From the NCBI GenBank assembly GCA_021820465.1, contig JAKADP010000005.1, forward strand, positions 9,661 through 73,660: a stretch of 64,000 nucleotides of DNA, read 5' to 3'. Position numbers and translations under genes: made by a program. This stretch comes from Bacillota bacterium (lineage in GTDB: Bacteria > Bacillota > Sulfobacillia > Sulfobacillales > JAIMBI01). Under the pieces are notes generated by a model. That model was not told the DNA's origin. It was given only the letters and a program-made list of their open reading frames with translations, and made no database searches. Shown piece after piece: positions 1 through 64,000 of the stretch (its first letter is position 1; each line of letters begins with the position of its first letter).

Positions 1-1545
1 GAACCCGTGCAGCAGCGCGGTGACGCCGCCCACCCCCGTGCTCTGGCCGGGCAGCCAGTGGGATAGCTGGCGGTCCAGCCGCTGCACCAGCGCAAGCGTG
101 GCGGGAGAGTCGGGCCCCTGGCGGGACGTCACGTACAGCACCGCCAGATGGGGCCGAGCGGCCGGGGCGGCAAAGCTTCCCAGCGCGGTCGTGAGGGCTG
201 GCGGCACGCCCGGGGTCCGGCGTGCCGCCAGCGCCAGGGTGCGGGGGGGCGCAAGCGCCGTGGGGGACTCTACACTCTTCACGGTGGGGTCGTGGGCGAT
301 CAGGGCCGCAATCTGCTGAACCCGGCTCCAAGCGGCTGGCGTCGTCACCGGGTCCGGCAGGTTCATGACGACCACCACGGGTGCGGCGGACCCGGCCCCC
401 AGCACGCGCTGAGCTTCAAACACGGCTTCGCGGAGCGGATCGTGGGCGGGCAGGAGCACCGCGAGGTTGGCAGGCGTACTCATGCGGATGGCGGGACCCT
501 GGCTGGCGGGCACCCCCAGCAGCACCGCCGCGGCCAGAAAGGCCCAGCCGGGGTGGCGGCGCACGAAGCGGCCGAGGCGCTCCCAGAAGCGCGCTCCGGC
601 GCGGAGCGGGACTCGGCCCCAGTGGATGCGCGGGCCCAGGGCCCCCAGCACCGCTGGCAGCAGCGTGTGGGTGCAGACAAGCACCACAGCCACCGTGATG
701 GCACCGCCGACGGCGATGCCGCGCCAGTAGGAGTTGCCCCCCAGCGCCAGCGTGGCCAGCGCCAGGGCCACGGCTAAGCCCGAGAACAGCACCGAGCGCC
801 CGGCGTGTCCCATGGCTTCCCCCAGCGCCCCGACGGCGTCGGCCCCCGCGCGCCCCAGCGCCTGCCGATACCGCACGCTGATGAACAGCGCATAATCCAC
901 GCCGACGCCCAGCGCCAAGAAGCTTACGATGTCGGTCAAATAGGCCGACAGCGTCATGCTGTTCTCCAAGAGATCGATGACGCCCAGCGCCACCACCGTG
1001 CCGACTGCCGCCACGCCCAGCGGCAGTGTCGCGGACACGACCGTGCCAAACACCAACAGCAGGAGAACCAGCAGTAAGGGCAGGGCCACAGGTAAGCTGG
1101 TGGCGAGAGTGGATTTGGTATCGCGGATGACCCGCTGGCCCACCGAGAACTGGTTGACCGCGACGAGCTTGGCACCCCGGCGGGTGGCGTACGCCGAAAA
1201 GGCGTGCATCGTCGGCGCAGAGAGGTGCGTGGGGAAGACGACGGCGTTTCCGTCCGCGAGCCGGCGCACGTTCCCGGTCGGGATGTGAAACCGGACAGTC
1301 CATGCCTCGACGCGCCCAAACGGGACCCGTTCCACCAAGAGCGGCGACGCGGCTGGCGGGCCGTGCAGATGGGCGAGCTGGTTGTCGGCCCAGACCGCCC
1401 GGCTGCCGGGGGCGTCGAGGCCGGTCGTGGTCAGGTGGTGGGTGACGTTTTTGGCCAACGGCGCGGCCGCAGCCAGCACCAGCACCCACACGCCGATGAC
1501 CCACCAGCGGTGGCGGCCCATAAACACACCCATGCGTCCCAGCAT
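1..1545 (-). CDS. MMPL/RND-superfamily membrane transporter, N-terminal part (gene runs off the left edge)
   Basis: Absent from the ORF track because there is no stop inside the window. My own reverse-strand translation starts at ATG (complement of 1543-1545), preceded by AAGGAGGAA. It gives MLGRMGVFMGRHRWWVIGVWVLVLAAAAPL... and stays open to position 1. It shows TM-like hydrophobic runs and the MMPL-type motif LGVGVDYALFISVRYRQ. The listed 416..1825(-) ORF is an out-of-frame shadow. Confidence 0.7.
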   Translation of the reverse strand, partial: MLGRMGVFMGRHRWWVIGVWVLVLAAAAPLAKNVTHHLTTTGLDAPGSRAVWADNQLAHLHGPPAASPLLVERVPFGRVEAWTVRFHIPTGNVRRLADGNAVVFPTHLSAPTMHAFSAYATRRGAKLVAVNQFSVGQRVIRDTKSTLATSLPVALPLLLVLLLLVFGTVVSATLPLGVAAVGTVVALGVIDLLENSMTLSAYLTDIVSFLALGVGVDYALFISVRYRQALGRAGADAVGALGEAMGHAGRSVLFSGLAVALALATLALGGNSYWRGIAVGGAITVAVVLVCTHTLLPAVLGALGPRIHWGRVPLRAGARFWERLGRFVRRHPGWAFLAAAVLLGVPASQGPAIRMSTPANLAVLLPAHDPLREAVFEAQRVLGAGSAAPVVVVMNLPDPVTTPAAWSRVQQIAALIAHDPTVKSVESPTALAPPRTLALAARRTPGVPPALTTALGSFAAPAARPHLAVLYVTSRQGPDSPATLALVQRLDRQLSHWLPGQSTGVGGVTALLHGF

Positions 1546-2204
1546 GCCGTTCCTCCTTGGGGTCTGTCCGTGGTTCCCTCGTCGGCTCGAACGGGTCGGC
1601 GACCTTGCGGATCATGATACCCCCGCCCGGGGGGACGCACGGCGGCAGCGTCTCGCGCTGGCAGCTGAGTGACTGGTAGGCCGAGACCGATGACCCGCGA
1701 CGCGCCGGCGCAGATGTGTGCCTTTGACGGACCTCCTCGAGTAGGATCCCAAAGCCTGGCAACACAGCGCTTCGGGACCTGGGGCGAGCGAGAATCGGTC
1801 CAAGGCGACACTCGCCCTGGCACAAGCCGCGGCCACGTAGCTGCGACCAATCAGGGTCTTTCCTCGGGCCATGGCTATGATTGGTCTGTGGTAACCGCGC
1901 TCGCTGGTCGCAGCAGAGCGAGCACGCACGGTCGCCGAGCGAGAGGCCCCCGGGGCCCGCGTGCGCGACACTCCCCTTGGGCGGTGGCGACCTTCACCGA
2001 TGGACGGCATCAAGACGGCCGGAGTCGGCAAGGCGAGAGTGGGACTGCGATAGGCCGATCGGTGGCCTTAACAACCGGGTCCACTTCACCCTGATTCGTC
2101 AGACACCGTAATATGGTGGGTGCCAGCGGCACGGTCTTCCCCCCGGCCATGAGGACGACGCCTGATGGGAATGGCACGGGGGTGGAGGGGATCCACTGGG
2201 GGAG

Positions 2205-3101
2205 GTGCAGACCCTGAACGAGCGCAAGCGGCGGCTTTATCTCGCCCGGCTTGGCGTGGCCGCGGCCGAGCCCCCCTCAGCTGGCTTCCTGGCGCGCCTA
2301 CAGCGCGCGCATGTGGAGCGAATCCCGTGGGAGACCATCGACGTGTTTAACGGGCGGCCGGTGCCAATTGATGCTGCGAGCTGTGTGGGGCTCATCCTGG
2401 GCGGTCGCAGCGGATACTGCTTTCATCTCAACACGGCGTTTGCTGCGCTCCTGGTTAGTCTTGGCTTCACGGTGAACGTACATCGGGCGGGGGTCCAGGC
2501 ACGAGGGCGGCCCCCGGTGATCGATTCGCTCCACATGGGGCTCACGGTGGCATGCGACGGAGAAACCTGGCTGGTTGACGCGGGGCTGGGCGACATGCCG
2601 TACGAGCCCATCCCGCTTCGGTGGGGTGTCTATCCTCAAGGACCCTTGACGTACCGGCTTATACCATCCGTGGTGGCCGCCGGCGGATGGCGGCTGGTGA
2701 ACGACACGCGCGCCAGCTACGTCGGCGCAGACTTCTCGCCGACCCCTGTGCCGGCCCGCGCGGAGTTTCTGGACGCCCATCGCCGGCTCAGCACCGATCC
2801 TGACTCTCCCTGGGTGAATCGCCTAGTGGTCAAGAACCGCGACGCCCTAGGGTCCAGCGCGATGCAGGGCCTAGTGCTGACGCGCCTGGCTGATGGGGTC
2901 CCTCGGTCACAGGTCGTGGACCGCCGTGCCGAGTGGTTTGACGCCCTGGCCGACATTTTTGGCGAAAGGCTCTTGGCGTATGGGGTGGAAGGTCGGGCAG
3001 CCCTGTGGGATAAGGTGCTGCGCCGCCACGAGGAGTGGATGCGGGAGAGCACGGGCAGCGGTGCGGGCGCCGGCCGCGGGGGACCAAGGCACGTCTATTA
3101 A
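2205..3101 (+). CDS. arylamine N-acetyltransferase (NAT) family protein
   Basis: 298 aa. The N-terminus has the YLARLGV pattern. The catalytic Cys context GRSGYCFHLN matches the NAT RGGYCFELN motif. Confidence 0.85.
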   Translation: MQTLNERKRRLYLARLGVAAAEPPSAGFLARLQRAHVERIPWETIDVFNGRPVPIDAASCVGLILGGRSGYCFHLNTAFAALLVSLGFTVNVHRAGVQARGRPPVIDSLHMGLTVACDGETWLVDAGLGDMPYEPIPLRWGVYPQGPLTYRLIPSVVAAGGWRLVNDTRASYVGADFSPTPVPARAEFLDAHRRLSTDPDSPWVNRLVVKNRDALGSSAMQGLVLTRLADGVPRSQVVDRRAEWFDALADIFGERLLAYGVEGRAALWDKVLRRHEEWMRESTGSGAGAGRGGPRHVY

Positions 3102-3355
3102 TTAAGGGTACGACGGCCAAGCTCCCGGGTGCGCACTGGAAAACCAGCGCTGGCTTTGCGCAAAGCTCAACACTGCGTGTCGGCACCTGCCTCAGAACAC
3201 CACTGCCCACCTGGCGGAAGTACATCGGCCCCGATCGCCAGCACGCGGCGACGAGACCCGCACAGCAATCGTGATGCGCTAGGCCAACGAATTGGACCCA
3301 CCGCCGCTTCCTTCGGGACCCATTCCGCTGGTTTCGTCACAGAGCCAGCCCCGTC

Positions 3356-3384
3356 TTGATCCGGCCCCCGCATCCTGGTATAGT
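3356..3384 (+). promoter_or_regulatory. sigma-70-like promoter with extended -10
   Basis: TTGATC (3356-3361), a 17-nt spacer, then TGgTATAGT (-10 at 3379-3384). It lies about 75 nt upstream of the micro-ORF. Confidence 0.45.
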
Positions 3385-3458
3385 GGCCCCCGGCCTCAAC
3401 TGGGGCTGATGCTCACTCAAGCGCCCCTCAGGGCCCCTGAGCAAAGGAGGAACTTCCG

Positions 3459-3530
3459 ATGAAGATGGCTCGGCGGATTCGGCCGGTCGGCGGCATCGGT
3501 GTGTCTTCAGCTCGGGGTCCGACCCCCTAA
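3459..3530 (+). CDS. 23-codon micro-ORF (MKMARRIRPVGGIGVSSARGPTP): leader peptide or small protein
   Basis: ATG at 3459 is preceded by AAAGGAGGAA with a 6-nt spacer, and the stop is TAA at 3528-3530. It is below the size cut-off of the ORF track. It sits between a promoter-like site and an intrinsic terminator. Confidence 0.35.
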   Translation: MKMARRIRPVGGIGVSSARGPTP

Positions 3531-3547
3531 GGCCGTCACCTTTAGAC

Positions 3548-3580
3548 GCGCCGGTCGGCCAACCCGACCGGCGCTTTTTC
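3548..3580 (+). terminator. intrinsic terminator
   Basis: An 11-bp perfect stem GCGCCGGTCGG / CCGACCGGCGC with loop CCAAC, followed by TTTTTCT. Confidence 0.7.
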
Positions 3581-3675
3581 TGTGGGCTAGAGCCGCCGTG
3601 GGCAACGAGGTGCGGAGGCGAAGAGGCAAGAGGCGACGAGGGACGGGACGTGCAGGGAGGCAAGGAGGCAAGGAC

Positions 3676-4524
3676 GTGGCGACGGTTCCGGATATGTTGA
3701 CACCGCTGAACATCAGCCCCGGCACCCCGGCGCTTCGGGTAATGGGGGTTGCCAAGACGTTTCGCGAGAAGGACCCCGATACCGGCCGGTGGCGGCCCGT
3801 GGCCGCGGTGGCCGGCCTAGACCTAGAGGTGCCGCGCGGTGAGATCCTGGGCATCTTGGGTCCCAACGGGTCAGGGAAGTCTACCCTCATTCGGCTGGTG
3901 GCTACCCTGCTGCTGGCGGACGAGGGCCGCGTGGAGGTGTTTGGCTTCGATGTGGAGCGCCACCGCATGCTGGTGCGCCGGCTCATCAATCGGGTGTCGG
4001 TCGAGGCCAGCTTCTTCAAGAAGCTGACGGCCGCCGAGAACCTAGCCTACGCCACCGGCCTCTACGGCGTGCCCAACCGCGTTGCGCAGGTGCGGGCCCG
4101 CGAGATTTTGGAGCGCCTGGGCCTGCCGGCGAAGAAGCTCGTCGTGCCGTTGGAGCAGCTGTCGCGCGGCCAACAGCAGAAAGTGGCGATTGCGCGGGCG
4201 CTTTTGACATCGCCCACCCTGATGCTGCTGGACGAGCCGACCACGGGGCTCGACCCCAAGTCCCGGCGCGAGGTGCAGGAGTTTGTGCTGGAGGTGCGGG
4301 CCACCCACGACGCGACCATTGTGATTTCGACGCACGACATGGACGAGGCAGACCGCATCTGCGATCGGGTGGCGATTATCAACGCGGGGCAGTTTGCCGC
4401 CATCGACCGGTCGGACCGGCTGAAGGCGCTCTATGGGGGGCAGGCCGGCACCATGGAGCAGGTGTTCTTTACGCTCATCGGGGAGCAGTTGGATGAAGCC
4501 GACCAAGTGGAAGGAGGAGAATAA
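3676..4524 (+). CDS. ABC transporter ATP-binding protein (ABC-2/DrrA-like exporter ATPase)
   Basis: Walker A GPNGSGKST, signature LSRGQQQKV and Walker B LLLDEPTTGLD. The track ORF starts at 3499, but the N-terminal 59 residues are Arg-rich junk. GTG at 3676 has GGAGG 7 nt upstream. The alternative start is ATG at 3694. Confidence 0.9.
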   Translation: MATVPDMLTPLNISPGTPALRVMGVAKTFREKDPDTGRWRPVAAVAGLDLEVPRGEILGILGPNGSGKSTLIRLVATLLLADEGRVEVFGFDVERHRMLVRRLINRVSVEASFFKKLTAAENLAYATGLYGVPNRVAQVRAREILERLGLPAKKLVVPLEQLSRGQQQKVAIARALLTSPTLMLLDEPTTGLDPKSRREVQEFVLEVRATHDATIVISTHDMDEADRICDRVAIINAGQFAAIDRSDRLKALYGGQAGTMEQVFFTLIGEQLDEADQVEGGE

Positions 4525-5375
4525 TGGCATCCACCGGTGTGCCGGGCGCTCGGCGAAGACCCCTGTCCACCCTGGAGCGCGAGCTGAGGGGGATGTGGGC
4601 GCTGGTGCGCCGCAACTTTCATCTCATCCGCCGCTATCTGGGGTGGGAGATTGTGTTTCTGTTTTACAACGTGGTGAACACGCTCACGATTGGGCTGATT
4701 GGGCTGGCGCTGCCGGCGGGGGCCGCTCGCAATCGCGAGGTGGTGTACCTGGCCATTGGGGCGCTGCTGTGGAACTTTTTGTCCATCCTGTTTCAGGAGG
4801 TGTCCAACTCCGTCCAGTGGGAGCGGTGGGAGGGCACCATCGAATACAGCTTCATGGCCCCGATTCACCGCCTCACGTATCTGCTGGGGGTCTGCGTGTG
4901 GGCCGTCCTGTACGGCTTGGTGCGCACGCTGGTGGTGCTGGTGGGGGTCGCCCTGTTTTTCCACGTGAGCATTGCACGGGCTGACTTGGCGGGCGCAGGG
5001 CTCGTGCTGCTGGCCTCGAGCGTGCCGTTCATCGGGCTGGGCTTGGTGGCGGCGATTCTGCCGCTCCTGTCCACGGAGCGCGGCGCCCAGGCCACCCAGG
5101 TGATCCAGGGGGTGCTGCTGCTGATTTCAGGCGTCTACTATCCGGTATCCGTCCTGCCGGGGTGGATCGGCTGGGCTTCGGTGCTGTCGCCCGCCACGTA
5201 CACGCTGGAATACGTCCGGCGTGCCATTCTGAACGGCGCCAGCGTGGGTGCCGTGCTCCCCATCTCCGGGGTGCTCTTGCTGTGGGGACTGGTGCTCATT
5301 CCGGTGGGTCTCGGGCTGTTCATGCTGGCGGAGCGCCACGCGCTCCGCGTCGGGGCTCTGAAGCGCAACGGATAG
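4524..5375 (+). CDS. ABC-2 type transporter permease
   Basis: 283 aa multi-TM protein. Its ATG overlaps the ATPase stop (TAATG), which suggests an operon partner. Confidence 0.85.
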   Translation: MASTGVPGARRRPLSTLERELRGMWALVRRNFHLIRRYLGWEIVFLFYNVVNTLTIGLIGLALPAGAARNREVVYLAIGALLWNFLSILFQEVSNSVQWERWEGTIEYSFMAPIHRLTYLLGVCVWAVLYGLVRTLVVLVGVALFFHVSIARADLAGAGLVLLASSVPFIGLGLVAAILPLLSTERGAQATQVIQGVLLLISGVYYPVSVLPGWIGWASVLSPATYTLEYVRRAILNGASVGAVLPISGVLLLWGLVLIPVGLGLFMLAERHALRVGALKRNG

Positions 5376-5384
5376 ACTGCTCCC

Positions 5385-6302
5385 CTACGCCTGCGCGGCG
5401 GCTACGCGCTCGGGCAGCAACTCGGCCACGACCGGGGGCAGGGCGAACGCCGCCGCGTGGATGCGGGGGGTGTACCAGCGCGTGGGCGCCCCATGGGGCA
5501 GCCGCCGGATGGGTACGAGGGGCTCGGGCCCCAGGGACCCCATTGTGAACGTGAACAAGCTGCCGGGATAGGTGGGCACCGTGCACCAGTACACGCGGCA
5601 CACCGGAAACTCCCGGTCCACGTCGTGGGCGACGCGTGTCAGGACGTCGGGGTTGTAGATCGGTGTGCCACTCTGCTGCGCGTAGACGCCCTCGGGCAGG
5701 AGAGCGGCCCGAATGGCGCGGTGAAACTCGGTCGTGTACAGCACCTGCCCGGGACCGTCCCCTTCGGGATCGGTGGCGTCCACCAGAATGACGTCAAACG
5801 CGTCGGCCGCGTCCAGTGCCGCCACATACTGCACGCCGTCTTCGTACCGAATGGTGAGCCGCGGGTCGTCGAGGGCGGCCGTGTGGTGCGGAAGAAATTT
5901 TCTGGCGACCTCGACGACCGCGCGGTCGATCTCGACCATCACGACGTCCTGCACGCCAGGGACGCGCAGCACCTCGCGTGCGAGCCCGCCGTCGCCCCCT
6001 CCAATGATGAGCACGCGAGCCGGGTGCGGGTGCGATAGGAGCGGCACCAGCGCCAGCATCTCGTGATAGATGTACTCGTCTGCCGCTGTGGTTTGCAGGA
6101 TGCCGTCCAGCACCAGCGCGGTGCCAAACTGCTCTGTCTCCAGCACCTCGATATGTTGGTAGGGCGAGTCACCGGCATACAGCGTCCTCGTGACCTGCCA
6201 CTGCAGCCGGTGATGCGGAGACCCCGCCTCAGTAAACCAAGCCGGCGAGGAGCTCGGCGGGCACTGAGGGCTCGAGTGGATCCTTTCACTATCCATGGGC
6301 AA
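5385..6302 (-). CDS. speE: spermidine synthase (polyamine aminopropyltransferase)
   Basis: Motifs YQHIEVLET, LVLDG..Q, EYIYHEML, VLIIGGGDGG and MVEID. The start is TTG at 6302 or ATG at 6296. Confidence 0.9.
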   Translation of the reverse strand: MPMDSERIHSSPQCPPSSSPAWFTEAGSPHHRLQWQVTRTLYAGDSPYQHIEVLETEQFGTALVLDGILQTTAADEYIYHEMLALVPLLSHPHPARVLIIGGGDGGLAREVLRVPGVQDVVMVEIDRAVVEVARKFLPHHTAALDDPRLTIRYEDGVQYVAALDAADAFDVILVDATDPEGDGPGQVLYTTEFHRAIRAALLPEGVYAQQSGTPIYNPDVLTRVAHDVDREFPVCRVYWCTVPTYPGSLFTFTMGSLGPEPLVPIRRLPHGAPTRWYTPRIHAAAFALPPVVAELLPERVAAAQA

Positions 6303-6395
6303 GTCTGTCCCCTCTCCGGTGTGGGAGTGCTGCCGGTGACCGGCCTCAGGTTCTGCTCCGACCTTAGCACGGCGAGAAGTGGCGCGCCAAATGGC

Positions 6396-7364
6396 CTACG
6401 GGGCGTTGTTGAAGCCCAGGCGCCGGCAGAATTCGTGGAGGAACCGCGGCGCGTCGACGCCGACCGCCACGTCCACCGGATGCGTGGGGGCCGGGGCGCG
6501 CCCGCGTGCGTCCACCACGGTCATGCCCCGCGTGAGGGGGTCCTGCAAGGCGACCCGGACCGAATAGGGCTTGGTGGCCACGATGGTGGGGTCTTCAGCG
6601 GCGGCCACGGCCAGCGGGTCGTGGAGCGGGCATGACCGGTCCCCGGCGGGCGCCCCCGGATTGTACGCCTGCATGTAAAATTCGGTGGCTGTGGCCAGCA
6701 GGCTGGCGTAAGCCCGTTCCGGATCCGAGGCGCCAGGCCGGAGATGCCGGTCCGTCAAACACGCCTGGTGGGTGACGTCCAGCCCCACCATGGTTACGGG
6801 GATGCCGCTTTGAAATACCAGGTCGGCGGCTTCGGGATCACCCCAGATGTTGGCTTCGGCCACCGGCGTGACGTTGCCCGGGCAGAAGGCGGCGCCCCCC
6901 ATCACGACGACCCGTGGAATGCGCCGGGCCAGCTCGGGATAGAGGGCCAGCGCCAGCGCCAGATTGGTCAGCCGCGCTGTGGCGACCAGGGTTATGCCGC
7001 CCTCCGCCAGCGCGGACGCGAGGTACTCGGCCGCTGGCTCGGCCGCGGCGTGGCTGTGGACCGCCGGCAGGTCCGCGTCCCCCAACCCATTGGCGCCGTG
7101 AAACGCCTCGGCTGTCTCCACCCCCCCGCTGGCGAGCGGATGGGCGGCCCCTCGGTACACGGGCACCGACCGCCCCGACAGCTCCACGGCCAGCAGGGTG
7201 TTGCGGGTCGTGATCTCGATGCCGCCATTGCCGAAGCAAGTGGTGATGCCGCGGACATCCAGCCGGGGGGATGCCAGCGCGTACCAGATCGCCATGGCAT
7301 CGTCGATGCCCGTGTCCACGTCCAGAATCACCGGAGTTCGATCTCCCGCGCTTACGGGCTGCAT
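6396..7364 (-). CDS. inosine-uridine preferring nucleoside hydrolase family protein
   Basis: The N-terminal signature VILDVDTGIDDAMAI begins at the internal ATG 7364, preceded by AAAGGTGGGAG. The upstream part of track ORF 6396..7802 overlaps the neighbouring glycosyltransferase and is junk. Confidence 0.85.
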   Translation of the reverse strand: MQPVSAGDRTPVILDVDTGIDDAMAIWYALASPRLDVRGITTCFGNGGIEITTRNTLLAVELSGRSVPVYRGAAHPLASGGVETAEAFHGANGLGDADLPAVHSHAAAEPAAEYLASALAEGGITLVATARLTNLALALALYPELARRIPRVVVMGGAAFCPGNVTPVAEANIWGDPEAADLVFQSGIPVTMVGLDVTHQACLTDRHLRPGASDPERAYASLLATATEFYMQAYNPGAPAGDRSCPLHDPLAVAAAEDPTIVATKPYSVRVALQDPLTRGMTVVDARGRAPAPTHPVDVAVGVDAPRFLHEFCRRLGFNNAP

Positions 7365-7449
7365 AGTCTCCCACCTTTGACGAAAGCTGCAGCCGCTGAG
7401 CGGCTTGCGTGGCGCCATGATAGGCGAAGCGCCCGCCGCCCGCCACTCG

Positions 7450-8679
7450 TCACGGGCCCAGCACGACGCGCGCGGCGGCATCTGCACCGTCCTCCGCGGC
7501 GAGCCGAGCCGCCAGCGCTGCCGGAAACGGCCGGGCGAGCGCCGCCGCCACGGCGGCTGCCAGCCGGTCGGCGGTGAGTCGGCGCCGCGGCACCGAGACG
7601 CCCGCCTCAAGGTGCTCCACGCGCTCGGCCCAGAACCACTGGTCGCCAAAGTGGGGCACCACCACCGACGGGCACCCCGCAGACAGCGCGGCCGCGGTCG
7701 TGCCGGCGCCGCCATGGTGCACCACCGCCCCCACGCGCGGGAACAGCCAGGCGTGCGGGATGTCGTCGACCACGTGGATGGCGGGCGAACTGGCCCCGGC
7801 AATCCCGTTCCATCCCGAATGGATCACACCCCGGCGACCCACGCGCGCGAGCGCCGCCTCCACCAGCGTCCGCACCGCGGTGGGATCTGGCTGGGCCAGG
7901 CTGCCGAATCCCACGTAGATGGGAGGAGGGGTCTCCTCCACGAAAGCAACCAGGGCAGGCGGGGGCGTAAAGTCGGGTGGAGGCGGCAGGCGCCAGTAGC
8001 CGGTCAAGTGGGCCTGTGGCGGCCAGTCGCTGGGGCGCGGCACCACGGACGGACTCACCGCCACGATGCACTCCTCGTCGCGGAGCGCATGGGCGAAGGG
8101 CATGTCGCGCGGGATGACCAGGCCGGGAACCCGTGCCGCGAGGCGCAGGGCCCCTGGGCGAGCCTGCTGCCAAAAGAGGCGCAGCACGGCATCGTGGGAC
8201 CAGCGCTTCAGCAGGCGGCCAGGAACGGGAAACGGCATGGCTGGGCTGGCAAAGGCGCTGGTGGGCAGCAGCGGCTGTAGGTGGGCGGCCACCGCGCGGA
8301 CGCCCAGATGCTGCGCCAAGTAGTGGCCCTGAAAGGCAAACGTCGAGTACACCAGCACGTCACAGTCCTGCAGGGCGGCTTGCGCAGCGTCCCACGTGGG
8401 CAGCGCCAGATGTTCGGTGAGCTGCCGAAACGCGGTGAGAAAGCGCCCCACGTTCTTCCCGGAGGAGAGGGCGCGGCGGCCGGCCGGCGTCGCCATGAGC
8501 TCGGCCGGATCGCCCGGCAGGGGCGCAAACGCCACCTCATAGCGGTCGGCCAGCGGGCGAAATCGCTCGTGGGTGGCCAGGCGCACGTCGGCTCCGCGCC
8601 GCTTCAGGGCCAGCGCCAGCGCCACAAACGGCTCCACGTCCCCTCGGCTGCCGACGGTCATGAGGCCCACCCGGGTCAT
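7450..8679 (-). CDS. glycosyltransferase family 1 (UDP-glycosyltransferase, MGT/sterol-glucosyltransferase-like)
   Basis: The N-terminus GSRGDVEPFVALALAL and the C-terminal HHGGAGTTAAAL..G.P motif are typical of the GT1/GT28 UDP-sugar binding fold. Confidence 0.8.
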   Translation of the reverse strand: MTRVGLMTVGSRGDVEPFVALALALKRRGADVRLATHERFRPLADRYEVAFAPLPGDPAELMATPAGRRALSSGKNVGRFLTAFRQLTEHLALPTWDAAQAALQDCDVLVYSTFAFQGHYLAQHLGVRAVAAHLQPLLPTSAFASPAMPFPVPGRLLKRWSHDAVLRLFWQQARPGALRLAARVPGLVIPRDMPFAHALRDEECIVAVSPSVVPRPSDWPPQAHLTGYWRLPPPPDFTPPPALVAFVEETPPPIYVGFGSLAQPDPTAVRTLVEAALARVGRRGVIHSGWNGIAGASSPAIHVVDDIPHAWLFPRVGAVVHHGGAGTTAAALSAGCPSVVVPHFGDQWFWAERVEHLEAGVSVPRRRLTADRLAAAVAAALARPFPAALAARLAAEDGADAAARVVLGP

Positions 8680-8859
8680 ATGCCTACCTCCATTCGTCCG
8701 GTTGGTACCGGTCCCTTCGTCGCGTCTTCAGGGTAATAGATTGTGCCCATGGCGCGGACCGCGCCCCGTTTGTATACTGGGCGCAACCGGTGCGCTGCGG
8801 GCCGTCCGGGCGGACCGGTCTCCGCCCAAGATCACCGGAAGGCTGTGAGGTGCGCAAGG

Positions 8860-10353
8860 ATGCTCACAATTGGCGAGGCGCTGCGCTCGGCGAGTCAGCG
8901 GCATCGGAACAAGACCGCCCTGGTGTTTGGCGCCGAGACGCTCACCTATGGCGAGCTGGACCGGCGAGTGAATCAGTTTGCCAATGCGCTCGCGGCCTGG
9001 GGGGTGGCTCCGGGGGACCGGGTGGCACTGGTGCTGCCCAACGGGCTGTGGATGGCCGTGGCCTATTTCGGGGCCGCCCGGGCCGGCGCCGTGGCGGTGC
9101 CGGTGAACCTGCGGTGGGCCGCCCCGGAGGTGCAGTTCGTGCTGGCCGACGCCCAGGTGCGGCTGGTGCTGGCCGACGAAGATTTTCGGGGCCTGCTGCC
9201 GTCCGCCCCGCACATCCGCGTGGGCCGCGAGTGGCAGGACGCCGTGCTCGCCGCCAGCGCGGACGACCCGCGCGTGGTGGTGCACGAGGCTGACCCGTGG
9301 GTAATCGTGTACACGTCCGGCACCACGGGCCGACCCAAGGGGGCGGTGCGGGACCACCGGTCCAATCTCATGATTGCGCTGGTGCTGCTGGCCGAGCTGT
9401 CCATTACCACCGACGACGTCGGCATGGCGCTCTTGCCCATGTTTCATGTCAATTCCATGTGGTTTGTGACGCTGTCCCTGATCATTGGGACGACGTGCGT
9501 GATTTATCCACACCGCACGTTCCATCCGGGACATATCGTCGAGGCGTTCAACACGCACCAAGTGACCTATTCGATGTTTGTGCCCAGCATGCTGGCCATG
9601 TTGGCCGACGCCGCGGAGCGCGGCGCCCTGGAGCCGTCGCACCTTCGTGTCGCCTTGACGTCCTCGGCCCCGTTGGACCTGGCGCTGCGCGACCGCCTGC
9701 TGCGGGTGTTTCCGCACGCGCGGCTTTACGACATCTACGGGGCGACGGAGTACGGCGGGGTGACCCTGATGCAGCACGCCCCCGATGAGGCGGTGGGCAG
9801 CGTCGGCTGGCCCGTGGTGGGCGCATCGGTGCGCATCTTGAGCGAGCAGGGCCAGCCGGTCGCCCCGGGCCAGGTGGGCGAAGTGTACGTCCAAGCTCCG
9901 AGCCTCATGCAGGAATACTGGCAAAACCCCGAGGCGACGCGGGCCGCCCTGGACGCTGACGGGTACCTGACGCTGGGGGACATGGGCTATCAGGATGAAG
10001 CGGGGCGGCTGTGGCTGGTGGACCGCAAGCAGGACATGATGATCGTGGCGGGAGAAAACGTGTACCCCCGCGAGGTGGAAGACGTGCTGCTGGAAAACCC
10101 GGACGTGCTGATGGCCGCCGCCGTGGGCCTGCCCGATCCCAAGCGGGGCCAAGTGGTGGTGGCGGCGGTCGTGCCCCACGCCGGGCGGACCCCGGACGTC
10201 GACGCGCTGCGCGACGCGTGCCGGGCCAAGCTGGCCGACTACAAGCGGCCGCGAGAGATTCGGATCGTCGCGGAACTTCCCACCGGCCCGACGGGCAAAG
10301 TGGTGCGCCGCCTGGTGCGGGAGGGGTGGGACCAGACGGATCAGGGACGCTGA
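8860..10353 (+). CDS. AMP-dependent acyl-CoA synthetase/ligase
   Basis: AMP-binding motif YTSGTTGRPKG, plus a C-terminal GDMGY and the LPTGPTGKV motif. ATG at 8860 has GAGGTG 7 nt upstream. The track start at 8743 adds junk. Confidence 0.85.
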   Translation: MLTIGEALRSASQRHRNKTALVFGAETLTYGELDRRVNQFANALAAWGVAPGDRVALVLPNGLWMAVAYFGAARAGAVAVPVNLRWAAPEVQFVLADAQVRLVLADEDFRGLLPSAPHIRVGREWQDAVLAASADDPRVVVHEADPWVIVYTSGTTGRPKGAVRDHRSNLMIALVLLAELSITTDDVGMALLPMFHVNSMWFVTLSLIIGTTCVIYPHRTFHPGHIVEAFNTHQVTYSMFVPSMLAMLADAAERGALEPSHLRVALTSSAPLDLALRDRLLRVFPHARLYDIYGATEYGGVTLMQHAPDEAVGSVGWPVVGASVRILSEQGQPVAPGQVGEVYVQAPSLMQEYWQNPEATRAALDADGYLTLGDMGYQDEAGRLWLVDRKQDMMIVAGENVYPREVEDVLLENPDVLMAAAVGLPDPKRGQVVVAAVVPHAGRTPDVDALRDACRAKLADYKRPREIRIVAELPTGPTGKVVRRLVREGWDQTDQGR

Positions 10354-11219
10354 AACTGATATTCCTCCACATCGGCGACCGCACGGTAGCCTATCCGCTG
10401 ATACAGCCGGTTCGACGTGGGATTGGCCAAGTCTGTGAAGAGAAAGCACCGCTGGCGCCCGCTGTCCAGCAGGGCTTGGCTTAAGTTGGCCACCAGCGCC
10501 GACGCATAGCCGTGGCGCCGCGCCGCCGGGGGCGTGTAGACGGGGCCCAGGCGAATCCCGGTGGGCGTCGGACCCCCATACCCGGCCAGCGACACCGGCT
10601 CACCGTCCTCCCACAACTCGAGGCCGCCATGTTCGCGGCCGAGGCGCTGTCGCAGCGTCGCGGCCGCGGCGGCCCGTGCATCACCGCCCGTGCCCCCCGC
10701 ACCGGACTCCAGGAAAAACGCGGTCAGCCAGTCCATGAGGAGCTCCTCGTCCTCCGAGGTGGCGGACCGACGGCGTCCGGAAGCCGGTGGGGGTGGGATG
10801 ACGCGTGACAGCTCGTAGATGCGCTCGGCCATTGTCCGCAGGGAAACCTGGCCGGTGCGCCGCGACCAGCCGTCGGCCGCTCCCTCCGCCACGGCCCGCG
10901 GGCCCAGCAGGCCGGGCAAATCGGGGTACAGGGTCCAGACGTCGTCCAACAGCGCATTGGGAGCGCCCAGGTCCTCGCTGCGGGACAGTACCAGGAAGCG
11001 GGGTGGGGTTCGAATCGCGGCCATCGCCACGTCGCCGTCGGCGCGCTCCACGGTGGCCAGATAGGCAGGCAGGCTGTAGGCGTCGGGCTGGGTGTCGAGC
11101 GTGTGGGCCAAGCCCAACAAAAGGTTTTCGGCGGCCTCGTGCCGTGCCAGGAAGGGGCCGGCCCGAATGAGAAACTCCGCCGGCCGGTGGCGGTACACGG
11201 TCAGGCGCATGGTCGGCAT
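10341..11219 (-). CDS. GNAT family N-acetyltransferase (two-domain, Eis-like architecture)
   Basis: The C-terminal GNAT core is RRHGYASALVANLSQ...NRLYQRIGY. The start is ATG at 11219 or 11210, after AAAGGAG. Its 3' end overlaps the convergent ligase gene by 13 nt. Confidence 0.75.
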   Translation of the reverse strand: MPTMRLTVYRHRPAEFLIRAGPFLARHEAAENLLLGLAHTLDTQPDAYSLPAYLATVERADGDVAMAAIRTPPRFLVLSRSEDLGAPNALLDDVWTLYPDLPGLLGPRAVAEGAADGWSRRTGQVSLRTMAERIYELSRVIPPPPASGRRRSATSEDEELLMDWLTAFFLESGAGGTGGDARAAAAATLRQRLGREHGGLELWEDGEPVSLAGYGGPTPTGIRLGPVYTPPAARRHGYASALVANLSQALLDSGRQRCFLFTDLANPTSNRLYQRIGYRAVADVEEYQFQRP

Positions 11220-11311
11220 GTCTCCTTTCAGATCCGGAGGACAGTCGGGCGGGCGATGGGGCGATGATATCACGGCCTAGAGCCGCGGTGGGCCCAGGCG
11301 CGGCCGCATCC

Positions 11312-11983
11312 TTAGAAGGTGAGCCAAGCGGCCAAGCCCAGCCCCACCAGCATGGCGGCGGTGACTTGGTTGGCATGGTGTTCGAGCCAGTGCCCCTGCA
11401 GGCGGTAGCCGCCCCAGGCCGCCGCCACGGTGAGTCCGGCCATGGCGACAATGGTGACCACGGAGTAAGCCAGCAGCACGACCACGGCCGTGCGGACACT
11501 CACGGCGGCGGCGGCCAAAAAGACGGGCAGTATCGTGGGATCGGGGGACGCCGCGATGCCGACAGGCACGAGCCAGACGCTGCGGTGCCCGCCGACACCG
11601 CGATGGCTAGGGCCGTGTGGGTGAGGATGCTCGTGGGCATGGCCGTGCGGAGTCTCGTGCGGATGTGCGTGTCCTGGCTGTCGCCAGCTCCAGAGGAAGA
11701 TGGCTAGGCCGCTTGCCATCAACACCATGCCGACGATGGGGCCCTCGAAGCGCAGAATCCCTTTTAACCCATATCCCAAGGCAACAACCACCAGGCCTAG
11801 GGCGAAAGAGCCGAGCACATGGCCCACACCGGTCCACACGCCCATGCGGGCGGTGCGGGCCAGCGGCCACTGCTGCGCGCGCGCAATGACGGCGACCGGC
11901 ATCCAGTGGTCGGGCAGGATGGCATGGACCAGCGCCACACCGGCTGCCGCCAGCACGAGGACAACGACTGACACGGAAAGCAC
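11312..11983 (-). CDS. NicO/RcnA-like metal (Ni/Co-type) efflux permease
   Basis: Multi-TM protein with an H-x4-DH motif (HAILPDH) and a His-rich loop GHAHPHETPHGHAHEHPHPHG. GTG at 11983 is preceded by AAAGGAGGGAG. It is divergent from a CsoR/RcnR-family gene. Confidence 0.7.
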   Translation of the reverse strand: MLSVSVVVLVLAAAGVALVHAILPDHWMPVAVIARAQQWPLARTARMGVWTGVGHVLGSFALGLVVVALGYGLKGILRFEGPIVGMVLMASGLAIFLWSWRQPGHAHPHETPHGHAHEHPHPHGPSHRGVGGHRSVWLVPVGIAASPDPTILPVFLAAAAVSVRTAVVVLLAYSVVTIVAMAGLTVAAAWGGYRLQGHWLEHHANQVTAAMLVGLGLAAWLTF

Positions 11984-12048
11984 GGGCTCCCTCCTTTGCC
12001 GTCGGCCGACCGCACCGACTCCCGCGCGGTCATCTTCCGGGAGGCCAG

Positions 12049-12065
12049 ATCCCCCCTGGGGGGAT
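12049..12065. promoter_or_regulatory. CsoR/RcnR-type operator candidate (G/C-tract palindrome)
   Basis: ATCCCCCC-T-GGGGGGAT is a 17-nt palindrome, perfect apart from the single central T. It lies in the 215-bp divergent region between the permease and the regulator. Confidence 0.5.
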
Positions 12066-12198
12066 TTTATGGACGCGATGGGTTGAGCGCAAGCCTGCCC
12101 CATCACGCCACGAGGGGCCCTGCCTTGCCGGCGGCGCCACTAGGCGCTAGCCTCGGGGGGGAGGTGCCCGTATCGCGCGAGGACACAACCGGCGGGCC

Positions 12199-12444
12199 AT
12201 GATCAATCGGATGGCCCGCATCGAGGGCCATGCGCATGCTGTGCGCGACATGCTGGAGGCCGACCGGGACTGCCCGGAGATCCTGCTCCAGCTGGCCGCG
12301 GTGCGGTCGGCTCTGGACAAGGTGGCTCGGCTGGTTTTCGAGGACCACATGGACAGCTGCATCCTGGACGCGGTGGAATCGGGAGACGCCGAGGCCAAGA
12401 TTGCAGAAATCAAGGCCGCGTTTGCCCGGTACTTCGTTCCTTAA
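12199..12444 (+). CDS. CsoR/RcnR family metal-sensing transcriptional repressor
   Basis: 81 aa with RIEGHAHAV, and a C-x24-H-x3-C ligand pattern (DCPEIL ... EDHMDSC). Confidence 0.85.
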   Translation: MINRMARIEGHAHAVRDMLEADRDCPEILLQLAAVRSALDKVARLVFEDHMDSCILDAVESGDAEAKIAEIKAAFARYFVP

Positions 12445-12966
12445 AGGTGCGGGCTGCCGCGCTTCCTGTGTCGCGGCGCTGTGCGCCTCCCGATGCACCG
12501 GCGCCCGAAAGAGTGCCTTTTGCCCCCAAAAGCCCAGGCGCGCCCAACCGGGCGGCTCGTGGGCGTCCCCCGCCGCGAGCCAACGCTGTGTCTGGTGACG
12601 GCGATACGTGCGCCGGCCCGGCGTCGTGGCGCCATGCTCCCCGGGCCTCACTGCTTGTCTGGTTGTCCGGGCGCCGGAGTGCCTTCGCGCCCGCCAGGAC
12701 GTCCTGTTCAGTGCCCGATCCGGTGGTGCTGCCCTTCCCGCCCGCGTCGACGCGGCCAAGCTCAGCGATCCCACCACCGCCCGCTTGCAGCCCGGCCCGG
12801 CGTGCTGGTGAATGACCCGATCCGCCTAGATACGCTGCTCCGCCTGGGCTCAGAGCCGGCAGTGCCATCTAAATACAGCATTCGATCGGCGCACGGGCCG
12901 AGGCGCCTCATGCCCTGGCACCCCCGATGTACACTACGCCTACACACCAGCGTAGGAGGTTGATCC

Positions 12967-13206
12967 GTGGTTCGCAAGCAGTTGTTTTTGCGGCGAGATC
13001 AGGAGCGCTGGCTGAAAGAGCAGGCGTCCTGCAGCGGCAAGTCGGAGGGTCAGGTGCTGCGGGAGGCACTGGATGCCTACGTCGAGCACACCCGAGGCCA
13101 ACGCAGCGAATGGGACGGATTTCTGGACACCCTCGCGAAGATGCCCGCCGGCGGCGGCCAACGACACTGGACCCGAGACCAGTTGCACGAGCGCTCTGGC
13201 CGGTGA
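12967..13206 (+). CDS. vapB: ribbon-helix-helix (CopG/VapB-type) antitoxin
   Basis: 79 aa. GTG start after TAGGAGGT. The RHH-like N-terminus is KQLFLRRDQERWLKEQA...VLREALD. It overlaps the PIN gene by 4 nt (GTGA). Confidence 0.75.
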   Translation: MVRKQLFLRRDQERWLKEQASCSGKSEGQVLREALDAYVEHTRGQRSEWDGFLDTLAKMPAGGGQRHWTRDQLHERSGR

Positions 13207-13628
13207 TTAGGGCGCTGATCGACACCAACGTGCTGGTTTATGCATGTGGGCTGGACACCACCGCGGCCAAGAAGGCGGCCGCGGTGGCAGTCTTGGCCGA
13301 GCACCGCGAAACCGCCGTCCTGACGAGCCAGGTCCTCCACGAGTTTATGGACGTGGCATTCCGTCATCAGCAGTCCGTCGCGTGGATCGCAGACCAAGTG
13401 CGGTCGCTGACGCGGTTCTGGGCGGTGCTCACGCCCACGCTGCGGACGCCGGAGCTAGCCCTCGACGCGATCGCCACCCATCAGCTGAGCCTGTGGGACG
13501 CCCTCATTTGGGCCGTCGCGCGGGAGCACGGCATTTCAATCATCCTGTCCGAAGATGGGCCCACGGGCGCCACCATCGGTGGCATCACGTACGTCAACCC
13601 GCTCAGCCACGTTGCAGCCAACACATAG
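13203..13628 (+). CDS. vapC: PIN-domain ribonuclease toxin
   Basis: VIRALIDTNVLVYA ... LWDALIWAVAREHG ... ILSED gives the acidic PIN residues in the expected order. It is in frame with the 3' part of track ORF 12927..13628. Confidence 0.85.
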   Translation: MIRALIDTNVLVYACGLDTTAAKKAAAVAVLAEHRETAVLTSQVLHEFMDVAFRHQQSVAWIADQVRSLTRFWAVLTPTLRTPELALDAIATHQLSLWDALIWAVAREHGISIILSEDGPTGATIGGITYVNPLSHVAANT

Positions 13629-13975
13629 CGCGACTCGGCTCTGGCAGTTCTCTTGGCGGGGATGGCCCAGCGCACGGGCGCCTCTCGGCCCGAGCGAAGT
13701 GGACGTCAAGGCGCATGAGAATCCCCAGCGGCCGGACTTATTGGCGCCCCCGACACGACGCGCTCCATACCCAAACCGCCACGGCCCGGTTGCTTGTGGA
13801 GGCGACACCGGCGCAGGACGTGATGGCAGTCAGGTTCCCCATAGCCAGTGGGCGGTGAACTTTGTCCATCGCCACTCTCGACGCGGCGTGTTCCTCGGCG
13901 CCTAGGGCCGTCGCGAACCGACTACCGCTTGCTGCGGCCCCTTCTGACGTTGCCGTGATCGACGTTCGGCGGCGC

Positions 13976-14005
13976 TTGACGCCGGACGCGCCCTATTGGT
14001 ACACT
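13976..14005 (+). promoter_or_regulatory. sigma-70-like promoter upstream of rplM
   Basis: TTGACG (13976-13981), an 18-nt spacer, then TGgTACACT (-10 at 14000-14005). It lies about 80 nt upstream of the rplM start. Confidence 0.5.
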
Positions 14006-14083
14006 GACACGCGGCTTCAATGCGGGAGTACGCTTCGATCTGAACCGGCGCCCGCGACATGACCAAGACGACGGAGGGATCTC

Positions 14084-14518
14084 GTGTCGACCTACATGGC
14101 TCGTCCTGCGGAAATCACGCGGACGTGGTACGTGATTGACGCAGCGGGCAAGCCATTGGGCCGGTTGGCCACCGAGGTGGCCACGCTCTTGCGCGGCAAG
14201 CACAAGCCCATTTACACCCCGCACCTGGACACCGGCGACCACGTCATTATCGTGAACGCCGAAAAAGTGGTCCTGACGGGGCGCAAGCTTCAGCAAAAGA
14301 TTTACTTTCATTACTCGGGCTACCCCGGTGGCGGCAAGCGCGAGGTGTACAGCCGACTCATGAAGCGTCGGCCGGAATTTGCGGTGGAAAAGGCGATCCG
14401 CGGGATGCTGCCCAAGAACAGCTTGGGCCGGGATATGTTCCGGAAGCTCCGGGTGTACCGGGGCCCGGAACATCCGCATGCGGGTCAGCAGCCGACCGTG
14501 TGGGAGGTCAGAGGCTAA
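14084..14518 (+). CDS. rplM: 50S ribosomal protein L13
   Basis: [33 protein letters not shown] and the rest is unmistakably L13. Confidence 0.97.
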
Positions 14519-14519
14519 C

Positions 14520-14915
14520 ATGGCGGATGTTGTGCAAGTGTGGGGCACCGGCCGCCGCAAGAACGCGGTGGCACGGGTGCGCATCATGCCCGGCACGGGC
14601 GTGTTTCGGGTGAATGGCCGCACGGTGGAGCAGTACTTTCCCACCAACAACCAGCGGCTGGTCATTTTCCAGCCCTTAAAGGCGCTGTCCGCCGACGGGC
14701 GCTTTGACGTCATTGTCAAGGTGCACGGAGGTGGGGTGTCGGGCCAGGCTGGTGCCGTGCGCCATGGCTTGGCGCGGGCGCTGGTGAGCCTGGACCATAA
14801 TTTTCGCCCGCAGCTGAAGCGGGAAGGATATCTGACCCGCGACTCGCGCATGAAGGAGCGCCGCAAATACGGCTTGAAGAAGGCGCGCAAGCGCCCGCAG
14901 TTCTCCAAGCGCTGA
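14520..14915 (+). CDS. rpsI: 30S ribosomal protein S9
   Basis: An internal ATG at 14520 gives [20 protein letters not shown]...[17 protein letters not shown]. The track ORF start at 14379 lies inside rplM. Confidence 0.97.
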
Positions 14916-14919
14916 CCGA

Positions 14920-14946
14920 ACGCCGCCCATGGGGCGGCGTTTTTCT
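14920..14946 (+). terminator. intrinsic terminator after rpsI
   Basis: ACGCCGCC(CATGG)GGCGGCGT is followed by TTTTTC. Confidence 0.75.
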
Positions 14947-14971
14947 TAGGGCCTGGGATGCATACGCTGTC

Positions 14972-15706
14972 TTGGGGGGCGGCGTGTTGCACAAGATTTG
15001 GCGTGGCATAGCCGCCGTGGGACTGGCCGTGGCGGCGCTGGGCGCGGGCGCCCGTGCTTGGTCGGCGGGGGCTCAGGGCTCCGGCCCCCTGCCCTATGCG
15101 GGCATGCTGGCGGGCCGCACCGTCGTCATTGACCCAGGGCACGGGGGCTGGGACCCGGGCGCGATGAGTCGCGGGGCCCGCGAGGCCGACATCAATGTGG
15201 CCGTCGCCGACATGCTGCGCGGCCTCCTCTTGGGGACGGGGGCCCGCGTGCTGCTGACCTGGTCGCCCGCCCATCCCATCCCGGCGCACCGCAAGTATCG
15301 GGTGCAGGCCCGCTCGCGGTGGATCAATCGACAGCGGGCGGATGTGCTGATCGACATTCACACCAACATCGGGTCTGGGGGCGTGGGACCTCAGGTGTTT
15401 TACTGGGACGGTCTGTCGTCGCGCGTCTTGGCCGATGCGATCCAAGAAGAGCTCTCGGGGTTGACCGGCACGCATCGGCGGGTGACGCGCATCGACCAGT
15501 ATGTCCTGCGCCACAGCACCATTCCCGCGGTCAATGTGGAAGTAGGGTTTCTGTCGCATGCCCAAGAAGGGCGGCGGCTGACGGCGGGCCCGTACCAGCG
15601 GGATCTGGCCTGGTGCATCTTTGTGGGCCTGCTGCGCTGGTTTGTGGGCGGACCGGCCCCGCCCGAGTATCTGCCGCCGCCGCGCCCCGCCGAGCTGCTG
15701 CGGTAG
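14972..15706 (+). CDS. cwlD: N-acetylmuramoyl-L-alanine amidase, CwlD-type
   Basis: Amidase_3 motifs VIDPGHGG, SIHTN-like IDIHTN and VEVGFLS. It sits in the conserved rplM-rpsI-cwlD position of spore-forming Firmicutes. The start (TTG 14972, GTG 14984) is uncertain. Confidence 0.85.
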   Translation: MGGGVLHKIWRGIAAVGLAVAALGAGARAWSAGAQGSGPLPYAGMLAGRTVVIDPGHGGWDPGAMSRGAREADINVAVADMLRGLLLGTGARVLLTWSPAHPIPAHRKYRVQARSRWINRQRADVLIDIHTNIGSGGVGPQVFYWDGLSSRVLADAIQEELSGLTGTHRRVTRIDQYVLRHSTIPAVNVEVGFLSHAQEGRRLTAGPYQRDLAWCIFVGLLRWFVGGPAPPEYLPPPRPAELLR

Positions 15707-15776
15707 CCGCCCCGACGGCCTGAGACTTCGGGGCGGCAGGCGGTATACTACCGCTGGAGGGAGGCGGCCAACCACC

Positions 15777-16688
15777 ATGCATGGGCCATCAGTGGGAAAA
15801 AATGTTCGTGTGATCGGCGTGCCCCTAGATTACGGCGCAGACCGCCGAGGGGTGGACATGGGGCCCAGTGCCATTCGATATGCGGACTTGCATGAACGAT
15901 TGAAGCGCATCGGGCACACCGTCTCGGACGTGGGAAACCTCCCGGTGCCGGTTCCCGAGAGCCGCGATCCCCAAGACCATCACCTGAAGTTTCTGCCGGA
16001 GATCGTCAAGGTCAACCGGGTGCTGGCGCGGGCCGTCGAGCGCGCGTTTAGAGAGGGGGACTTTCCCCTCGTCTTGGGCGGCGACCACTCGCTCGCGATG
16101 GGCAGCATCGCCGGTCTGCTCCGGGTCAAGCCTCAGCCTGGGCTGTTGTGGGTGGACGCCCACGGCGACTTCAACACGGCCGAGACGTCCCCGTCGGGCA
16201 ACATTCACGGCATGCCGGTCTCGGCGGCCTGCGGACTCGGGCACCCCGAGTTGCTGGCCCCATTCAAGGGGCGCTTTCTAGACCCGCACCGCGTGGCGTA
16301 CATTGGGATCCGCACGCTGGACGCCGACGAGGAGCGCCTGATGCACCAGCAGGGCGTCACGGTGTTCAGCATGTATGAGCTGGACAAGTACGGCATGCGG
16401 GAGGTGGTGGCGCGCGCCTTGGACGTAGTGACGCGCGGCGCCGATGGGGTTCACGTCAGCTTTGACATCGACGCCGTCGACCCCCTGTTTGCTCCGGGTT
16501 CCGGCACGCCTTACTCAGGCGGCCTGACCGAGCGGGAGGCCCACCTGCTGCTGGAGCTGGTGGCGGAGGCCGGCGTCATGACCTCGATGGACATGGTGGA
16601 GGTCAACCCCATCTTGGACGAGCACAACCGCACCGCTGCGCTGGCCGCTGACCTGATTGCGTCGGCGCTGGGCCAGCGCATTTTTTAG
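15777..16688 (+). CDS. rocF: arginase
   Basis: Ureohydrolase motifs GGDHS, VDAHGDFNT and SFDIDAVDP. ATG at 15777 follows GGAGGGAGG. The track start at 15621 lies inside cwlD. Confidence 0.9.
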   Translation: MHGPSVGKNVRVIGVPLDYGADRRGVDMGPSAIRYADLHERLKRIGHTVSDVGNLPVPVPESRDPQDHHLKFLPEIVKVNRVLARAVERAFREGDFPLVLGGDHSLAMGSIAGLLRVKPQPGLLWVDAHGDFNTAETSPSGNIHGMPVSAACGLGHPELLAPFKGRFLDPHRVAYIGIRTLDADEERLMHQQGVTVFSMYELDKYGMREVVARALDVVTRGADGVHVSFDIDAVDPLFAPGSGTPYSGGLTEREAHLLLELVAEAGVMTSMDMVEVNPILDEHNRTAALAADLIASALGQRIF

Positions 16689-16742
16689 GCGCACAAATTG
16701 GCAGCGCCCCAAGGGCTGACCGCAGAGGGCAGGGGGGACCAC

Positions 16743-17897
16743 ATGGCAACCGGGGAAGCCGCGCAGTTGGTGGCTTGGCGGCGGGATCTTCACCGTCTGG
16801 CCGAACTGGCGCATGAGGAAGTCGAGACCGCGCAGTACGTGGAGAATCAGCTACGAGAGTGGGGGCTCGCGCCGCGCCGGCCCACCCGCACGAGCGTGGT
16901 GGCGGACATCGAGGGGCGCGAGGGTGCTGGGCCGCTGGTAGTCCTGCGAGCGGACATGGACGGGCTGCCGCTCACCGAAGACAGCGGGGAGTCGTTCAGC
17001 TCCATCCATCCAGGCATCATGCATGCCTGCGGGCACGATGGCCACATGGCCATCCTGCTGGGGACGGCTCAGGCGCTGCTGGCGCGAGACTTCGCCGGGA
17101 CGGTGCGGCTGTTGTTCCAGCCCGCTGAGGAGCGGCCGCCCGGCGGGGCCGTGGAGCTCATTGCGGCCGGGGAGCTCACCGGAGCGCGAGCGGTGCTGGG
17201 CCTGCACCTCCAGGCGGGGTGGCCGGTCGGTTGGGTGGGGCTGAAGCCCGGTCCCCTCATGGCGTACTCGGACCGGTTTCGCATCCGCATCCACGGGCGG
17301 GGCGGGCATGGCTCTGAGCCACAGAGCACCCAGGACGCGGTGCTCATTGCCGCTGAAACCGTAATGAGCCTGCAGACGATTGTGAGCCGCCGCGTGCCCC
17401 CGTCAGAGACGGTGGTGGTCACGTGCGGGACCATCACGGCGGGCCAAACGTTCAACATCATCGCGGAGACGGCGGAAATCACGGGGACAGTGCGCACCTT
17501 CGCCCGCGACATCCAGGCCCAAGTGGAGGAGGAAATTCGTCGGCGAGCCACCCACATCGCGGCCATTTACGGCGCCGTGGCAGAGTGCGAGTACCTGCCG
17601 GGGTACCCCGCGGTGATCAACGACCCAGGGGTCGTGGAGGAGTGGGCGCGCCTCTTGGGGGACGTGGCCACGGTGGAGCAGCCGCCGGCGATGCCGCAGG
17701 GAGAGGACTTCGCCTACTACCTGCAGAAGGTGCCCGGGGCGTTTTTGTGGCTGGGGGCCCATCCGGCAGGCGACGGGCACCCGCACCACTCGCCGCACTT
17801 TCGCATCCATGAGGACGCGCTGCCGCTGGGGGTTACGGTCATGGAGCGCGGGGCCCGCCACTTCCTGGCGCATCCGCCCGCGGTGAGGGTGCCCTAG
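16743..17897 (+). CDS. M20-family amidohydrolase (N-acyl-amino-acid/hippurate hydrolase type)
   Basis: Motifs WRRDLH..PE, MHACGHDGH and FQPAEE. Confidence 0.85.
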   Translation: MATGEAAQLVAWRRDLHRLAELAHEEVETAQYVENQLREWGLAPRRPTRTSVVADIEGREGAGPLVVLRADMDGLPLTEDSGESFSSIHPGIMHACGHDGHMAILLGTAQALLARDFAGTVRLLFQPAEERPPGGAVELIAAGELTGARAVLGLHLQAGWPVGWVGLKPGPLMAYSDRFRIRIHGRGGHGSEPQSTQDAVLIAAETVMSLQTIVSRRVPPSETVVVTCGTITAGQTFNIIAETAEITGTVRTFARDIQAQVEEEIRRRATHIAAIYGAVAECEYLPGYPAVINDPGVVEEWARLLGDVATVEQPPAMPQGEDFAYYLQKVPGAFLWLGAHPAGDGHPHHSPHFRIHEDALPLGVTVMERGARHFLAHPPAVRVP

Positions 17898-17957
17898 CGC
17901 CCAAGCGCCCCGGCTCCGGAGTCCGGCAGGGCCGCCCGTTCGGGCGGCCTTGCCCGT

Positions 17958-19106
17958 CTAAGGCGTGGCGGCAGGCGACAGCGTGAGGCGAAAGCTGGTT
18001 CCTGAAGCCGCCGTGGGCACCACTTCAATCCACGTCTGCCCGGGGTCGAAGCGGGCCGGCTGGCCGTTGGCGAGATAGAACCGCGTGGGGGCGCCCGGGC
18101 CTTCATTGCGCCAGGTGCCGACGTAGTATCGGTTGCCCAAAAACATCTTGGCCACGCCTTGGCCGTGGGTGTCGATGAGGATCCACCGGTCACTGGGGTT
18201 CGGGTTGGGGTCGCTGTTGTCCAGGTACTCGGTCGTGTATTGAAAAATAATGTTTTTGGCCACGACGGGGCGATGCGAGTTTTCCCCCATCACCTGGGTG
18301 TACCCGGTTTGACTGCACGACACCGGGCACATCACCCAGCGGGTATAGCCGGCGTCGGCGCTGTTCCAGCGCCACTGCTCAATGGTGTTGCGCGTGTTCC
18401 AGCGCATGGTAATCGTCTGATACGGGGGTGCGCTGGCGCCAGCCGGCGTGGGGGCGGCAAACGACCACTGCGGCGTCACCGCCGGATTGCCCCAGTGGCG
18501 CCGGGCATAGGCCATCAGGGTCGCCATGTTGGAGAAGAGGTTGTGCGGAGCGGGCAGCGCGGTGGTGCGATAGTAAAGCGACTGCGCGTTGGCCAGCCCA
18601 TCCATGTTGTGAATCCCGTCGGCGATAATGGCCTGGTCCCCTAAGGTGGAGCCGCCTGCATGCGCATACGCCGCGCCCCACGAATGCACCCAGCTGACAA
18701 AGTACGGCCGCGCCGACCGGACCGGGCCCACGACCTTGGGCGCGTGGCCCCAGTACAGCAGCATGAACCGGGTGTAGTAAAAGCTCTCCATGTACGCCTC
18801 GTACACGACATCCGCCGAGGACAGGCCAAACTGCGGGCGGGCGTATTCGGAGTTTTCGATCATGAGAGCCACCAGCGGGCCGTGCACGGGCGTCGGCAGG
18901 CCGGTGAGCGGGTCGCGGGGGCCGGTGTTCGTGGCGACGGGCGCGGCCGCCGGATGTCGGGCGTGATGGTGCGCCGGGCTCGCGGTCGGCGCGGGGCCGC
19001 CGCAGGCCGCCAACAACGTCATGCCGGCCGCGAGCAGCACCGGCCAGATGAAGCCGAGGTGCTCCCTCGCGCCGGACTCGGTGGCTGGGGTGAGAAAACC
19101 TTTCAT
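17958..19106 (-). CDS. DUF3048-family lipoprotein (YerB-like)
   Basis: An internal ATG at 19106 gives a signal peptide with lipobox LLAACGG. This is followed by DPLTGL...MIENS..ARPQ.GLS.ADVVYE, typical of DUF3048. The upstream 137 residues of the track ORF are junk. Confidence 0.75.
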   Translation of the reverse strand: MKGFLTPATESGAREHLGFIWPVLLAAGMTLLAACGGPAPTASPAHHHARHPAAAPVATNTGPRDPLTGLPTPVHGPLVALMIENSEYARPQFGLSSADVVYEAYMESFYYTRFMLLYWGHAPKVVGPVRSARPYFVSWVHSWGAAYAHAGGSTLGDQAIIADGIHNMDGLANAQSLYYRTTALPAPHNLFSNMATLMAYARRHWGNPAVTPQWSFAAPTPAGASAPPYQTITMRWNTRNTIEQWRWNSADAGYTRWVMCPVSCSQTGYTQVMGENSHRPVVAKNIIFQYTTEYLDNSDPNPNPSDRWILIDTHGQGVAKMFLGNRYYVGTWRNEGPGAPTRFYLANGQPARFDPGQTWIEVVPTAASGTSFRLTLSPAATP

Positions 19107-19370
19107 GCCGCAGCGGCCACGCCGCTCCCTCCTGCCGTAAGCTGTCTCTATCGAGCTGACGCTGTCGTCGACTGTCATTCCGTGAACGCCTGCGAGAGCC
19201 GCATGGTTACGTGAAGTGTACCACGGGGGGCCGGGCTCGACATCCCGACGTCCGAGCGGATCGCCGGGTGGCTGCCACCAGCGGGTTGGCCGATACCTCC
19301 TATGGGATTGCGTGCGGCCGGGAGTCCTTTTATGCTGGACCAACAAGCTTACGGGGCAAGGTGGTGGCCG

Positions 19371-19823
19371 ATGCAGCTGGCAGAGGTGTATCGGCGACTG
19401 GAGGCCGGGTCCCACCGGCTGACGCCGCAGCGGCACCTGCTCCTGCGCACGCTGGCGGGTCACGGGGACACACCCCTGTCTGCCGAGGAGCTGCAGGCGC
19501 GGGCGGAGGCGGAGCATCGCCTCCGGGTGGGACTGGCCACCGTATACCGCACGCTGGACCTCTTGGAGTCCTTAAACGTCGTGGCCCGAATTGAAGACCG
19601 CGGGGCCCAGGACACGTCCGCCCGGTTTGTCTGGGCAGGTGAGGACGGAGCCGGTCAGCCCAAGCGCGTGTGTGTGCGCTGTGGGGAGGTGGGCCCCATT
19701 CCGGCGGACTGGACCGCAAGCGTCTGGCAGCGGCTCAAGGACGAGCAGGGCTTCGAGGTTGTGGACCAGGAGGTGCGCGTCTATGGCGTGTGCCAACCGT
19801 GCCGGGGATCCACACTGGAGTAG
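19371..19823 (+). CDS. Fur-family transcriptional regulator (atypical: structural CxxC pairs only)
   Basis: A winged-helix region (RLTPQRHLLL...LSAEEL...VGLATVYRTLDLL) and two CxxC pairs (CVRCG, CQPC). ATG at 19371 follows AAGGTGGTGG. Confidence 0.85.
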   Translation: MQLAEVYRRLEAGSHRLTPQRHLLLRTLAGHGDTPLSAEELQARAEAEHRLRVGLATVYRTLDLLESLNVVARIEDRGAQDTSARFVWAGEDGAGQPKRVCVRCGEVGPIPADWTASVWQRLKDEQGFEVVDQEVRVYGVCQPCRGSTLE

Positions 19824-19833
19824 GAGGCGTGAC

Positions 19834-20193
19834 ATGATTCGCCTATACCACTACCGCGGGTGAAGCACGTGCGTGAGGGCGAAAGCGTGGCTTTCGCAGG
19901 CGTTGGCCGACCAGAAGCTGTCGGCCGCTTTGCTGGAGGAGCGGGATCTCATCCGCGACCCCCTGTCGGCCCACGAGGTGCACGACCTGGTGCGCCGGGC
20001 CGGCGGCATCGAGGCGGTGCTGGCGACCCGAAGCCCGGCGTACCGGGCGCGGGTGAGCGCCGTCGCCGATGAGGCCGGCTGGCTCTCAGCCATGGCCGAA
20101 GAGCCGCGGCTCATCCGCCGACCCATTCTGGAGACGGATCGGGGCATGGCGGTGGGCTTCTCCGAGGCCAATTGGCGGCGGCTGCTGGACTGA
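19834..20193 (+). CDS. ArsC/Spx-family thioredoxin-fold protein with in-frame TGA (19861-19863) at the first Cys of CxxC: candidate selenoprotein
   Basis: TAGGAGG (19821-19827), 6 nt, then ATG at 19834. The translation is MIRLYHYRG-[TGA]-STCVRAKAWLSQALADQ... and is open to 20193. It aligns with the Spx/ArsC N-terminus (M..LY....C..CRKA..WL). The track shows only the fragment starting at GTG 19873. Confidence 0.7.
19879..19897 (+). promoter_or_regulatory. SECIS-like hairpin
   Basis: GCGAAAGC-GUG-GCUUUCGC is an 8-bp perfect stem that starts 15 nt after the TGA. Confidence 0.55.
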
Positions 20194-20465
20194 CGGCCCC
20201 GCCCCGCGGCGGCCGGTCCCGCCACACCGTGCGCTCTACGACGGCCGCGAGCCTTCCAACACGGATGCCCCTGGCACTATCTTCCGCGGCAGCCGCCAGC
20301 CCCGCAGAGACGCCGTGCCGCGCAAAGCACGCGCCCTGCCTGGAGCATCTCCTGGAGCCGGGGACAAGCGGAAGCCGTCGGTCAGCGCCCGATCCATTGA
20401 CACGCCGCTATACTTAGAGAAGTGACTGGGGTTCTGAAGACGACGACAGCAAGGGGGTGGTGCGC

Positions 20466-21470
20466 ATGATGACGGAGCCGCTGACCCGACCCGCGCTGCA
20501 GGACAAGTTTGGACGGGTCGTCCACAAGCTGCGCATTTCCCTGACGGATCGGTGCAACTTTCGGTGTGTGTACTGCATGCCCGAGGATGCGGAGTTTCTT
20601 CCCCACGACGAGTTGCTGACCGCTGACGAGATTGTGCGGGTAGCCGGGCTATTTGCCGAAATGGGCGCGGACACGATTCGGCTTACCGGCGGGGAGCCGC
20701 TGATGCGGCCCGACGTTGTGGACATCACCCGGCGGCTGAAGCAGCTTCCCGGGGTGCATCGGGTGTCGATGACCACCAATGGGTTCATGCTACCGCGCCT
20801 GGCCGCTCCCTTGGTCCAGGCTGGCTTGGACGGCGTGAACGTGAGCCTCGACACCCTGGATCCGGTGCGGTTTCAAGTGCTGGCGCGCCGCCGCTACCTC
20901 AAGGAGGTGCTGGCGGGCATCCAGGCGGCCGAGGCGGCGGGGCTCACCCCGGTCAAAATCAACACGGTCGTCATGCGCGGTGTCAACGACAGCGAGATTG
21001 GGGAGTTTCTGGGGTGGGCCCGCGACACAGGGCACGTGGTCCGGTTCATTGAGTTTATGCCGCTGGACGCCGACAACATCTGGCAGCGGCAGACGGTGGT
21101 GACGCTGGCCGAAATTTTGGAGGTGGCGCGGAGCATCGGGCCGGTGGACGAAGTGGGAGAGGACAAGGCCAGCCCGGCGCGCCTGTATCGCTTTCGCGAC
21201 GGCCGCGGCACCTTCGGGGTAATCGCGTCGGTCTCGGAGCCGTTCTGTGCGGACTGCGACCGAGTGCGGCTCACGGCCGAAGGTCGGATTCGCAACTGCC
21301 TGTTTGCCACCGACGAGACCGACCTGCGGGCGCTGCTGCGCAACGGAGCAGACGACGAAGCGCTCGTCCAGCGGATGCGCGACGCGGTCGCCGAGAAGTG
21401 GGCCGGCCATCTCATTGCCCAGCCAGGCTTTGTCAAGCCGGAGCGCACCATGCACCGGATCGGCGGCTGA
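20466..21470 (+). CDS. moaA: GTP 3',8-cyclase (molybdenum cofactor biosynthesis protein A)
   Basis: The radical-SAM motif is LRISLTDRCNFRCVYCMP, and the C-terminal cluster Cys motif is CADCDRVRLTAEG. ATG at 20466 follows AAGGGGGTGG. The track start is GTG at 20457. Confidence 0.9.
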   Translation: MMTEPLTRPALQDKFGRVVHKLRISLTDRCNFRCVYCMPEDAEFLPHDELLTADEIVRVAGLFAEMGADTIRLTGGEPLMRPDVVDITRRLKQLPGVHRVSMTTNGFMLPRLAAPLVQAGLDGVNVSLDTLDPVRFQVLARRRYLKEVLAGIQAAEAAGLTPVKINTVVMRGVNDSEIGEFLGWARDTGHVVRFIEFMPLDADNIWQRQTVVTLAEILEVARSIGPVDEVGEDKASPARLYRFRDGRGTFGVIASVSEPFCADCDRVRLTAEGRIRNCLFATDETDLRALLRNGADDEALVQRMRDAVAEKWAGHLIAQPGFVKPERTMHRIGG

Positions 21471-22319
21471 TCACAGGGCCGTTGGCAGGCTCGTGAGCGC
21501 TTCGCGGTACTGGGACAAGCTTTCCGCCCGCTCGGGATCATTCTGGCTGTACAGCTGAATCAGGATCGTGAGCATGCGCACCAGCATGAACCGGGTGGGC
21601 GTGGGACTCAAGTACGAGGGATGATAGCCAAATCCGTTGGTCACCAGGAACTGCACGCAGTCGGCCCGGGACAAGATTTGGCCGCCATGGAACGGGTCAA
21701 TGAAAAAGGCGTCGTTGTACTGCAGCAGAAAGTGTCCCGGCATGCCAATGCCGGTCACAGGGAGCCGCAGCCGGCGCGCCAGCAGCAAGTAGACCGTGGC
21801 CAGCTGGATCGGCATCCCGAGCCGTCGGTCCAGCACGCGGTTCACATAGCAGTTGTCGGGATCGTAGTAGTTGTCTTCGTTGCCGCGAAACCCCAGCTCT
21901 CCGAAGAGATAGTCGTTCATCGCAGAAATCACGTCGCGTCCCTTGGGCAAGCCGCTCAGGCGAGTCGACAGGACGTCGGCCATCTCGTCGAGCTGCTGGT
22001 GGTAGTGGGCTCGGTCCAAGCCGGGGTATCCCGATTCGGCGACCAGCATGGCCCCGTCCTCCAAGTCCAGCCAGGGGGTGGGCAGGCTCGCAAACCGCTG
22101 AAACCGCGCGCCCAGCTCATCCAGCCGGAGTGTCTCCAAGATGCCGTACACGCGCGTGCGCACATGGGGGTCGTCCGCTTCCCGCGAAGCTTCCAGGTAG
22201 GGGCGAGCCTGCTGGCGCGCTTCCAATAAGGTTTGGCGCGCGATGCGGGCCGTCTTGATGTCGTCGTCGCCCAACAGCACAATCAGGGCCCGCAATTCGT
22301 TGTCGGTCCAGGTCTTCAT
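21471..22319 (-). CDS. transglutaminase-like / SirB1 (UPF0162) family protein
   Basis: 282 aa. The central segment NYYDP.N.Y.N.VL.RR.G.PI.L...Y....RRL..P..GIG.PGHF is characteristic of the SirB1/YchA family. Its stop abuts the moaA stop with no intergenic base. Confidence 0.7.
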   Translation of the reverse strand: MKTWTDNELRALIVLLGDDDIKTARIARQTLLEARQQARPYLEASREADDPHVRTRVYGILETLRLDELGARFQRFASLPTPWLDLEDGAMLVAESGYPGLDRAHYHQQLDEMADVLSTRLSGLPKGRDVISAMNDYLFGELGFRGNEDNYYDPDNCYVNRVLDRRLGMPIQLATVYLLLARRLRLPVTGIGMPGHFLLQYNDAFFIDPFHGGQILSRADCVQFLVTNGFGYHPSYLSPTPTRFMLVRMLTILIQLYSQNDPERAESLSQYREALTSLPTAL

Positions 22320-22504
22320 GCTCTCCCTCCCCCTTTGCCTCCGTGGACCCTATGAACCAGGTACGTCGGACAGACGGCTGCGGATTCACCAGCACTATAT
22401 GGCACGCGGCGATTCTTCGTCGACGCTCCTGGGGCTGCCATAGAAATTCGCCCTCCCAGCGCCGATTCCTGCTCCCGAGGCCATGGCCGTGCGAGCAATT
22501 GTTG

Positions 22505-22915
22505 TTAGAAGCCCCAGAGCCCGGTGGTGAATCCGCGGGCCGCCAGCAAAAACATCACAAAGATGAGAATAGCGTATACCAGCGGCTCGTTGAAGCGGCC
22601 GTAGTCCCGGGCCATGGCGTCGCGGAGCCCCCGCCCGGGCCTCAGGGCCTGCTCTACGAGGACGGCCAGCAGCAAGATGGCGCCGTACAAATAATGAAGC
22701 GGGTCCTTGGCGTGGCCCACGGTAAAATACAGCACGACGCCTGCCACCGCCTGGAGGCCGATGAGCCGGTCGACATGCGTGAGGCCGGTCCACACGGACG
22801 CCGGGACGGCCCCCGAGGGGCGGGCCCGAAACGTTGCGATGCTGAGCCCCAGCGTGCCAGCCATCAGCGCGATGGCAAACACCAGATGAACGTACACCAG
22901 CCACTGCACTTGCAT
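22505..22915 (-). CDS. small integral membrane protein, unknown function
   Basis: Four hydrophobic segments. The start is ATG at 22915 or GTG at 22909, after AGGAGGG. The upstream part of the track ORF is non-hydrophobic junk. Confidence 0.55.
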   Translation of the reverse strand: MQVQWLVYVHLVFAIALMAGTLGLSIATFRARPSGAVPASVWTGLTHVDRLIGLQAVAGVVLYFTVGHAKDPLHYLYGAILLLAVLVEQALRPGRGLRDAMARDYGRFNEPLVYAILIFVMFLLAARGFTTGLWGF

Positions 22916-23105
22916 CCCTCCTGGCCACTCGGGTCCAGGAGAGCTTCGCGCCCGGGGGCTGGGATCCTGCCGCCCCTGTCCCACAGGATTTCCCGCCGGG
23001 CTCTAAAAATTCCCCGGAGCCCAATTTTCGCCGAAGCAAGCGCTGGAGTAGAGTGGAGAGAGACTGGCCGGGCGGGCGTGACAAGGACCGCCAGAGGGGT
23101 GGACC

Positions 23106-24194
23106 ATGCTGACCGATGTCGTAATTGTCGGCGGAGGCCTCGTGGGCCTCATGACGGCCGAGCGCTTGGCGCGCGAAGGGTTGGACGTGACGCTGGTGGA
23201 CCGAGGGGAGCCCGGGGCCGGCTGGAGCGGCATTGGGCTGGTCGCGCCCGCCCTGGATGGTGCGGCTGCTCCCCCGCTGGTGGATCTGGTGGACGACGCG
23301 ATGCACCGATGGCCCGATTGGCTGGTGGATGCCGACCTGGCCGACCAGCTTCCCCTGGCAGCCGGGGTTCTGGCGGTGGCGGAGAGTCCCTTCCACCGCC
23401 AGGAGCTGGAGCGCGTGCGGCCGCGCGTGGAGCGGCGGCACCCCACGGCAGAGTGGCTGGCGGGCGGACACCTGGCGGAGGCGGTGCCGGGACTGGGGCG
23501 CCACATCGAGGCGGGCATGCTGCACCGCGACGCCCAGCGGGTGGACCCGCACCGCTTGGGCACGCTGCTGTGCGCCTCCCTCGTGCGCCGGGGGGGACGC
23601 GTTCGCTGGGGGACGCCGGCGCTGGCGCTCGACGTGCGCGGCGACCGCGTGCATGGCGTCCGACTGCCCGGCGAAATTCTCCCCGGCGGGGCCGTGGTGC
23701 TGGCCACGGGGGCTCAGGCGCCGGGACTGTGGCCAGAGGGGGCGGCTCCCTTGGCGTGGGCAGCCCAGCGCTGGACCACCGTCCTGCTGGACGGCGTGCC
23801 CGTGCCGCCGGTCGCGATTGTGGGGCGCGGGCGGCTGGTGGCGCCCCTGGACAGTGGCCACGTGGCGCTCGTGTCGGCCGCCGAGGGCAGCGACTACCGA
23901 GCCGGGGCGTCCGCGGCGACCCTCCGCCGGACGCTGGACGCGGCCGACCTTCTGCCGGCGGTGGCTGACGGGCGTGTGGTGGCCGTGGAGGCGTGGCTGG
24001 GCCCGGCGCCGGTGGACGGCCTGCCGCTGATGGGGGGCTGGGCGGGGCTGAGCGGGCTGGCAGTGGCGGTGGGGGCGGACGGGCATGGCCTCACGCTGGG
24101 CCCTCTCATGGCCGACGTGGTGTACGCGCTGCTGTTTGACATCGCGGTCCCGTTTAATTTGGCCCCATTTCGGCCAGACCGAGGGGAGGCATGA
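23106..24194 (+). CDS. FAD-dependent oxidoreductase (DAO/glycine-oxidase family)
   Basis: N-terminal dinucleotide fold DVVIVGGGLVGL, and a C-terminal GHGLTLGP motif. Confidence 0.8.
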   Translation: MLTDVVIVGGGLVGLMTAERLAREGLDVTLVDRGEPGAGWSGIGLVAPALDGAAAPPLVDLVDDAMHRWPDWLVDADLADQLPLAAGVLAVAESPFHRQELERVRPRVERRHPTAEWLAGGHLAEAVPGLGRHIEAGMLHRDAQRVDPHRLGTLLCASLVRRGGRVRWGTPALALDVRGDRVHGVRLPGEILPGGAVVLATGAQAPGLWPEGAAPLAWAAQRWTTVLLDGVPVPPVAIVGRGRLVAPLDSGHVALVSAAEGSDYRAGASAATLRRTLDAADLLPAVADGRVVAVEAWLGPAPVDGLPLMGGWAGLSGLAVAVGADGHGLTLGPLMADVVYALLFDIAVPFNLAPFRPDRGEA

Positions 24195-24297
24195 GGCCAA
24201 TCCCCGCGTCAGGAGGCCTCCGGGCGGTTTACGGCCGGGGGGAAGTTCGGTATCGTCTACCGATGCGTGCGGCCGGGCGATGGCAAGGGGGCTGGCG

Positions 24298-24909
24298 ATG
24301 AGCAACAATCCGTTCGATCGATCGGGGGCATCGGCCCCACAGGATCCGATGGAAGAGACGCGGCAAACGCTGGCGCACCTGGCGCGACTGACCATGGGGA
24401 TCCCCCCCGCCCACCTCATGGTGGGCTACCTGCTGGCCCATGCGGAGCGTGTGCGATTTACGCCTGCCTTAGATACCGAGGCGCCCTTGGCGATGGCATT
24501 TGGCGTACACCGCCGCATCGAGGTGCCGCTGGTTCCCTGGGAAGGGTTTGCCCACGGCGTGCCCATTCCCGATCCCCTGCTGTGGATTGAGGCGGCCCGC
24601 GGCCATACTCGCACCCCCATCGCCATCCGCGTCTCGACGGATGACCGGCTGCTGGGGGCCCTGCTGGCCCGGCACTTTGAGCGGCACCATGCCGGAGACG
24701 CCCGGCGCCAGCGCGAGGACCAGGTGCAGCGCCTGCGGCAGCAGGTGGATCAGACGCTGGACATCTACGCCGAGCTCAAGCGGCTGTTGGCGGACCCGGA
24801 CCGCGATGCCGACGGCCACCTCCCAGAATTTCTGCTGATGGCCGAGGAGCAGATGGCGCACCTCAGCCAAGAGCTGACCGCCTTGAAAGGGCAGATGAAC
24901 CCGTCGTAG
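24298..24909 (+). CDS. hypothetical protein with C-terminal coiled-coil-like segment
   Basis: ATG at 24298 follows AAGGGGG. The composition looks coding, and I recognise no motif. Confidence 0.55.
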   Translation: MSNNPFDRSGASAPQDPMEETRQTLAHLARLTMGIPPAHLMVGYLLAHAERVRFTPALDTEAPLAMAFGVHRRIEVPLVPWEGFAHGVPIPDPLLWIEAARGHTRTPIAIRVSTDDRLLGALLARHFERHHAGDARRQREDQVQRLRQQVDQTLDIYAELKRLLADPDRDADGHLPEFLLMAEEQMAHLSQELTALKGQMNPS

Positions 24910-24977
24910 CGGCTGGCCGAGTCTAGGAGACCCGCCGCAAAAAGCTTGTCCGGCGGGCGACGCGTGTCCGTGGGGGA

Positions 24978-25883
24978 TCAGCGCCGGCGCCCTATATCGA
25001 CTTGCCCCTGAATGCCCCGCACGCCGTCCCACCAGCCGCGCCAGGCCGCCGCCGCGGTGGTGGGACGGCGGCGGAGCCATGACCGGATCGGCACCAGGTG
25101 CGCCGCCACCTGCGCCCACCCGATCGGCGCGGCCGGCCCGTGCTTTCTGGCAAACAGCCACGCATTGCGCACCACGTAGTAGGCCAGCTGGTCCGGGCGC
25201 CGCGCGAGGGAGTTGCGGCCCGCGTGGACCGCCTCGGCGGCGGGCACCACCACCACGCTGTAGCCTCGGTGTGCCAGCTGGAGGCAGAAGTCGAGGTCTT
25301 CACCATAGTGAAAGAAGCGCTCGTCGAAGCCCCCGACCACTTCCATCACGGCACGGGGCACCAACAGCGCCGCGCCAATGGCAAAGTCGACCCGCCGCGG
25401 GCCCGTCGGTGCCTCGTCGTAGCGCCTGAGACGCCAGAAGCCCCACGACCCGCCGCTGGCGGCGTGGCGCCCGTCCGGCTCCCGGAGGACCGGGGCCGCC
25501 GCGCCGACGTCGGGATGCTGTCCCAGGTAGGTGGCCAGCTCCGCCAGCATGTAGCGGTCGACCACGGCGTCATTGTTGATGATCGCGATGGCATCGGGCG
25601 CCGGCTGCCGGGTCAGCACGTGCCGAATGCCGGCATTGTTTCCTCCGGCATACCCTAAATTGTTCGCACAGCGCACCAGATCGACCTCACGGGGCAAGTC
25701 CGGGATGGGCGGGGCCGACTCGTTGTCCACCACCACCACGCGGACCGCGACCCCGACGCGCTGGCCGTCTGGGGTCCTTGGCTCCGAGGCCGTGAGGGAT
25801 GCCACGGCGGAGAGGGTTTTGGGCCAATCGTGCCAGTTGACGACGATGGCCGCGATGGTCGCCGTCTCGGGGCGTTCAGGCAT
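24978..25883 (-). CDS. glycosyltransferase family 2
   Basis: Motifs IVVNWH, VVVDNES, NLGYAGGNN, IINNDA and GEDLDF. Its ATG at 25883 overlaps the upstream gene stop by 8 nt (ATGCCTGA). Confidence 0.8.
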   Translation of the reverse strand: MPERPETATIAAIVVNWHDWPKTLSAVASLTASEPRTPDGQRVGVAVRVVVVDNESAPPIPDLPREVDLVRCANNLGYAGGNNAGIRHVLTRQPAPDAIAIINNDAVVDRYMLAELATYLGQHPDVGAAAPVLREPDGRHAASGGSWGFWRLRRYDEAPTGPRRVDFAIGAALLVPRAVMEVVGGFDERFFHYGEDLDFCLQLAHRGYSVVVVPAAEAVHAGRNSLARRPDQLAYYVVRNAWLFARKHGPAAPIGWAQVAAHLVPIRSWLRRRPTTAAAAWRGWWDGVRGIQGQVDIGRRR

Positions 25884-26469
25884 GGGGCGCCGCACGGAGT
25901 CCGGCCTGCCAGGCGGCCACCGTTCGGACGTCGGCCTGGCGCGGGAAGATTTTTTCGATGAGCATGCGATGCACGTCGGGGTCCATGTCCAAGCAGGCGT
26001 CCGACAGGACGGTGAGGTAGTAGTCTCGGTCAGCCGCCTCGCGGACCGTGGAGAGCACGACGCCACTGGTGGCAATGCCGGCCAGCACCAAGTGGGTCAC
26101 ACCCCGAGCACGCAGCAGCACCTCGAGGTCGCTGCCGGCAAAGGCACTCACCCGCAGCTTGGTGACCACGATGTCGTCGGGACGCGGGTCGACGGCCGGG
26201 TGAATGGCGGCCATCTCGGGGTCCGTCGCCCATGCCCCTCCTTGGGCGATGGCTGCAAACGAGCGATTGGCCGGGCTGACTTCGGGGAAGCCCGGTCGGA
26301 ACGCCACGCGGACGAACATCACGGGGATGTTGGCGGCGCGTGCGACATCCACCGCGGACCGCATGGGTTCGAGCCGAGTCGGATCGCCGGCAAATCGGGC
26401 CACGATACCGGTTTGAACATCCATAACCAGCAGCGCGGTGTGCGCTCCCGGAACGTTGGCGACTGCCAT
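25876..26469 (-). CDS. isochorismatase-family cysteine hydrolase
   Basis: Motifs ALLVMDVQ, VTKLRVSAF and LVLAGIATSGVV. Confidence 0.85.
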   Translation of the reverse strand: MAVANVPGAHTALLVMDVQTGIVARFAGDPTRLEPMRSAVDVARAANIPVMFVRVAFRPGFPEVSPANRSFAAIAQGGAWATDPEMAAIHPAVDPRPDDIVVTKLRVSAFAGSDLEVLLRARGVTHLVLAGIATSGVVLSTVREAADRDYYLTVLSDACLDMDPDVHRMLIEKIFPRQADVRTVAAWQAGLRAAPHA

Positions 26470-26550
26470 CGCGGGACCCTCCCCTTCGATTTCTTCAGGA
26501 TGGCTTCTGCAACTTTCTGCTAGTGTCCCCCCGGCCGGCTGCGCACGCGT

Positions 26551-27024
26551 TTATGGAGCGGGATCCGTGGGGACCGCTGCGCGCATCACGGGCAGCGTGC
26601 GGCCCGGAATGGAGCCGGACGGCGCCTGACCAATGACCTCGGCCCCCATCCGGGCATAAAACGGCACGGCGTGGGGGTCCGCATCCCATGTGAGGGTTTG
26701 TGCCCCGGCCCGGGCCGCGCGGCGCAGGGCCGACAACCAGAGCCTGCGCCCCACACCGCGGCGCTGGTGGTCGGGGGACACATAGAGCTTGTCCAGCCGT
26801 GCGTCCGGGCGTGACGGGTCCAGCACGTAGAATCCGATCGCCGCGTCGCCCGGGCCGTCGATGGCCACCTCCACGATGAGCGTCGCGATGTCCGCCCGCG
26901 TGACCGCGAGCTCGTCGCGGCACTGCTCCAGGAAGCCCGCGTCGTAGCCCCAAACGCCCTTGGATGCTAAGGCCAGGCGCGAGAGGATTGGAGCGTCCTG
27001 TGGCTGGGCCGACCGCATGCGCAT
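26551..27024 (-). CDS. GNAT family N-acetyltransferase
   Basis: GNAT motif A is DKLYVSPDHQRRGVGRRL, followed by FYARMG. Confidence 0.8.
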   Translation of the reverse strand: MRMRSAQPQDAPILSRLALASKGVWGYDAGFLEQCRDELAVTRADIATLIVEVAIDGPGDAAIGFYVLDPSRPDARLDKLYVSPDHQRRGVGRRLWLSALRRAARAGAQTLTWDADPHAVPFYARMGAEVIGQAPSGSIPGRTLPVMRAAVPTDPAP

Positions 27025-27536
27025 GGCTCCCCTCCCTTCACGACCAGTCTACCATCGCCCGGTCGGTGCGCTCATCAGGCAGCGGGGCCCGGGCGGAGTC
27101 CGCAAGCGTTGTGTAAGGAAGCCGGGCGTTCGAGAAGGACCCAGGTGGTCCTGCGCACACGCCATCCCTCCGGGGATGTCCTCGGTGAATCACCCGCCGC
27201 GCGGGCGTCCGCCTGTCTCTTGCCCTTCGCTTCGGGCTCACTTCGCCTAGCTCTGGTTCCGCTGCGGATGGGGAGACCGACTTTTATCCCTGGCTGCGGA
27301 CGTCACCTGGAGTTCACCGCGCAGCAGGAGGAAGGCGCGTCGTGGGGGCACCCGCCGGGGCCATCGTGCTTGATGAAACCCTCGGCGACTGATACGTTAG
27401 GGCAGGCGGTGGTGTCTCGCGAAGACACCAGATCCGGAGCCCACTAGGCTTAGGAGGGATTCCCGTGGTTGGCATTAGGCTCTTAGAAGCTTTGGGCCCA
27501 CCGCGGGAGACGTGCGCCCTTAAGGCGGTTTAAGGC

Positions 27537-27577
27537 CACTCCCCGCGTCGACACCGACGAAGGGGAGTGAGGTTTTT
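27537..27577 (+). terminator. SD-sequestering hairpin with U-tract at the end of a long leader
   Basis: CACTCCCC (27537-27544) pairs with GGGGAGTG (27562-27569). There is an inner stem CGTCG/CGACG, then TTTTT at 27573-27577. The 3' arm is the AAGGGGAG Shine-Dalgarno of the MFS gene. Confidence 0.5.
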
Positions 27578-28751
27578 GCGTGCGTCCGCGTCTAGCTCCC
27601 GCTGGTGGCGCTGGCTCTATCTCGATGAAGGGCTCGTAATGTCGGGCGCCCAGTTCCGTGAAGTGGCCCTCGCGCTGCTGATGCTGACCTTGTGGCCGAA
27701 TCCCAAGAGCTATGCCCTGGCGATGGTAGCCCAGATGCTTCCCCGGGTAGGGCTGGCCCAGGTGTGGAGTGCGATGGCCGACCGATATTCCCCCAAACGC
27801 ATCCTAGTGGCGTCGTACCTCCTGAGGGCGGGGGTCGTGCTGGTCCTAGCCACTGCCGCGGGCATCCCGACGGCGATGGGCGCGCTCGCGGTGATGGGCG
27901 CCGCCACCGGGGTGGGCACGGTGGCCATGGCCCACTATCTTGTGGATCCCGACGGCCGGCGGGTGACGGCCCTAGTGAGTCGCCTCAGGGTGGTGGGCAG
28001 CCTGGCTTCGGGGGTCATGCCGCTGGCGGCCGGCCTGGCCCTCCGCCTCTGGGGGGCCAAGCTTGGCTTTGACGTGAGCGCGGCGGCGTATCTCTTGGCC
28101 GCCCTGGCGCTCGCTCAGCTGCCCGCCCGGCAGGCCCTCCGGATGGGCCGCGTCCGCCGCGCGGGGGCTGCGCGCAGCGTCGAGGCGCCACTCCGGCGCC
28201 AGATGGCCGTCGTGGGCGCGGTCAACGCGCTGATGTGGGTGGCCAATATCCTGTACACGGACTACATCCTCGTGCGGCTGTCGGCCGGTCCCTTGGGATT
28301 CGGCGTGGCCCTCGCCCTTTGGTACGGAGCCGGCCTGCTGGCCGCGTGGTGCCTGCCGCGGCTCGCCCTCGACCGGGTGACGGGGGTGGTCGGGAGCCTC
28401 TGTCTGCTTGTGGCCGCCCTCTGGCTGGTGATGACGGAGCCCGTGCCGTTCTGGGTGGTGGCGGCGGTGGGGGTGCCGGAAGGCTTTGCCCTTTGGCTGC
28501 TGACCGACCTTGTCCAGAGTCGCGTGCTCGTGGCGGCGCCTGAAGCCGGCCGCGGCGCGCTGGTCGCGGCGGCGCAGGCGTGGGCCACCGGCGGCCGGCT
28601 CGTTGGACTCGGCGCGGCCATCGCGGTGCCGGTGTTTCAGCACGTGCATGCCGGATTCGCCGTGCTGGCCGTGGGGGCGCTGGGGGTGGCTGGGGTTTGG
28701 ATGGGGTTTGGATGGGAGAGGAGGTCAGCAGGCGCCGCCCAAGGCTGCTGA
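27576..28751 (+). CDS. MFS transporter
   Basis: About 12 hydrophobic segments. TTG at 27576 lies 8 nt after GGGGAG. The track start is GTG at 27567. Confidence 0.8.
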   Translation: MRASASSSRWWRWLYLDEGLVMSGAQFREVALALLMLTLWPNPKSYALAMVAQMLPRVGLAQVWSAMADRYSPKRILVASYLLRAGVVLVLATAAGIPTAMGALAVMGAATGVGTVAMAHYLVDPDGRRVTALVSRLRVVGSLASGVMPLAAGLALRLWGAKLGFDVSAAAYLLAALALAQLPARQALRMGRVRRAGAARSVEAPLRRQMAVVGAVNALMWVANILYTDYILVRLSAGPLGFGVALALWYGAGLLAAWCLPRLALDRVTGVVGSLCLLVAALWLVMTEPVPFWVVAAVGVPEGFALWLLTDLVQSRVLVAAPEAGRGALVAAAQAWATGGRLVGLGAAIAVPVFQHVHAGFAVLAVGALGVAGVWMGFGWERRSAGAAQGC

Positions 28752-28776
28752 CGCCCTCTCGTGAGGGACTGTCCGC

Positions 28777-30042
28777 CTACAGCGCGACGGACGACGCGTG
28801 CGCCTGGACGCGCGACAGTCCCATGTAGGCGGTGAGCGCCCCGCCCACCGTCAAGATGGCCGCCAGCCACAGCATGGCCTGCAGTCCCCAGGCGTCCACG
28901 GCCGCCGTGCCCAGCAGGGGACCCATGAACCAGGATAGCTGCTGGGGCAGGATCGAGAGGTTCATGATGGAGCTCTTGCGGTCTGGCGGGCTGACCTTGG
29001 CTAGGAGCGTCATCAGGTTGGCGGAGACGCCCCCCTGAAAGAGCCCTTGGACCGTCCGGCTGACGGCGATGACGTCCAGGATGGCCACCCATGCCTGACC
29101 CACCATGCCCACGGCGTTGCCCAAAAGCGACAGCCGAAGGCTCGTGAGCGCCCCGGTGCGGTCCCCGAGCCATCCCAACAGCGGGGTGCCAAGCGCCAGC
29201 GCCGCCCCGGCCACCCCAAACACGAGGCCAATCACCACGGGCAGCGGCGTCGTCAGGTGGGCGTGCCGGTACGCCACGCCCACCCAGAGAGGCAGGAACG
29301 GCTGCACCATGCCGATGCCCAGCGCGAATAGGAAGAACACCAGAAACAGCTGGCGCACGGCCGGCGTCCGCATCACGTCCTTGACCGCCGAGAGCGCCAG
29401 CTGCCCGGTCTTGGCGGTGCTTCTCTGACGCGGCTCCTCCTTCAGAAACGCCATCAGCAGCAGGGCGCCGGCCGCGCTGGCGGCGCTGTCGATCCAAAAC
29501 AGCGTGCGCAGCCCGGGGCCGGCGGCGATGAAGCCCCCAATGAGCGGGCCGACGGCGGCGGCCACGGAGGATCCCGAGGCCACCAGCGCGATGGCCAGCC
29601 CGGTGCGGCGGGCGGGGGTGATGTCCGACTGCACCGCCAGCATGACGCCGGTGTTGCCCATGGCCAGGGCCGACAGCATGCGCGCCGCCGCCAGCTGCCA
29701 GGGCGTCTGCGCCATGGCCGCGACCGCAAACAGCACCGCCTCGACAACCGAGCTGCGGACAATCACGGGCTTTCGCCCGTAGCGCTCGGCCCAAGCCCCC
29801 CAGAATGGCAGCAGGGGCAGCCCTACCAAGCCGAGAGCCCCCATGAGCCCGGTCCAGGTGGCCACCGCGTCGGCCGGCACGTGCAGCTGGCGGAGATACA
29901 GGGGGGTGAAGGCGGTAAAGTGGCCCCAGGCCAGCGATTCGGCGAAGCTAGCGGCCATGAAGAGCGCGACAGTCACCGGCCAGCGGTTTCTGTGCCGCTG
30001 GCCGGTTTCGCTCGATGGGTGGTCCGGGGTCCTGGGTCCCAC
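28777..30042 (-). CDS. MFS transporter
   Basis: MFS loop motif WGAWAERYGRKPVI and 12 TM-like segments. GTG at 30042 follows GAGGAGGG with a 5-nt spacer. The track start is at 30057. Confidence 0.85.
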   Translation of the reverse strand: MGPRTPDHPSSETGQRHRNRWPVTVALFMAASFAESLAWGHFTAFTPLYLRQLHVPADAVATWTGLMGALGLVGLPLLPFWGAWAERYGRKPVIVRSSVVEAVLFAVAAMAQTPWQLAAARMLSALAMGNTGVMLAVQSDITPARRTGLAIALVASGSSVAAAVGPLIGGFIAAGPGLRTLFWIDSAASAAGALLLMAFLKEEPRQRSTAKTGQLALSAVKDVMRTPAVRQLFLVFFLFALGIGMVQPFLPLWVGVAYRHAHLTTPLPVVIGLVFGVAGAALALGTPLLGWLGDRTGALTSLRLSLLGNAVGMVGQAWVAILDVIAVSRTVQGLFQGGVSANLMTLLAKVSPPDRKSSIMNLSILPQQLSWFMGPLLGTAAVDAWGLQAMLWLAAILTVGGALTAYMGLSRVQAHASSVAL

Positions 30043-30075
30043 AGGCGCCCTCCTCATCCGATGGGGCTCGAGGCG

Positions 30076-30897
30076 CTAGTCCGTCAGGGGAAGCACCATC
30101 TGGGGCTCCGGCACCACATGATCCGCGCGGCCCTGCACCACGCCAGTGCCGATGGAGAAGTATTCGATGACGTGGCTGCCCCAGCCGTGGCTCTTCTCTT
30201 GAATGCGGACCGCCACGATGCCCTCGGCCCCCATTTCGGCCGCTTCGGTCTGCATCCGCTCCATGGCCAGCTCCCGCGAGTCGTAAAGCGCCTGGGTGAA
30301 GTTGGCCATCTCCACGTTTTGGCCCATGGCGCGCACGCTCTGCGCGATCGTCTGATGCGCCACGTGGTAGACGCAGTTGCCCATGGTGAGGCCTACGGGC
30401 TTGTACCCGGCCTTTAAGAGCGTCCAGAAGTCCTGGCCCGACAGGTCACTGGTAAAGGGCTTGCCGTGGGCCGGCCGGTGGCTCTCGCCCAGGGACCGCA
30501 CGGCCGTGCCGACGGCCATGAACTCGGCGAGGCCCGGGCCCCACTCGTAGCGGTTCACGTCCAGCCGCACGCCGATAACCCCGTCCGCTCCCAGCTGGTC
30601 CGCCTCTTCCTCCATGCGGGACATCGCAAGCTCGCGCGCGTGGTACATGGCCTGCGTCAGCACCGTCAGCTCTTCGTTCTTGCGGAACATCTGAGACTGG
30701 TAGCCAATGTGGTAAATCGAACTCCCCACGACGAGGCCCAGCGGCTCGAAGCCTGCCTCGCGCACCAGCAGGAACTCGTTCACGGTGAGGTCAGAGGTCC
30801 ACAGGCGGTGCTCGCTCTGGCGCATGCGATTGAGCCGCTCCAACGCATGCTGCGGCAGATCGCTCGCTCCACTCGATGCCGGCGTGTCCGAAGTCAT
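30076..30897 (-). CDS. tandem YbjQ/UPF0145 (putative heavy-metal-binding domain) protein
   Basis: Two YbjQ-like repeats: GLVVGSSIYHIGYQ ... ADGVIGVRLD ... MAVGTAV, then GLTMGNCVYHVA ... AEGIVAVRI ... FSIGTGV. ATG follows GGAAGGAAGG. Confidence 0.8.
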   Translation of the reverse strand: MTSDTPASSGASDLPQHALERLNRMRQSEHRLWTSDLTVNEFLLVREAGFEPLGLVVGSSIYHIGYQSQMFRKNEELTVLTQAMYHARELAMSRMEEEADQLGADGVIGVRLDVNRYEWGPGLAEFMAVGTAVRSLGESHRPAHGKPFTSDLSGQDFWTLLKAGYKPVGLTMGNCVYHVAHQTIAQSVRAMGQNVEMANFTQALYDSRELAMERMQTEAAEMGAEGIVAVRIQEKSHGWGSHVIEYFSIGTGVVQGRADHVVPEPQMVLPLTD

Positions 30898-30951
30898 AGT
30901 TCGCCTTCCTTCCAGAGTCCAGAGTTATCTGATCGTCGGGTGCCATCGAAT

Positions 30952-31998
30952 CTAGGGCTCTACGGGCGCCCCCTCCGTGTTGGCGAGGGTCTCGCCAGAC
31001 TCCACGGGGCCCGCATTGAGGTCCAAGGCGTGGTCCGCCAGATTCACCACCGGCCGGACAGCTGGCGCGGGATGCTTGCCGTCGAGCCGTCCGACGGCCG
31101 TGCCAATCACCGTCAGGTGAATGATGTGGTCCCGAAAGCTTTGCATAGTGCCGTACCCCATTCCGTACCCGCTGCCATAGCCGCCGCCCCAGCCGCCCAT
31201 GGCCGGCCGCTCTACCTCAATTTCGTCGACGGTCATATGCCACTCGGCGCCCAGCACCCCGTCGGCCGCCACCTCGCGGGCTTGGGCGCGCAGTCCGCCC
31301 ACCACGAAATCCCGAGCTTCATACACGGCGCGCGAGAAGTCGGGCACCTCCTGGTTGGTCCAGCTATTTTCGGAGTAGTTGGCTTGCCACGTGGTCATCA
31401 CGTAGTAGGCGGTGGTGGAAAACGACAGCGTGAGGGGTATGTAGCCCGCGCGGAACAGCGCCAGCGTATCTTCGGCCGTCATGCCGCCCATAAAGGGCCG
31501 GGCGGGGGCGGGCTGGCCCTCAAATGCGACGGCGGTCCCAAACGCCGTGAACTCCGACAGGCCGGCCCCCCACTCCGGGTACCGCACCTCGACGCGGCAG
31601 TTCACCACGCCGTGGGCGCCCAGCATCGCCGCTTCCGCCATGAGGCGGTCGATGGCCGTCTGGCGAGCGGTCGTAATGGCCAGGGTGAAGGGGCGAATGT
31701 CGCCATTGCCCCATGAGTTGGTGAGCCAGCCGGGATAGAAGGCCGCATGCATCACACAGGACCCGGCCACCTGGCCCAGTGCCCTCAAGCGCAGGTGGCG
31801 CGAGACGGCAAAGTCGGGCGCCGTGAGCGTGCTGGTCCACGGCGCCTGGCCGGACTTCAGTCGGTTCAGGCGGTCAATGGCGTCGACGGGGAGCCGCCCC
31901 GCCTCGAGTGCCTCGATGCTCGCGGCTTGCCGTGCCAGCCGCGCCGCCTCGTCGTGGGGGTCCGGCCGGGGGCCGGACCGCCTGCTCCAAATCGGAAT
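30952..31998 (-). CDS. tandem YbjQ/UPF0145 protein, paralogue of 30076..30897, with a probable AUU start
   Basis: The track gives only 30952..31788 (TTG). The frame is open upstream to a TGA at 32025-32023, and that stretch encodes LPVDAIDRLNRLKSGQAPWTSTLTAPDF. This is homologous to LPQHALERLNRMRQSEHRLWTSDLTVNEF in the paralogue. There is no ATG, GTG or TTG in that stretch. ATT at 31998 lies 6 nt after AAGGAGGT. Confidence 0.7.
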   Translation of the reverse strand: MPIWSRRSGPRPDPHDEAARLARQAASIEALEAGRLPVDAIDRLNRLKSGQAPWTSTLTAPDFAVSRHLRLRALGQVAGSCVMHAAFYPGWLTNSWGNGDIRPFTLAITTARQTAIDRLMAEAAMLGAHGVVNCRVEVRYPEWGAGLSEFTAFGTAVAFEGQPAPARPFMGGMTAEDTLALFRAGYIPLTLSFSTTAYYVMTTWQANYSENSWTNQEVPDFSRAVYEARDFVVGGLRAQAREVAADGVLGAEWHMTVDEIEVERPAMGGWGGGYGSGYGMGYGTMQSFRDHIIHLTVIGTAVGRLDGKHPAPAVRPVVNLADHALDLNAGPVESGETLANTEGAPVEP

Positions 31999-32046
31999 AA
32001 GCGCACCTCCTTGGGGACAGCGTCAGCTGCCGCGCGCCGCCGCAGC

Positions 32047-32430
32047 CTACAACAGGAACTGCTCCAGCGCCGTGCGGGCAGACTCGCTCGCCTGGGCATG
32101 TTCCCACAGCGCGGTGGTCAGCTCGTGCAGCCAGTGGTCGAGCGTCGCCGGCTCGGTCTTGAGGGCGATGCCGCGGACCACCTTCGCGATGCGATACGTG
32201 AACTCGCCATGCGCGTGCTCGGCCGTGAACGTTTGATCGCCCAGCGTCACCGTGATGTGCACCACCGGCCGCTGGGCTTTCTGGAACGGAAAGCCGCCGT
32301 GGCGCAACACGACCGCCCCGGCGGGCAGCGCCTGCGTCAACTTATCCGCCAGCACTTCGTGGAACGTGCTGAGGTCGCTGCTGGCGGAGCGCAGCGCTCC
32401 GGCCAGGGTGTCGAATGACCAGTCCTCCAT
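32047..32430 (-). CDS. hypothetical protein (operon member, unknown family)
   Basis: ATG at 32430 follows AGGAGG with a 6-nt spacer (track start 32445). The composition looks coding, and I recognise no motif. Confidence 0.6.
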   Translation of the reverse strand: MEDWSFDTLAGALRSASSDLSTFHEVLADKLTQALPAGAVVLRHGGFPFQKAQRPVVHITVTLGDQTFTAEHAHGEFTYRIAKVVRGIALKTEPATLDHWLHELTTALWEHAQASESARTALEQFLL

Positions 32431-32448
32431 GTCTGCCTCCTGCATCCC

Positions 32449-32694
32449 TTAACGGCCGAGCCGCCGCTCCATCTCCTGGCGATTGAACCCGATGATCAGG
32501 TCCTCCCGCCCGTCCGGCCACTGCAGCACGGTGGTGGGCGTGGACCGGGATCCCAGCGCCATCAGCTGGTCAATGTACTCCGGATTGTCGGGCAGATTCA
32601 GCTCGGTGAACACATAACCCGCTTGAGAAAGCCACGCTTTCTCCGTTTCGCAGGCACCTCACCCCGGTTGGGTGAATACCCGGATGACTGGCAT
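32449..32694 (-). CDS. glutaredoxin/NrdH-like protein with in-frame TGA (complement of 32659-32661) at the first Cys of CxxC: candidate selenoprotein
   Basis: My own translation is MPVIRVFTQPG-[TGA]-GACETEKAWLSQAGYVFTELNLPDNPEYIDQLMALGSRSTPTTVLQWPDGREDLIIGFNRQEMERRLGR. This is the glutaredoxin fold pattern (beta1, CxxC, a cis-Pro region TP, then GF). Both halves are below the track size cut-off. Confidence 0.7.
32625..32643 (-). promoter_or_regulatory. SECIS-like hairpin
   Basis: GAGAAAGC-GUG-GCUUUCUC is an 8-bp perfect stem that starts 15 nt after the TGA. The geometry is the same as at 19879-19897. Confidence 0.55.
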
Positions 32695-33022
32695 CGTCGT
32701 CTCGCTGGCCACCTATCTCACATCTTTTCTGTTCCAATTCGACTTGGCCGAATGCGCGGAGCCGCCAATCTTCTGCCTCTCGGCAGCGCCGTGGCTCTAT
32801 TATACGATAGTGGGGGGCGCCGGCCGCCCGGGTCCACGCGTCTCTGATCTTCGGAAAGTGCCAGGATGGCCGAACATGCCGTTCGCTCCGGAGCAGGACC
32901 CGGGCCGGGCGGCGCGAAGCCGGGCGATGGGAGCCGGAGATGCGGCGGCCGGGGCCGCTCCCGCACCCACGGGGAGAGCGCGGAGTCCAGCGAGCACGAC
33001 GAGAGCGAGGAGCGTGACACAT

Positions 33023-33367
33023 ATGGCATTGGCGGGATTGGGTGCGTTGGACCATGTGGCGGTGCGGGTGGAGGACCCTGAGGCGCTGACCGGATTTTTG
33101 ACGGACGTCCTGGGAGTGGAGCGCCGCGGCACCGACACGCGGCGGCTGTTTGGGCTGCCCGGCGGCGTGACGCTGGCGGTGTTCCCGGTGGGCGCCGACC
33201 AGGGCGGCATCGGCGACCGCAGCGGCACACGCCTGCCGGACCACCTGGCGCTCAGGGTGGACAGCCTGGAGGGCGTGCGCCGGCACCTGGCGGAGCATGG
33301 GTACCAGTTGGACGGAGACATGGTGGCGGCACCGGGCGGCTTGGTGCTGCAGTTTGTCGGGGATTGA
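33023..33367 (+). CDS. VOC/glyoxalase-family protein
   Basis: 114 aa with LDHVAVRVED ... PDHLALRV, the paired beta-alpha-beta-beta-beta metal motif. The start is the internal ATG at 33023. Confidence 0.8.
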   Translation: MALAGLGALDHVAVRVEDPEALTGFLTDVLGVERRGTDTRRLFGLPGGVTLAVFPVGADQGGIGDRSGTRLPDHLALRVDSLEGVRRHLAEHGYQLDGDMVAAPGGLVLQFVGD

Positions 33368-33472
33368 CCCCAAAACCGGCGCTCGACTGCGAAGGTTATG
33401 GTTAGGTAAGAATACGGCCCACTGCGGTGGGCCGCCTTCCCTACCAAACTGAGGGGTGCAGGAGGTGCAGCG

Positions 33473-33943
33473 ATGCGAGCGGTGGCCGAGATGGGGGTCC
33501 GAGGTGACCAGGCGAGCTTGGTTGACCTGATGTGGGAATTTGACGACGCGGTGAGTGCTTACTGGAAGCAGCTCCATCACGATTTGCGCGAGCTGCCCTG
33601 TCGGGTAGGGGAACTGAGAGTGCTGTGGCACATTCTCCAGGACGACACGGCTACGGGAACGGACCTAGCCCGCCGCCTCGGCATTAGCCGCGCGGCGACG
33701 TCGAATCTGCTGAAGCGCCTGACGGAATCCGGCTACCTGACGTCGGCCACCGACGAGCAGGATCATCGGCGGCGCCGCTGGGTCTTGACGGCCTCGGCGC
33801 GGCGCCTCTTGGAGCGCGTCGCACAGCGGCGGCTTGCCGTGTGGGGCCCGCTGTGGCAGAGCTTGTCGCCCACTGATCAGCAGAGGCTGGTGCGCTCCAT
33901 GGAGCAGCTGGGCTCTGGCCGCGGCACGGCCGCCTGGAAGTAG
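33473..33943 (+). CDS. MarR family transcriptional regulator
   Basis: The winged HTH is LRVLWHILQDDTATGTDLARRLGISRAATSNLLKRLTESGYL...D.RRRRW.LT. Confidence 0.85.
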   Translation: MRAVAEMGVRGDQASLVDLMWEFDDAVSAYWKQLHHDLRELPCRVGELRVLWHILQDDTATGTDLARRLGISRAATSNLLKRLTESGYLTSATDEQDHRRRRWVLTASARRLLERVAQRRLAVWGPLWQSLSPTDQQRLVRSMEQLGSGRGTAAWK

Positions 33944-34128
33944 CGGATGGCGGATCCGGCAAGTTTCCACGCCTGAGTGCGATCCTGGACGCCGGCCCAT
34001 TCGTGCCCGCCTGCCCGACTCGCTGGGCATGTTACACTCGCTCTGGGCCAAGCGCTGCCGCAGACGACGGGTCTGCGGTGCGGGGGGCCTCTGGCGTTGG
34101 AGGGACGAGCCCGAGGGGAGGTCGCACG

Positions 34129-35094
34129 ATGGCGAACAAGATCGGCAAGGGATTGGCGGCCGTCATGGCTGGCGGAATGGTTGCGGCGCTGGCCGCGTGT
34201 GGCACCAGTGCCCAGGCCAGTTCGCCGCCCGTGGCGACGGTGGGTCACGACGTCATCAGCAAGCAAGAGTGGCTGTCGACGGTGAAGAGTCTCGGCATGT
34301 TAAACGGCAGCCCGCTGTCGACCAACAAGGCAGCAGAGTACAGCCAGGTAAAGCAACTGATGGTCTGGTCGGCGGTGGAGCAGTATGTGCTGGCGCACCA
34401 CTGGACCACCAATGCCAAGGCGAGCCGGCAGGCGGCGACCGCACTGAGTCAGATTGAAAAGCAGGCGGGCAGCAAAACCGCGCTCGTAAAGCAGCTCAAA
34501 ACCCAGGGGCTGACCCTGGCGAATTTCTCCAGCTTTCTGACCAACCAAGAAATTTTGCAGGCGGCGTACGCCCGGGTGACGAAGAGCGTGAAGAAGCCCA
34601 CCACGGCCGCCATCCAGGCGTACTACAACCAGAACAAGAGCAGTTTTGTCCAGCCGGCCACGGATACGGTCCAGGCCATCCTGGTGAAGACCCGGGCCCA
34701 GGCCACGGCGCTGGAGGCCGAGCTGAAGGCGGGCAAGGCCACGTTTGCCGCGCTGGCCAAGGCGGACTCCCTCGACAAGGCCTCGGCTGCCAGTGGAGGC
34801 CAGATGGGTCCGATTCCCACCTCGGTGGCCACGGCGGCTTCGTCGGGCATTCCGGCGTCCTTCGTCACAGAGATGGACACCCTCAAGGCGGGCCAGTACG
34901 GCATCGCCGCGACGACGGCCGGGTACTACCTGATGCAGGTGACGGCGGTGACGCCGCAGAGCACCCAGTCGTTTAATGCCGTCAAGAGCCAGATTGCGAG
35001 CCAGTTGCTGTCCACCGCCCAAAGCAACACCTTTCAGAGCTTTGGCCAGCAGCAGCTCAAGAAGATGGCACACAGCATCAAGGTGAAGGCGTAG
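34129..35094 (+). CDS. prsA: parvulin-type peptidyl-prolyl isomerase lipoprotein (PrsA-like)
   Basis: ATG at 34129 follows GGGGAGGT. The lipobox is VAALAACG. The parvulin core is VQAILV...FAALAKADSLD..SAASGGQMG. Confidence 0.8.
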   Translation: MANKIGKGLAAVMAGGMVAALAACGTSAQASSPPVATVGHDVISKQEWLSTVKSLGMLNGSPLSTNKAAEYSQVKQLMVWSAVEQYVLAHHWTTNAKASRQAATALSQIEKQAGSKTALVKQLKTQGLTLANFSSFLTNQEILQAAYARVTKSVKKPTTAAIQAYYNQNKSSFVQPATDTVQAILVKTRAQATALEAELKAGKATFAALAKADSLDKASAASGGQMGPIPTSVATAASSGIPASFVTEMDTLKAGQYGIAATTAGYYLMQVTAVTPQSTQSFNAVKSQIASQLLSTAQSNTFQSFGQQQLKKMAHSIKVKA

Positions 35095-35124
35095 GCGCTG
35101 CGAGCGCCCCGGGTTCGTGGCTTG

Positions 35125-35160
35125 GCCCCCGGCCAGCGGCATGCTGGCCGGGGGCTTTGT
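35125..35160 (+). terminator. intrinsic terminator after the prsA-like gene
   Basis: A 13-bp perfect stem GCCCCCGGCCAGC / GCTGGCCGGGGGC with loop GGCAT, followed by TTTGT. Confidence 0.75.
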
Positions 35161-35232
35161 GGCGTGCCGCGAGGCAAGCCCGTGGGAGACGGCCGATGGG
35201 TGTGCTATCGTGCGGGCAGAGGGGGTCGACGC

Positions 35233-35982
35233 ATGGGAGAGCCGATCGAGACGCTGGATGGATGGTTCGTGTGGCACCAGCTCACCACGGTGGACTGGCC
35301 CACGTGGTGGGGGTGGCCCCCGGCGGATCGGGACGCGGCGATGGCCGAGCGGCTGCTCCTGTGGGAGGCATGGACCGCGCTGGCGGGCAACCAGCAAGGC
35401 AGTGTGGGTGTATATCAAATGGCGGGCGACCGCGCCGACTTCCTGACGATTCACCTGCGGCCGACGCTGGATGAGCTCATTGATCTGAAGGCGTCGCTGC
35501 AGCGAACAGCGTTTTACGCCGTGGAGCGGCCGCACTACTCGTACATATCCGTTGTCGAACTGGCGACCTACGTGGCCAAGGGCAACCCGGATCCCGAAAC
35601 CAATCCGGAGCTTCGGGCGCGCCTGCACCCGAGCCTGCCGCCCCGGCACGCCGTGTGCTTCTACCCCATGTCCAAGCGGCGCCAAGGGGCGGACAACTGG
35701 TACATGACGGATCGGGCGGCGCGAGCCCATCTCATGCGAGGCCATGGCGCCGTGGGACACAAGTACAGCCAGCAGGTGACACAGATCATCTCCGGATCCC
35801 AGGGGCTGGACGACTGGGAGTGGGGCGTCACCCTGCTGGCCGACGACCCCATCTGGTTTAAAAAGTTAGTGTACGAAATGCGCTTTGACGAGGCCAGCGC
35901 CCGGTTCGCGGAGTTTGGCCCGTTTTACGTGGGCACGCGGCTGGATCCCCAGGGATGGACCCGGCGCCTGGGGGGGCGGTGA
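35233..35982 (+). CDS. hemQ: coproheme decarboxylase (HemQ/ChdC, chlorite-dismutase-like)
   Basis: The internal ATG at 35233 gives MGEPIETLDGWFVWHQL... The protein also shows CFYPMSKRR..G.NWY and the MRFDEASARFAEFGPFYVG C-terminus. Confidence 0.9.
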   Translation: MGEPIETLDGWFVWHQLTTVDWPTWWGWPPADRDAAMAERLLLWEAWTALAGNQQGSVGVYQMAGDRADFLTIHLRPTLDELIDLKASLQRTAFYAVERPHYSYISVVELATYVAKGNPDPETNPELRARLHPSLPPRHAVCFYPMSKRRQGADNWYMTDRAARAHLMRGHGAVGHKYSQQVTQIISGSQGLDDWEWGVTLLADDPIWFKKLVYEMRFDEASARFAEFGPFYVGTRLDPQGWTRRLGGR

Positions 35983-37037
35983 GCCGCCGGCCGACCCCGC
36001 GACTGCTCACGGCCCTGGCGGGGGGAGTTCCTGACCGCACGCCGGTGTGGTTCATGCGGCAGGCGGGCCGGTATCAGCCGGCCTATCGGGCGCTGCGCGC
36101 CCGCTACAGCATGCTGGAGCTGGCCAGCACGCCGGCGCTGGCCGCCGAAGTGACGGTGGCGCCCGTGAGGGATCTGGGGGTTGATGCCGCGATCTTGTTT
36201 TCCGACATCATGGTGCCCATGGGCCCCGCAGGCGTCGCCTTTGAGATTCAAGAGGGGGTTGGGCCCGTGGTGGCCCGCCCCATCCGCGACGCGGCGGCGG
36301 TGGCGGCGCTGCGCGAGGTGGACCCCGCGCGCGATTTGCCGGAGGTGCTGGAAGCGGTGGAGCGCTCGACGGCCGCCCTGGGGGGGGTGCCGCTGATTGG
36401 CTTTGCCGGGGCGCCGTTTACGCTGGCGAGCTATCTCATCGAAGGCCGCCCCAGCCGGCAGTACGTGGAAACGAAGCGCCTCATGTGGAGCGACCCTGGG
36501 CTGTGGGACGCCCTCATGGAGCACTTGTCGCGCGTCGTGGGCGCGCACCTGGCGGCCCAGGCCCACGCCGGGGCGTCGGTGCTGCAGGTGTTCGACAGCT
36601 GGGCGGGCGCGCTGTCGCGGGCGGACTACCAGGCCCGGGTGGCGCCTCACATGCGGCGCCTGTTTGCCCAGCTGGCCCCGCTGGGCGTGCCGGTCATTTC
36701 CTTCGCCGTGGGCGCGTCCCATCTGGTGGAGGTGATGGCCGACGGCCCCACCGCCTTGTCTGTGGATTGGCGAGAGCCCCTGGGGCATGTCCGGCAGCGG
36801 GTGCCGCGGGGCATGCCCCTGCAAGGCAATTTGGACCCCGTGGCGCTGTTGGCGCCATGGCCCCATCTGGTCAGCCAGGCAGAAGCCGTGCTGGCCGAGG
36901 GAGGGAGCCAGGGATTCGTCTTCAACCTGGGCCATGGCATTCTGCCGTCCACGGATCCGGACACGGTGCGGCGGCTGGTCCAGTGGGTTCATGATGCGGC
37001 GGCGCCCGGTCGGACAGACGGGGGGGCCCGCCCATGA
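35979..37037 (+). CDS. hemE: uroporphyrinogen decarboxylase
   Basis: Motifs PVWFMRQAGRY and ILFSDI. GTG at 35979 overlaps the hemQ stop (GTGA). The track start is at 35955. Confidence 0.9.
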   Translation: MSRRPTPRLLTALAGGVPDRTPVWFMRQAGRYQPAYRALRARYSMLELASTPALAAEVTVAPVRDLGVDAAILFSDIMVPMGPAGVAFEIQEGVGPVVARPIRDAAAVAALREVDPARDLPEVLEAVERSTAALGGVPLIGFAGAPFTLASYLIEGRPSRQYVETKRLMWSDPGLWDALMEHLSRVVGAHLAAQAHAGASVLQVFDSWAGALSRADYQARVAPHMRRLFAQLAPLGVPVISFAVGASHLVEVMADGPTALSVDWREPLGHVRQRVPRGMPLQGNLDPVALLAPWPHLVSQAEAVLAEGGSQGFVFNLGHGILPSTDPDTVRRLVQWVHDAAAPGRTDGGARP

Positions 37038-37978
37038 CGCGCGAAGGCCCGGTGGGGGTGTTGGTGATGGCGCACGGGGTGGCCGCGGGCGTGGAGGACA
37101 TTCCCCGCTACTATGCCCACATTCGCGGCGACCGGCCCCGAAACCCCGCCGTGGAGCAGGAGCTGGTGGACCGGTATCGGGCCATCGGCGGACATTCGCC
37201 CCTCATCGAGATCACGGCGGCCGTGGCGCGCGGCCTAGAGGAGGAGCTGGCGCGGCGCCACGGTCCGGCCCGGTATCGCGTGGCCTTCGGATTTCGCCAT
37301 GCCGCACCGTCGATCGAGGACGCCCTCTTAGAGCTCCAGACGCGTGGAGCCGTGCGCTACATCGGCCTGGTGCAGGCTCCGCACTATTCCGCGATGAGCG
37401 TGGGGGCGTATGAGCGGGCGGCCAGTGCCGGCCCGCTGCCGGGCCACACCATTGGGGCGTGGCACGTGGAGCCCCGCCTGATGCACCTGCTGGCGGACCG
37501 GGTGCGGGAGGCGTCGGCGTCGCTGCCGGTGCCACTGGAGGACACGGCGGTGGCGTTCACCGCGCACAGCCTGCCGGAGCGGATCCTGAGCACGGGCGAC
37601 CCATATCCGGGGCAGCTGGCCGAGACGGCTGCCGCAGTCGCCCGCATCCTGGGGCTCACCACCTACGACGTGGGCTGGCAGAGTGCGGGACGCACGCCGG
37701 AGCCCTGGATGGGCCCCGATGTGCTGGAGCTTTTGCGCTCGTGGGCCGCCGCCGGGCGGCGGGCGGGGCTGATCGCCCCCGTGGGGTTTGTATCGGACCA
37801 CTTGGAGGTGCTGTACGATCTCGACGTGGAGGCGCGGGCTTTGGCGGAATCGCTGGGGCTCGCCTTCGCGCGCACGCGGTCGCTGAACGCGGACCCGGAG
37901 TTCATCCGGGTGCTGGCCGACGTGATCGACCGGGACGAGCGGGATCGGGAGCCGGGCGGGGGTGAGGGCCGTGCGTGA
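37034..37978 (+). CDS. hemH: ferrochelatase (coproporphyrin ferrochelatase type)
   Basis: Motifs LVMAHG, YY.HIR and GFVSDHLEVLYDLD. There is an ATGA overlap with hemE. Confidence 0.9.
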   Translation: MTREGPVGVLVMAHGVAAGVEDIPRYYAHIRGDRPRNPAVEQELVDRYRAIGGHSPLIEITAAVARGLEEELARRHGPARYRVAFGFRHAAPSIEDALLELQTRGAVRYIGLVQAPHYSAMSVGAYERAASAGPLPGHTIGAWHVEPRLMHLLADRVREASASLPVPLEDTAVAFTAHSLPERILSTGDPYPGQLAETAAAVARILGLTTYDVGWQSAGRTPEPWMGPDVLELLRSWAAAGRRAGLIAPVGFVSDHLEVLYDLDVEARALAESLGLAFARTRSLNADPEFIRVLADVIDRDERDREPGGGEGRA

Positions 37979-39365
37979 GTTGGCCGTGGTGGGGGCGGGG
38001 ATGGCTGGTCTGGCGGCGGCCCACCGATTGGAGCAGCTGGTGCCTGATGCCCGCGTGACCGTGTACGAGGCGGCGGATCGGGTGGGGGGCGCCGTGCGAT
38101 CCGAGGCGGTGCCCCCGGGTTCGGTGGTGATGGAGGCGGGGCCGGATTCCCTCTTGGCCCGCAAGCCCGCCGGAGTGGCGCTGGCGGAGGCGGTGGGCTT
38201 GGCCGGCGAGCTGGTGCCCTCCCACCCCGGGGCCCGCGGGGCCCTCTTGTATCTCGACGGCCAGCTCTGGCCACTGCCCCCGGGCGTGGTGGCGGGGGTG
38301 CCTCTTCAGCCTGAGCGCCTGGAGGGGTCGCCCCTGCTGACGGCCGAGGGCCGGGCAGCCCTCCTGGCGGATTTGGACGCGCCGCCGGAGTCTGTGACGG
38401 CAGACGTCAGTCTGGGCGGGTTTCTGGCACGGCACCTCGGGGATGAGTGGGTCGACCGCGTCGCGTCCGCCTTGCTGTCGGGAATCTACGCAGGCCACAT
38501 TCGCGAGCTGTCCCTGCTGGCCACCTACCCCGAGCTGGCGGCTGCCGCCCGCCACGGAAGCCTCATGCGCGGCTTGGCCGCCGAGCGCCGGGCCCACCCG
38601 CCGCGGCCGGGTCCGGTATTTGTGACGCTGGTGGGCGGGCTGGAGACGCTGCCGCGCCGGGTGGCTGCGCGGCTCCGGACTCCGGTGCACACCGGAGTGG
38701 CCATCCGGAGCGTGACGGCCGAAGGCGCCCGCTATCGGCTCACCGGCGACCGCGAGGACCACGTCGTGGACGGCGTCGTGGTGGCGACGCCCGCTTGGGT
38801 GGCGGCGGGCCAGCTTCAGCGGCTGGCGCCGGCGGCGGCCGCGCGGCTGCGCGAGGTGCCCTACGCGAATCTGGCGGTGGTGACGCTGCGATATGCCTCA
38901 GGCGTTGTGCCGCCCCCCGGCATGACGGGGGTGCTGGTGCCCGCGGGCAGCGGGGTGGCGCTGACCGCCATCACGTTTGTGGGTCAAAAGTGGGCCCACC
39001 GCACGGACCCGGTGGACGTGCCGGTGCGCGCGTTTTACGGGCGTGCGGCCACGAGTCGGGGAGAGGACAACGTGCTCACGTGGTCTGACGACCGGTTTCG
39101 CCGCGAGGTGGCCGCTGACCTGCGCCAGGTGCTGGGATGGACGGCCGACCCCTACGCAGTGCAGGTGCATCGGCATCCGGCGGCGATGCCCCAGTATCTG
39201 GTGGGCCATCGGGATCGGGTGGCCGAGGTGGAAGCCGAGGTGGCACGCTGGCCGGGACTGGCCCTGGCGGGCGCCGCTCTGCATGGGGTGGGCATCCCTG
39301 ATGTCATCCGCAGCGGCGAGGAAGCGGCCGAGCGCGTGGCTCGCTCGGGGGAGTTGCGGCCCTAA
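37971..39365 (+). CDS. hemY: coproporphyrinogen/protoporphyrinogen oxidase (HemY/CgoX)
   Basis: FAD fold LAVVGAGMAGLAAAHRL, in the hemEHY order. GTG at 37971 overlaps the hemH end. The track start is at 37962. Confidence 0.85.
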   Translation: MRELAVVGAGMAGLAAAHRLEQLVPDARVTVYEAADRVGGAVRSEAVPPGSVVMEAGPDSLLARKPAGVALAEAVGLAGELVPSHPGARGALLYLDGQLWPLPPGVVAGVPLQPERLEGSPLLTAEGRAALLADLDAPPESVTADVSLGGFLARHLGDEWVDRVASALLSGIYAGHIRELSLLATYPELAAAARHGSLMRGLAAERRAHPPRPGPVFVTLVGGLETLPRRVAARLRTPVHTGVAIRSVTAEGARYRLTGDREDHVVDGVVVATPAWVAAGQLQRLAPAAAARLREVPYANLAVVTLRYASGVVPPPGMTGVLVPAGSGVALTAITFVGQKWAHRTDPVDVPVRAFYGRAATSRGEDNVLTWSDDRFRREVAADLRQVLGWTADPYAVQVHRHPAAMPQYLVGHRDRVAEVEAEVARWPGLALAGAALHGVGIPDVIRSGEEAAERVARSGELRP

Positions 39366-39374
39366 GCGAGGGGC

Positions 39375-40217
39375 CTATTTTTGATACCAAAAGTAGCCGC
39401 TCTCGCTGATCACCGTGAATACGCCGTCGCGGGCAATGGCGTCCGCAATCCGGTGGCGGACCAGGTCGACCAGTTCGGACTTGTGCTGCCGGGCCACCTC
39501 CGGCTCCAGCCCTTGGCGGTAGAACCCCGAATCATAGTAGGCGGCTGCGGGCTCGGCGGCCGGGAAGCGAAAGCCCCCCGCATGGGATTCCACCTGGACG
39601 ATGCGGTCGGCGGGGAAGAATCGCCGGCCATTGCGCAGGGAAAAGCGCAAGGGACCTCCGTCGGGCACCGTGGGAAGGCCGAGGGCGGCCACGGCGGCCC
39701 GGTGCAGCTCCATGAGCTCGCGGTACTGCAGCGGCCCGTTGGTGGCGGCGGACAAAATGCCCCCCGGCTTCAACACCCGGTCTGCTTCCGCCAGCGCGCC
39801 GGCAATGTCGGGTACGTGGTACAGCATGAAGTGGAGGCCCACCCAGTCGAAGGTGTGGTCGGGCCACGGGAGATGCTGCGCGTCGCCCACCTGGCAGCTG
39901 GCGGCCGGGTCGCCGTTTAGCCGATCGGCCAAGGCGGCCGCCATCGCGGGTGACTGATCCAGGCCGGCGTACACGACAGCCGGGCCCAGTTCGTCACGAA
40001 TCGCCGCATACCAGTTTCCGATCCCCGCGCCTACGTCCAACACCGATGCCGGCGCGGCTACCCGGGACAGCTGGCGCGTCAGGGCGCCAAAGATGTCCCC
40101 CTGCCCCAAGCCATAGCGGCGGTGCGTCATGATGCGCACCTGAAGGGGATCCACGATGCCGTACGCCGTCTGCATGAACACCGGATCGGTGAAGCGGTCG
40201 ATGTGCTCGGCCATCAA
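39375..40217 (-). CDS. class I SAM-dependent methyltransferase
   Basis: SAM motif I is VLDVGAGIGNW, and the post-I motif is YAGLDQS. Confidence 0.8.
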   Translation of the reverse strand: MMAEHIDRFTDPVFMQTAYGIVDPLQVRIMTHRRYGLGQGDIFGALTRQLSRVAAPASVLDVGAGIGNWYAAIRDELGPAVVYAGLDQSPAMAAALADRLNGDPAASCQVGDAQHLPWPDHTFDWVGLHFMLYHVPDIAGALAEADRVLKPGGILSAATNGPLQYRELMELHRAAVAALGLPTVPDGGPLRFSLRNGRRFFPADRIVQVESHAGGFRFPAAEPAAAYYDSGFYRQGLEPEVARQHKSELVDLVRHRIADAIARDGVFTVISESGYFWYQK

Positions 40218-40414
40218 GGGTCCACCCTTCCTGTGGGGCGCCGCTCGGCGACGGCCCGCCGGACTCGTATGCCGGGGCGTGCGAATTGCCGGCTAAGGCG
40301 CGTCTCTTCGGCTCATCCTAACACGTCAGCAACGCGTCAGCGTTGGTGCGGCGCCCTTTTTGCCGACATCGGTCTGGTGGGTGCCGGCCAGCTGGGCGCA
40401 GCGGGAGGCGCAGT

Positions 40415-41158
40415 ATGGCCATCACGAGCGGATCCGGCCCTCGACCCCCCCGCGTGCGGGCGGGCGGGCGGCGGCGGTCCCGCCAGCGAGCCGGGATTCT
40501 GCGCGAGTCGATTTTTGGCGTCAACGATGGCCTCGTCGCCACGGTGGGCCTGGTGTCGGGCGAAGTGCTGTCCCACCAGCCCCATGGCGCCGTCCTCGTG
40601 GCGGCGCTGTCTGCCATGGGCGCCGCCACCGTATCGATGGGCATTGGCTCCTTCTTGGCGTCTTCGACGCAAAATGCGTTTCTGCAAAAGCAAATCCGGG
40701 ATCAGGAGGCGAAGCTGGCTCGCTGGCCCGCCCATGAGCGGCGCCATGTGGTCCAGCTGCTGTCGGCCATTGGGCTGTCGCGCCACACGATCCCCCGCGC
40801 GGCCCGCGAGATCACCCGCTCCCGCCCCCGGTGGCTCCGATTCATGGTGCGTGAGCGGCTGGGGGTGCATGAAAACCAGTGGGAGAGTCCCGTGGCCAAT
40901 GCCGTCGTGATGGCGGTGGCCGTAGTCGTCGGGTCCATCCCGCCCGTCTTGCCGTTTCTGCTGCCGCTCTCCGTGCTGGCGGCCCGGAACCTGGCATGGG
41001 GGGCCTCTCTGGCCGCCGCCTTTGCCATCGGGTACGGCAAGGGGGTGATGACCGACAGCCCCCGCCTCAAAAGTGCGGTGCAGTTTCTGCTGCTGGCGGG
41101 CGCCTCCGCGGCCGTGGGGGCCAGCATTGGGCTGCTGCTGGGTCACGCGGGGGCATAG
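40415..41158 (+). CDS. VIT1/CCC1-family iron/manganese transporter
   Basis: The signature IFGVNDGLVATVGLVSG is present. ATG at 40415 follows GGGAGG with a 6-nt spacer. Confidence 0.85.
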   Translation: MAITSGSGPRPPRVRAGGRRRSRQRAGILRESIFGVNDGLVATVGLVSGEVLSHQPHGAVLVAALSAMGAATVSMGIGSFLASSTQNAFLQKQIRDQEAKLARWPAHERRHVVQLLSAIGLSRHTIPRAAREITRSRPRWLRFMVRERLGVHENQWESPVANAVVMAVAVVVGSIPPVLPFLLPLSVLAARNLAWGASLAAAFAIGYGKGVMTDSPRLKSAVQFLLLAGASAAVGASIGLLLGHAGA

Positions 41159-42366
41159 AAGCGCCCGGGGTCCAGCGAGCGGGGGAGCGGTGCGCCGTCG
41201 AGCAGATGGCGCGCCACCAAGTCCCCGACCGCACCGGTCATGGCCACGCCATGGCCACTGAAGCCGCCGGCGACCCAGACGCCGGGAGCCACGGCACCGA
41301 CGACAGGCCGACGGTCGGGGGTGAACCCCATGATGCCGGCCCAACGATGCGCCACGGTGACCGGCCCGCCGGCCAGGCGACTCGCCAGGGCGGTGAGCGC
41401 CGCTTGAATGCGGGGATTGAGGGCCAGCGTGTCGGTGGCCTCGGCGTCGGGGTCCAGATCCCGGCGTCCGCCCAGCACCAAGGTTCCGTTCGGGCGGGGC
41501 CGCCAATAAAGGTATCCGTGGTCGGCATACACCGGGTACGCGTAGTCAAGCGACACCGGGCCGGTGGCCAGCACCTGGCCCCGGGTGGGCCTTACGACGT
41601 CCGCCAGGGCCGGCACCAGCTGCCCCAGCCAGGCATTGGTGCACAGGACGACCCGCTTCGCCCACACGTGGTCCCCACCCACCGAGAGACGCACTCCCAC
41701 CCCCTCCTGCACGGCCCACCCGTCAACCCGCGCCCCGGCATACCAGCTCACGCCAGCGCCCTCGGACTGGCGCACCAGCGTGGCGGCCAGCTGCACCGGC
41801 TGCACCGCACCATCTTCGGGGAAGAAGGCGGCGTGAGGCAGCCCCAGCGACTGGAGGCGCGCCGGCACGCGAGAGAGCGGGAGAGACTCGGCCGGCACGC
41901 CGTCCTCCGTGAGCCATTGCACGGTGTGGGCCAGTGTCTCGCCTTCGTCCGGCGCGCCCAGGTATAGGCTGCCGGTTTCCCGGTATTCCGCCCCATGGCC
42001 CGCTGCCCTCAGCACCGTGCGCACAAACTGGCGATTTTGCTGGGAGAGGGCCAGCAGCTCCCGAGCTGCTGGGCGGCCCACTTGGCCCACCAGGGTGGCA
42101 TACAGCTCGCTGGTGCCGCCCAGCACGAAGCCCGCGTTCCGCCCGCTGGCTCCGTGGGCCAGCGGGCCGTCACTGAAGGCGGCGATGGCCCACCGGCCAG
42201 CGGCGCGGCGGCTGGCATGGTACGCCAGCCAGGCGGCTGTGAGCCCCCCACCCACGATGGCCAGGTCCACCGGCGCGGGGGTGGGGCCGCGCCCCCAGCA
42301 GGCCGCCGGCACCGAGGCCTCGTGCTGCCAGACGCTGGGGAGGTCTGCGGCGGTCGGGCTACGCAT
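41143..42366 (-). CDS. FAD-dependent oxidoreductase (DAO family)
   Basis: Motifs DLAIVGGGLTAAW, ASGRNAG and GFSGHGV. ATG at 42366 overlaps the stop of the upstream GNAT by 8 nt (ATGCGTAG). Confidence 0.8.
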   Translation of the reverse strand: MRSPTAADLPSVWQHEASVPAACWGRGPTPAPVDLAIVGGGLTAAWLAYHASRRAAGRWAIAAFSDGPLAHGASGRNAGFVLGGTSELYATLVGQVGRPAARELLALSQQNRQFVRTVLRAAGHGAEYRETGSLYLGAPDEGETLAHTVQWLTEDGVPAESLPLSRVPARLQSLGLPHAAFFPEDGAVQPVQLAATLVRQSEGAGVSWYAGARVDGWAVQEGVGVRLSVGGDHVWAKRVVLCTNAWLGQLVPALADVVRPTRGQVLATGPVSLDYAYPVYADHGYLYWRPRPNGTLVLGGRRDLDPDAEATDTLALNPRIQAALTALASRLAGGPVTVAHRWAGIMGFTPDRRPVVGAVAPGVWVAGGFSGHGVAMTGAVGDLVARHLLDGAPLPRSLDPGRFYAPA

Positions 42367-42931
42367 GCCGAGTCGCCCGCCACTCCCGCTCCAACAGTCC
42401 GTAGAGCAGCATGTCGTGGGGCTGGCCGTCCCGCACCAGAAACTCCCGATGGGATCCTTCGCGGACGAATCCCATCCCTTCGTATAGGCGAATGGCGCGG
42501 GTGTTGTAGGCAAAGACCGTCAGCGACAGCCGCCTGAGGTTCACTTCATCGAAGGCGAAGCGCAGCAACAGACCCAGCGCCTCGCGGCCAAATCCCTGGC
42601 CCCACTCGCTTGGGGCAATCTCCATCGCGATCCAGCCAACGCGCTGGGCCCAAAGAATTTCGTCCAAGGCCACGAGGCCCACCAGCCGGGGGGCCTCCCC
42701 CTGGGTGCGCACAGCAAAGGGAAAGCCACCGGCCGCTTTGAGCGTGCTCCACGCGGCCGTCAGGGCCTCGGCTGCCGGCGGCGCGGCGGGCGCGGCATCC
42801 AAGTGGCGCAAGAACATCCCATCACGGTGCCAGGCCGCCACCGCCGGCCCATCGTCGGCCGCCACGGCATCGAGGTACAGCCGCGGCCCGGCCAGGTGGT
42901 TGGACACCCGGTCGGCCTTGCTCCTGTCCAA
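42359..42931 (-). CDS. GNAT family N-acetyltransferase (RimJ/RimL-like)
   Basis: Motifs GQGFGREAL, NLRRLSLTVFAYNTRAIRLYEGMGF and EG..RE. Confidence 0.8.
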   Translation of the reverse strand: MDRSKADRVSNHLAGPRLYLDAVAADDGPAVAAWHRDGMFLRHLDAAPAAPPAAEALTAAWSTLKAAGGFPFAVRTQGEAPRLVGLVALDEILWAQRVGWIAMEIAPSEWGQGFGREALGLLLRFAFDEVNLRRLSLTVFAYNTRAIRLYEGMGFVREGSHREFLVRDGQPHDMLLYGLLEREWRATRHA

Positions 42932-43010
42932 ACCGTAAGCCCCCTCTCTGCCACGCGGCAGTCGCTCCTGTTATGATACCGGCATCGGTGCGCGATGGGG
43001 AGGCAAGCGA

Positions 43011-43484
43011 ATGGAGCCCCGCATCATCCCCGAGTTTCAAACCGAAGACATTCACGGCACGCCGTTTCGGGCCTCGGATTTGGTGGCGCGCGCGCCCGTG
43101 CTGGTGGTGATGCTGCGCGGGCTGTTCTGACCGTACTGCCGGCGGCAGCTCGTGCAGCTGCGCGACCAGTACGCGGCCTTGCGGGCGGCGGGCATCCAGG
43201 TGGTGGCTATCGGGCCGGACCGCCCGCAGGCGCTCCGCGCCCACTTTGAGAAGGAGCGCCTGCCCTTCGAGGCGATTGCGGACCCCTCCCAGCAGGTGCT
43301 GAAGGCGCTGGGCCAGCAGTATCGGTGGTACACGGTGGGGCTCCTGCCCGCCATGCTGGCCATTGCCCCGTCGGGGGCGGTCGTGTGGCAGCACTATGCG
43401 AAGAGTCCTCAGGATCTCCCCAGCCTGACCGAGGCCGCGGCGGCCCTGGGCCGGCGGCTGGACCATCAGGGCCAGGACGCGTAG
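43011..43484 (+). CDS. AhpC/TSA (peroxiredoxin-like) thioredoxin-fold protein with in-frame TGA (43128-43130) at the first Cys of CxxC: candidate selenoprotein
   Basis: GGGGAGG, 7 nt, then ATG at 43011. The translation is MEPRIIPEFQTEDIHGTPFRASDLVARAPVLVVMLRGLF-[TGA]-PYCRRQLVQLRDQYAALRAAGIQVVAIGPD... This matches the family pattern vvLvFyRG.WCPyC..qL. The track lists only 43152..43484. Confidence 0.7.
43145..43161 (+). promoter_or_regulatory. SECIS-like hairpin
   Basis: GCAGCU-CGUGC-AGCUGC is a 6-bp stem that starts 14 nt after the TGA, with GUG in the loop. Confidence 0.4.
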
Positions 43485-43647
43485 CAGCCCCTCAAGGCCG
43501 TATCCGTGACCGTGCCCCTCGTGCCAAGGGCGTCGTCCCGGCGGCGGGCTTGCTGCGCTCCGCGCACATGGGGCGACCGCTCGCTCCGGCCAGCAGGCTG
43601 GACAAGCTGATGAGGTCCAACGGACGCAGGCGGACCCGGCGCACCCA

Positions 43648-43676
43648 TTGATCCACCGGGCCGGCTCGGTTATACT
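43648..43676 (+). promoter_or_regulatory. sigma-70-like promoter upstream of the pirin gene
   Basis: TTGATC, a 17-nt spacer, then TATACT. Confidence 0.5.
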
Positions 43677-43723
43677 ATACAAAGTAAAGTTGTGCTCTGG
43701 GAGTGCGGCAGAGGAGGGATGGC

Positions 43724-44716
43724 GTGTCAGCGGTCACGGTGGAAAATTGGTTGGTTCTCCCACGGGTGGCGGAGCCTAGGGTCGATGTGGTGGAGCGCCC
43801 CGTACAGCAGGTGGCGGAGGCTCAGCGGCTCACCGAGGGGGCCGGGTTTCCGGTGCGCCGACCCTTTCCGGGCCCGCGCCTCGCGCTGCGGGCAGTGGAT
43901 CCGTTCCTGCTGCTGGACCAGATGGGACCCGTGGATTATGGCCCCAAAGAGGCCAAGGGCGCGCCGTGGCACCCGCATCGAGGCTTCGAGACGGTGACCT
44001 ACCTGATGGACGGGGTCATGCGCCACCAAGACTCCAACGGGGGCGGCGGCCTCATCCAAGACGGAGGCACCCAGTGGATGACCGCGGGCAGCGGCATTTT
44101 GCACGACGAGATGCCCACCGAAGAGCTGGTCATGGCCGGCGGCTATTTTCATGGGATTCAGCTGTGGGTGAACTTGCCCAAGCGGCTCAAGTGGACGGCT
44201 CCACGCTACCAGGATATTGGGGGCAGCCGACTCCTGCTCTTGACATCGCACGATGGATCCAGCCTGATTCGCGTTATCGCCGGGAGCCTCGGAGGGCACG
44301 AGGGGCCGGGCTCGACATGGACGCCCATCGTCCTCGCGCACGCCAGCGTGGCGCCGGGCGCCCAGCTGCACCTGCCATGGAACCCGGCATTTAGCGCGAT
44401 GGCTTATACGCTGTTGGGCCAGGGCACCGCCGGCCGGGAGGGAGCCCCGCTGGCGGAGGGCCACCTGGCCGTCTTTGGCCCGGGAGACGCCATCACGGTG
44501 ACGGCCGGGGCGCGCCAGAGTGAGCGGAGCCCCAACATGGAAGTGCTTCTGCTGGGCGGTGAGCCTATTTGGGAGCCCATTGCGCACTGGGGGCCCTTTG
44601 TGATGAATACGCGTGAGGAGATCGTGCAGGCCGTCGAAGACTTTCACGCAGGGCGCATGGGCATTATTCCCGCCACCACACTCGATGCGCCAGGGGCCCC
44701 GTCGCCGAAGGCGTGA
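43724..44716 (+). CDS. pirin family protein
   Basis: HPHRGFETVTYLMDG ... QWMTAGSGILHDE. GTG at 43724 follows GAGGAGGG with a 5-nt spacer. Confidence 0.9.
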   Translation: MSAVTVENWLVLPRVAEPRVDVVERPVQQVAEAQRLTEGAGFPVRRPFPGPRLALRAVDPFLLLDQMGPVDYGPKEAKGAPWHPHRGFETVTYLMDGVMRHQDSNGGGGLIQDGGTQWMTAGSGILHDEMPTEELVMAGGYFHGIQLWVNLPKRLKWTAPRYQDIGGSRLLLLTSHDGSSLIRVIAGSLGGHEGPGSTWTPIVLAHASVAPGAQLHLPWNPAFSAMAYTLLGQGTAGREGAPLAEGHLAVFGPGDAITVTAGARQSERSPNMEVLLLGGEPIWEPIAHWGPFVMNTREEIVQAVEDFHAGRMGIIPATTLDAPGAPSPKA

Positions 44717-44743
44717 TGGCCGAGCGGCGGCGGCCGTGAGAGA

Positions 44744-44784
44744 CACCCCCGCCGGCGGGCCTGGGCGGCCGGCCGGCGGGGGTG
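44744..44784 (+). terminator. strong hairpin downstream of the pirin gene (no U-tract)
   Basis: A 13-bp perfect stem CACCCCCGCCGGC / GCCGGCGGGGGTG with a 15-nt loop. Confidence 0.4.
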
Positions 44785-44989
44785 ATGCGCGTGGGCACAT
44801 CAGGGGACGGGTCTGCGAGCCCCATTTCTCAGACGACCCGATAAGGGGAGGCCGTCCTGGCCACCGGACGAGTCGCCAAGCGGCTGCCGGTGTGCGCCGA
44901 TGAGGTGTCCGCGAGGGAGGCGGGGCGCCCCGGTCCTGGGGGCCTGCCCGGCGACAGCGCCGCCTCCCGGGAGATGGCCCGCCGCGCGG

Positions 44990-46054
44990 TCACAAGAGAA
45001 AGTGCGCCACCACGCCCGTGAGAAGACCGGCCACCAGCACCAAGGTGGCCAGCCGCGCCAAGTCCGCCTTCGAGATGGCCTGGCTCACCATAGCCATGGA
45101 CGGCAGGCTGATGGCGGGCAGCGTCATCATGAGGGCGCCACCCGCCATGCTGGACAGGCCATAACTCATGAGGGACGAGACGATGGGAATTTCCCCCGCG
45201 GTGGGAATGACAAACAGCGTGCCCGCGATGGCTAGGCCGAAAAACAGCAGGACGCTCTCCCCGAGCCCCGGACCCATCGCGGGAAACAGCCAGGCGCGCA
45301 CCGCGCCCAGCACCCCCACGATGATGAGGTACTCCGGCACCAAGGTCCGCGCCAGCCGCGCCAGCGCCTTGAAGAACCGCGCCGGCCGCGAGCCGGTCTG
45401 CGCGGGGGCGGGCACGTCAACCTGGTGGGCGACGGCGGCGGCTTCGGCCCTCGTGGCCCAGCGGTTTCCGATGTACGCAGCACCCGCCACCAGGAGGAGT
45501 CCCATCCCAATCCGCAGGAGCGCCCAATTCCATCCCAGCACGAAGCCCATAAAGACGATGGTGGCGGGGTTCAGCACCGGGTTGCCCACCCAGTACGCAA
45601 AGACGGCGCCGGTGGACACGTTCTGGCGCTTCAAGCTCACGGCAATGGGGGCCGAGCAGCACGTGCACATCATGGACGGCACGGCCGCAGCGGCCGCGAC
45701 GCCCGCCGCCCCCCAGTTGGCCCGGCCCAGCAGCGTCACCAGCCAGCCGTCCGGCAGGAGCGACTCGATGCCGGCGGCAATGACCATGCCAGCAATAAAC
45801 GCGATCCAAATGTCCTTCACGTAGGCGACGGCATAGGATATGGCGGCGGCCACGCCCACGGGGGGGGCGGCGCGATGCGTGCCCGTCACGATGGACGCCC
45901 CCAGCGTGTGCGAGGTGGCGACCGCAAACGCCTTCACGAAGTAGGGGCTCCACTTGGCGATGAAAATCCCCGCCAGCGCCAGCAGGATGAACGCCACCAC
46001 CGGCCATACGCCGGACGGCCTTGCCGGGCGGACGGGCGTTTCCAGTGAATTCAC
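44990..46054 (-). CDS. predicted permease (ArsP/DUF318-type, Cys-rich TM motif)
   Basis: Multi-TM protein with VPSMMCTCCSAPIAVSL. GTG at 46054 follows GGGGAGGA with a 6-nt spacer. Confidence 0.8.
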   Translation of the reverse strand: MNSLETPVRPARPSGVWPVVAFILLALAGIFIAKWSPYFVKAFAVATSHTLGASIVTGTHRAAPPVGVAAAISYAVAYVKDIWIAFIAGMVIAAGIESLLPDGWLVTLLGRANWGAAGVAAAAAVPSMMCTCCSAPIAVSLKRQNVSTGAVFAYWVGNPVLNPATIVFMGFVLGWNWALLRIGMGLLLVAGAAYIGNRWATRAEAAAVAHQVDVPAPAQTGSRPARFFKALARLARTLVPEYLIIVGVLGAVRAWLFPAMGPGLGESVLLFFGLAIAGTLFVIPTAGEIPIVSSLMSYGLSSMAGGALMMTLPAISLPSMAMVSQAISKADLARLATLVLVAGLLTGVVAHFLL

Positions 46055-46245
46055 GGTGTGTCCTCCCCAATAGCTCATTGTCGCGTGGCTATCGTATCGG
46101 CGGTGCATCCCGTCCGCGCCGGTTCATACGATGGTTGCATTCCTACGCTTTACGCCTGCATGCTACTTGTCGGATTGGCCCCGTCCCGGTATGATCGCCC
46201 CAGCAGAGGGTGGGCGCCGGGGTGTTGTCCTTTAGGGAGGTGCGC

Positions 46246-47187
46246 GTGGAGCTACAAGATTTGGCTCTCTTCAAGTCGATCATCGAGTGCGGCAGCATGA
46301 CGCGGGCGGCGGACGCGTACGGCATGACCCAGCCCTCGGTGAGTCGACATTTGCAGAGGATGGAGCAGGAGATGGGGACCCTCCTGATCGACCGCGCCGG
46401 CACGCCGCTGGTGCCGACGCCAGAAGGGCGGCAGTTTTTGGCCTTCGTGGAGTCGGTGCTCGGCGAGTGGGTGGGCCTGCAGCAGAAGCTGGGTCGGCCC
46501 GATCGGATCACGGGAGACCTCAGGCTGGGGGTGACCGCCTCGTATGCGGGCGGGGCGGCCGTGACCCGGTGGATGGGGCGCTTTGTGGACCAGTACCGCG
46601 GGGTGCGGCCGCACCTCATGACCATGGATTCACGGGCCGTCGAAGCGGCCGTGGGACAGCATCGCGTGGCGGCGGGCTTTATGGGGTGCCCGCCCCAGGA
46701 CTGTTGCCTCGACAGCGTCCCGGTCGAGCGGGACACCCTCGTGCTGGTGACGCCTGCCACGGGGGAGTGGGCCAGCCTCACGGACCCGGTCCATCCCGAT
46801 GCGCTCGCCTCTATGCGGTTTGTGCGGCGCGAGCGCGGCAGCGGAACCTGGGAGACGGTGGAGCGCGCGCTGGTCGAGGCGGGCCGGTCGCCCCACCTGA
46901 GCGTCGTCATGGAGGCCGACTCGGTCGAGGCCGTCTTGGCGGCGGTGGAGGCCGGCGTGGGGGCCAGCTTCGTCTCAGCGGCCGCCGTCGCACGCCGCGA
47001 TGGCCCCGAGTTGCGGTCGTTCCACGTGCGCGGGGTCGTGCTGCGGCGGCAGGTATACTTGGTGTACGACCCCACGGTCCTGATGCGCGATCCGCTGGCG
47101 GCACTGTTTTGCCGCTTCATGGAGCAGGCGGCCGCGGCCGACGCCGGGGCGGTTCGCCCGCTGCCGCGGCCGCGCCGCATCGGCTGA
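46246..47187 (+). CDS. LysR family transcriptional regulator
   Basis: The HTH is LALFKSIIECGSMTRAADAYGMTQPSVSRHLQRMEQEMG. It is divergent from the permease. Confidence 0.85.
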   Translation: MELQDLALFKSIIECGSMTRAADAYGMTQPSVSRHLQRMEQEMGTLLIDRAGTPLVPTPEGRQFLAFVESVLGEWVGLQQKLGRPDRITGDLRLGVTASYAGGAAVTRWMGRFVDQYRGVRPHLMTMDSRAVEAAVGQHRVAAGFMGCPPQDCCLDSVPVERDTLVLVTPATGEWASLTDPVHPDALASMRFVRRERGSGTWETVERALVEAGRSPHLSVVMEADSVEAVLAAVEAGVGASFVSAAAVARRDGPELRSFHVRGVVLRRQVYLVYDPTVLMRDPLAALFCRFMEQAAAADAGAVRPLPRPRRIG

Positions 47188-47286
47188 CCGCTTTGGCCGG
47201 CAGGGGTCGACGATGACGGATCGGGACCGGATGGATTTCCGACAGACGCCGGATGACGGACGCAGGTACGCGAAGGGGATGGTCTG

Positions 47287-47601
47287 ATGAGTGATGTGAT
47301 GGAAATGGGGCAGGCCACATTTGACGAAGTGCTGGCGTCGGGGCGCCCCGTGGTGGTGGACTTTTGGGCACCCTGGTGTGGGCCGTGCCGCGTCCTGTCG
47401 CCACTGGTCGAAGAGGTGGCGGCGGACCAGCGAGGGGCGGTCACCGTGGGCAAGGTGAACGTGGACGAGCACCCAGACTTGGCCAGCCGCTACGGCGTCA
47501 TGAGCATCCCCTCGGTGATACGCTTCGACGAGGGCCGTGAAACCCACCGGGTGGTGGGGGCCGTCAGCAAGCCTGAACTGCTGCGCCGCCTGGGACTGTA
47601 G
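47287..47601 (+). CDS. trxA: thioredoxin
   Basis: The active site is VDFWAPWCGPCR, and GVMSIPSV carries the cis-Pro. Confidence 0.9.
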   Translation: MSDVMEMGQATFDEVLASGRPVVVDFWAPWCGPCRVLSPLVEEVAADQRGAVTVGKVNVDEHPDLASRYGVMSIPSVIRFDEGRETHRVVGAVSKPELLRRLGL

Positions 47602-47645
47602 AGCCCGGACCGGCGAGGTGCCGACACACGAACGGAGGGATCCCC

Positions 47646-48053
47646 ATGGCAGAAGTTACGGCGACCAAAAAGGGTACCCACTACACGGTGGCCGAAGCGG
47701 GCAACCTTGGCGAGTTGACGAAGAAAGAGTTTATTGCCCAAACGCTGGGGTTCACAGGGATGCAGGTGTCGCTGAACCGGGCGACGCCCGGTCAGGCGTC
47801 GCCCTACCTCCATGCCCACCGCCAGCACGAGGAGCTGTACCTGTTTCTGTGGGGGACGGGGGAGTTCCAGGTGGACGGAGAGGTGTTGCCGGTGAAGCCG
47901 GGCACCATGATTCGGGTCGCGCCCGAAGGGAAGCGGGCTTGGCGCAACAACTCGTCGAGCGATCTGCTGTTCATCGTGGTGCAGGCCAACGTGGGAACCC
48001 TGACGGGCGAGGACGGCATTCGCTTGGATGGGGATCCGACGTGGCCCGCGTAG
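47646..48053 (+). CDS. cupin domain protein
   Basis: The cupin motif is HAHRQHEELYLFLWG.G...DGE. Confidence 0.8.
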   Translation: MAEVTATKKGTHYTVAEAGNLGELTKKEFIAQTLGFTGMQVSLNRATPGQASPYLHAHRQHEELYLFLWGTGEFQVDGEVLPVKPGTMIRVAPEGKRAWRNNSSSDLLFIVVQANVGTLTGEDGIRLDGDPTWPA

Positions 48054-48090
48054 CATCGGGCCGCTGGGGCGCAAGCTCGTCCGGCTGAAG

Positions 48091-48142
48091 CCCCGCATGC
48101 GAGAGAGGCGCACCCCAAGGTGCGCCTCTCTCGCATGCGGGG
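48091..48142. terminator. perfect 24-bp inverted repeat between convergent genes (bidirectional terminator candidate)
   Basis: CCCCGCATGCGAGAGAGGCGCACC - CCAA - GGTGCGCCTCTCTCGCATGCGGGG. It ends 2 nt before the ptrB stop. Confidence 0.7.
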
Positions 48143-48143
48143 C

Positions 48144-50258
48144 CTAGGCGTCGATGCCGAGGGCATGCAGGACAAAGGCATCTTCCTGCGCGCGGTCCCG
48201 CAGGCGGTGGTACCGCCCGGACGGCCCACCGTGTCCTGCCCCCATCTCGGTTTTCAGGACGAGGATGTGCTGGTCGGTCTTGGTGGCCCGCAGGCGTGCG
48301 ACCCACTTGGCCGGTTCGAAGTACCCCACCCGCGGGTCGTTCAAGCCGGTGTGCACGTAAAGGTGGGGGTACGCCTGCGCGGCCACATTGTCATAGGGGC
48401 TGTAGGTGGCCATATAGGCAAATGCCTCGGCGTCATGCGGGTTGCCCCATTCATCCCATTCGAGGCTGGTCAGCGGAATGGAGTCGTCCAGCATCGTGGT
48501 GAGCACGTCGACGAACGGCACGCCCGCCACAATGACCTGAAACAGCGGCGACGCCAGGTTGGCGACTGCGCCCATGAGCAGGCCGCCCGCGCTGCGGCCG
48601 CGCGCCGCCAGCCGCTGGGGCGTGGTGTAGCCCCGCTCGACCAGGGCTTGTGCCACGTCGATGAAGTCGGTGAAGGTGTTGCGCTTATTCATCAGCTTGC
48701 CGCCCTCGTACCAGGCACGGCCCATCTCGCCCCCTCCGCGCACGTGGGCAATGGCCATGATGATGCCCCGGTCCAACAGGGGCAGACGCGTGCTGGTGAA
48801 GTAGGGATCTGAGGGCGCCCCGTAAGACCCATACGCGTCCAGGATGAGGGGCGCGGGCCCGCCGTCCCGCGCCCCGCGGCGATACACCAGGCTGACAGGC
48901 ACCTGGGTCACACCGTCCTGGGCGGTCACCGCCAGGCGCTCTTGGACGTAGTCCTCGGGTTGGTAGCCGCCCAGCACCGGCTCCTGCTTGAGGAGCCGGC
49001 GCGTGAGGTCCGCCAGCGTGACCTCAAACACGGAGGGCGGCGTGACGAGCGACGCGTAGCGCACCTGGACCACCCCCGTCGGATAGGCCCGGTTGTCTCC
49101 CGGCGAGACGGTATAAGCCGCCTCGGGCCAGCTGAGGCGCCGCAAGCCGTCAGGATAGAGCACCCACAACTGGGTCAAGCCGCCCTCGCGTCCTGATACC
49201 AGGACGGCGTCGCCCAAGGGCATCACGTCGTCCAGGGGGCGGCCCGCCTGGTGCCCGATAAGCTCGGTCCAGGCGGAGGGGTCGTCCAGGTGGGCCATCG
49301 GCGCCGCCCAAAGCTTCATGTCCGGCGCCTGGTCGTCGGTGAGCACCAGCAGCTTGTCCCCCCAATGCTCGAGGGTGTACCGCACTCCGCGCCGGCGCGG
49401 CTGAAACACGTGCCACGTGCGTCCCGCCGTGGCGGTATCCAGGTAGCGCACCTCGTGGGTGGTGGTGCTGTGGGACGTCGCGAACAGGAATCGGCGGCTC
49501 TGGGAGCGCGTGATGTGGAGCGTATAGGTCACATCGGCTTCGTCGTACACGACCTCGTCGGCCGACGCCTCAGTCCCTAGGCGGTGGCGAACCAGCCGGT
49601 GGGCGCGCTGGGTGACAGGGTCGACCGTGATGCAATAGAGGCCGTCGCCCTGGGGATCCCACTCGAGACTGCCATATAGCGTCACGTCGTCCCGCGTGTC
49701 GGCCAACATTTCGCCGGTGGCCAAGTTCTTGATGTGCAGCGTGTAGCGGTCCGTGCCCGTCTCATTGTCCAGGTAGGCGAGCAGGGTGTGGTCGGGACTG
49801 ACGCGCTGGACCGTTAAGCTGTAGAACGCCTTCCCCGCCGCCAAGGCGTTTTGGTCCAGCAGCACTTCCTCGGGGACTCCATCCAGCTCCTCGCGGGCAT
49901 CAGCGCGCTTGCGAGCAAAGATGGGGTACGCCGCCCCTTCTTCGGTGCGCCGATAGTAGAAAAAGGGGCCGTCCTGCACGGGCACGTCGCTGTCGGTTTG
50001 CTGGAGGCGCGCCAGCTGTTCTTCATACAGGCGCTGGACCAGCGGTTCGAGCGGAGCCATCACGGCGTCGTAATACGCATTCTCCTCGGTGAGATATTGG
50101 ATCACTGCGGGATTGTCCCGCTCGCGGAGCCAATAGTAGTCGTCCGGGCGGGTCACGCCATGCAGGACGTGCGGGTGTGGGATGCGCGGGGCTTGGGGCG
50201 GCGCGGATATGTTGGGCAAGATGCTACACTCCCTTGGGCCGCATGCGTGCGGCTGCAC
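48144..50258 (-). CDS. ptrB: oligopeptidase B / prolyl oligopeptidase family S9A
   Basis: The N-terminus is RPDDYYWLRERDNP, and the catalytic Ser context is GRSAGGLLMG. Confidence 0.85.
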   Translation of the reverse strand: MQPHACGPRECSILPNISAPPQAPRIPHPHVLHGVTRPDDYYWLRERDNPAVIQYLTEENAYYDAVMAPLEPLVQRLYEEQLARLQQTDSDVPVQDGPFFYYRRTEEGAAYPIFARKRADAREELDGVPEEVLLDQNALAAGKAFYSLTVQRVSPDHTLLAYLDNETGTDRYTLHIKNLATGEMLADTRDDVTLYGSLEWDPQGDGLYCITVDPVTQRAHRLVRHRLGTEASADEVVYDEADVTYTLHITRSQSRRFLFATSHSTTTHEVRYLDTATAGRTWHVFQPRRRGVRYTLEHWGDKLLVLTDDQAPDMKLWAAPMAHLDDPSAWTELIGHQAGRPLDDVMPLGDAVLVSGREGGLTQLWVLYPDGLRRLSWPEAAYTVSPGDNRAYPTGVVQVRYASLVTPPSVFEVTLADLTRRLLKQEPVLGGYQPEDYVQERLAVTAQDGVTQVPVSLVYRRGARDGGPAPLILDAYGSYGAPSDPYFTSTRLPLLDRGIIMAIAHVRGGGEMGRAWYEGGKLMNKRNTFTDFIDVAQALVERGYTTPQRLAARGRSAGGLLMGAVANLASPLFQVIVAGVPFVDVLTTMLDDSIPLTSLEWDEWGNPHDAEAFAYMATYSPYDNVAAQAYPHLYVHTGLNDPRVGYFEPAKWVARLRATKTDQHILVLKTEMGAGHGGPSGRYHRLRDRAQEDAFVLHALGIDA

Positions 50259-50415
50259 AATTGGAACGGCTCCCTTCTAATCGTTCGCGCCGGACGGGCC
50301 GGTTCCTGCCCTGAGTCGGCAAATTGATCGGCCGTCGTCGGTGGGGCGTGGCGTCTTGCGATGGCCGTGGGGCCATCGCAGCCGGGATCGTGGGTGCCTC
50401 GGAGAGGGGGAGCGC

Positions 50416-51303
50416 ATGCCGGATCGCAAGACGCTGGCGTACGTCGGCGCCACGCTGCTGTTGTGGTCGTCGGCGTTTGCCGGCATTCGCAGTGCGCTGG
50501 GGGGGCTGTCGCCGGGGCACGTGCTCCTGCTGCGGTTTGGCATCGCGTCGTTAGTTCTCCTGGGATGGACCCGGGCCGCCCGGCTGCCCTGGCCGCCTCG
50601 GCGGCTCGTCGCCCGCCTGGCTCTGATTGGCGTCGTGGGCATTTCCCTCTATCAAGGCTGCCTCACCTTTGGGGAGCAGATGGTCCCGGCGGGGACCGCC
50701 AGCTTCATCGTGGCAGCCGCCCCGGTGTTCACGGCGCTGCTGGCGGCGCTGTGGCTGGCCGAGCGGCTCTCCCGCCGGACCCTACTCGGGCTGGCGGTCA
50801 GCATGCTGGGCGTGGCGGTCATCAGCTTCGGATCGGGATCGGCAGCGTTTCATCAGCGTGCGCTCCTCATCGTGGCGGCGGCCATCGCGACTGCCGTCTT
50901 CTTTGTGGCGCAGAAGCCACTGTTGGGCCAATATCCGGCCCTGGCGGTGACGGCCTGGGTGACCTGGGCGGGGACGCTGCCGCTCTTGGTGTTTGCCCCA
51001 GGCCTGGCGGCCAACGTGGCGCACGCCCCGCCCGCCGCGGTCTGGTCGGTGGTGTATTTGGGCGTGCTGCCTGCGGCGGTCGCGTATGTGCTGTGGGCGC
51101 ACGCCCTCCAGCGGGCCCCGGCTGGGCAGGTGTCCACCTGGCTCTACCTGAACCCCTTTCTCGCGACAGCCATTGGGTGGGTGTGGCTGGGCGAGGTGCC
51201 AGCCTGGACAGCGCTGGCAGGCGGCGTGGTCGCCGTCGCGGGCGTGGTGCTGGTGAACTGGCGGCCTGTGCGTGCGACACCGCCCTCTGCCGCCCCGTCT
51301 TGA
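50416..51303 (+). CDS. EamA/DMT family transporter
   Basis: Ten TM-like segments, with LLWSSAF at the N-terminus. The start is the internal ATG at 50416, after GGGGGAG. Confidence 0.85.
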   Translation: MPDRKTLAYVGATLLLWSSAFAGIRSALGGLSPGHVLLLRFGIASLVLLGWTRAARLPWPPRRLVARLALIGVVGISLYQGCLTFGEQMVPAGTASFIVAAAPVFTALLAALWLAERLSRRTLLGLAVSMLGVAVISFGSGSAAFHQRALLIVAAAIATAVFFVAQKPLLGQYPALAVTAWVTWAGTLPLLVFAPGLAANVAHAPPAAVWSVVYLGVLPAAVAYVLWAHALQRAPAGQVSTWLYLNPFLATAIGWVWLGEVPAWTALAGGVVAVAGVVLVNWRPVRATPPSAAPS

Positions 51304-51345
51304 CGCCCTGGGGGCCCTCTGGTACAGCTACGGCCATACCATGCC

Positions 51346-51801
51346 GTGGGGAGGCGCGCGGTGGACCGATCGGTGGGGCAGTGGCTCGGGGTGGCGGGTG
51401 CCATTGGCGCGGTGGCGGCGCTCGTCATGGGGAGTTGGGGGGCGGCCCCCCTGGCGGCCTATATCGGCGACGCGCTGCAGCTCGCCCTGCTCGTGGTGGC
51501 GTTTTTGGTGGGGCGGCGTGCCGGGCGCGAGCGGAGGCGGCCCGGCTGGCTCGGAGGACTGGCCGGCGTGGTGGGCGGCTTGGTGGCCAGCCTCGGGGAC
51601 TTTGCGGTTCACTTTCCGGTGTCGCGGTTCCACACCGTCGTGAACGCCGGCCAAACCGTGACGGCGAGTCAGCAGGCGGCCGTGGCCAACAGCGTGGGTG
51701 GCCGCGTGACGGAGCTGGTGGTGCTCACGCTGGTCATGGGGGTGTTCGGCATCATCGCGGGGACCATCGGCGGAGCCACCGGCAAGCCCTCGGCCGTGTA
51801 G
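51346..51801 (+). CDS. hypothetical membrane protein
   Basis: Hydrophobic segments and coding-like third-position bias. I recognise no motif. Confidence 0.5.
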   Translation: MGRRAVDRSVGQWLGVAGAIGAVAALVMGSWGAAPLAAYIGDALQLALLVVAFLVGRRAGRERRRPGWLGGLAGVVGGLVASLGDFAVHFPVSRFHTVVNAGQTVTASQQAAVANSVGGRVTELVVLTLVMGVFGIIAGTIGGATGKPSAV

Positions 51802-51841
51802 CCGGCCCCCCGCGGCCAGGCGCTGAGCATCGCAGGATGCG

Positions 51842-52165
51842 TCAGCGGCGGATGACAAACGGGGGCACCACCGCCGACTCGGCGTGGCGGGGGGGCACGG
51901 CGCGCGACTGGACACTGCGCACCGCGGCCAGGGGCGGTCCGTGGTGCAGGATCTGAGCAAACCGGCGCACGGCGCTGGGGTCGCCTTCCACTTCGGCCTC
52001 GACCAGGTCGCCGGCGCCGCAGTTCATCACGTAGCCCGACAGCCCCAAATCGTTGGCGGCCTCGGCGGCCCAGGCTCGAAACCCGACCCCCTGGACTCGG
52101 CCCTGCACCAGCAGGCGCAGGCGAAGGCGGGGCGCATGCGCCTTCTCATCGCTGGCCATCGCCAT
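51842..52165 (-). CDS. acyP: acylphosphatase
   Basis: The signature is V.GRVQGVGFR, followed by L.G.V.N. Confidence 0.85.
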   Translation of the reverse strand: MAMASDEKAHAPRLRLRLLVQGRVQGVGFRAWAAEAANDLGLSGYVMNCGAGDLVEAEVEGDPSAVRRFAQILHHGPPLAAVRSVQSRAVPPRHAESAVVPPFVIRR

Positions 52166-52314
52166 ACTCCTCTCCGTGACGTCCCTGAGTCGGCCCCTGA
52201 GTGGAGCCGTGGCCCCATTCTATAATGGGAGAACGGACAGCGCATCTGACCCCGGGCGCTGCCCGGGTGCCTCCTGACGGCAGAGACCGCAGGCATGAGC
52301 GAGCAGGGAGGCCG

Positions 52315-53175
52315 GTGGCGGTGCTGAATGAGGTGTTTCACCAGGCATGGGATGTCGCTTGGAGCCGGCGAGACACGTGGTGGCTGGCGCTTTGGCTCGG
52401 TCTCTTGGGCGTTGCGCTGCTGGCCGGCCTCGCGGCCCTTCTGGCGGCGTCCGGGGTGGCCGTGCCGGGGTCCGCCTTCGGGGTGGGGTCTTCGCCATAT
52501 GGCACACTGGGGCCGCCTGCGGGCGTGCCCAGTGGATCGCTGGCACCGCTGGTGGCTGGGGCGGGGCTGCCGGCCGCGGCGGGAGGGCTTCTCGCGGCAG
52601 GCGGACTGCTGGTGGGGCTGGTGGCTCCCTTCATGGGCGCCGGCGCTTATGGGGTGGTGGCCCGAGCCATGACCAGCCCGGATCGGCTCCCGGCCGCGGC
52701 ATTTTGGCAGGAAGGCTGGCGCAACTGGGGCCGCGGGTATGGCGTCCTGCTCCTCGGGCTGGTGATTGGGGCCGCCGCGGCGGTGGCGGCCGTGCTTCTG
52801 TTTGCCGTGCTGCACCTCCTCGGGGGCTTCGGCGTCGTGCTGGCCGTGCTGGGCAGTGCGGCGGCCTTCGTCGGCGCGGGCCTCTGGATGTACTGGAGCA
52901 TCGCTCACCTGTTTTTGGGGCGGTGGACGTGGCGGCGCGCCTTAGCGGGAGGACTCCTGGATGCCTGGAGCTACAAGTGGCCCTCGCTCGGGGTCGTGGC
53001 CGTCCTGGCGCTGGGAACCTTCGTGGTCAACCTCGTGACCACGCCCCTGATGCAGCTGTGGGCGCCCCTGGGCATCGCCGTGGGGGTGGCCGTGTCGGGG
53101 TGGATCGGGTTATTTTCGGCGGCGGTGGAGCTGGGATTTCACGCGTACGGCGCCCGGCATGGAGGGGCGCCCTAA
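52315..53175 (+). CDS. hypothetical polytopic membrane protein
   Basis: Multiple Ala/Gly/Leu-rich TM segments. The start is GTG at 52315 or 52321, after GGGAGG. The track start is at 52201. Confidence 0.55.
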   Translation: MAVLNEVFHQAWDVAWSRRDTWWLALWLGLLGVALLAGLAALLAASGVAVPGSAFGVGSSPYGTLGPPAGVPSGSLAPLVAGAGLPAAAGGLLAAGGLLVGLVAPFMGAGAYGVVARAMTSPDRLPAAAFWQEGWRNWGRGYGVLLLGLVIGAAAAVAAVLLFAVLHLLGGFGVVLAVLGSAAAFVGAGLWMYWSIAHLFLGRWTWRRALAGGLLDAWSYKWPSLGVVAVLALGTFVVNLVTTPLMQLWAPLGIAVGVAVSGWIGLFSAAVELGFHAYGARHGGAP

Positions 53176-53397
53176 GCGCGCATCCCCAGTCAGCGGACAC
53201 GTCGCATCCGGTGCATTGGGCGTGGGCCGCCGGATCGCCCCATCCCACGGCGTGGCGCTATGGTGGGCTTCTGGGGCGCCAGCCCCAACTTCTCATTCCC
53301 CCCCTCCGCCGGGTTGCGGCGCTGGATCACCGCAAATCTTGATAATTTTTATACAGTGGCCTGCCACACTGCGAACGTTCGGACCCCAAGATGAGCC

Positions 53398-54924
53398 GTG
53401 GGGAGAGGGATCAGCAGCGTGTCAACCTCGGATGCCATGGGGATGCCGGAGCCGAGAGCGCGTCGGGGCTTGGCCATGCCGCGGGTGGTGGCGCTCGCCG
53501 GCGGCACGACGATCGTGCTGGCGGGCTTGGTGTATGCCGTGGTGGCGGCCGGCCATCCACCGACGACGGGCAAGTATCTCACAGCGCCGGTGCGTCGCGG
53601 TTCGGTGTCTCTGACGTATCAAGCGACGGGAGATTTGGTCCCTGCCCAGACGGATGCTGTTGATATGCCGCCCAATGCGTCGCTGACGTCGCTTCCGGTG
53701 CACGATGGTCAGCTGGTCAGCTCCGGGCAGGTGCTGGCGACGTTTTCGGATCCCACGCTCGCCGCCAAGCTGGCCGCGGCCGAGGCCAGCTTGCTGACCG
53801 CCGAGGACCAACTGGCCGCCCTGCAGTCACCGACGCACACGGCCGCTGCCAGCAGCGCGCTCCAAGTGGCGCAGGCCTCCCTGGCCGTGGCCAGTGCAGC
53901 GGTGGCCTCAGATCAGGCGGCCGTGAACGCGCTGACGGTGACCAGCACCGCAGCCGGCCCGGTGACGCTGTTGGTGTCTGCGGGCCAGGCCGTGGCGGCT
54001 GGCCAGCCGCTGGCCACGGAGGGGCGCACCACCTACACGAGTCCCGTCGCGGGCACGGTGGGATCGGTGCATGTGTCCTCCGGGGCGCAGGTGAGGGCGG
54101 GCCAGCCGATTGCCACGATCAGCGATCCGTCTCTGCTGGCGAAGTTGGCCGCCGATCAGGCGAGCGTGGTTCAGGATCGCGTGGCGGTGGCCAGCGCCGA
54201 GGCGGCAGATGGCAGCGCCAGCCAGGCGGCAGCGCTGGCGGAGGCCGAGGCCACCGTCTCCGCCGACCAGAACAGCGTGGCGTCACTGCGGCAAGCCGTC
54301 GCGGCGCTTGACGCGACGGCTCCGTTCCCGGGAGAGGTGGTCTTCGCCTCATCCTCGGGCTCCACCGCGAAGGTGGTGGCGGTGGACTCCCTAGACCGAC
54401 AGGTCACCGTGCCGGTGCCGGAGACCGAGCTGCCGTCGGTGCACGCGGGACAAACCGTGGCCGTCACGCTGCCGGCCTATCCCGGCCAGAAGTTTTCCGG
54501 TTCCGTCGAGAGCGTGGCGCCCGTGGGAACCTATGCGAACGGCGTGTCGTCGTTTGCGGTGCAGGTTGCGGTGGCGAACATGCCCCACGTGGCGTACTAC
54601 GGGCTCAGCGCCAACGTCACCATCGGCCTCAAGTCCGTGCATGGCCAGCTGGTGGTGCCGCTGGCTGCGCTCATGACGCGGCGGGGACACACGGCGGTGC
54701 GCGTGCTGCAGGGCAGCCAGGTGACGGTGGTGCCGGTGAAGGTGCTGCTGGAGTCCACGGCGGCGGCCGCGGTCGCTTCGCCGCACCTTTCGGTGGGCGC
54801 GCGGGTGATCATTGCGCAGCCGACATCGGCCGCGGGGGCGAAGAAGCTTCGCACCAAGGGCCGCACCGTGCGGGGCGGCGGCGCCCGCAAGGGCCACGGG
54901 GGCCGCGGAGCGGGCAAGCCATGA
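53398..54924 (+). CDS. efflux adaptor subunit (HlyD/MacA-like membrane fusion protein)
   Basis: An N-terminal TM segment, a biotinyl-lipoyl-like hairpin motif, a long Ala-rich coiled region and a beta-barrel C-terminus. It overlaps the downstream ABC ATPase. Confidence 0.75.
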   Translation: MGRGISSVSTSDAMGMPEPRARRGLAMPRVVALAGGTTIVLAGLVYAVVAAGHPPTTGKYLTAPVRRGSVSLTYQATGDLVPAQTDAVDMPPNASLTSLPVHDGQLVSSGQVLATFSDPTLAAKLAAAEASLLTAEDQLAALQSPTHTAAASSALQVAQASLAVASAAVASDQAAVNALTVTSTAAGPVTLLVSAGQAVAAGQPLATEGRTTYTSPVAGTVGSVHVSSGAQVRAGQPIATISDPSLLAKLAADQASVVQDRVAVASAEAADGSASQAAALAEAEATVSADQNSVASLRQAVAALDATAPFPGEVVFASSSGSTAKVVAVDSLDRQVTVPVPETELPSVHAGQTVAVTLPAYPGQKFSGSVESVAPVGTYANGVSSFAVQVAVANMPHVAYYGLSANVTIGLKSVHGQLVVPLAALMTRRGHTAVRVLQGSQVTVVPVKVLLESTAAAAVASPHLSVGARVIIAQPTSAAGAKKLRTKGRTVRGGGARKGHGGRGAGKP

Positions 54925-55604
54925 TCCGGGTCGAGCGCCTCGTCAAGGACTACCCCATGGCCGGGGGCACTGTTCGCGCGCTCCATGACGTGAGCTTCGA
55001 AATTCCCACGGGGTCGCTTGCGGCCATCATGGGGCAGTCGGGCTCGGGCAAAACCACGCTCTTGAACCTGCTCGCCGGCCTCGATGGGCCCACATCCGGG
55101 CGATACTGGCTGAATGGCCGCGACGTCAGTGGCTTCGGCGTGGTGGACTGGTCGCGCGAGCGGAACCGGACCATTGGGTTTGTGTTTCAAGCGTTCAACC
55201 TGTTGCCGACCCTGTCCGCGCTGGGCAATGTGGAGCTGCCCCTCGTGTATCGGCGCGTCCCGCCGCGCCAGCGGCGGGAGCGGGCCCAAGCCGTGCTGGA
55301 GGCCATGGGCCTTGCCCACCGCGCCCACCACCGCCCTACCGAGCTTTCGGGGGGGCAGCAGCAGCGCGTGGCCATTGCGCGGGCGCTCGTGGGAGATCCG
55401 CCCCTCTTGCTGGCCGATGAGCCCACGGGCAACCTGGATGCGGAGACGGGGGACGAGATCTTGAACCTGCTCGCGGCCCTGAATGGCCAAGGCCGCACCA
55501 TCGTGATTGTGACACACTCCCCCGAGGTGGCCGCGCGCTGCCGGATGGTGCTGCAGATGCGGGACGGCCGGCTGTTGCCGACTGCGGGTGGGGTCGGCGC
55601 ATGA
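54921..55604 (+). CDS. ABC transporter ATP-binding protein (MacB/LolD type)
   Basis: Motifs [27 protein letters not shown] and [11 protein letters not shown]. Confidence 0.9.
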
Positions 55605-56767
55605 CGTGGGCGGACAGCCTGCGCACGGCGTGGGCGGGCATGTGGAGCAGCAAGTTGCGTGCTCTGCTGACCATGCTGGGGGTCATTATTGGAGTGGCCG
55701 CGGTGATTACCCTCGTGGCCATCGGCAACGGAGCTTCCCAGGCGGTGGCGTCTCGCATCGAGACGCTGGGCACCAATGTCTTGTTTGTGACGCCCGGACC
55801 CGGAACTCCCTTCACCACGCGCCAGGTGGCCTACATTCGCGACAACACGCCCGTGGCGCGCGTGGTGGTGCCGCTGTTGAACAGCGGCGGCCAGCTGTCG
55901 GTGGGGACCAGCACCCTATCGGCACTGGTGGTGGGCACCACGCCCGGGTATCAGGCGCTGGGCGCCATCCACTTGGCCGCCGGGCGATTCCTGGCGCCCG
56001 CGGACCTCGCGCTCAATCGCGACGCGGTGGTGCTGGGCGCCAATGTGAGTCAGGCGCTCTTTGGCGGGGGCAATCCCGTCGGCGCGCATGTGTCGCTGTT
56101 GGGGCAGCGCTTCACGGTGGTGGGGGTGCTGCAGCCCGTGGGCCAAGGGCCGGGCACCAGCCAGGACAATTCGGTGTTCATCCCGCTGCCGGTGGCGCAG
56201 TTTCTGCTGAGCACGCAGAAGCTGTCGGCCGTGCTCGTCGGCGCGAGCTCCCCCTTGGCCGCCTCGCAGGCGCAGGATTTGCTGACGAACCTGTATACCA
56301 ATCGCTTTGGATCCGCGTCGTCGGTCACCGTGGCCTCCGAGGACCAGGTGCTGGCCACGCTGTCGGCCACCCGCGCCACCTTCACCAATCTCTTGGCCGG
56401 CACCGCCCTCATCTCGCTGGTGGTGGGGGGCATCGGCATCATGAATATCATGCTGGTGTCCGTCACGGAGCGCACACGCGAGATCGGGGTGCGCCGAGCC
56501 GTGGGGGCCGTGCCGGAGGATGTGGTGCTGCAGTTTTTGCTGGAGGCCATGGTGCTGAGCCTCACCGGGGGTGCGCTGGGCGTCGGCGCGGGGCTGGTGA
56601 TGGTGCGCCTCGCCCCGGTGTTCCTAAAGACCCCCGCCGTCTTCACGCCCTCAGCCGTGGTGCTGGCCTTCGTGTTCAGCACGCTGGTTGGCCTCGTGTT
56701 CGGATTGTATCCGGCCGTTAAGGCGTCTCGGCTCCATCCGATTGATGCCCTGCGCCACAGCGGGTAG
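55601..56767 (+). CDS. ABC transporter permease (FtsX/MacB_PCD type)
   Basis: N-terminal MacB periplasmic core domain and a C-terminal FtsX fold. It shows the motif [15 protein letters not shown]. Confidence 0.9.
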
Positions 56768-57110
56768 CCGGACGCTCGGGCCCCATCGCAGGGGATCGCC
56801 GCGCCTCGCCGTGCTGCACGCGCCCGGGGAGGTCCGCCGTGGCTGGTGCGGTCCGGGGATTCCCGCCGGGGACGGACCCCTGCGCCCGGCGCCACAACAC
56901 ATAGCGCATTGCGCATCCGCGCGCAGGGGCGCGAAAATGGGCGAATATCGCGTGCCATCGGCGCCAGGGCGCTCCAGGCTGCGATGCACACCGGCGGGGG
57001 CCCGTGTACCCTGGCAAGCGCAGCGACCGGCCACCCAGCCGCCGCCAAGCAGGAGTGAACCAGCCCCAGGGCATCAATGTACGGATCCGTGGAGAGATTG
57101 AGGTGGCAGC

Positions 57111-57437
57111 GTGACCGTCTTAGTACTGGATGATGATGCAGGCGTCGTGCGCCTGCTGACGGTGATGCTGGAGGCCCAGGGCTACCGGGTGGTGGGGGCG
57201 CAGCGGTGGGAGGACGCGCTGCTGGACCAGCATTACGACGCCGCGCTAGTGGACTGGCACATCGGGAGCGCCGATGGGCGGTTGGCCGCCGATCGGCTGG
57301 TGCAGGCCGGGCTGGACCAGTCCCGGGTGGCCGTCATGTCAGGCCAGCATGGGCTCGAGGCCGGTCCGTACCGGCTGTGGGCCAAGCCGTTTTCGCTTGG
57401 CGAGCTGGCTTCTTGGATTCAATCGCTGGAACCCTAG
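57111..57437 (+). CDS. stand-alone response-regulator receiver domain
   Basis: The pattern is VLVLDDD ... ALVDWHI ... KPF (acidic pocket, phospho-acceptor Asp, conserved Lys). Confidence 0.75.
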   Translation: MTVLVLDDDAGVVRLLTVMLEAQGYRVVGAQRWEDALLDQHYDAALVDWHIGSADGRLAADRLVQAGLDQSRVAVMSGQHGLEAGPYRLWAKPFSLGELASWIQSLEP

Positions 57438-57446
57438 CGTGGCACG

Positions 57447-58196
57447 TCAAGCCGGCGGCGCTCCGCCCGGATGGATGCCGCATTCGGTTTTGTCGAGATT
57501 GGCCCAGCGCCCCGCGCGCGGGTCGTCGCCGAGCCGGACGGGCCGCGTGCACGGAACGCAGCCGATAGACGGATAGCCCTGGTCGTGCAGGGGGTTGTAC
57601 GGCACCCGGTGCTGCCGGACGTACCGCCAAACTTGCCCGGTGGTCCAGCGCACCAGCGGGTTGATCTTGATGAGGCCAAACTTGCCGTCGAGCTCCACCA
57701 CCCGGGCTCCGGCACGAAATGGAGTCTGGTCGCGGCGGATCCCCGTGATCCACGCGTCCAGTCCCTTTAACATCTGCCCCAGTGGCTCCACCTTGCGCAT
57801 GCGGCAACATGCATCGGGATCCCGCTCCCAGAGGCGGTCGCCGTAGTGCTCGGCTTGGCGGGCCAGCGTCAGCGCGGGCCGGCGGCGCTCCGGCACGAAC
57901 CCGTACCGCGCGGCCACCGCGTCGGCCAGCGCGTAGGTTTCGGGAAACAGCAGCCCCGTGTCGAGGTAAAACACTCGCGGCGTCGGGGTGGCCCGCACCA
58001 GCATGTCGATGAGGCACATGTCTTCCACGCCGAAGCTGGACGCCAGGGCCACCTTGTCTCCAAATGTGGAGACGGCCCAGGCACAGATGGCCTGGGGATC
58101 GGCCGCTTCCAGCTCGTCCGCCCACTGCGCCACCGACCCCTGCAGGTTGATCGCTCTCTGGTGCACCATTGTCGTCGTCGGCTCCTCTCTCGTCAT
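57447..58196 (-). CDS. cysH: adenylyl-/phosphoadenylyl-sulfate reductase (thioredoxin-dependent)
   Basis: The C-terminus is KTECGIH, the PP-loop-like segment is ALASSFG, and the Cys pairs are CC...CxxC. The start is ATG at 58196 or 58169. The track start is at 58247. Confidence 0.85.
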   Translation of the reverse strand: MTREEPTTTMVHQRAINLQGSVAQWADELEAADPQAICAWAVSTFGDKVALASSFGVEDMCLIDMLVRATPTPRVFYLDTGLLFPETYALADAVAARYGFVPERRRPALTLARQAEHYGDRLWERDPDACCRMRKVEPLGQMLKGLDAWITGIRRDQTPFRAGARVVELDGKFGLIKINPLVRWTTGQVWRYVRQHRVPYNPLHDQGYPSIGCVPCTRPVRLGDDPRAGRWANLDKTECGIHPGGAPPA

Positions 58197-58360
58197 CCAC
58201 GGCCTCGCGGTGCCTGGCGCCTGGCGCTGCCGCCGGGCACGCACCACGTCCGTAGGCTACGCGGCCGCCCGACTTCTGCCACCGGCGTATTTCGGGACGC
58301 GCCTGCATACAGCACACCGACCCGGAGCGATAGGGTGCCGGGCAGGGGGGACGTGCACGC

Positions 58361-59089
58361 ATGCAGCGGGAACCGGCGTGGCGATGGCTGGCCGCGGCCG
58401 CAGGGCTTGCGGTGGCGCTGGCGGCTTACGGGATGGGGTCGCGGCTGTCGGCGGCGGCCAGCCGGCCCGCGCCGGTCATCATTCGGGCGCCCATCGCCGA
58501 GCGGGTGCTGGCGCTGACGTTTGACGACGGGCCCACCGCCCGATGGACGCCGAAAATTCTGCGAGTGCTGCGGCAGAGCCACATCCCGGCCACGTTTTTT
58601 GTGATTGGGCGGCAGGCCGAGCGCTATCCGGCGCTCGTAGCCCAGGAAGTTCGGGACGGAATGGAAGTGGGAAGCCACGGGTACAACCACCTGGGGCTCT
58701 TCGGCCGGAGCGCCGCTGTGGTGGCTGCCGAGGTGGAGCAGGCCCAGCAGGCCATCGTGGCGGCCGGCGCGCCGGCGCCCACGCTGTATCGCATGCCGGC
58801 AGGGATTTACGATCAGACGGCGCTGTCGGTGCTGGGCGGGCTCCACTACGTGGTGGTGGGCTGGAGCATCGATCCGAGGGACTGGCGGCACCGCTACACC
58901 GCGGCGGCCATGGCGACGCTGGTGGAAAATCAGGCGGAACCCGGCGCGATCATTATTTTCCACGATGGCCCCACTGGCGGCCCGGCCACCGTGGAGGCCG
59001 TCCAGCAGCTGATTCCCGTGCTCCAGCGCGAAGGGTACCGCTTCCTCACGGTGTCTGCCATGGTGAAGCTGGTCAAGGGCCGCCTATAG
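58361..59089 (+). CDS. polysaccharide deacetylase (NodB family)
   Basis: Motifs TFDDGP, HIPATFF, GSHGYNH and LYRMP. Confidence 0.85.
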   Translation: MQREPAWRWLAAAAGLAVALAAYGMGSRLSAAASRPAPVIIRAPIAERVLALTFDDGPTARWTPKILRVLRQSHIPATFFVIGRQAERYPALVAQEVRDGMEVGSHGYNHLGLFGRSAAVVAAEVEQAQQAIVAAGAPAPTLYRMPAGIYDQTALSVLGGLHYVVVGWSIDPRDWRHRYTAAAMATLVENQAEPGAIIIFHDGPTGGPATVEAVQQLIPVLQREGYRFLTVSAMVKLVKGRL

Positions 59090-60188
59090 CGCCTTGGGGA
59101 TTCAGCGTCCCCGGCATTTGATGGTCGAACGCCAGGACGTCCACCGTGGGAGCAATGGTCCCATAACCCCAATTCAGCAGGGATTCGGCGTCCGCGTACT
59201 CGGTGGCAAACAGCTGCGCATGCAGCAGCACGCCCACCAGCGTCACAGGGTAGCCGTTGACGGTCCGCTGGGCTGCGAACACCAGCGTGCAGGCCGCCTG
59301 GCTCGTCCACCCGGTCTTCAGTCCAATGACCGTGGGGTCGCGCCACAAAATGCCGTTGATGTTAATCACGATCGGGTTATTGGGCAGGCTTGCGGTTTTG
59401 GTGCGCATAATCTGGCGCAGCACCGGGATCTGGAGGTCCAGCTCGGCCAGCCGCAGCAGGTCGCCGGCGCTGGACGAGGACCCAGGAGAGATGCCGTCGG
59501 GGTCGGCGTAGTGCGTGTGGTGCAGGCCGAGCGACTGGGCGGTGCGGTTCATGAGGGCCACAAAGGCCGCCGTGTGGCCCGAGACGGCCTGGGCCAGCGC
59601 CACGGCTGCGTCGTTGGCCGATACCATCAGCATGCCGGTCAGCAGCTGGCGCACCGTGAACCGCTCTCCGGGATACATGCGCATGTCCGAGCCGCCGGTC
59701 GCGGCCGCGGATGGGGAGATGACCACGACTTGGTTCATGGGGAGGCTTTCTGCCACCAGATAGGCCGTCATCAACTTCGTGGTGGACGCGATGGGACCCT
59801 GCTGCGTAATGTTTTTGGCGTAAAGGAGCTGGGGTTGGCCATAGATGGCCAGAACGGCATCGGGCTCGTGCAACGGGAACGGGAGGGACGTCCCCGCGGG
59901 GATCCAGCGAATGGGGCGGGTCGACCGGGCGGCGTGGGCGGCGGCCACGGCTCGGAGCGCGGCCCGTCCCGGGCGGGGCGGGGCGGCGGCCCGCGAGGAG
60001 TGCCACGCGAGGGATCCCAAGATGCCGCCGGCGGCCAGCACAGCCAGGGTTGCAGCGACGCGGTGCCCCAACGAACGGCGGAATGATGTACGGCGTGCCA
60101 CCGGTGTCCCCCCGGACTTGAGATGTGGGGGCCGCCCGCCGCGCTGGTGCGGACGCTTGGGCTCCCCCAGGGGATGGCGTCCGGCCAT
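59073..60188 (-). CDS. D-alanyl-D-alanine carboxypeptidase (S11 penicillin-binding protein)
   Basis: ASTTK is the SxxK motif, SAND is the SxN motif, and KTG appears in LKTGWT. Confidence 0.85.
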   Translation of the reverse strand: MAGRHPLGEPKRPHQRGGRPPHLKSGGTPVARRTSFRRSLGHRVAATLAVLAAGGILGSLAWHSSRAAAPPRPGRAALRAVAAAHAARSTRPIRWIPAGTSLPFPLHEPDAVLAIYGQPQLLYAKNITQQGPIASTTKLMTAYLVAESLPMNQVVVISPSAAATGGSDMRMYPGERFTVRQLLTGMLMVSANDAAVALAQAVSGHTAAFVALMNRTAQSLGLHHTHYADPDGISPGSSSSAGDLLRLAELDLQIPVLRQIMRTKTASLPNNPIVININGILWRDPTVIGLKTGWTSQAACTLVFAAQRTVNGYPVTLVGVLLHAQLFATEYADAESLLNWGYGTIAPTVDVLAFDHQMPGTLNPQGAIGGP

Positions 60189-60227
60189 CCCACGGTGCTG
60201 GACCGATTCTGGACCGATTGTACACAG

Positions 60228-60686
60228 TCAGGGGTCGGTCTGCATGGGCGGGGAGGCGGGGCGCGTCCCCGCGCGCTGTCGCTGATGGGCCACAAAGCGC
60301 TCCCACCAGGCGGGATCTCGGTCCGCCAGATCCAACAGCGCCTCGATGGCGGACAGCGCCTCCCCATCGATGAAGTGCTCGATGCCCTCGACAATGTCGT
60401 GGATGCGGGCGGGATCCCGGAGGCCCAACTGCTGCAGAAACCGCTCCAGCATCTCATGGCGCGCCGCCAGCGACCGCCCGCGCCCCTCGCCCAGGGCGGT
60501 GAGGGTCAGTCCCCGATAGCGCTCATATTTCAACAGGCCGTCTTGGTCCAAGCGGCGCACCATCTTGCTGGCCGACGCGACAGACAGATGGAGGCGGGCC
60601 GCAATGTCGCTCACTCGTGCCGCGCCGCGGTCACGGGTCAAAATCCAAATGGCCTCCAAATAATCCTCGCGGCTGGGGCTGGCCAT
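60228..60686 (-). CDS. mntR: MntR/DtxR-family metal-dependent transcriptional regulator
   Basis: Motifs REDYLEAIW, VSDIAARL.VS..S..KMV.RL...G.L and HE.LE.FL. Confidence 0.85.
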   Translation of the reverse strand: MASPSREDYLEAIWILTRDRGAARVSDIAARLHLSVASASKMVRRLDQDGLLKYERYRGLTLTALGEGRGRSLAARHEMLERFLQQLGLRDPARIHDIVEGIEHFIDGEALSAIEALLDLADRDPAWWERFVAHQRQRAGTRPASPPMQTDP

Positions 60687-60826
60687 CTCATCGCCTCCTC
60701 GCGGCGGGCCGGTTCATTGGTTCCTAGAATATGGGAATATGTGGCGGGCGAACCCTCTGGGCGCACTTTGTTTGCAGGTTCTTCATGTTTGAGCGGCGTC
60801 GGGAGGTTAGAATACGCCCGGGAGGG

Positions 60827-62020
60827 ATGGCGACGGACGTGCTGACGCGGCTGGTGCATCCGCCGCGGGTGACGGTGGTGGATTCCCCGACGGTGCCGCC
60901 GCTGTATGCCTCGACCACGTACAGCACAGAGGCGCTGGATCGAATTGACGACGTGCTGGGAGGGCGCGAGGCGGGCTTTCAGTACAGCCGGCAGGGCAAC
61001 CCGACCGTGGCGGCCCTGGAAGGAGCGCTGGCTGACCTGGAAGAAGCCAGCTGGGCCGTGGTGGTCGCGTCCGGCATGGCCGCCATTGCGGCGGCGCTGG
61101 AGGCTGCCGTGCCGCCCGGGGCCACGGTGCTGGCGGCCGAGGAACTTTACGGCGCGACCGACGGGCTGCTGACGCGCTGGCGGGACCGGGGGCGCATCAC
61201 CTTGGCGCGCGCGTCCGTCGGCAGCCAGGGGGCCTTTCTCGACGCGATTGCGCGAGAGCGGCCCGCGGTCGTATTTGTGGAGAGCGCGTCGAATCCTTTG
61301 TTGCGGGTTGCCGACGTGCCAGCCTTAGCCGATGCGGTGCACCGGGTGCAGGGTCGCCTGGTGGTGGACAACACATTTCTATCGCCGCTGGTGCTGGCGC
61401 CCGTGGCCTCGGGTGCTGATGTAGTGGTGGAGAGCCTCACCAAGTTCGTGGGCGGCCATGGGGACGTGACTGCCGGCGTCGTGGCCGGGGTGGATCCCGC
61501 GTTGGGGCGCGCCGTCTTGGCGCACCGCACGCACGCGGGTGCGGCGGCGTCGCCGTTTGACGCGTGGCTGGCGGCGCGCGGCCTGAAGACGCTGGGGCTG
61601 CGCCTCGAGCGCCAGATGGCGAGCGCGGCGGCGCTGGCGGCGCGATTGGCCGCCGCGGGGATCGCGACCTGGTATCCCGGGCTCGCGAGCCATCCGGATC
61701 ACGCCACGGCGGCGCGGCTGTGGCGGGGAGGATTTGGTGCGCTGCTGTCCGTGGACCTTGCGGGCGGGCGCCCGGCCGTCGAGGCGGCATGGCGGGCGTT
61801 TCGGCTGTGGGGGCGAGGCACGACGCTCGGGGACGTGGAGTCCCTGGCGCTGTACCCTGCGGTGGCGAGCCACCGTGGATTGTCCCCAGAGGAGCGGGCG
61901 GCGCGGGGCATCGGCCCGGGGCTGTTGCGGCTGTCTGTGGGAATAGAGGCCGTGGACGATTTGTGGGGAGATTTGGCGATGGCTCTGGGTGTTCCTCGGC
62001 GGCCGAATGCTGTACCCTAG
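60827..62020 (+). CDS. PLP-dependent Cys/Met-metabolism enzyme (cystathionine gamma-synthase/lyase family)
   Basis: Motifs YSRQGNPT, DNTF and SLTKFVGGH (the PLP lysine). The start is the internal ATG at 60827. Confidence 0.8.
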   Translation: MATDVLTRLVHPPRVTVVDSPTVPPLYASTTYSTEALDRIDDVLGGREAGFQYSRQGNPTVAALEGALADLEEASWAVVVASGMAAIAAALEAAVPPGATVLAAEELYGATDGLLTRWRDRGRITLARASVGSQGAFLDAIARERPAVVFVESASNPLLRVADVPALADAVHRVQGRLVVDNTFLSPLVLAPVASGADVVVESLTKFVGGHGDVTAGVVAGVDPALGRAVLAHRTHAGAAASPFDAWLAARGLKTLGLRLERQMASAAALAARLAAAGIATWYPGLASHPDHATAARLWRGGFGALLSVDLAGGRPAVEAAWRAFRLWGRGTTLGDVESLALYPAVASHRGLSPEERAARGIGPGLLRLSVGIEAVDDLWGDLAMALGVPRRPNAVP

Positions 62021-62127
62021 AGAAATATCGTATACGAATGGTTGGCACGTGGTTGACACGTGGTTGGCAGGGCGCGGCGCGCGCCGAGGTCCGCTTGAGT
62101 CAGTCGGCAGCTGGAGGGACAGAACTA

Positions 62128-63297
62128 GTGCGAGTGTTGGTGTTGGGCGCAGACGGATATTTGGGGTGGCCGACGGCGCTGCATCTGTCGGCGCGCGGTT
62201 TTGATGTGGGTGTGGCCGACAATTTTGTGCGGCGCCTCTGGGATCAGGAACTGGGTGTGGACAGCTTGGTGCCCATCACCGGCTTTCACGAGCGGATTCG
62301 CGCGTGGAAGGATGTGAGCGGCAAAACCCTGGAGCCATTCGTGGGCGACTTGAACAACTATCCCTTCGTGGCCGATATGCTGGCCCGCTTTCGACCGGAC
62401 GCCATCGTGCACTTTGCGGAGCAGCGCTCCGCGCCTTATTCGATGATTGACCGCGACCATGCCGTGTTCACGCAGGTCAACAATGTCGTGGGGACGCTGA
62501 ACCTGCTGTACGCCATGGCTGACGTGGTGCCCGCGTGCCACCTGGTGAAGCTGGGCAGCATGGGGGAGTACGGCACCCCCAACATCGATATCGAAGAAGG
62601 CTTCATCGAAATCACGCACAAGGGGCGGCGGGATGTCCTCCCGTTTCCCAAGCAGCCGGGCTCGTTCTACCACTTGTCCAAAGTTCACGACAGCCACAAC
62701 ATCATGTTTGCCTGCCGGACGTGGGGGCTAAAGTCTACCGATCTGAACCAAGGCATCGTGTACGGGGCGGAGACCGAGGAAACGGCACTGGATCCACGCC
62801 TAGCCACGCGCTTTGACTATGACGGCGTGTTTGGGACAGTGCTGAACCGATTTTGCGTCCAGGCGGTCGTCAACCATCCGCTGACCGTGTATGGCACCGG
62901 CGGGCAGACGCGTGGGATGCTGGACGTGCGGGACACGGTGCGGTGCATCGAGCTCGCATGCGTGAACCCTCCGGCCCAAGGAGAGTACCGCGTGTTCAAC
63001 CAGTTCACGGAGGAGTTCACGCTGACCCAACTGGCCCAGCTCGTGAAGGAGCTCCGTCCCGCGACCCAGATTGAGTACCTGGAAAATCCTCGCGTGGAGG
63101 CGCCTGAGCACTACTACCACGCGCAGCACACCCACCTGATGGACTTGGGCCTAGAGCCTCATCTGCTGTCGGACACCTTGCTGCACCAGGTATTTGGCGT
63201 GGTGGAGCGCCATCGCGACCGCGTCAACCTGGCGGCGATCCGCCCCGCGGTGAACTGGCGCCAGGCGCACCAGCTGGCCGGGTCCCCGCGCGGCTAA
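62128..63297 (+). CDS. sqdB: UDP-sulfoquinovose synthase-like NAD-dependent epimerase/dehydratase
   Basis: Motifs VLGADGYLGWP, SMGEYGTPNIDIEEG, LPFPKQPGSFYHLSKVHDS and LNQGIVYG, as in SQD1/SqdB. GTG at 62128 follows GGAGGG. The upstream part of the track ORF is junk. Confidence 0.8.
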   Translation: MRVLVLGADGYLGWPTALHLSARGFDVGVADNFVRRLWDQELGVDSLVPITGFHERIRAWKDVSGKTLEPFVGDLNNYPFVADMLARFRPDAIVHFAEQRSAPYSMIDRDHAVFTQVNNVVGTLNLLYAMADVVPACHLVKLGSMGEYGTPNIDIEEGFIEITHKGRRDVLPFPKQPGSFYHLSKVHDSHNIMFACRTWGLKSTDLNQGIVYGAETEETALDPRLATRFDYDGVFGTVLNRFCVQAVVNHPLTVYGTGGQTRGMLDVRDTVRCIELACVNPPAQGEYRVFNQFTEEFTLTQLAQLVKELRPATQIEYLENPRVEAPEHYYHAQHTHLMDLGLEPHLLSDTLLHQVFGVVERHRDRVNLAAIRPAVNWRQAHQLAGSPRG

Positions 63298-63300
63298 GCG

Positions 63301-63349
63301 CCGTGCCCGTCGAGGGAGGGTGGCTCCTCCCTTGATGGGCGGCGCACGG
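63301..63349. terminator. hairpin between convergent sqdB-like and peroxiredoxin genes
   Basis: The outer stem is CCGTGC/GCACGG. The inner stem is AGGGAGG/CCTCCCT with loop GTGGCT. Confidence 0.5.
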
Positions 63350-63350
63350 G

Positions 63351-63812
63351 TCACGGCAGCGCGGCAAGCACCTCCTCGGGCTCCGGCAGTTCCTCCGCGC
63401 CGTACACGTTGACAAACTCGAGGGTGCCATCGGCACCCACCACCAGCACGGCGCGGTCGGCCATGCCATCGTCGCGGAGCACGCCATAACGTTTCAGCAT
63501 CGCCCCGTGGGGCCAAAAGTCACTGGCCAGCGGATAGGTGAGCCCGCCCAGACTTTTCGCCCACGCTTCGTTGCAGGGAACAGAATCGACACTAACGCCC
63601 ACGACCTGGGCGCCCACCGCTCTAAAGCGCGCCTCGGCGCGGCTGAAGGCGGGAATCTCATTGGTTCAGACAGGCGTCCAGGCCAGCGGGTAGCATACCA
63701 GCACGAGCCGGTGCCCCGCATAGTCCGCCAGCCGAATGGCTCGGCCACCCGTGCCGGGCAGGGTGAACGCCGGTGCCCGGCTGCCCACCTTCAAGGTCTT
63801 CGTGTGATTCAT
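63351..63812 (-). CDS. AhpE/PrxU-like peroxiredoxin with in-frame TGA (complement of 63666-63668) at the peroxidatic Cys: candidate selenoprotein
   Basis: AAGGAG, 6 nt, then ATG at 63812. The translation is MNHTKTLKVGSRAPAFTLPGTGGRAIRLADYAGHRLVLVCYPLAWTPV-[TGA]-TNEIPAFSRAEARFRAVGAQVVGVSVDS... It matches the Prx motif YPLAFTPVCT.E. The track lists only 63351..63617. Confidence 0.7.
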
Positions 63813-63967
63813 GCCCATCTCCTTGCGCGTCTACGCGCGTCCCGTCTCTCACTCAGTTGCAGCCGATGTCGAACCCCCGCTCCCTAGCCCCCGCGAGCGC
63901 CCGCCCCTTTGCTAGGATGAGCGGACCTAGGATGGGCCCAACGGGCCCTCCGCATGCAGGAGGCGTG

Positions 63968-64000
63968 ATGGTGCTGGGGGCAGGTGTCGTGCTGGTGGTG
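63968..64000 (+). CDS. 5' end of an unidentified ORF (MVLGAGVVLVV...)
   Basis: AGGAGG, 4 nt, then ATG at 63968. Only 11 codons are visible. Confidence 0.25.
   Translation, partial: MVLGAGVVLVV

What the first reader, a model, noticed from the sequence alone, without database searches (positions are those of the whole stretch)
19834..20193. ArsC/Spx-family gene with TGA in place of the first Cys of CxxC (candidate UxxC selenoprotein)
A near-consensus SD (TAGGAGG, which contains the stop codon of the upstream Fur-like gene) sits 6 nt before ATG 19834. The translation is MIRLYHYRG, then TGA (19861-19863), then STCVRAKAWLSQ..., in one frame to 20193. In Spx/ArsC-family proteins the N-terminus reads M-x-x-x-Y-x-x-x-x-C-x-x-C-R-K-A-x-x-W-L, so the TGA lies exactly on the nucleophilic Cys. 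The fragment in the ORF track (start 19873) would lack both the first beta-strand and the redox motif. An 8-bp hairpin begins 15 nt downstream of the TGA.
Basis: partly seen in the sequence, partly recalled or inferred. Interest (0 to 1): 0.8.

Follow-up and report, generated by a model that had tools for sequence, protein, structure and literature searches.

The report
Selenocysteine-containing ArsC/Spx-like redox gene
This is a real small redox-protein gene whose in-frame TGA almost certainly encodes selenocysteine rather than a stop; it is a sound but unsurprising catch, because ArsC-like UxxC selenoproteins are already a known class and public databases merely hold this one as a truncated fragment.

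Summary
ATG 19834 follows an SD that contains the upstream Fur gene's stop. TGA 19861-63 is in frame and the frame runs to the stop at 20191-93, giving 119 aa. An 8-bp hairpin starts 15 nt after the TGA.

- With U read as C, the protein matches Pfam ArsC.
- All 12 distinct close orthologues (Thermaerobacter- and Sulfobacillus-type Bacillota) keep TGA at that column. Two orthologues, one in the same gene neighbourhood, have TGC.
- Upstream codons differ mostly synonymously (49 vs 10).
- The hairpin meets all published bacterial SECIS constraints, shows compensatory changes, and is built from codons that are rare in this genome.
- TGA is a normal stop elsewhere in the window, including for this gene.
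- A second conserved UxxC gene (Prx-like, TGA 43128-30) lies in the same window.
- Published surveys list Thermaerobacter and Sulfobacillus as Sec-utilizing.

selA/B/C/D could not be checked in the source genome itself.

ArsC-family UxxC selenoproteins are already catalogued, so this is a new member of a known kind. This clade sits nearest the Spx/MgsR subfamily, not the curated NF041106 selenoprotein model, and is always paired with a Fur-family regulator. Its biochemical role is inferred, not shown.

The parts
19332..19823 (+). Fur-family regulator gene, the upstream partner. The start is uncertain (19302, 19332 or 19371). The stop TAG is at 19821-19823.
   Evidence: Pfam FUR PF01475, E 4.6e-16. 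Called as 163 aa in L001. Found immediately upstream of the ArsC-like gene in every orthologous locus whose upstream sequence was examined. Keeps both CxxC pairs but has lost the His-rich regulatory site in the window's clade.
19821..19827 (+). Shine-Dalgarno sequence TAGGAGG, overlapping the Fur stop codon, 6 nt before the ATG
   Evidence: Read directly. A GGAGG-like SD plus an ATG/GTG 8-9 codons before the TGA is present in all orthologues.
19834..20193 (+). Full-length coding sequence of the ArsC/Spx-like selenoprotein: 119 aa, U at residue 10, stop TGA at 20191-20193
   Evidence: Translation. Pfam ArsC covers residues 5-116. Aligns to Spx over residues 1-118. The AF2 model of the Cys orthologue has pLDDT 92 and the ArsC/Spx/YffB fold.
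19861..19863 (+). In-frame TGA read as selenocysteine, the first position of the U-S-T-C motif
   Evidence: Conserved in 12 of 12 close orthologues and in a distant soil clade. It is TGC in two orthologues.
19879..19897 (+). SECIS-like hairpin: 8-bp stem, GUG loop, 23 nt from the UGA to the loop, -10.1 kcal/mol
   Evidence: In the alignment, 93.8% of cells are paired and 3 pairs carry compensatory changes; slid-partner controls give 27-51%. The stem is built from the rare codons AAA and CTT. It meets the bSECIS constraints quoted.
19873..20193 (+). Truncated ORF (106 aa, GTG start) as held in public protein databases; a mis-call of the same gene
   Evidence: P0001 is this fragment. P0021, an 87%-identical relative, is annotated 'arsenate reductase [Thermaerobacter sp.]'.

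Best explanation
The gene at 19834-20193 encodes a 119-residue thioredoxin-fold protein of the ArsC/Spx/YffB superfamily. Codon 10 (UGA) is decoded as selenocysteine.

Proposed decoding: the ribosome reaches the UGA, and SelB carrying Sec-tRNA(Sec) binds the hairpin that starts 15 nt downstream (GUG loop). This inserts Sec instead of terminating. The second TGA at 20191-93 has no such hairpin and terminates normally.

The product carries a U10-S-T-C13 motif at the N-cap of helix alpha-1, the nucleophile position of this fold. It most likely acts as a selenol/thiol-disulfide oxidoreductase that cycles through a selenenylsulfide.

It is co-transcribed, and probably translationally coupled, with a Fur-family regulator. 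This suggests a role in an oxidative-stress or metal-redox response.

Shown here: the gene structure, TGA conservation, Cys orthologues, hairpin conservation and covariation, fold, and operon linkage.

Inferred: actual Sec insertion, SelB binding, the redox chemistry and the physiological role.
For: - Family and fold: Pfam ArsC at 48.8 bits. Closest solved sequences are Spx, with C10xxC13 aligned on U10xxC13. The Cys-orthologue model has pLDDT 92, with TM 0.80-0.84 to YffB, Spx and ArsC, and the motif Cys sits between beta-1 and alpha-1.
- TGA conservation: 12 of 12 distinct close orthologues spanning 39-99% identity, including Sulfobacillus harzensis DSM 109850. Also conserved in a distant soil clade.
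- Cys orthologues carry TGC at the same column, one of them in conserved synteny.
- Upstream coding signature: 49 synonymous vs 10 non-synonymous codon differences, and an SD plus start codon in every orthologue.
- Not a sequencing error: the sequence is identical in four independent runs.
- Not a code change: TGA terminates 10 of 22 confident genes, including this one.
- Hairpin: meets all four bSECIS criteria; shows covariation; uses the rare codons AAA (8% of Lys) and CTT (3.9% of Leu) to form the stem; is absent or degraded in the Cys forms.
- Sec use by the genome and lineage: a second conserved F-U-P-Y-C gene in the same window. Thermaerobacter and Sulfobacillus are listed as Sec-utilizing by the SelD/SelA/SelB criterion. 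Sulfobacillus has a Sec-FDH and a Sec peroxiredoxin PrxU reported from a proteomics study.
Against: - No selA, selB, selD or tRNA-Sec lies in the 64-kb window. The rest of the source genome could not be searched.
- The source organism is only inferred to be Thermaerobacter-like, from an 87%-identical relative's annotation and GC content.
- Folding energy of the wider region is no better than shuffles in this GC-rich context (z = -0.82).
- No Rfam model matches.
- The stem has one mismatch in L037 and needs a bulge in L007.
- The stem codes for conserved residues (K-A-W-L-S), so part of its conservation is protein-level.
- There is no experimental evidence of Se incorporation or of any activity.
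Confidence: 0.85

Rival explanations
1. The Sec decoding is as above, but the protein is not an enzyme. It would be a Spx/MgsR-type regulator that binds the RNA polymerase alpha C-terminal domain, using a selenenylsulfide (U10-C13) instead of a disulfide as its redox switch. It might work together with the adjacent Fur-like regulator.
For: The best NCBIfam match is TIGR01617, the Spx/MgsR family (55.9 bits). The orthologue in L015 and the more distant homologues in L016 and L020 exceed its 75.05 cutoff. The closest solved sequences are Spx, E 1.8e-9, aligned over 1-118, with the Spx G52, R60 and R91-R92 positions retained. The gene is linked to a transcription factor in every orthologous locus examined.
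Against: - The window protein itself is below the TIGR01617 cutoff and far below the Spx-specific models (52.9 vs 123).
- It lacks the ~12-residue C-terminal tail of Spx (119 vs 131 aa).
- Structurally, YffB is as close as Spx.
- Orthologues L008 (U-T-T-A) and L010 (U-T-T-S) have lost the second Cys, so an intramolecular switch is not conserved.
- Sec is otherwise known from catalytic sites, and neither review lists any Spx-type selenoprotein.
Confidence: 0.12
2. The TGA is a genuine stop. The real product is the 106-aa fragment starting at GTG 19873, as databases annotate it, or the gene is a decaying pseudogene.
For: All gene callers output the truncated form. Sec machinery was not demonstrated in the same genome.
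Against: - The fragment lacks beta-1 and the active-site motif.
- The nine codons before the TGA, with their SD and start, are conserved under purifying selection in 12 lineages.
- The TGA column is conserved down to 39% identity.
- GTG 19873 is not conserved as a start; orthologue gene calls begin at different places, giving 85-106 aa.
- Cys orthologues are full length.
Confidence: 0.03
3. The UGA is read through without selenium, for example by near-cognate tRNA-Trp or tRNA-Cys, or through a lineage-wide reassignment of UGA.
For: Read-through would also yield a full-length protein and would explain conservation of the flanks.
Against: TGA ends about half of the confident genes in the window, including this one, so there is no reassignment. 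Trp at a nucleophilic Cys position would inactivate the motif. The conserved, covarying hairpin at SECIS spacing and its absence in the Cys forms are specific to the SelB mechanism.
Confidence: 0.02
4. It is a true glutaredoxin-coupled arsenate reductase (R773 ArsC type) with Sec as the nucleophile, as the database name 'arsenate reductase' implies.
For: Same superfamily and fold. The U aligns with the catalytic Cys12 position of ArsC. A UxxS 'arsenate reductase' selenoprotein family exists.
Against: TIGR00014 scores 25.8 against a cutoff of 106. There are no ars genes next to it; the neighbours are Fur and MoaA. The ArsP_1-family permease at 44990-46123 is 25 kb away.
Confidence: 0.04

Closest known systems
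ArsC-like / 'arsenate reductase-like (UxxC)' bacterial selenoproteins (Zhang 2006, PMC1794560; Peng 2016, PMC5029168 Table S3; NCBIfam NF041106 ArsC_rel_Se_1)
   Same: Same superfamily (PF03960/COG1393). Sec is at the first position of the CxxC motif, decoded through a hairpin just downstream. Biochemical function is unknown.
   Different: This clade does not reach the curated NF041106 model (28.4 vs 85 bits) and is closer to TIGR01617. It has a fixed Fur-family partner and its own SECIS sequence. I could not determine whether it is one of the two 'arsenate reductase UxxC' groups counted in 2016.
Spx / MgsR redox-sensing RNA-polymerase-binding regulators (TIGR01617; PDB 1Z3E, 3GFK)
   Same: Best sequence match among solved structures. 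The CxxC motif sits at the same position, with similar length and fold, and several orthologues pass the TIGR01617 cutoff.
   Different: Sec replaces Cys10. There is no C-terminal tail. The Spx-specific models are not met. Some orthologues lack the second Cys. RNAP binding is untested.
YffB (PA3664; PDB 1RW1), a proposed glutathione-dependent thiol reductase
   Same: Top structural match (TM 0.84). Similar size, no C-terminal extension.
   Different: Sequence similarity is weak (E 1e-3). NF008107 'ArsC family reductase' scores 33 against a cutoff of 121.
Bacterial SECIS consensus (bSECISearch model, as quoted in PMC13188914)
   Same: 3-nt loop, 8-bp stem, G then U at the start of the loop, 23 nt from the UGA to the loop, -10.1 kcal/mol. 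All are within the stated limits.
   Different: Nothing in the structure departs from the model. SelB binding is untested.

Membership tests
Bacterial selenoprotein gene (Sec-UGA + bSECIS) | The in-frame UGA aligns with Cys in homologues | tested here: met
   TGC in L034/P0016 and L036/P0017. Cys10 of Spx aligns with U10.
Bacterial selenoprotein gene (Sec-UGA + bSECIS) | The UGA and both flanks are conserved as coding sequence among orthologues | tested here: met
   12 of 12 orthologues keep the TGA. Upstream codons show 49 synonymous vs 10 non-synonymous differences. An SD and start are present in all.
Bacterial selenoprotein gene (Sec-UGA + bSECIS) | A downstream hairpin meets the bSECIS constraints: loop 3-9 nt, stem 4-16 bp, G in the first two loop positions, 16-37 nt spacing, MFE <= -7.5 | tested here: met
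   Loop GUG, 8 bp, 23 nt, -10.1 kcal/mol. Covariation is supported.
Bacterial selenoprotein gene (Sec-UGA + bSECIS) | selA, selB, selC and selD are present in the same genome | not testable with these tools
   None is in the window. Lineage-level support comes from Peng 2016 Table S2 and from a second UxxC gene in the window.
Bacterial selenoprotein gene (Sec-UGA + bSECIS) | Selenium is actually incorporated into the protein | not testable with these tools
   Needs 75Se labelling or mass spectrometry.
Pfam ArsC family PF03960 | Score above the gathering threshold over the whole domain | tested here: met
   48.8 bits vs 24, profile positions 1-78 of 79. The fold is confirmed on the Cys orthologue.
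NCBIfam NF041106 ArsC family (seleno)protein | Score at or above the curated cutoff of 85 bits | tested here: not met
   28.4 bits for the window protein; 20-44 bits for relatives.
TIGR01617 Spx/MgsR family | Score at or above the curated cutoff of 75.05 bits | tested here: inconclusive
   The window protein scores 55.9 (below). The close-clade orthologue in L015 scores 77.3 and the Cys form P0017 scores 76.3 (above), as do the more distant L016 (79.3) and L020 (87.4) homologues. L010 scores 67.1 and P0016 55.5 (below).
Spx proper (NF002459 / SpxA equivalogs) | Spx-specific model score, C-terminal tail, and binding to the RNAP alpha-CTD | tested here: not met
   52.9 vs 123 bits. The protein ends at the position matching Spx residue ~115 of 131. 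RNAP binding itself is not testable here.
Glutaredoxin-dependent arsenate reductase ArsC (TIGR00014) | Equivalog score at or above 106 bits, and an ars operon context | tested here: not met
   25.8 bits. The neighbours are Fur and MoaA, not ars genes.

The most novel reading that the evidence does not exclude
The protein might not be a housekeeping oxidoreductase. It could be a selenium-based redox sensor or relay working with its obligate Fur-family partner. One option is a Spx-like RNA-polymerase-binding regulator whose switch is a selenenylsulfide. The other is a dedicated selenol reductase/oxidase acting on the Cys4-Zn site of a Fur-like repressor. In the window's clade, that repressor has lost its His-rich metal-sensing site. 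Either would be the first selenoprotein embedded directly in a transcription-control circuit.
Probability: 0.12. Interest if true: 0.75.

Novelty: new member of a known kind. Interest (0 to 1): 0.3.

Why it matters
In practice, it corrects an annotation. Every close copy of this gene in public protein databases is a headless 85-106 aa fragment, one labelled 'arsenate reductase', that lacks its active site. The same is true of the Prx-like gene 23 kb away.

Scientifically, it adds a clade nearest to Spx/MgsR to the ArsC-superfamily selenoproteins. The clade has a conserved Fur-family operon partner and natural UxxC, UxxA, UxxS and CxxC variants among close relatives. That makes it a convenient natural series for asking what Sec adds over Cys in this fold.

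It does not change what is known about Sec decoding.

Tried and rejected
- **tRNA and RNA models:** ARAGORN found no tRNA in the window or in seven loci. Rfam gave no hit at gathering thresholds or at E <= 10; bacterial SECIS elements evidently match none of its models.
- **Other in-frame TGAs:** the junctions at 50281-51801 (+) and 59073-60713 (-) are simply adjacent genes. A window-wide scan gave mostly off-frame noise, and only 43128 had a redox motif.
- **Sec machinery in the window:** Pfam annotation of about 40 ORFs found no SelA, SelB or SelD.
- **Source genome:** the genome-contig scan did not contain it (best match 75%).
- **Literature:** no paper co-mentions Thermaerobacter and selenocysteine in its main text. 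The link was found only in a supplementary table.
- **Transcription signals:** the promoter/terminator consensus scan found nothing, which is uninformative at 68% GC.
- **Folding energy:** whole-region energy vs shuffles is not significant for either gene, so the structural argument rests on conservation, covariation and codon choice.
- **Rejected readings:** genetic-code reassignment, sequencing error, pseudogene, and true arsenate reductase. The reasons are given under the rival explanations.

Full report
**1. The observation**

The sequence is as described.
- The upstream Fur-family gene ends with TAG at 19821-19823, inside TAGGAGG (19821-19827).
- Six bases later, ATG 19834 opens a frame reading MIRLYHYRG, then TGA (19861-19863), then STCVRAKAWLSQ..., through to a stop at 20191-20193.
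- That stop is also TGA. The product is 119 residues counting the recoded position.
- The only mechanical ORF is the 106-aa fragment from GTG 19873.
- The hairpin GCGAAAGC-GUG-GCUUUCGC lies at 19879-19897, 15 nt after the TGA.

**2. What the protein is**

- With the TGA read as Cys, the protein matches Pfam ArsC (PF03960) over residues 5-116, at 48.8 bits against a cutoff of 24.
- Against solved structures, the best sequence matches are Spx regulators (E 1.8e-9). They align over residues 1-118, with Spx C10-x-x-C13 on U10-x-x-C13. ArsC-related proteins and YffB score lower.
I modelled the full-length Cys orthologue P0016 instead, with the family alignment: pLDDT 92.2.
- Foldseek places the model equally near YffB (TM 0.84), Spx (0.80) and ArsC (0.82).
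- The motif Cys sits between strand beta-1 and the start of helix alpha-1. That is the nucleophile position of the thioredoxin fold.
- NCBIfam scores for the window protein:

| Model | Score (bits) | Cutoff (bits) |
|---|---|---|
| TIGR01617 Spx/MgsR | 55.9 | 75.05 |
| NF002459 Spx | 52.9 | 123 |
| TIGR00014 arsenate reductase | 25.8 | 106 |
| NF041106 ArsC family (seleno)protein | 28.4 | 85 |

- The close-clade orthologue in L015 (77.3) and the Cys form P0017 (76.3) pass TIGR01617, as do the more distant L016 (79.3) and L020 (87.4) homologues.

**3. Is the TGA a conserved, translated codon?**

A protein search returned close homologues only as N-terminally truncated gene calls (85-106 aa). 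Two ~41%-identical full-length proteins carry YRRCSTC and YSRCTTC. I then read the DNA of orthologues from three sources: named genomes, metagenomes and encoding contigs.

- All 12 distinct members of the close clade have TGA at the same column. They are the window, L005, L006, L015, L007, L008, L010 and L037-L041, spanning 39-99% identity. L010 is Sulfobacillus harzensis DSM 109850.
- Each has a GGAGG-like SD and an ATG or GTG 8-9 codons upstream of the TGA.
- Among the six Thermaerobacter-type sequences, the upstream codons differ by 49 synonymous and 10 non-synonymous changes. The window and L005 differ at six codons, all synonymously.
- The two Cys forms carry TGC at this column. P0016 lies in the same arginase-M20 peptidase-Fur-ArsC neighbourhood, so it is a positional orthologue.
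- A distant soil clade (LEVYLKPT-TGA-TSCRKAVADLEG) also has TGA here.
- The window sequence is identical in assemblies from four independent sequencing runs, so it is not an error.
- TGA ends 10 of 22 confident genes in the window, and this gene itself, so the genetic code is standard.

**4. The hairpin**

The bacterial SECIS model quoted in a 2026 review (PMC13188914) sets four constraints. The hairpin meets all of them.

| Constraint | Required | Observed |
|---|---|---|
| Apical loop | 3-9 nt | 3 nt (GUG) |
| Upper stem | 4-16 bp | 8 bp |
| G in the first two loop positions | yes | G, then U |
| UGA to loop | 16-37 nt | 23 nt |
| MFE | <= -7.5 kcal/mol | -10.1 kcal/mol |

- In an ungapped alignment of the 12 Sec forms, 93.8% of cells are paired. 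When the 3' partners are slid by 1-3 columns, only 27-51% are paired.
- Three of the eight pairs carry compensatory double changes: G-C to A-U in L039, and A-U to C-G or G-C in L007, L008 and L010.
- No column shuffle reached the observed covariation score (0 of 500).
- The stem codes for conserved residues (K-A-W-L-S), so I checked codon choice. It uses AAA (8% of Lys codons in this window) paired with CTT (3.9% of Leu codons). Ala before Trp is GCG in 12 of 12.
- The Cys forms have different residues there and no equivalent hairpin. L034 keeps only a weak remnant.
- Caveats: the folding energy of the wider region is not better than shuffles (z = -0.82). Rfam has no matching model. L037 has one mismatch, and L007 needs a bulge.

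**5. Does the organism decode Sec?**

- The window holds no tRNA and no selA, selB or selD.
- The source genome was not in the searchable genome collection (best hit 75%), so this test could not be run directly.
- Three indirect lines support Sec decoding.

  **(a) A second candidate selenoprotein in the window.**
  - ATG 43011 (preceded by GGGAGG) opens ...VLVVMLRGLF-TGA(43128-43130)-PYCRRQL..., ending at 43484.
  - Reading the TGA as Cys extends the AhpC/TSA match from profile positions 39-123 to 5-123. The score rises from 46.5 to 72.9 bits.
  - All close homologues in the database are again truncated.
  - The TGA and upstream codons are conserved in three orthologues at 70-82% identity.
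  - A GCAGCU-CGUGC-AGCUGC hairpin lies 20 nt from the UGA.

  **(b) Published surveys of the lineage.**
  - A relative 87% identical to the ArsC-like fragment is annotated as Thermaerobacter sp., and the window is 68% GC.
  - Peng et al. 2016 (PMC5029168) define the Sec trait by SelD/SelA/SelB.
  - Their Table S2 of Sec-utilizing organisms lists T. marianensis (4 selenoproteins), T. subterraneus (5), Sulfobacillus acidophilus (7) and S. thermosulfidooxidans (8).

  **(c) Other reports on Sulfobacillus.** Its genomes are reported to encode Sec-containing formate dehydrogenases (PMC4378227). A Sec peroxiredoxin PrxU was reported from a proteomics study (PMC7409299).

**6. Context and likely role**

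- A Fur-family gene lies immediately upstream, abutting or overlapping the start, in every orthologous locus whose upstream sequence I examined, including the Cys form. No promoter or terminator consensus separates the two genes.
- MoaA follows in the Thermaerobacter-type loci. A possible MoeA/MobB pair follows in L008 and L010, judged from sequence motifs only and not scanned.
- The soil clade is paired with a small BFD-like [2Fe-2S] protein instead and has a different hairpin. The Fur linkage is therefore clade-specific.
- In the Sulfobacillus-type loci, the Fur protein keeps the canonical His-rich site (HRHHH...CxxC, DHE). In the window's clade this has become GQPKRVCVRC and DQE, while all four Zn-site cysteines remain.
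- Two Sulfobacillus-branch orthologues read U-T-T-A and U-T-T-S. Sec, not the U/C pair, is therefore the conserved element. This fits a catalytic nucleophile resolved by an external thiol better than a Spx-type intramolecular switch.
- My preferred reading is a selenol/thiol oxidoreductase in a stress or redox module controlled by the Fur-like regulator. This functional part is inference.

**7. Comparison with what is known, and verdict**

- ArsC-like selenoproteins have been catalogued since 2006 (PMC1794560).
- Peng et al. count 'Arsenate reductase 2, UxxC' in 14 genomes and 'Arsenate reductase-like (UXXC)' in 12.
- The 2022 and 2026 reviews list a TIGR00014-type UxxS family and an NF041106-type UxxC family, and no Spx-type one.
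- The window's clade meets neither curated model and is nearest TIGR01617. It may be a third subfamily, or one of the 2016 groups under another label. I could not tell which.
- Either way, it is a new member of a known kind, decoded by the standard mechanism.
The finding is solid, but its interest is modest (0.3).
- The main residual novelty is the untested possibility of a selenium-based regulatory role with the Fur-like partner.

Noticed in passing
window 43011-43484 (+); TGA at 43128-43130; hairpin at 43145-43161: A second candidate selenoprotein: an AhpC/TSA (Prx-like, SelL-related) thioredoxin-fold gene with TGA at the first position of F-U-P-Y-C. It has an SD (GGGAGG) before ATG 43011. 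The TGA is conserved in three orthologues (70-82% identity). All database copies are truncated to 87-110 aa.
   Followed up: yes
window 19332-19823 (+) and orthologues in L005, L038-L040 vs L007, L008, L010, L034: The Fur-family partner has lost its His-rich regulatory metal site in the window's clade (HRHHH -> GQPKR, DHE -> DQE, LSAEEVH -> LSAEELQ) but keeps both CxxC pairs. L006 and L041 are intermediate. It may have become a Cys4-only, possibly redox-sensing, regulator.
   Followed up: partly
L008 3028-3040 and L010 3028-3040: The two Sulfobacillus-branch orthologues (L010 is S. harzensis DSM 109850) read U-T-T-A and U-T-T-S, so the resolving Cys of the UxxC motif is lost while Sec is kept.
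   Followed up: partly
L016-L033 (soil metagenome contigs): A distant ArsC/Spx-like clade (passes TIGR01617) also has TGA at the first Cys (LEVYLKPT-U-TSCRK). It has its own hairpin (CGACCU-GGA-AGGUCG) and a conserved upstream BFD-like [2Fe-2S] gene (CRCN...CGGSC) instead of Fur.
   Followed up: partly
window 20457-21470 (+); L005, L006, L039-L041; L008 and L010: Molybdenum-cofactor genes recur next to the Fur/ArsC-like pair. MoaA lies downstream in the Thermaerobacter-type loci. In the Sulfobacillus-type loci the neighbours look MoeA- and MobB-like, judged from sequence motifs only. The meaning is unknown.
   Followed up: no
window 35095-39365 (+): A cluster of four adjacent haem-biosynthesis-type genes: chlorite-dismutase family, uroporphyrinogen decarboxylase, ferrochelatase and an amine-oxidase-family flavoprotein. 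From general knowledge, this resembles the coproporphyrin-dependent haem pathway of Gram-positive bacteria.
   Followed up: no
window 30079-32022 (-): Two adjacent genes each carry a YbjQ_1 (putative heavy-metal-binding) domain. The first shows two matched stretches of the domain.
   Followed up: no
window 44990-48053: A redox/metal-flavoured neighbourhood lies just downstream of the Prx-like gene: pirin, an ArsP_1-family permease, a LysR regulator, thioredoxin and a cupin.
   Followed up: no

What the first reader, a model, noticed from the sequence alone, without database searches (positions are those of the whole stretch)
19861..19897. Same-geometry hairpins after two of the TGAs, differing by a compensatory base pair
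The ArsC-like gene has UGA-N15-GCGAAAGC-GUG-GCUUUCGC (19879-19897). The Grx-like gene has UGA-N15-GAGAAAGC-GUG-GCUUUCUC (complement of 32625-32643). Spacing, stem length and loop are identical. The only stem difference is C:G versus A:U at the second pair. The 3' change is a synonymous Ser codon (TCG versus TCT) that restores pairing with a non-synonymous 5' change (GCG Ala versus GAG Glu). That pattern is what selection on RNA structure predicts. The third gene (43145-43161) has UGA-N14-GCAGCU-CGUGC-AGCUGC, again with GUG in the apical loop. In all three, the first G of that GUG lies 25-27 nt from the U of UGA, within the range described for bacterial SECIS elements. Caveat: both 8-bp stems encode the family-conserved peptide KAWLSQ, so some of the similarity is protein-driven.
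Basis: seen in the sequence. Interest (0 to 1): 0.75.

Follow-up and report, generated by a model that had tools for sequence, protein, structure and literature searches.

The report
SECIS hairpins in three selenoprotein genes
Three small redox genes in this window each have an in-frame UGA followed by a short RNA hairpin that tells the ribosome to insert selenocysteine instead of stopping; the signal is real and conserved, but it is an ordinary example of a mechanism and of gene families known for about 20 years.

Summary
The ArsC-like gene has UGA-N15-GCGAAAGC-GUG-GCUUUCGC (19861-19897). The Grx-like gene has UGA-N15-GAGAAAGC-GUG-GCUUUCUC (32661-32625, minus strand). The Prx-like gene has UGA-N14-GCAGCU-CGUGC-AGCUGC (43128-43161).

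The interpretation as bacterial SECIS elements is supported.
- In 60 distinct Sec-form ArsC-like genes from metagenomes, the same 8-bp helix is paired in 83% of cells (38-57% in slid controls), with many double changes.
- 41 of the 44 well-paired copies have a G(U/G)N triloop.
- All 12 non-Sec homologues examined (8 Cys ArsC-like, 4 Grx-like) lack the hairpin, including one that keeps the peptide EKAWL.
- The stem uses rare codons (CTT 4%, TCT 6%, AAA 14%), so the peptide alone does not produce it.
- KAWL is conserved across the family, but the following S/L-Q occurs only in Sec forms and is probably imposed by the RNA.
- A covariance model built only from ArsC-like sites finds the Grx-like sites (25-34 bits).

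The Prx-like hairpin is weaker evidence, because the peptide QLVQL encodes most of it automatically. Its closing pair does covary among orthologues.

All three families (ArsC-like UxxC, Grx-like UxxC, Prx-like UxxC) and the bSECIS consensus are published. This is a new member of a known kind. Public gene calls truncate these genes.

The parts
19835..20193 (+). ArsC/Spx-family selenoprotein gene (119 codons, USTC motif). The start ATG follows a GGAGG ribosome-binding site and lies 11 nt after the stop of the Fur-family gene. The gene's own stop codon is also TGA (20191-20193).
   Evidence: sequence; Pfam ArsC, residues 5-116, 48.8 bits; public gene calls start at GTG 19873, i.e. they are truncated.
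19861..19863 (+). In-frame TGA read as selenocysteine. It aligns with the first Cys of CxxC in Cys homologues.
19879..19897 (+). SECIS hairpin GCGAAAGC-GUG-GCUUUCGC (8 bp, 3-nt loop, -10.1 kcal/mol), 15 nt after the UGA. It encodes A-K-A-W-L-S-Q.
32449..32694 (-). Glutaredoxin/NrdH-like selenoprotein gene (81 codons from ATG 32694, UGAC motif). An in-frame GTG at 32712-32710 may be the true start.
32659..32661 (-). In-frame TGA read as selenocysteine, conserved in 4 orthologues from Bacillota MAGs.
32625..32643 (-). SECIS hairpin GAGAAAGC-GUG-GCUUUCUC (8 bp, 3-nt loop, -8.8 kcal/mol), 15 nt after the UGA. It encodes E-K-A-W-L-S-Q.
   Evidence: CM hit of 31.9 bits, E 1.7e-7, from a model that did not contain this site.
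43011..43484 (+). AhpC/TSA (Prx-like, SelL-related) selenoprotein gene (157 codons, UPYC motif).
   Evidence: Public calls start at GTG 43152 (truncated).
43128..43130 (+). In-frame TGA read as selenocysteine, conserved in 5 orthologues.
43145..43161 (+). Candidate SECIS hairpin GCAGCU-CGUGC-AGCUGC (6 bp, 5-nt loop, -7.5 kcal/mol). In orthologues it is a 7-bp stem with a GUG or GUC triloop.
19302..19823 (+). Fur-family regulator gene immediately upstream of the ArsC-like gene (context; the same synteny holds in Sec and Cys orthologues).

Best explanation
The three hairpins are bacterial selenocysteine insertion sequences (bSECIS) lying inside the coding regions of three thioredoxin-fold redox genes: ArsC/Spx-like, Grx/NrdH-like and AhpC/TSA-like. 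Each gene has U-x-x-C in place of C-x-x-C.

Inferred mechanism. When the ribosome reaches the UGA, the hairpin that begins 14-15 nt downstream sits at the mRNA entrance. Its apical loop (G then U) and upper stem are bound by the C-terminal domain of the elongation factor SelB, which carries Sec-tRNA(Sec). SelB delivers the tRNA to the A site, so UGA is read as Sec rather than as stop. The ArsC-like mRNA ends with an ordinary UGA stop, so the recoding depends on local context.

Why the ArsC-like and Grx-like hairpins look alike. Both are built on the same homologous helix-alpha1 segment (x-K-A-W-L), which supplies the 5' arm and the loop. The 3' arm then forces the Leu codon CUU, a Ser (or Leu) codon and a codon starting with C. 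That is why Sec forms read L-S/L-Q and non-Sec forms do not.

Shown here:
- in-frame TGA at the Cys position, and TGA conservation among orthologues;
- hairpin conservation with covariation;
- absence of the hairpin from non-Sec homologues;
- use of rare codons in the stem.

Inferred, not shown:
- SelB binding;
- actual Sec insertion;
- presence of selA/B/C/D elsewhere in the genome.
For: Sequence and geometry.

Protein families: ArsC, Glutaredoxin and AhpC-TSA domains span the TGA. NCBIfam lists related '(seleno)protein' models.

ArsC-like family.
- About 70 of the 80 related metagenome loci carry TGA at this codon.
- On 60 distinct Sec-form sites the 8-bp helix is 83% paired, against 38-57% when slid. 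It has 66 double-change cells against 18-36, and a covariation score of 0.431 against at most 0.19. None of 500 shuffles reach it.
- 44 of 60 have at least 7/8 pairs, and 41 of those have a G-first triloop: GUU, GGC, GUC or GUG.
- Close orthologues: L109 has the identical hairpin at 57% protein identity. L107 has a G:C to A:U double change, with LSQ becoming LLQ.

Grx-like family. All 4 orthologues keep TGA and the hairpin. The only change is A to G, giving G:U, while flanking codons diverge.

Non-Sec homologues lack the hairpin.
- Eight Cys ArsC-like forms pair at 0-5 of 8 positions.
- Grx-like CAAS pairs at 1/8, and QAAC (which still encodes EKAWL) at 3/8.
- L[S/L]Q occurs in 40 of 60 Sec forms and in 0 of 8 Cys forms.

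Codon usage. CTT is 4% of Leu codons, TCT 5.7% of Ser and AAA 14% of Lys. The chance of the stem given the peptide is about 2e-3 to 5e-3 per gene.

Covariance model. The CM built from ArsC-like sites finds the window's Grx-like site at 31.9 bits. It finds all Grx-like and ArsC-like Sec orthologues at 25-58 bits and none of the non-Sec loci.

Prx-like. TGA is conserved in 6 orthologues. The closing pair is C-G, G-C or C.C. Cys homologues read R-H-L/M rather than R-Q-L.

Consensus. All published bSECIS criteria are met. Hairpin energies are -10.1, -8.8 and -7.5 kcal/mol.
Against: - No Sec machinery (tRNA-Sec, selA/B/D) lies in the 64-kb window, and the rest of the genome could not be examined.
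- No experiment of any kind was possible.
- Single-sequence folding energies are not better than shuffles for two of the three sites.
- The Prx-like stem is about 12% expected from the peptide plus codon bias. Its energy is exactly at the -7.5 threshold, and its loop-closing C.C does not pair in the window.
- 16 of 60 ArsC-like Sec forms do not use this register and seem to have other hairpins. The geometry is therefore common but not universal.
- No Rfam family matches.
Confidence: 0.87

Rival explanations
1. The hairpins are by-products of a conserved peptide (KAWLSQ, or QLVQL) and have no RNA-level function. Read-through, if any, does not depend on them.
For: - K-A-W-L is conserved across ArsC/Spx and Grx-like proteins, including Cys forms: P0020 KAKAWL, L082 VKAWL, P0024 EKAWL.
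- The Prx-like stem is the palindrome CAGCTG repeated. It is about 12% expected from the peptide and codon bias.
Against: - Non-Sec homologues with the same KAWL peptide do not form the hairpin.
- The stem needs rare codons, CTT at 4% and TCT at 5.7% of their amino acids. These codons are kept in every orthologue while the flanks diverge.
- There are many compensatory double changes across 60 sequences.
- S/L-Q after KAWL is found only in Sec forms.
Confidence: 0.05
2. The in-frame TGAs are real stops, pseudogene lesions or assembly errors. The genes are the shorter ORFs called in public databases, and the hairpins are incidental.
For: - Public gene calls start after the TGA: 106, 110 and 103 aa products.
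- One relative is annotated simply as 'arsenate reductase', 106 aa.
Against: - The TGA is conserved at the same codon in dozens of independent assemblies and about 70 metagenome relatives.
- It aligns with the catalytic Cys of CxxC.
- Homology and the Pfam domains extend upstream of the TGA.
- Ribosome-binding sites precede the upstream ATGs.
- The truncated ORFs would lack the redox motif.
Confidence: 0.03
3. UGA is reassigned genome-wide (for example to Trp or Gly) or is generally leaky, so no specific signal is needed.
For: None found. It is considered only because UGA reassignment exists in some bacteria.
Against: - The ArsC-like gene itself ends with TGA.
- TGA bounds many ORFs in the window.
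- The recoded TGAs sit only at Cys positions of redox motifs and are always followed by the hairpin.
Confidence: 0.02
4. This rival concerns origin, not function. The near-identity of the ArsC-like and Grx-like hairpins would reflect transfer or gene conversion of a 'UxxC + SECIS' cassette between the two genes, rather than independent shaping of homologous helices.
For: - 17 of 19 hairpin bases are identical, and the frame and spacing are the same.
- The ArsC-derived CM scores the Grx-like site at 31.9 bits.
- 'SQAG' follows the stem in both Grx-like genes and many ArsC-like genes.
Against: - Outside the hairpin the two 48-nt segments are poorly similar.
- Non-Sec Grx-like homologues already encode ACEAEKAWL, so the 5' arm is native to that family.
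- Only the S-Q codons differ between Sec and non-Sec forms.
Confidence: 0.1

Closest known systems
Bacterial SECIS consensus (bSECISearch model of Zhang and Gladyshev 2005, as summarised in PMC13188914)
   Same: It is a stem-loop in the coding region just 3' of the Sec-UGA. The consensus asks for a 3-9 nt apical loop, a 4-16 bp upper stem, G (then G/U) in the first two loop positions, 16-37 nt between UGA and loop, and MFE at or below -7.5 kcal/mol. All of these are met: spacings are 23, 23 and 20 nt, loops are GUG, GUG and CGUGC, and energies are -10.1, -8.8 and -7.5.
   Different: Nothing essential differs. The triloop is at the small end of the allowed loop size, and the Prx-like hairpin sits exactly on the energy threshold.
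E. coli fdhF / fdnG SECIS and the Moorella thermoacetica fdhA SECIS-SelB complex (experimentally characterised; recalled from my own knowledge)
   Same: In these systems SelB recognises a G-U in the apical loop of a hairpin at a fixed distance 3' of the UGA. The hairpin lies in the reading frame, so it also constrains the protein sequence.
   Different: The E. coli element has a 4-nt-type loop, a bulged U, and the loop G at about nt 23 from the U of UGA. Here there is a perfect 8-bp stem with no bulge, a 3-nt loop, and the loop G at nt 27 (25 in the Prx-like gene). No sequence similarity exists, and no Rfam model matches.
Marine 'Arsenate reductase 2' (cd03032, UxxC), 'Grx-like' (UxxC) and 'Prx-like 1-3' (UxxC) selenoprotein families of the Sargasso Sea and GOS surveys (PMC1088965, PMC2398784)
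   Same: They have the same Pfam families and the same UxxC motif, and predicted bSECIS hairpins with a conserved loop G were reported for them. The roughly 70 marine relatives I retrieved show the same UGA-N15-8bp-triloop geometry.
   Different: The window's genes come from a high-G+C, Thermaerobacter-like Bacillota lineage and are only 27-53% identical to the marine sequences. The window protein scores far below the cut-off of NCBIfam's ArsC selenoprotein model NF041106 (28 against 85 bits).

Membership tests
Bacterial SECIS (bSECIS consensus) | [quoted passage not shown] | tested here: met
   the stems start 15, 15 and 14 nt after the UGA.
Bacterial SECIS (bSECIS consensus) | Apical loop of 3-9 nt on an upper stem of 4-16 bp | tested here: met
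   Loop/stem are 3 nt/8 bp, 3 nt/8 bp and 5 nt/6 bp (3 nt/7 bp in orthologues L102, L103, L106).; criteria.
Bacterial SECIS (bSECIS consensus) | G in one of the first two loop positions, usually followed by G or U | tested here: met
   Loops are GUG, GUG and CGUGC. In the ArsC-like family, 41 of 44 well-paired hairpins have G(U/G)N loops.
Bacterial SECIS (bSECIS consensus) | 16-37 nt between the UGA and the apical loop | tested here: met
   The spacings are 23, 23 and 20 nt.
Bacterial SECIS (bSECIS consensus) | Hairpin MFE at or below -7.5 kcal/mol | tested here: met
   Energies are -10.1, -8.8 and -7.5 kcal/mol. The third is exactly at the limit.
Bacterial SECIS (bSECIS consensus) | Structure conserved with compensatory changes in Sec orthologues and absent from Cys orthologues | tested here: met
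   for ArsC-like and Grx-like. For Prx-like only 6 close orthologues were available, and no Cys-form DNA could be fetched.
Bacterial SECIS (bSECIS consensus) | Binds SelB and directs Sec insertion at the UGA | not testable with these tools
   This needs a SelB gel shift, 75Se labelling or mass spectrometry, and reporter fusions.
Bacterial Sec-decoding trait | The genome encodes selA, selB, selC (tRNA-Sec) and selD | not testable with these tools
   There is no tRNA in the 64-kb window and no Rfam hit. The rest of the genome is not available.
Selenoprotein (Sec/Cys-pair criterion) | The in-frame TGA aligns with a conserved catalytic Cys in homologues, and homology continues on both sides | tested here: met
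   ArsC-like: CSTC/CTTC in P0016, P0017, L016, L018 and others. Prx-like: CPFC/CPYC in full-length homologues. Grx-like: homologues have CAAS, but others have Q at this position. Pfam domains span the TGA.
NCBIfam NF041106 'ArsC family (seleno)protein' (ArsC_rel_Se_1) | Score at or above the curated cut-off of 85 bits | tested here: not met
   The score is 28.4 bits. The window protein is an ArsC/Spx-family selenoprotein but not a member of that particular subfamily.
Any curated Rfam family | Match at gathering score, or any suggestive sub-threshold match to a SECIS model | tested here: not met
   Searches gave only chance-level hits to unrelated families.

The most novel reading that the evidence does not exclude
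UGA-N15 / 8-bp stem / G(U/G)N triloop may be a discrete SECIS class that can be recognised by sequence and structure. It would be shared by two different thioredoxin-fold families (ArsC/Spx-like and Grx/NrdH-like) from marine bacteria to thermophilic Bacillota. Its 3' arm would have imposed the residues L-S/L-Q on helix alpha1 of the proteins, so RNA structure would be dictating protein sequence convergently in two families. It might have spread as a UxxC+SECIS cassette. No Rfam model covers it, and one small covariance model (R1) would re-annotate hundreds of truncated 'arsenate reductase' and 'glutaredoxin' gene calls.
Probability: 0.35. Interest if true: 0.45.

Novelty: new member of a known kind. 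Interest (0 to 1): 0.3.

Why it matters
Practical value. These three genes and their orthologues are truncated or missed in public gene calls, for example the 106-aa 'arsenate reductase [Thermaerobacter sp.]'. Recognising the SECIS restores the catalytic UxxC motif. It also marks this uncultured high-G+C Bacillota lineage as a user of selenocysteine in thiol-redox defence. The ArsC-like gene sits in an apparent operon behind a Fur/PerR-type regulator.

Conceptual value. The data set is a clean illustration of a coding-region RNA structure constraining both codon choice and amino-acid sequence: S/L-Q is present only in Sec forms. It does not change what is known about bacterial Sec insertion.

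Tried and rejected
1. Rfam at gathering threshold on the whole window, and at E up to 10 on each site, matched no SECIS or other meaningful family.
2. Single-sequence folding against shuffles is not informative in 68% G+C DNA.
3. Scanning the window with the covariance model for further sites found only the two known ones. The third hit (60751-60785, minus strand, 15 bits) lacks the hairpin and lies in the leader of a regulator gene.
4. Two heuristic scans for further in-frame TGA genes in the window found no convincing additional selenoprotein. The first scan was too noisy to use.
5. I tested a second, lower helix (cols 4-12 with 40-48, i.e. the S-T-C codons pairing with the A-G-V codons). 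It is only 59% paired. It is a feature of a marine subgroup, not of the family, and is weak in the window.
6. Gene conversion between the two window genes is not supported outside the hairpin.
I re-ran it with the truncated product P0025.
The Prx hairpin therefore stays less well tested.

Full report
**What is in the sequence**

- **ArsC-like gene, plus strand.** It starts at ATG 19835, which follows a GGAGG ribosome-binding site and lies 11 nt after the stop of a Fur-family gene. It reads M-I-R-L-Y-H-Y-R-G-TGA-S-T-C-V-R-A-K-A-W-L-S-Q. The layout is TGA 19861-19863, then 15 nt, then GCGAAAGC (19879-19886), GTG, GCTTTCGC (19890-19897).
- **Grx-like gene, minus strand.** It reads ...F-T-Q-P-G-TGA-G-A-C-E-T-E-K-A-W-L-S-Q. 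The layout is TGA 32661-32659, then 15 nt, then GAGAAAGC (32643-32636), GTG, GCTTTCTC (32632-32625).
- **Prx-like gene, plus strand (ATG 43011).** It reads ...R-G-L-F-TGA-P-Y-C-R-R-Q-L-V-Q-L. The layout is TGA 43128-43130, then 14 nt, then GCAGCT / CGTGC / AGCTGC (43145-43161).

Pfam places the three proteins in ArsC (residues 5-116), Glutaredoxin and AhpC-TSA, with the domains spanning the TGA. NCBIfam's nearest models include several '(seleno)protein' families, all below their cut-offs.

The single stem difference between the first two hairpins is C:G versus A:U at pair 2.

**Is it more than chance?**

The window (68% G+C) contains only eight perfect hairpins of at least 8 bp with a 3-nt loop per strand. 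Two of those eight lie exactly 15 nt after an in-frame TGA within a UxxC motif.

Single-sequence folding energies are not exceptional against dinucleotide shuffles (z = +0.29, -1.64, 0.00). Position and comparative evidence therefore have to carry the argument.

**Comparative evidence, ArsC-like**
- Protein-database homologues are almost all truncated at the same GTG just after the TGA. This is the signature of Sec genes mis-called by gene finders.
- A metagenome scan returned 80 relatives at 27-53% identity. About 70 of them have TGA at the homologous codon (U-[ST]-[ST]-C) and six have TGC/TGT.
- The downstream 48 nt of 60 distinct Sec forms align without gaps.
- The helix at columns 19-26 with 30-37 is paired in 83.1% of cells, against 38.5-56.7% when the 3' arm is slid by 1-3 columns. 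It has 66 double-change cells against 18-36, and a covariation score of 0.431 against at most 0.189. None of 500 column shuffles reach it.
- Individual pairs switch among C:G/U:A/U:G, G:C/A:U/G:U, A:U/C:G/G:U and C:G/A:U/G:U.
- Forty-four of the 60 have at least 7/8 pairs in this register, and 41 of those have a G-first triloop: GUU 18, GGC 8, GUC 8, GUG 7.
- The other 16 appear to use other hairpins, for example a GCCC-GUC-GGGC stem four bases further 5'.
- Close, syntenic orthologues (Fur - ArsC-like - MoaA) behave the same way. L109 (57% identical protein) has the identical hairpin. L107 (69% identical) has GCAAAAGC-GUG-GCUUUUGC, a G:C to A:U double change made by a synonymous GCG to GCA and a non-synonymous TCG (Ser) to TTG (Leu).

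**Comparative evidence, Grx-like**

Four orthologues in Bacillota MAGs (59-90% identity) all keep the TGA and the hairpin. The only change in the 19 nt is A to G in two of them, which turns an A:U into a G:U. Neighbouring codons diverge freely.

Non-Sec homologues do not carry the hairpin.
- Eight Cys-form ArsC-like genes pair at 0-5 of the 8 positions. They include P0016, which is syntenic behind the same Fur gene.
- The Grx-like CAAS form pairs at 1/8.
- The QAAC form still encodes E-K-A-W-L and pairs at 3/8.

**Protein-driven or RNA-driven?**

K-A-W-L is a family feature of helix alpha1. It is present in Cys forms and in Spx. It supplies the 5' arm and the loop.

The 3' arm must then read (TG)G-CUU-UC[G/U]-C. 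This requires:
- Leu = CUU, which is 4.1% of Leu codons in this window's genes;
- Ser = UCU (5.7%) or UCG (27.8%);
- Lys = AAA (14%, or AAG with a wobble pair);
- a next codon that begins with C.

Given the peptide, genomic codon usage would produce the stem with a probability of about 2e-3 to 5e-3 per gene. In addition, L-[S/L]-Q follows the motif in 40 of 60 Sec forms and in 0 of 8 Cys forms.

'SQ' is conserved because of the RNA, not the other way round.

**Covariance model**

A model built from the 60 ArsC-like sites gave these results.
- It finds the window's Grx-like site, which was not in the model, at 31.9 bits (E 1.7e-7). It finds nothing else credible in 64 kb.
- It finds every Sec-form ArsC-like and Grx-like orthologue at 25-58 bits.
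- It finds none of the non-Sec loci and none of the Prx-like loci.

**Prx-like hairpin**

The TGA is conserved in all six orthologues. The stem GCAGCU/AGCUGC is invariant. The closing position is C-G in L102 and L103 and G-C in L106, each giving a 7-bp stem with a GUG or GUC triloop. It is C.C in the window, L104 and L105.

The stem is the self-complementary CAGCTG repeated by the peptide Q-L-x-Q-L with the commonest codons. I estimate about a 12% chance of getting it from the peptide alone.

Most homologues in the representative library are truncated at the same place, so this family is mostly Sec-containing. The full-length Cys forms read R-[QRA]-H-[LM]-x-x-L instead of R-R-Q-L-V-Q-L. That hints that the first Gln is RNA-driven.

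I could not fetch their DNA, so this element is probable but less well tested.

**Mechanism and comparison with what is known**

All three hairpins satisfy the published bSECIS consensus: a 3-9 nt loop, a 4-16 bp stem, G then G/U at the start of the loop, 16-37 nt between UGA and loop, and MFE at or below -7.5 kcal/mol. Here the spacings are 23, 23 and 20 nt, and the energies are -10.1, -8.8 and -7.5 kcal/mol.

The ArsC-like gene ends in a normal TGA stop, so the recoding depends on context.

The inferred mechanism is the classical one: SelB carrying Sec-tRNA(Sec) binds the apical hairpin and decodes the UGA. SelB binding and Sec insertion are not shown here, and the window contains no tRNA-Sec or sel genes.

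The three selenoprotein families were described in the Sargasso Sea and GOS surveys, each with predicted SECIS hairpins:
- arsenate reductase type 2, cd03032, UxxC;
- Grx-like, UxxC;
- Prx-like, UxxC.

No Rfam family covers them.

**Verdict**

These are genuine bacterial SECIS elements in new members of known selenoprotein families. They come from a Thermaerobacter-like high-G+C Bacillota lineage whose public annotations truncate these genes.

Novelty is low. The most interesting residue is the demonstration that one SECIS geometry is shared by two Trx-fold families and dictates the S/L-Q residues of their Sec forms.

Noticed in passing
window 19302-21470; L009, L096, L107, L109: The ArsC-like gene lies 11 nt behind a Fur-family (PerR-like?) regulator gene and ahead of a MoaA-type radical-SAM gene. 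The Fur - ArsC-like order holds in both Sec-form and Cys-form orthologues, which suggests a peroxide- or metal-responsive operon.
   Followed up: partly
window 32692-32712 (minus strand); L001 and L002 around 3001: The ATG taken as the Grx-like start is ATA in orthologues L001 and L002. An in-frame GTG 18 nt upstream (32712-32710) is conserved in the window and L001-L003, so it may be the true start (6 extra codons).
   Followed up: partly
P0021-P0024; L098, L101: The closest non-Sec relatives of the Grx-like protein do not have CxxC. Two have C-A-A-S (monothiol) and two have Gln (CAG) at the Sec position (Q-x-A-C). That is an unusual replacement for Sec.
   Followed up: partly
window 32047-32445 (minus strand); L098 910-1290, L101 881-1264: A gene of about 126-132 codons with no Pfam match always follows the Grx-like gene, in Sec and non-Sec loci alike. 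It is a conserved partner of unknown function.
   Followed up: no
window 48090-48143: A perfect 25-bp inverted repeat with a 4-nt loop (GCCCCGCATGCGAGAGAGGCGCACC-CCAA-...) lies exactly between two convergent ORFs. It has no T-run. It is probably a bidirectional terminator or an mRNA-stabilising hairpin.
   Followed up: partly
L017, L019, L021, L039, L041, L060, L068 and others (alignment A3, cols 4-12 with 40-48): Many marine ArsC-like Sec genes have a second, lower helix. In it the S-T-C codons right after the UGA pair with the A-G-V codons after the hairpin, up to 9 bp. It is only 59% paired family-wide and weak in the window's genes.
   Followed up: yes
L035, L036, L042, L053, L062, L067, L079, L089, L091, L092: A subgroup of ArsC-like Sec genes (peptides ...RRALN..., ...RVALD...) lacks the common register. 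It has other hairpins instead, for example GCCC-GUC-GGGC four bases closer to the UGA. This points to more than one SECIS solution within one family.
   Followed up: no
window 43132-43138 with 43168-43174: CGUACUG and CAGUACG could form a lower stem around the Prx-like hairpin (seen in the MFE fold, and reflected in generic miRNA-precursor hits in Rfam). Five of the 7 pairs are invariant in orthologues. The second pair is broken by synonymous changes.
   Followed up: partly
window 60751-60785 (minus strand): The covariance model gave a weak hit (15 bits) on TGAAGAACCTGC. It has no hairpin and lies in the leader of a 152-codon gene that looks like a DtxR/MntR-type regulator (by eye only). I treat it as a chance match.
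   Followed up: yes
P0001, P0025, P0181 (public protein records): Public gene calls for all three genes and their orthologues begin downstream of the TGA, giving 106, 110 and 103 aa products. One is named 'arsenate reductase [Thermaerobacter sp.]'. The catalytic motif is therefore missing from the databases.
   Followed up: yes

Follow-up and report, generated by a model that had tools for sequence, protein, structure and literature searches.

Closest described selenoproteins and overview of the four genes

Selenocysteine-containing (U-containing) members of several thioredoxin-fold families are already known. Published catalogues include peroxiredoxins (Prx) with a TxxU motif and glutaredoxins (Grx), Prx-like proteins and ArsC-like proteins with a UxxC motif (PMC13188914, PMC1794560). 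According to published surveys, aerobes rarely retain selenoproteins (PMC13188914).

We analyzed a stretch of 64,000 nucleotides from a Bacillota bacterium ("the window") and examined the region from 19834 (the ATG of C1, see below) to 63812 (the ATG of C4). A sequence-only reading had pointed to four thioredoxin-fold genes with one in-frame TGA each, from families that are plausible as selenoproteins. All four genes are where it had placed them, each has exactly one in-frame TGA, and the families are among those catalogued. Judging from sequence comparisons, these are very probably genuine bacterial selenoprotein genes, in which UGA is decoded as selenocysteine and the hairpin that follows it is a SECIS. 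They bring no new mechanism and no new family: they are members of known families in an uncultured lineage of high-GC Bacillota. The genes and their predicted selenocysteine (Sec) codons are:

19332..19823, + strand: gene for a Fur-family regulator, ending 10 nt before the ATG of C1
19834..20193, + strand: C1, predicted ArsC/Spx-like (PF03960) selenoprotein gene, 119 codons, UxxC, own stop TGA
19861-19863, + strand: TGA, predicted Sec codon of C1, context MIRLYHYRG-U-STC
32449..32712, - strand: C2, predicted Grx/NrdH-like (PF00462) selenoprotein gene, 87 codons, conserved GTG start at 32712, UxxC, TAA stop
32659-32661, - strand: TGA, predicted Sec codon of C2, context FTQPG-U-GAC, first position of CxxC
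43011..43484, + strand: C3, predicted selenoprotein gene for an AhpC/TSA-fold, ResA/SelL-related thiol:disulfide oxidoreductase, 157 codons, UxxC, TAG stop
43128-43130, + strand: TGA, predicted Sec codon of C3, context LRGLF-U-PYC
63351..63812, - strand: C4, predicted AhpE-like peroxiredoxin selenoprotein gene, 153 codons, TPVU motif, own stop TGA
63666-63668, - strand: TGA, predicted Sec codon of C4, context PLAWTPV-U-TNE

For the domain searches (Pfam), U was replaced by C in all four proteins. Each protein passes the Pfam gathering score: C1 matches the whole ArsC domain (PF03960; 48.8 bits, cut-off 24), C2 matches Glutaredoxin (PF00462; 32.5 bits, cut-off 22.9) with its CxxC at the start of helix 1, and C3 and C4 match AhpC-TSA (PF00578; 72.9 and 113.1 bits, cut-off 26). 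All four fall below the cut-offs of the NCBIfam selenoprotein-specific models.

Comparison with known families

C1 resembles the ArsC-like or "arsenate reductase-like" selenoproteins with UxxC (PMC1794560, PMC13188914) in its PF03960 fold, its N-terminal UxxC, and its EEPRLIRRP motif. It scores 28.4 bits against NF041106 (ArsC_rel_Se_1), below the cut-off of 85, and its metagenomic relatives also fall short (24-45 bits). Against TIGR01617 (arsC_related; Spx/MgsR), it scores 55.9 bits, below the cut-off of 75.05, which some of the metagenomic relatives pass (77-82 bits). The best match of C1 among solved structures is to the Spx/MgsR redox-switch regulators of Bacillota (PDB 1Z3E, 3GFK; E = 1.8e-9 over the full length). 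C1 and Spx share the TRS and RRPI motifs and the position of the CxxC site (residues 10-13), but C1 lacks the C-terminal extension of Spx and is below the family cut-offs. C1 is preceded by a ribosome-binding site (GGAGG, 7 nt 5' of the ATG), and the gene order fur-C1-moaA is kept in other species. In this lineage, C1 forms an operon with the Fur-family gene, while the marine ArsC-like loci have no such link. We propose that the product of C1 is a UxxC protein of the ArsC/Spx family that is co-transcribed with the Fur-family regulator. A regulatory role for C1 is pure speculation. We think it unlikely that C1 acts as a redox switch or regulator based on selenium, as opposed to being simply a reductase, and that, with the other three genes, it belongs to an exceptionally large set of antioxidant selenoproteins in a high-GC member of the Bacillota that respires oxygen. 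(If four genes in 64 kb held genome-wide, the number of selenoproteins would be above the published maximum of 63 genes.) To call the genome selenoprotein-rich, as the sequence-only reading did, is to extrapolate from about 84 kb of this organism; by the definition in PMC1794560, six or more selenoproteins would qualify.

C2 has a short thioredoxin fold, as do the selenoprotein glutaredoxins (UxxC, PF00462; for example the Grx from Clostridium oremlandii, cited in PMC13188914) and NrdH/YruB. Like selenoprotein Grx, it has an N-terminal UxxC and the cis-Pro TP motif. It misses the NCBIfam cut-offs for YruB (41.2 vs. 88.6), NrdH (37.6 vs. 85.8), and Uxx_star (34.3 vs. 66). The N-terminal half of C2 is closer to Spx than to Grx (its top PDB match is 3L78), and it carries an ArsC-type SECIS, as described below. 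Its product would be a UxxC glutaredoxin/NrdH-like protein.

C3 shares the AhpC-TSA fold (PF00578) with the Prx-like thiol:disulfide oxidoreductase selenoproteins (UxxC or UxxU) and with ResA, and its UxxC is at the position of the CxxC of ResA. It scores 63.2 bits against the SelL-related redox protein model (NF040769), below the cut-off of 120, and covers positions 3-99 of the 173 in that profile. The predicted product is a UxxC thiol:disulfide oxidoreductase of the AhpC-TSA fold that is related to ResA and SelL.

C4 has Sec at the peroxidatic position of PxxxTxxC, as in the selenoprotein peroxiredoxins with TxxU. In size and sequence it is like AhpE from Mycobacterium tuberculosis (PDB 1XXU/1XVW; E = 5e-22 over residues 8-140), and with the PLAxTxxC context and full-length similarity to MtAhpE, it can be classed as an AhpE-type peroxiredoxin. 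It is not an orthologue of PrxU from Eubacterium acidaminophilum, because it scores 54.4 bits against NF040737, whose cut-off is 270. The closest full-length forms of C4 with Cys are 45-52% identical, and many of these are Prx-Grx fusions. C4 would encode a peroxiredoxin of the AhpE type in which Sec serves as the peroxidatic residue.

The TGA codons correspond to active-site cysteines

In all four genes, the UGA is at a conserved redox-active Cys of the homologues. In alignments to solved structures, the U of C1 falls on Cys10 in the CxxC of Bacillus subtilis Spx (and this residue is Cys in two homologues, P0164 and P0165), the U of C2 falls on the first Cys in the CxxC of Grx and Spx, and the U of C3 falls on the first Cys in the CxxC of ResA. 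For C4, the counterpart of U in M. tuberculosis AhpE is the peroxidatic Cys, and homologues with PLAWTPVCT have Cys there. The sequence-only reading had put every TGA in the redox-active Cys column of its family, and this held for all four genes. One caveat applies to C3: its U opens a UxxC motif of the ResA type and is not in the peroxidatic Cys column, occupying instead the Ser/Thr position of the TxxC of peroxiredoxins. The Cys after the U lines up with the peroxidatic Cys of BCP, and the motif matches the CxxC of ResA. Judged by a U or C at the peroxidatic site of PxxxT/SxxC, C3 is not a peroxiredoxin proper.

Hairpins downstream of the TGA codons

Following PMC13188914, we took a bacterial SECIS to have its apical loop at a distance of 16-37 nt from the UGA and a G in the first two positions of the loop. 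A hairpin that fits this rule follows each of the four TGAs, 20-29 nt downstream:

19879..19897, + strand: putative SECIS core of C1, 8-bp stem GCGAAAGC/GCUUUCGC, GUG loop, UGA-to-loop distance 23 nt
32625..32643, - strand: putative SECIS core of C2, GAGAAAGC-GUG-GCUUUCUC
43145..43161, + strand: SECIS candidate of C3, GCAGCU-CGUGC-AGCUGC, UGA-to-loop distance 20 nt
63613..63653, - strand: SECIS candidate of C4, bulged hairpin, apical CGCGC-CGAG-GCGCG, UGA-to-loop distance 29 nt

The hairpins of C1 and C2 have an identical 15-nt center and differ at one stem pair (C-G in C1, A-U in C2), and their 8-bp stems are in the top 2% for all 1,297 TGA triplets in the window. Across 63 sequences with the C1-type hairpin, 82% of the cells are paired (68% when shuffled), and the covariation score is 0.439, as compared to 0.216 for shuffled sequences (0 of 500 shuffles scored as high). 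As controls, we shifted the 3' partner by 1-3 columns, which gave scores of 0.12-0.21. One related locus (L054) has a compensatory change in the C1 hairpin, from G-C to A-U. The ArsC-type SECIS is at a fixed offset, from +19 to +37, in C1 and in 60 metagenomic members of the family. A covariance model (R1) that was built from the ArsC-type SECIS matches only C1 and C2 in the window and the loci of this lineage; C2 scores 41.7 bits, and the next match (60749-60785, 14.6 bits) looks like chance. The SECIS common to the ArsC-like and Grx-like genes would illustrate cleanly how a hairpin at a fixed offset constrains the helix it encodes (KAWLSQ).

The hairpins of C3 and C4 are less distinctive. 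A perfect stem like that of C3 (6 bp) follows 13% of random TGAs, and one like that of C4 (5 bp) follows 28%. The stem of C3 is invariant in 5 species, with changes only in the loop, so it shows no covariation. In the one other species with the C4 hairpin, one stem pair has changed in a compensatory way and another is now a mismatch; among the four SECIS, that of C4 has the weakest support. The folding energies of the regions downstream of the TGAs are not unusual relative to dinucleotide shuffles (z = +0.29, -1.64, +0.04, and -0.63). Single-sequence folding scores are uninformative against a background of 68.6% GC, so we relied on comparative evidence.

Which residue is inserted

We propose that each mRNA has a single UGA, at the codon for the nucleophilic active-site Cys of the homologues, which would be decoded as selenocysteine. 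The SECIS hairpin 20-29 nt downstream would recruit SelB and Sec-tRNA(Sec) to the ribosome, and UGAs that lack this hairpin, among them the true stops of C1 and C4, would terminate translation. We expect that Sec is indeed inserted at these UGAs, that the host encodes selA, selB, selC, and selD, and that the four proteins serve to reduce peroxides and disulfides in an organism that respires oxygen. An operon for a caa3 cytochrome oxidase adjoins the Sec-peroxiredoxin gene (C4). Because the clade carries this operon, the finding bears on the rarity of selenoproteins in aerobes, and it would extend the use of Sec to an uncultured clade of high-GC Bacillota. (The L13 protein of the host clusters at 90% identity or above with one labelled Thermaerobacter sp.)

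The same read-through by SECIS and SelB could instead insert another amino acid, for example Cys, either via a tRNA-Sec-like tRNA(Cys) or because Cys is made on tRNA-Sec when selenium is scarce. Some bacteria do have Cys-inserting tRNAs that resemble tRNA-Sec, and the sequence evidence of a conserved recoded UGA with a hairpin does not identify the inserted residue. Nor did we see selA, selB, selC, or selD in the window or in the related loci that we examined: according to ARAGORN, neither the window nor any of 17 related loci has a tRNA, and hence a tRNA-Sec; a search of the whole window against Rfam gave no match at the gathering thresholds; and for positions 19000-64000, relaxing the E-value to 5 gave three weak and unrelated matches only. 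However, Cys forms of these same families simply use TGC or TGT. Furthermore, TGA is kept at the four sites across species, and in a metagenome sample of the ArsC-like subfamily it is at the same position in 77 of 80 loci, which implies that the product differs from the Cys form, at least mostly. We consider insertion of a residue other than Sec to be improbable.

Conservation and selection around the TGA codons

A rival reading is that the four genes are pseudogenes, or that the TGAs are errors of sequencing or assembly. Metagenome-assembled genomes can carry errors, and gene callers do report these genes as fragments. But many independent assemblies, which come from different samples and include species that are 12-25% diverged, have the same TGAs, with each gene's TGA kept in 2-5 other species: C1's in L007/L009, L054, L057, and L058; C2's in L038 and L039; C3's in L038, L039, L138, and L140; and C4's in L032 (one other species). 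Also, both flanks of the TGAs are under purifying selection and evolve as a single coding frame in all four genes. Upstream of the TGA, pN is well below pS (0.00 vs. 0.65 for C1, 0.12-0.18 vs. 0.31-0.35 for C3, and 0.22 vs. 0.72 for C4), and likewise downstream. Finally, we estimate that the chance of random nonsense mutations hitting one given column in each of four proteins of 80-155 residues would be on the order of 1e-8, so four chance matches to the active-site column are implausible. The sequence-only reading had argued against random nonsense mutations, and these data agree with it; we regard decay or error as very improbable.

Over the first 16 codons past the TGA, synonymous substitutions are less frequent than in the rest of the downstream part (pooled divergence about 0.26 vs. 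0.45). The closest relatives in the databases (70-99% identity) are all truncated at the TGA, and full-length forms with Cys appear only at 52% identity or less. For C3, just 7 close relatives were found, all from this lineage and all truncated at the TGA, and a word-indexed search with E-values up to 1e-8 found no relative with Cys.

Gene calls and the fragments in public databases

As the sequence-only reading had anticipated, ORF calling misses or truncates all four genes. The ORF listing and the public gene calls contain only fragments: 106 amino acids for C1, 54 amino acids or nothing for C2, 39 + 110 amino acids for C3, and 48 + 88 amino acids for C4. In principle, the internal UGAs could be real stops and the downstream ORFs could be separately initiated, shorter proteins without the active-site residue, as GTG and ATG codons are present downstream and are used by the gene callers. 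We view this as highly improbable, because the pieces upstream (9-50 codons) keep their protein sequence across species, in the same frame. These pieces supply the first beta-strand and the active-site motif, while the downstream fragments lack the catalytic residue. If the four genes do encode full-length selenoproteins, then the public databases store four redox enzymes with active sites as catalytically meaningless fragments. The curated selenoprotein-specific models catch none of the four, so the mis-annotation would persist. The practical value of the finding is for annotation.

TGA as an ordinary stop codon

TGA is the stop codon of rpsI (14913-14915), hemQ (at 35982), and hemE (at 37037), as the sequence-only reading had said, and no other ordinary stop is as common in the window, where it ends about 25 of about 62 coding-like ORFs (roughly 40%). 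A scan for read-through ORFs based on GC3 recovered only C1, C3, and noise that looks non-coding, and is too insensitive to exclude a fifth gene. In-frame TGAs at 51301-51303 and 60228-60230 were rejected as ordinary gene boundaries. Reassignment of TGA to a sense codon such as Trp or Gly is extremely improbable: although Trp takes the place of Sec in one Grx-like homologue, which comes from a different organism, TGA is the ordinary stop of rpsI, hemQ, hemE, about 40% of the ORFs, and C1 and C4 themselves, and in-frame TGAs were found only at the four sites, albeit by a scan that is insensitive to some genes. The Trp in that homologue (P0176) is not a mistranslation of TGA under code 4, as its DNA reads TGG.

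Four redox genes with an internal TGA

When TGA is taken as sense, the window, which is 68.6% GC, contains four open frames with one TGA in each. (U is the residue at the internal TGA, which we read as selenocysteine, or Sec.)

Genes with an internal TGA
C1, ArsC/Spx-like: + strand, ATG 19834 to stop TGA at 20193; internal TGA 19861-19863; MIRLYHYRG-U-STCVRAKAWLSQA
C2, Grx/NrdH-like: - strand, GTG 32712 (or ATG 32694) to stop TAA at 32449; internal TGA 32659-32661; VFTQPG-U-GACETEKAWLSQA
C3, ResA/SelL-related AhpC-TSA: + strand, ATG 43011 to stop TAG at 43484; internal TGA 43128-43130; LRGLF-U-PYCRRQ
C4, AhpE-like peroxiredoxin: - strand, ATG 63812 to stop TGA at 63351; internal TGA 63666-63668; YPLAWTPV-U-TNEIP

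If cysteine is substituted for U, each of the four proteins passes the gathering score of a Pfam family (ArsC for C1, Glutaredoxin for C2, and AhpC-TSA for both C3 and C4). These frames and matches agree with the coordinates and families proposed in a sequence-only reading. For C2, the more likely start is the upstream GTG (32712), which all three species share; the ATG at 32694 resembles a start codon but reads ATA in the sister species.

That reading also placed each TGA at the redox-active cysteine. In alignments to solved structures, U falls on Cys10 of the CxxC motif of Bacillus subtilis Spx (C1); on the first cysteine of CxxC in glutaredoxin, NrdH, and Spx (C2); on the first cysteine of the ResA CxxC (C3); and on the peroxidatic cysteine of Mycobacterium tuberculosis AhpE (C4). 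So all four align with an active-site cysteine, but for C3 this is the ResA-type first cysteine and not the peroxidatic column: in the true peroxiredoxin BCP, the serine or threonine of TxxC aligns with U, and the peroxidatic cysteine aligns with the next cysteine of C3. This rules out a peroxidase with a peroxidatic Sec, and we conclude that C3 is a UxxC thiol:disulfide oxidoreductase. Cysteine forms among the database homologues have that residue in place of U, as in YRRCSTC and YSRCTTC (C1), RGCVPC and DGCGPC (C2), or PLAWTPVCT (C4). Among solved structures, the N-terminal half of C2 matches Spx best, not a glutaredoxin.

Evidence that the internal TGAs are translated

Reassignment of TGA to sense is ruled out, as the sequence-only reading had argued, because TGA is the stop codon of rpsI (...PQFSKR-TGA, 14913-14915), of hemQ and hemE, and of about 25 of the roughly 62 coding-like ORFs in the window; C1 and C4 themselves terminate at TGA.

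Many independent assemblies of this species, drawn from ENA, Logan, and NCBI, have the same four internal TGAs, and they are kept in other species: in L007/L009 (88% nucleotide identity), L054, L057, and L058 for C1; in L038 and L039 for C2; in L038, L039, L138, and L140 for C3; and in L032 for C4. Furthermore, Nei-Gojobori counts on either side of every TGA give a pN much lower than pS. For instance, the nine codons 5' of the C1 TGA have four synonymous and no non-synonymous changes, and the 48 codons 5' of the C4 TGA have pS of 0.72 versus pN of 0.22. This implies that both pieces of each gene are translated in one frame, so that pseudogenes, artefacts of assembly, and fragments initiated separately are all excluded.

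Candidate SECIS hairpins

In the published rule for bacterial SECIS elements, which are hairpins 3' of the UGA, a small apical loop lies 16-37 nt from the UGA and has a G in its first two positions (PMC13188914). All four TGAs are followed by a hairpin that fits this rule.

Hairpins 3' of the internal TGAs
C1: 19879-19897, + strand; 8-bp stem, GUG loop, 23 nt from UGA
C2: 32625-32643, - strand; 8-bp stem, GUG loop, 23 nt from UGA
C3: GCAGCU-CGUGC-AGCUGC, 20 nt from UGA
C4: bulged, CGAG loop, 29 nt from UGA

In a single sequence, such a hairpin is weak evidence. Of the 1,297 TGA triplets in the window, 28% are followed by a perfect stem of at least 5 bp that fits the rule, 13% by one of at least 6 bp, and 2% by one of at least 8 bp; the folding z-scores of the four hairpin regions are unremarkable.

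Comparisons between sequences give stronger evidence. When metagenomes were scanned with an alignment of C1 relatives, 80 ArsC-like loci came back, and in 77 of these UxxC begins with a TGA codon. We then considered 63 distinct sequences, ungapped from the TGA to +48 and including C1, C2, and the orthologues of both. In the hairpin columns (19-26/30-37), 82% of cells are paired, versus 68% in shuffles, and the covariation score is 0.439, versus 0.216 (none of 500 shuffles scored as high). Shifting the 3' partners of the pairs by 1-3 columns lowers the score to 0.12-0.21. Within the lineage, a C1-type stem in L054 has a compensatory change from G-C to A-U at the cost of replacing serine with leucine, and in L039 the C2 stem has a change from A-U to G-U. 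Five species with synonymous divergence of 0.3-0.6 elsewhere have the same C3 stem, and changes are confined to the loop. In the one other species available for C4, one stem pair has a compensatory change, another is mismatched, and the loop is GGUG. Over the 16 codons that follow the TGA, synonymous divergence pooled across the genes is about 0.26; beyond them it is about 0.45.

The SECIS of C1 and C2 have an identical 15-nt center, GAAAGCGTGGCTTTC, which encodes KAWLS, and their stems differ at one pair (C-G in C1, A-U in C2). The peptide KAWLSQA is common to these non-orthologous genes. This could reflect shared descent of a UxxC-helix-1 module or convergence on a hairpin preferred by SelB.

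A covariance model built from the ArsC-type SECIS has a weak match at 60749-60785 (- strand; 14.6 bits, E = 0.018), which is intergenic, conserved in L033, and upstream of a DtxR/MntR-family repressor gene (PF01325/PF02742); this is probably a chance match. The hairpin part of the model also matches, on both strands, a GC-rich palindrome at 48092-48141, between a cupin gene and a convergent S9 peptidase gene, which is likely a bidirectional terminator.

Members of known selenoprotein families

Catalogued bacterial selenoproteins include peroxiredoxin (TxxU), glutaredoxin (UxxC), Prx-like thiol:disulfide oxidoreductase (UxxC/UxxU), and ArsC-like or arsenate-reductase-like proteins (UxxC) (PMC13188914 Table 1; PMC1794560 Table 1). 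Because all four families are catalogued, C1-C4 are new members of known families. We found no sel gene and no tRNA in the window or in the related loci examined; we infer that Sec is the inserted residue and that selABCD are present. Against published genome maxima of 31-63 selenoprotein genes, four within 64 kb is locally dense. A selenoprotein-rich genome has at least 6 (PMC1794560), which is plausible but unproven here from the window and about 20 kb of flanks.

The expectation that all four genes would be mis-called was borne out. Public gene calls give a 106-aa (or 89-aa) fragment for C1, a 54-aa fragment or nothing for C2, 39 + 110 aa for C3, and 48 + 88 aa for C4. In a collection of 5.8 billion proteins, close relatives are without exception truncated at the TGA (50-99% identity for C1, 70-99% for C3, and 81-99% for C4), and full-length cysteine forms appear only at about 41% (C1) or at most 52% identity (C4). 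Annotation pipelines miss these genes because their scores fall below the cut-offs of the NCBIfam selenoprotein models: 28 vs. 85 bits for C1 (ArsC_rel_Se_1, NF041106), 34 vs. 66 for C2 (Uxx_star), 63 vs. 120 for C3 (SelL_rel_redox), and 54 vs. 270 for C4 (PrxU). The wider TGA-bearing ArsC-like group also falls below NF041106; TIGR01617 is its nearest model.

Organism and gene neighborhoods

The window matches MAG contigs of an uncultured lineage, such as GCA_027343685.1 (152-kb contig). The lineage's ribosomal protein L13 shares a cluster, at 90% identity or above, with one labelled Thermaerobacter sp., and among species representatives "Bacillota bacterium" DS3.bin47 and TL1-2.bin45 are nearest.

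A Fur-family gene (from 19332) ends 10 nt before C1, which has its own GGAGG ribosome-binding site. The Fur protein is nearest to Bacillus-type Fur but below the cut-off (89.6 vs. 220 bits). The order fur-C1-moaA is kept in at least four species (including L054 9468-10318 and L057 168-961); marine ArsC-like loci have no link to fur. In the sister species (L007 13164-16100), the stretch that follows the ArsC-like gene holds, in place of moaA, a nucleotidyltransferase gene along with fragments of transposases (Transposase_mut, IS110).

Beside C4 are a methyltransferase gene and an entire operon for a caa3-type cytochrome c oxidase, which implies that the host has genes for respiring oxygen. The operon (COX2, COX1, COX3, COX4, and CtaG; L033 2900-8650) lies about 0.3-6 kb past the window's right end. 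Between the candidates are a hemQ-hemE-hemH-hemY cluster and an ordinary cysteine thioredoxin (WCGPC, 47287-47601).

An ArsP_1-family permease (44990-46054, - strand) faintly matches SaoE (efflux component of a recently described Sec-assisted organometallic system); at 31.5 bits against a cut-off of 325, we discounted it as evidence. Between an acetyltransferase gene and rplM (about 11300-13630) are extra genes that the sister species lacks (L007 5558-6623). One encodes a 223-aa protein without any Pfam domain and another a repressor of the CsoR type (Trns_repr_metal); a further pair, for a 79-aa protein and a PIN-domain protein, is a probable toxin-antitoxin.

Another organism from the same sample series has a Grx-like homologue (L141 3001-3255, a contig from Logan SRR25885126) with a real TGG (Trp) at the C2 TGA column (QPG-W-GAC). 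It keeps a SECIS-like relic with one mismatch, AGAUAGC-GUG-GCUUUCU, and from the sequence it looks like a single-base replacement of Sec by Trp. Close by, this contig also has a truncated call for GRDB (glycine reductase B).
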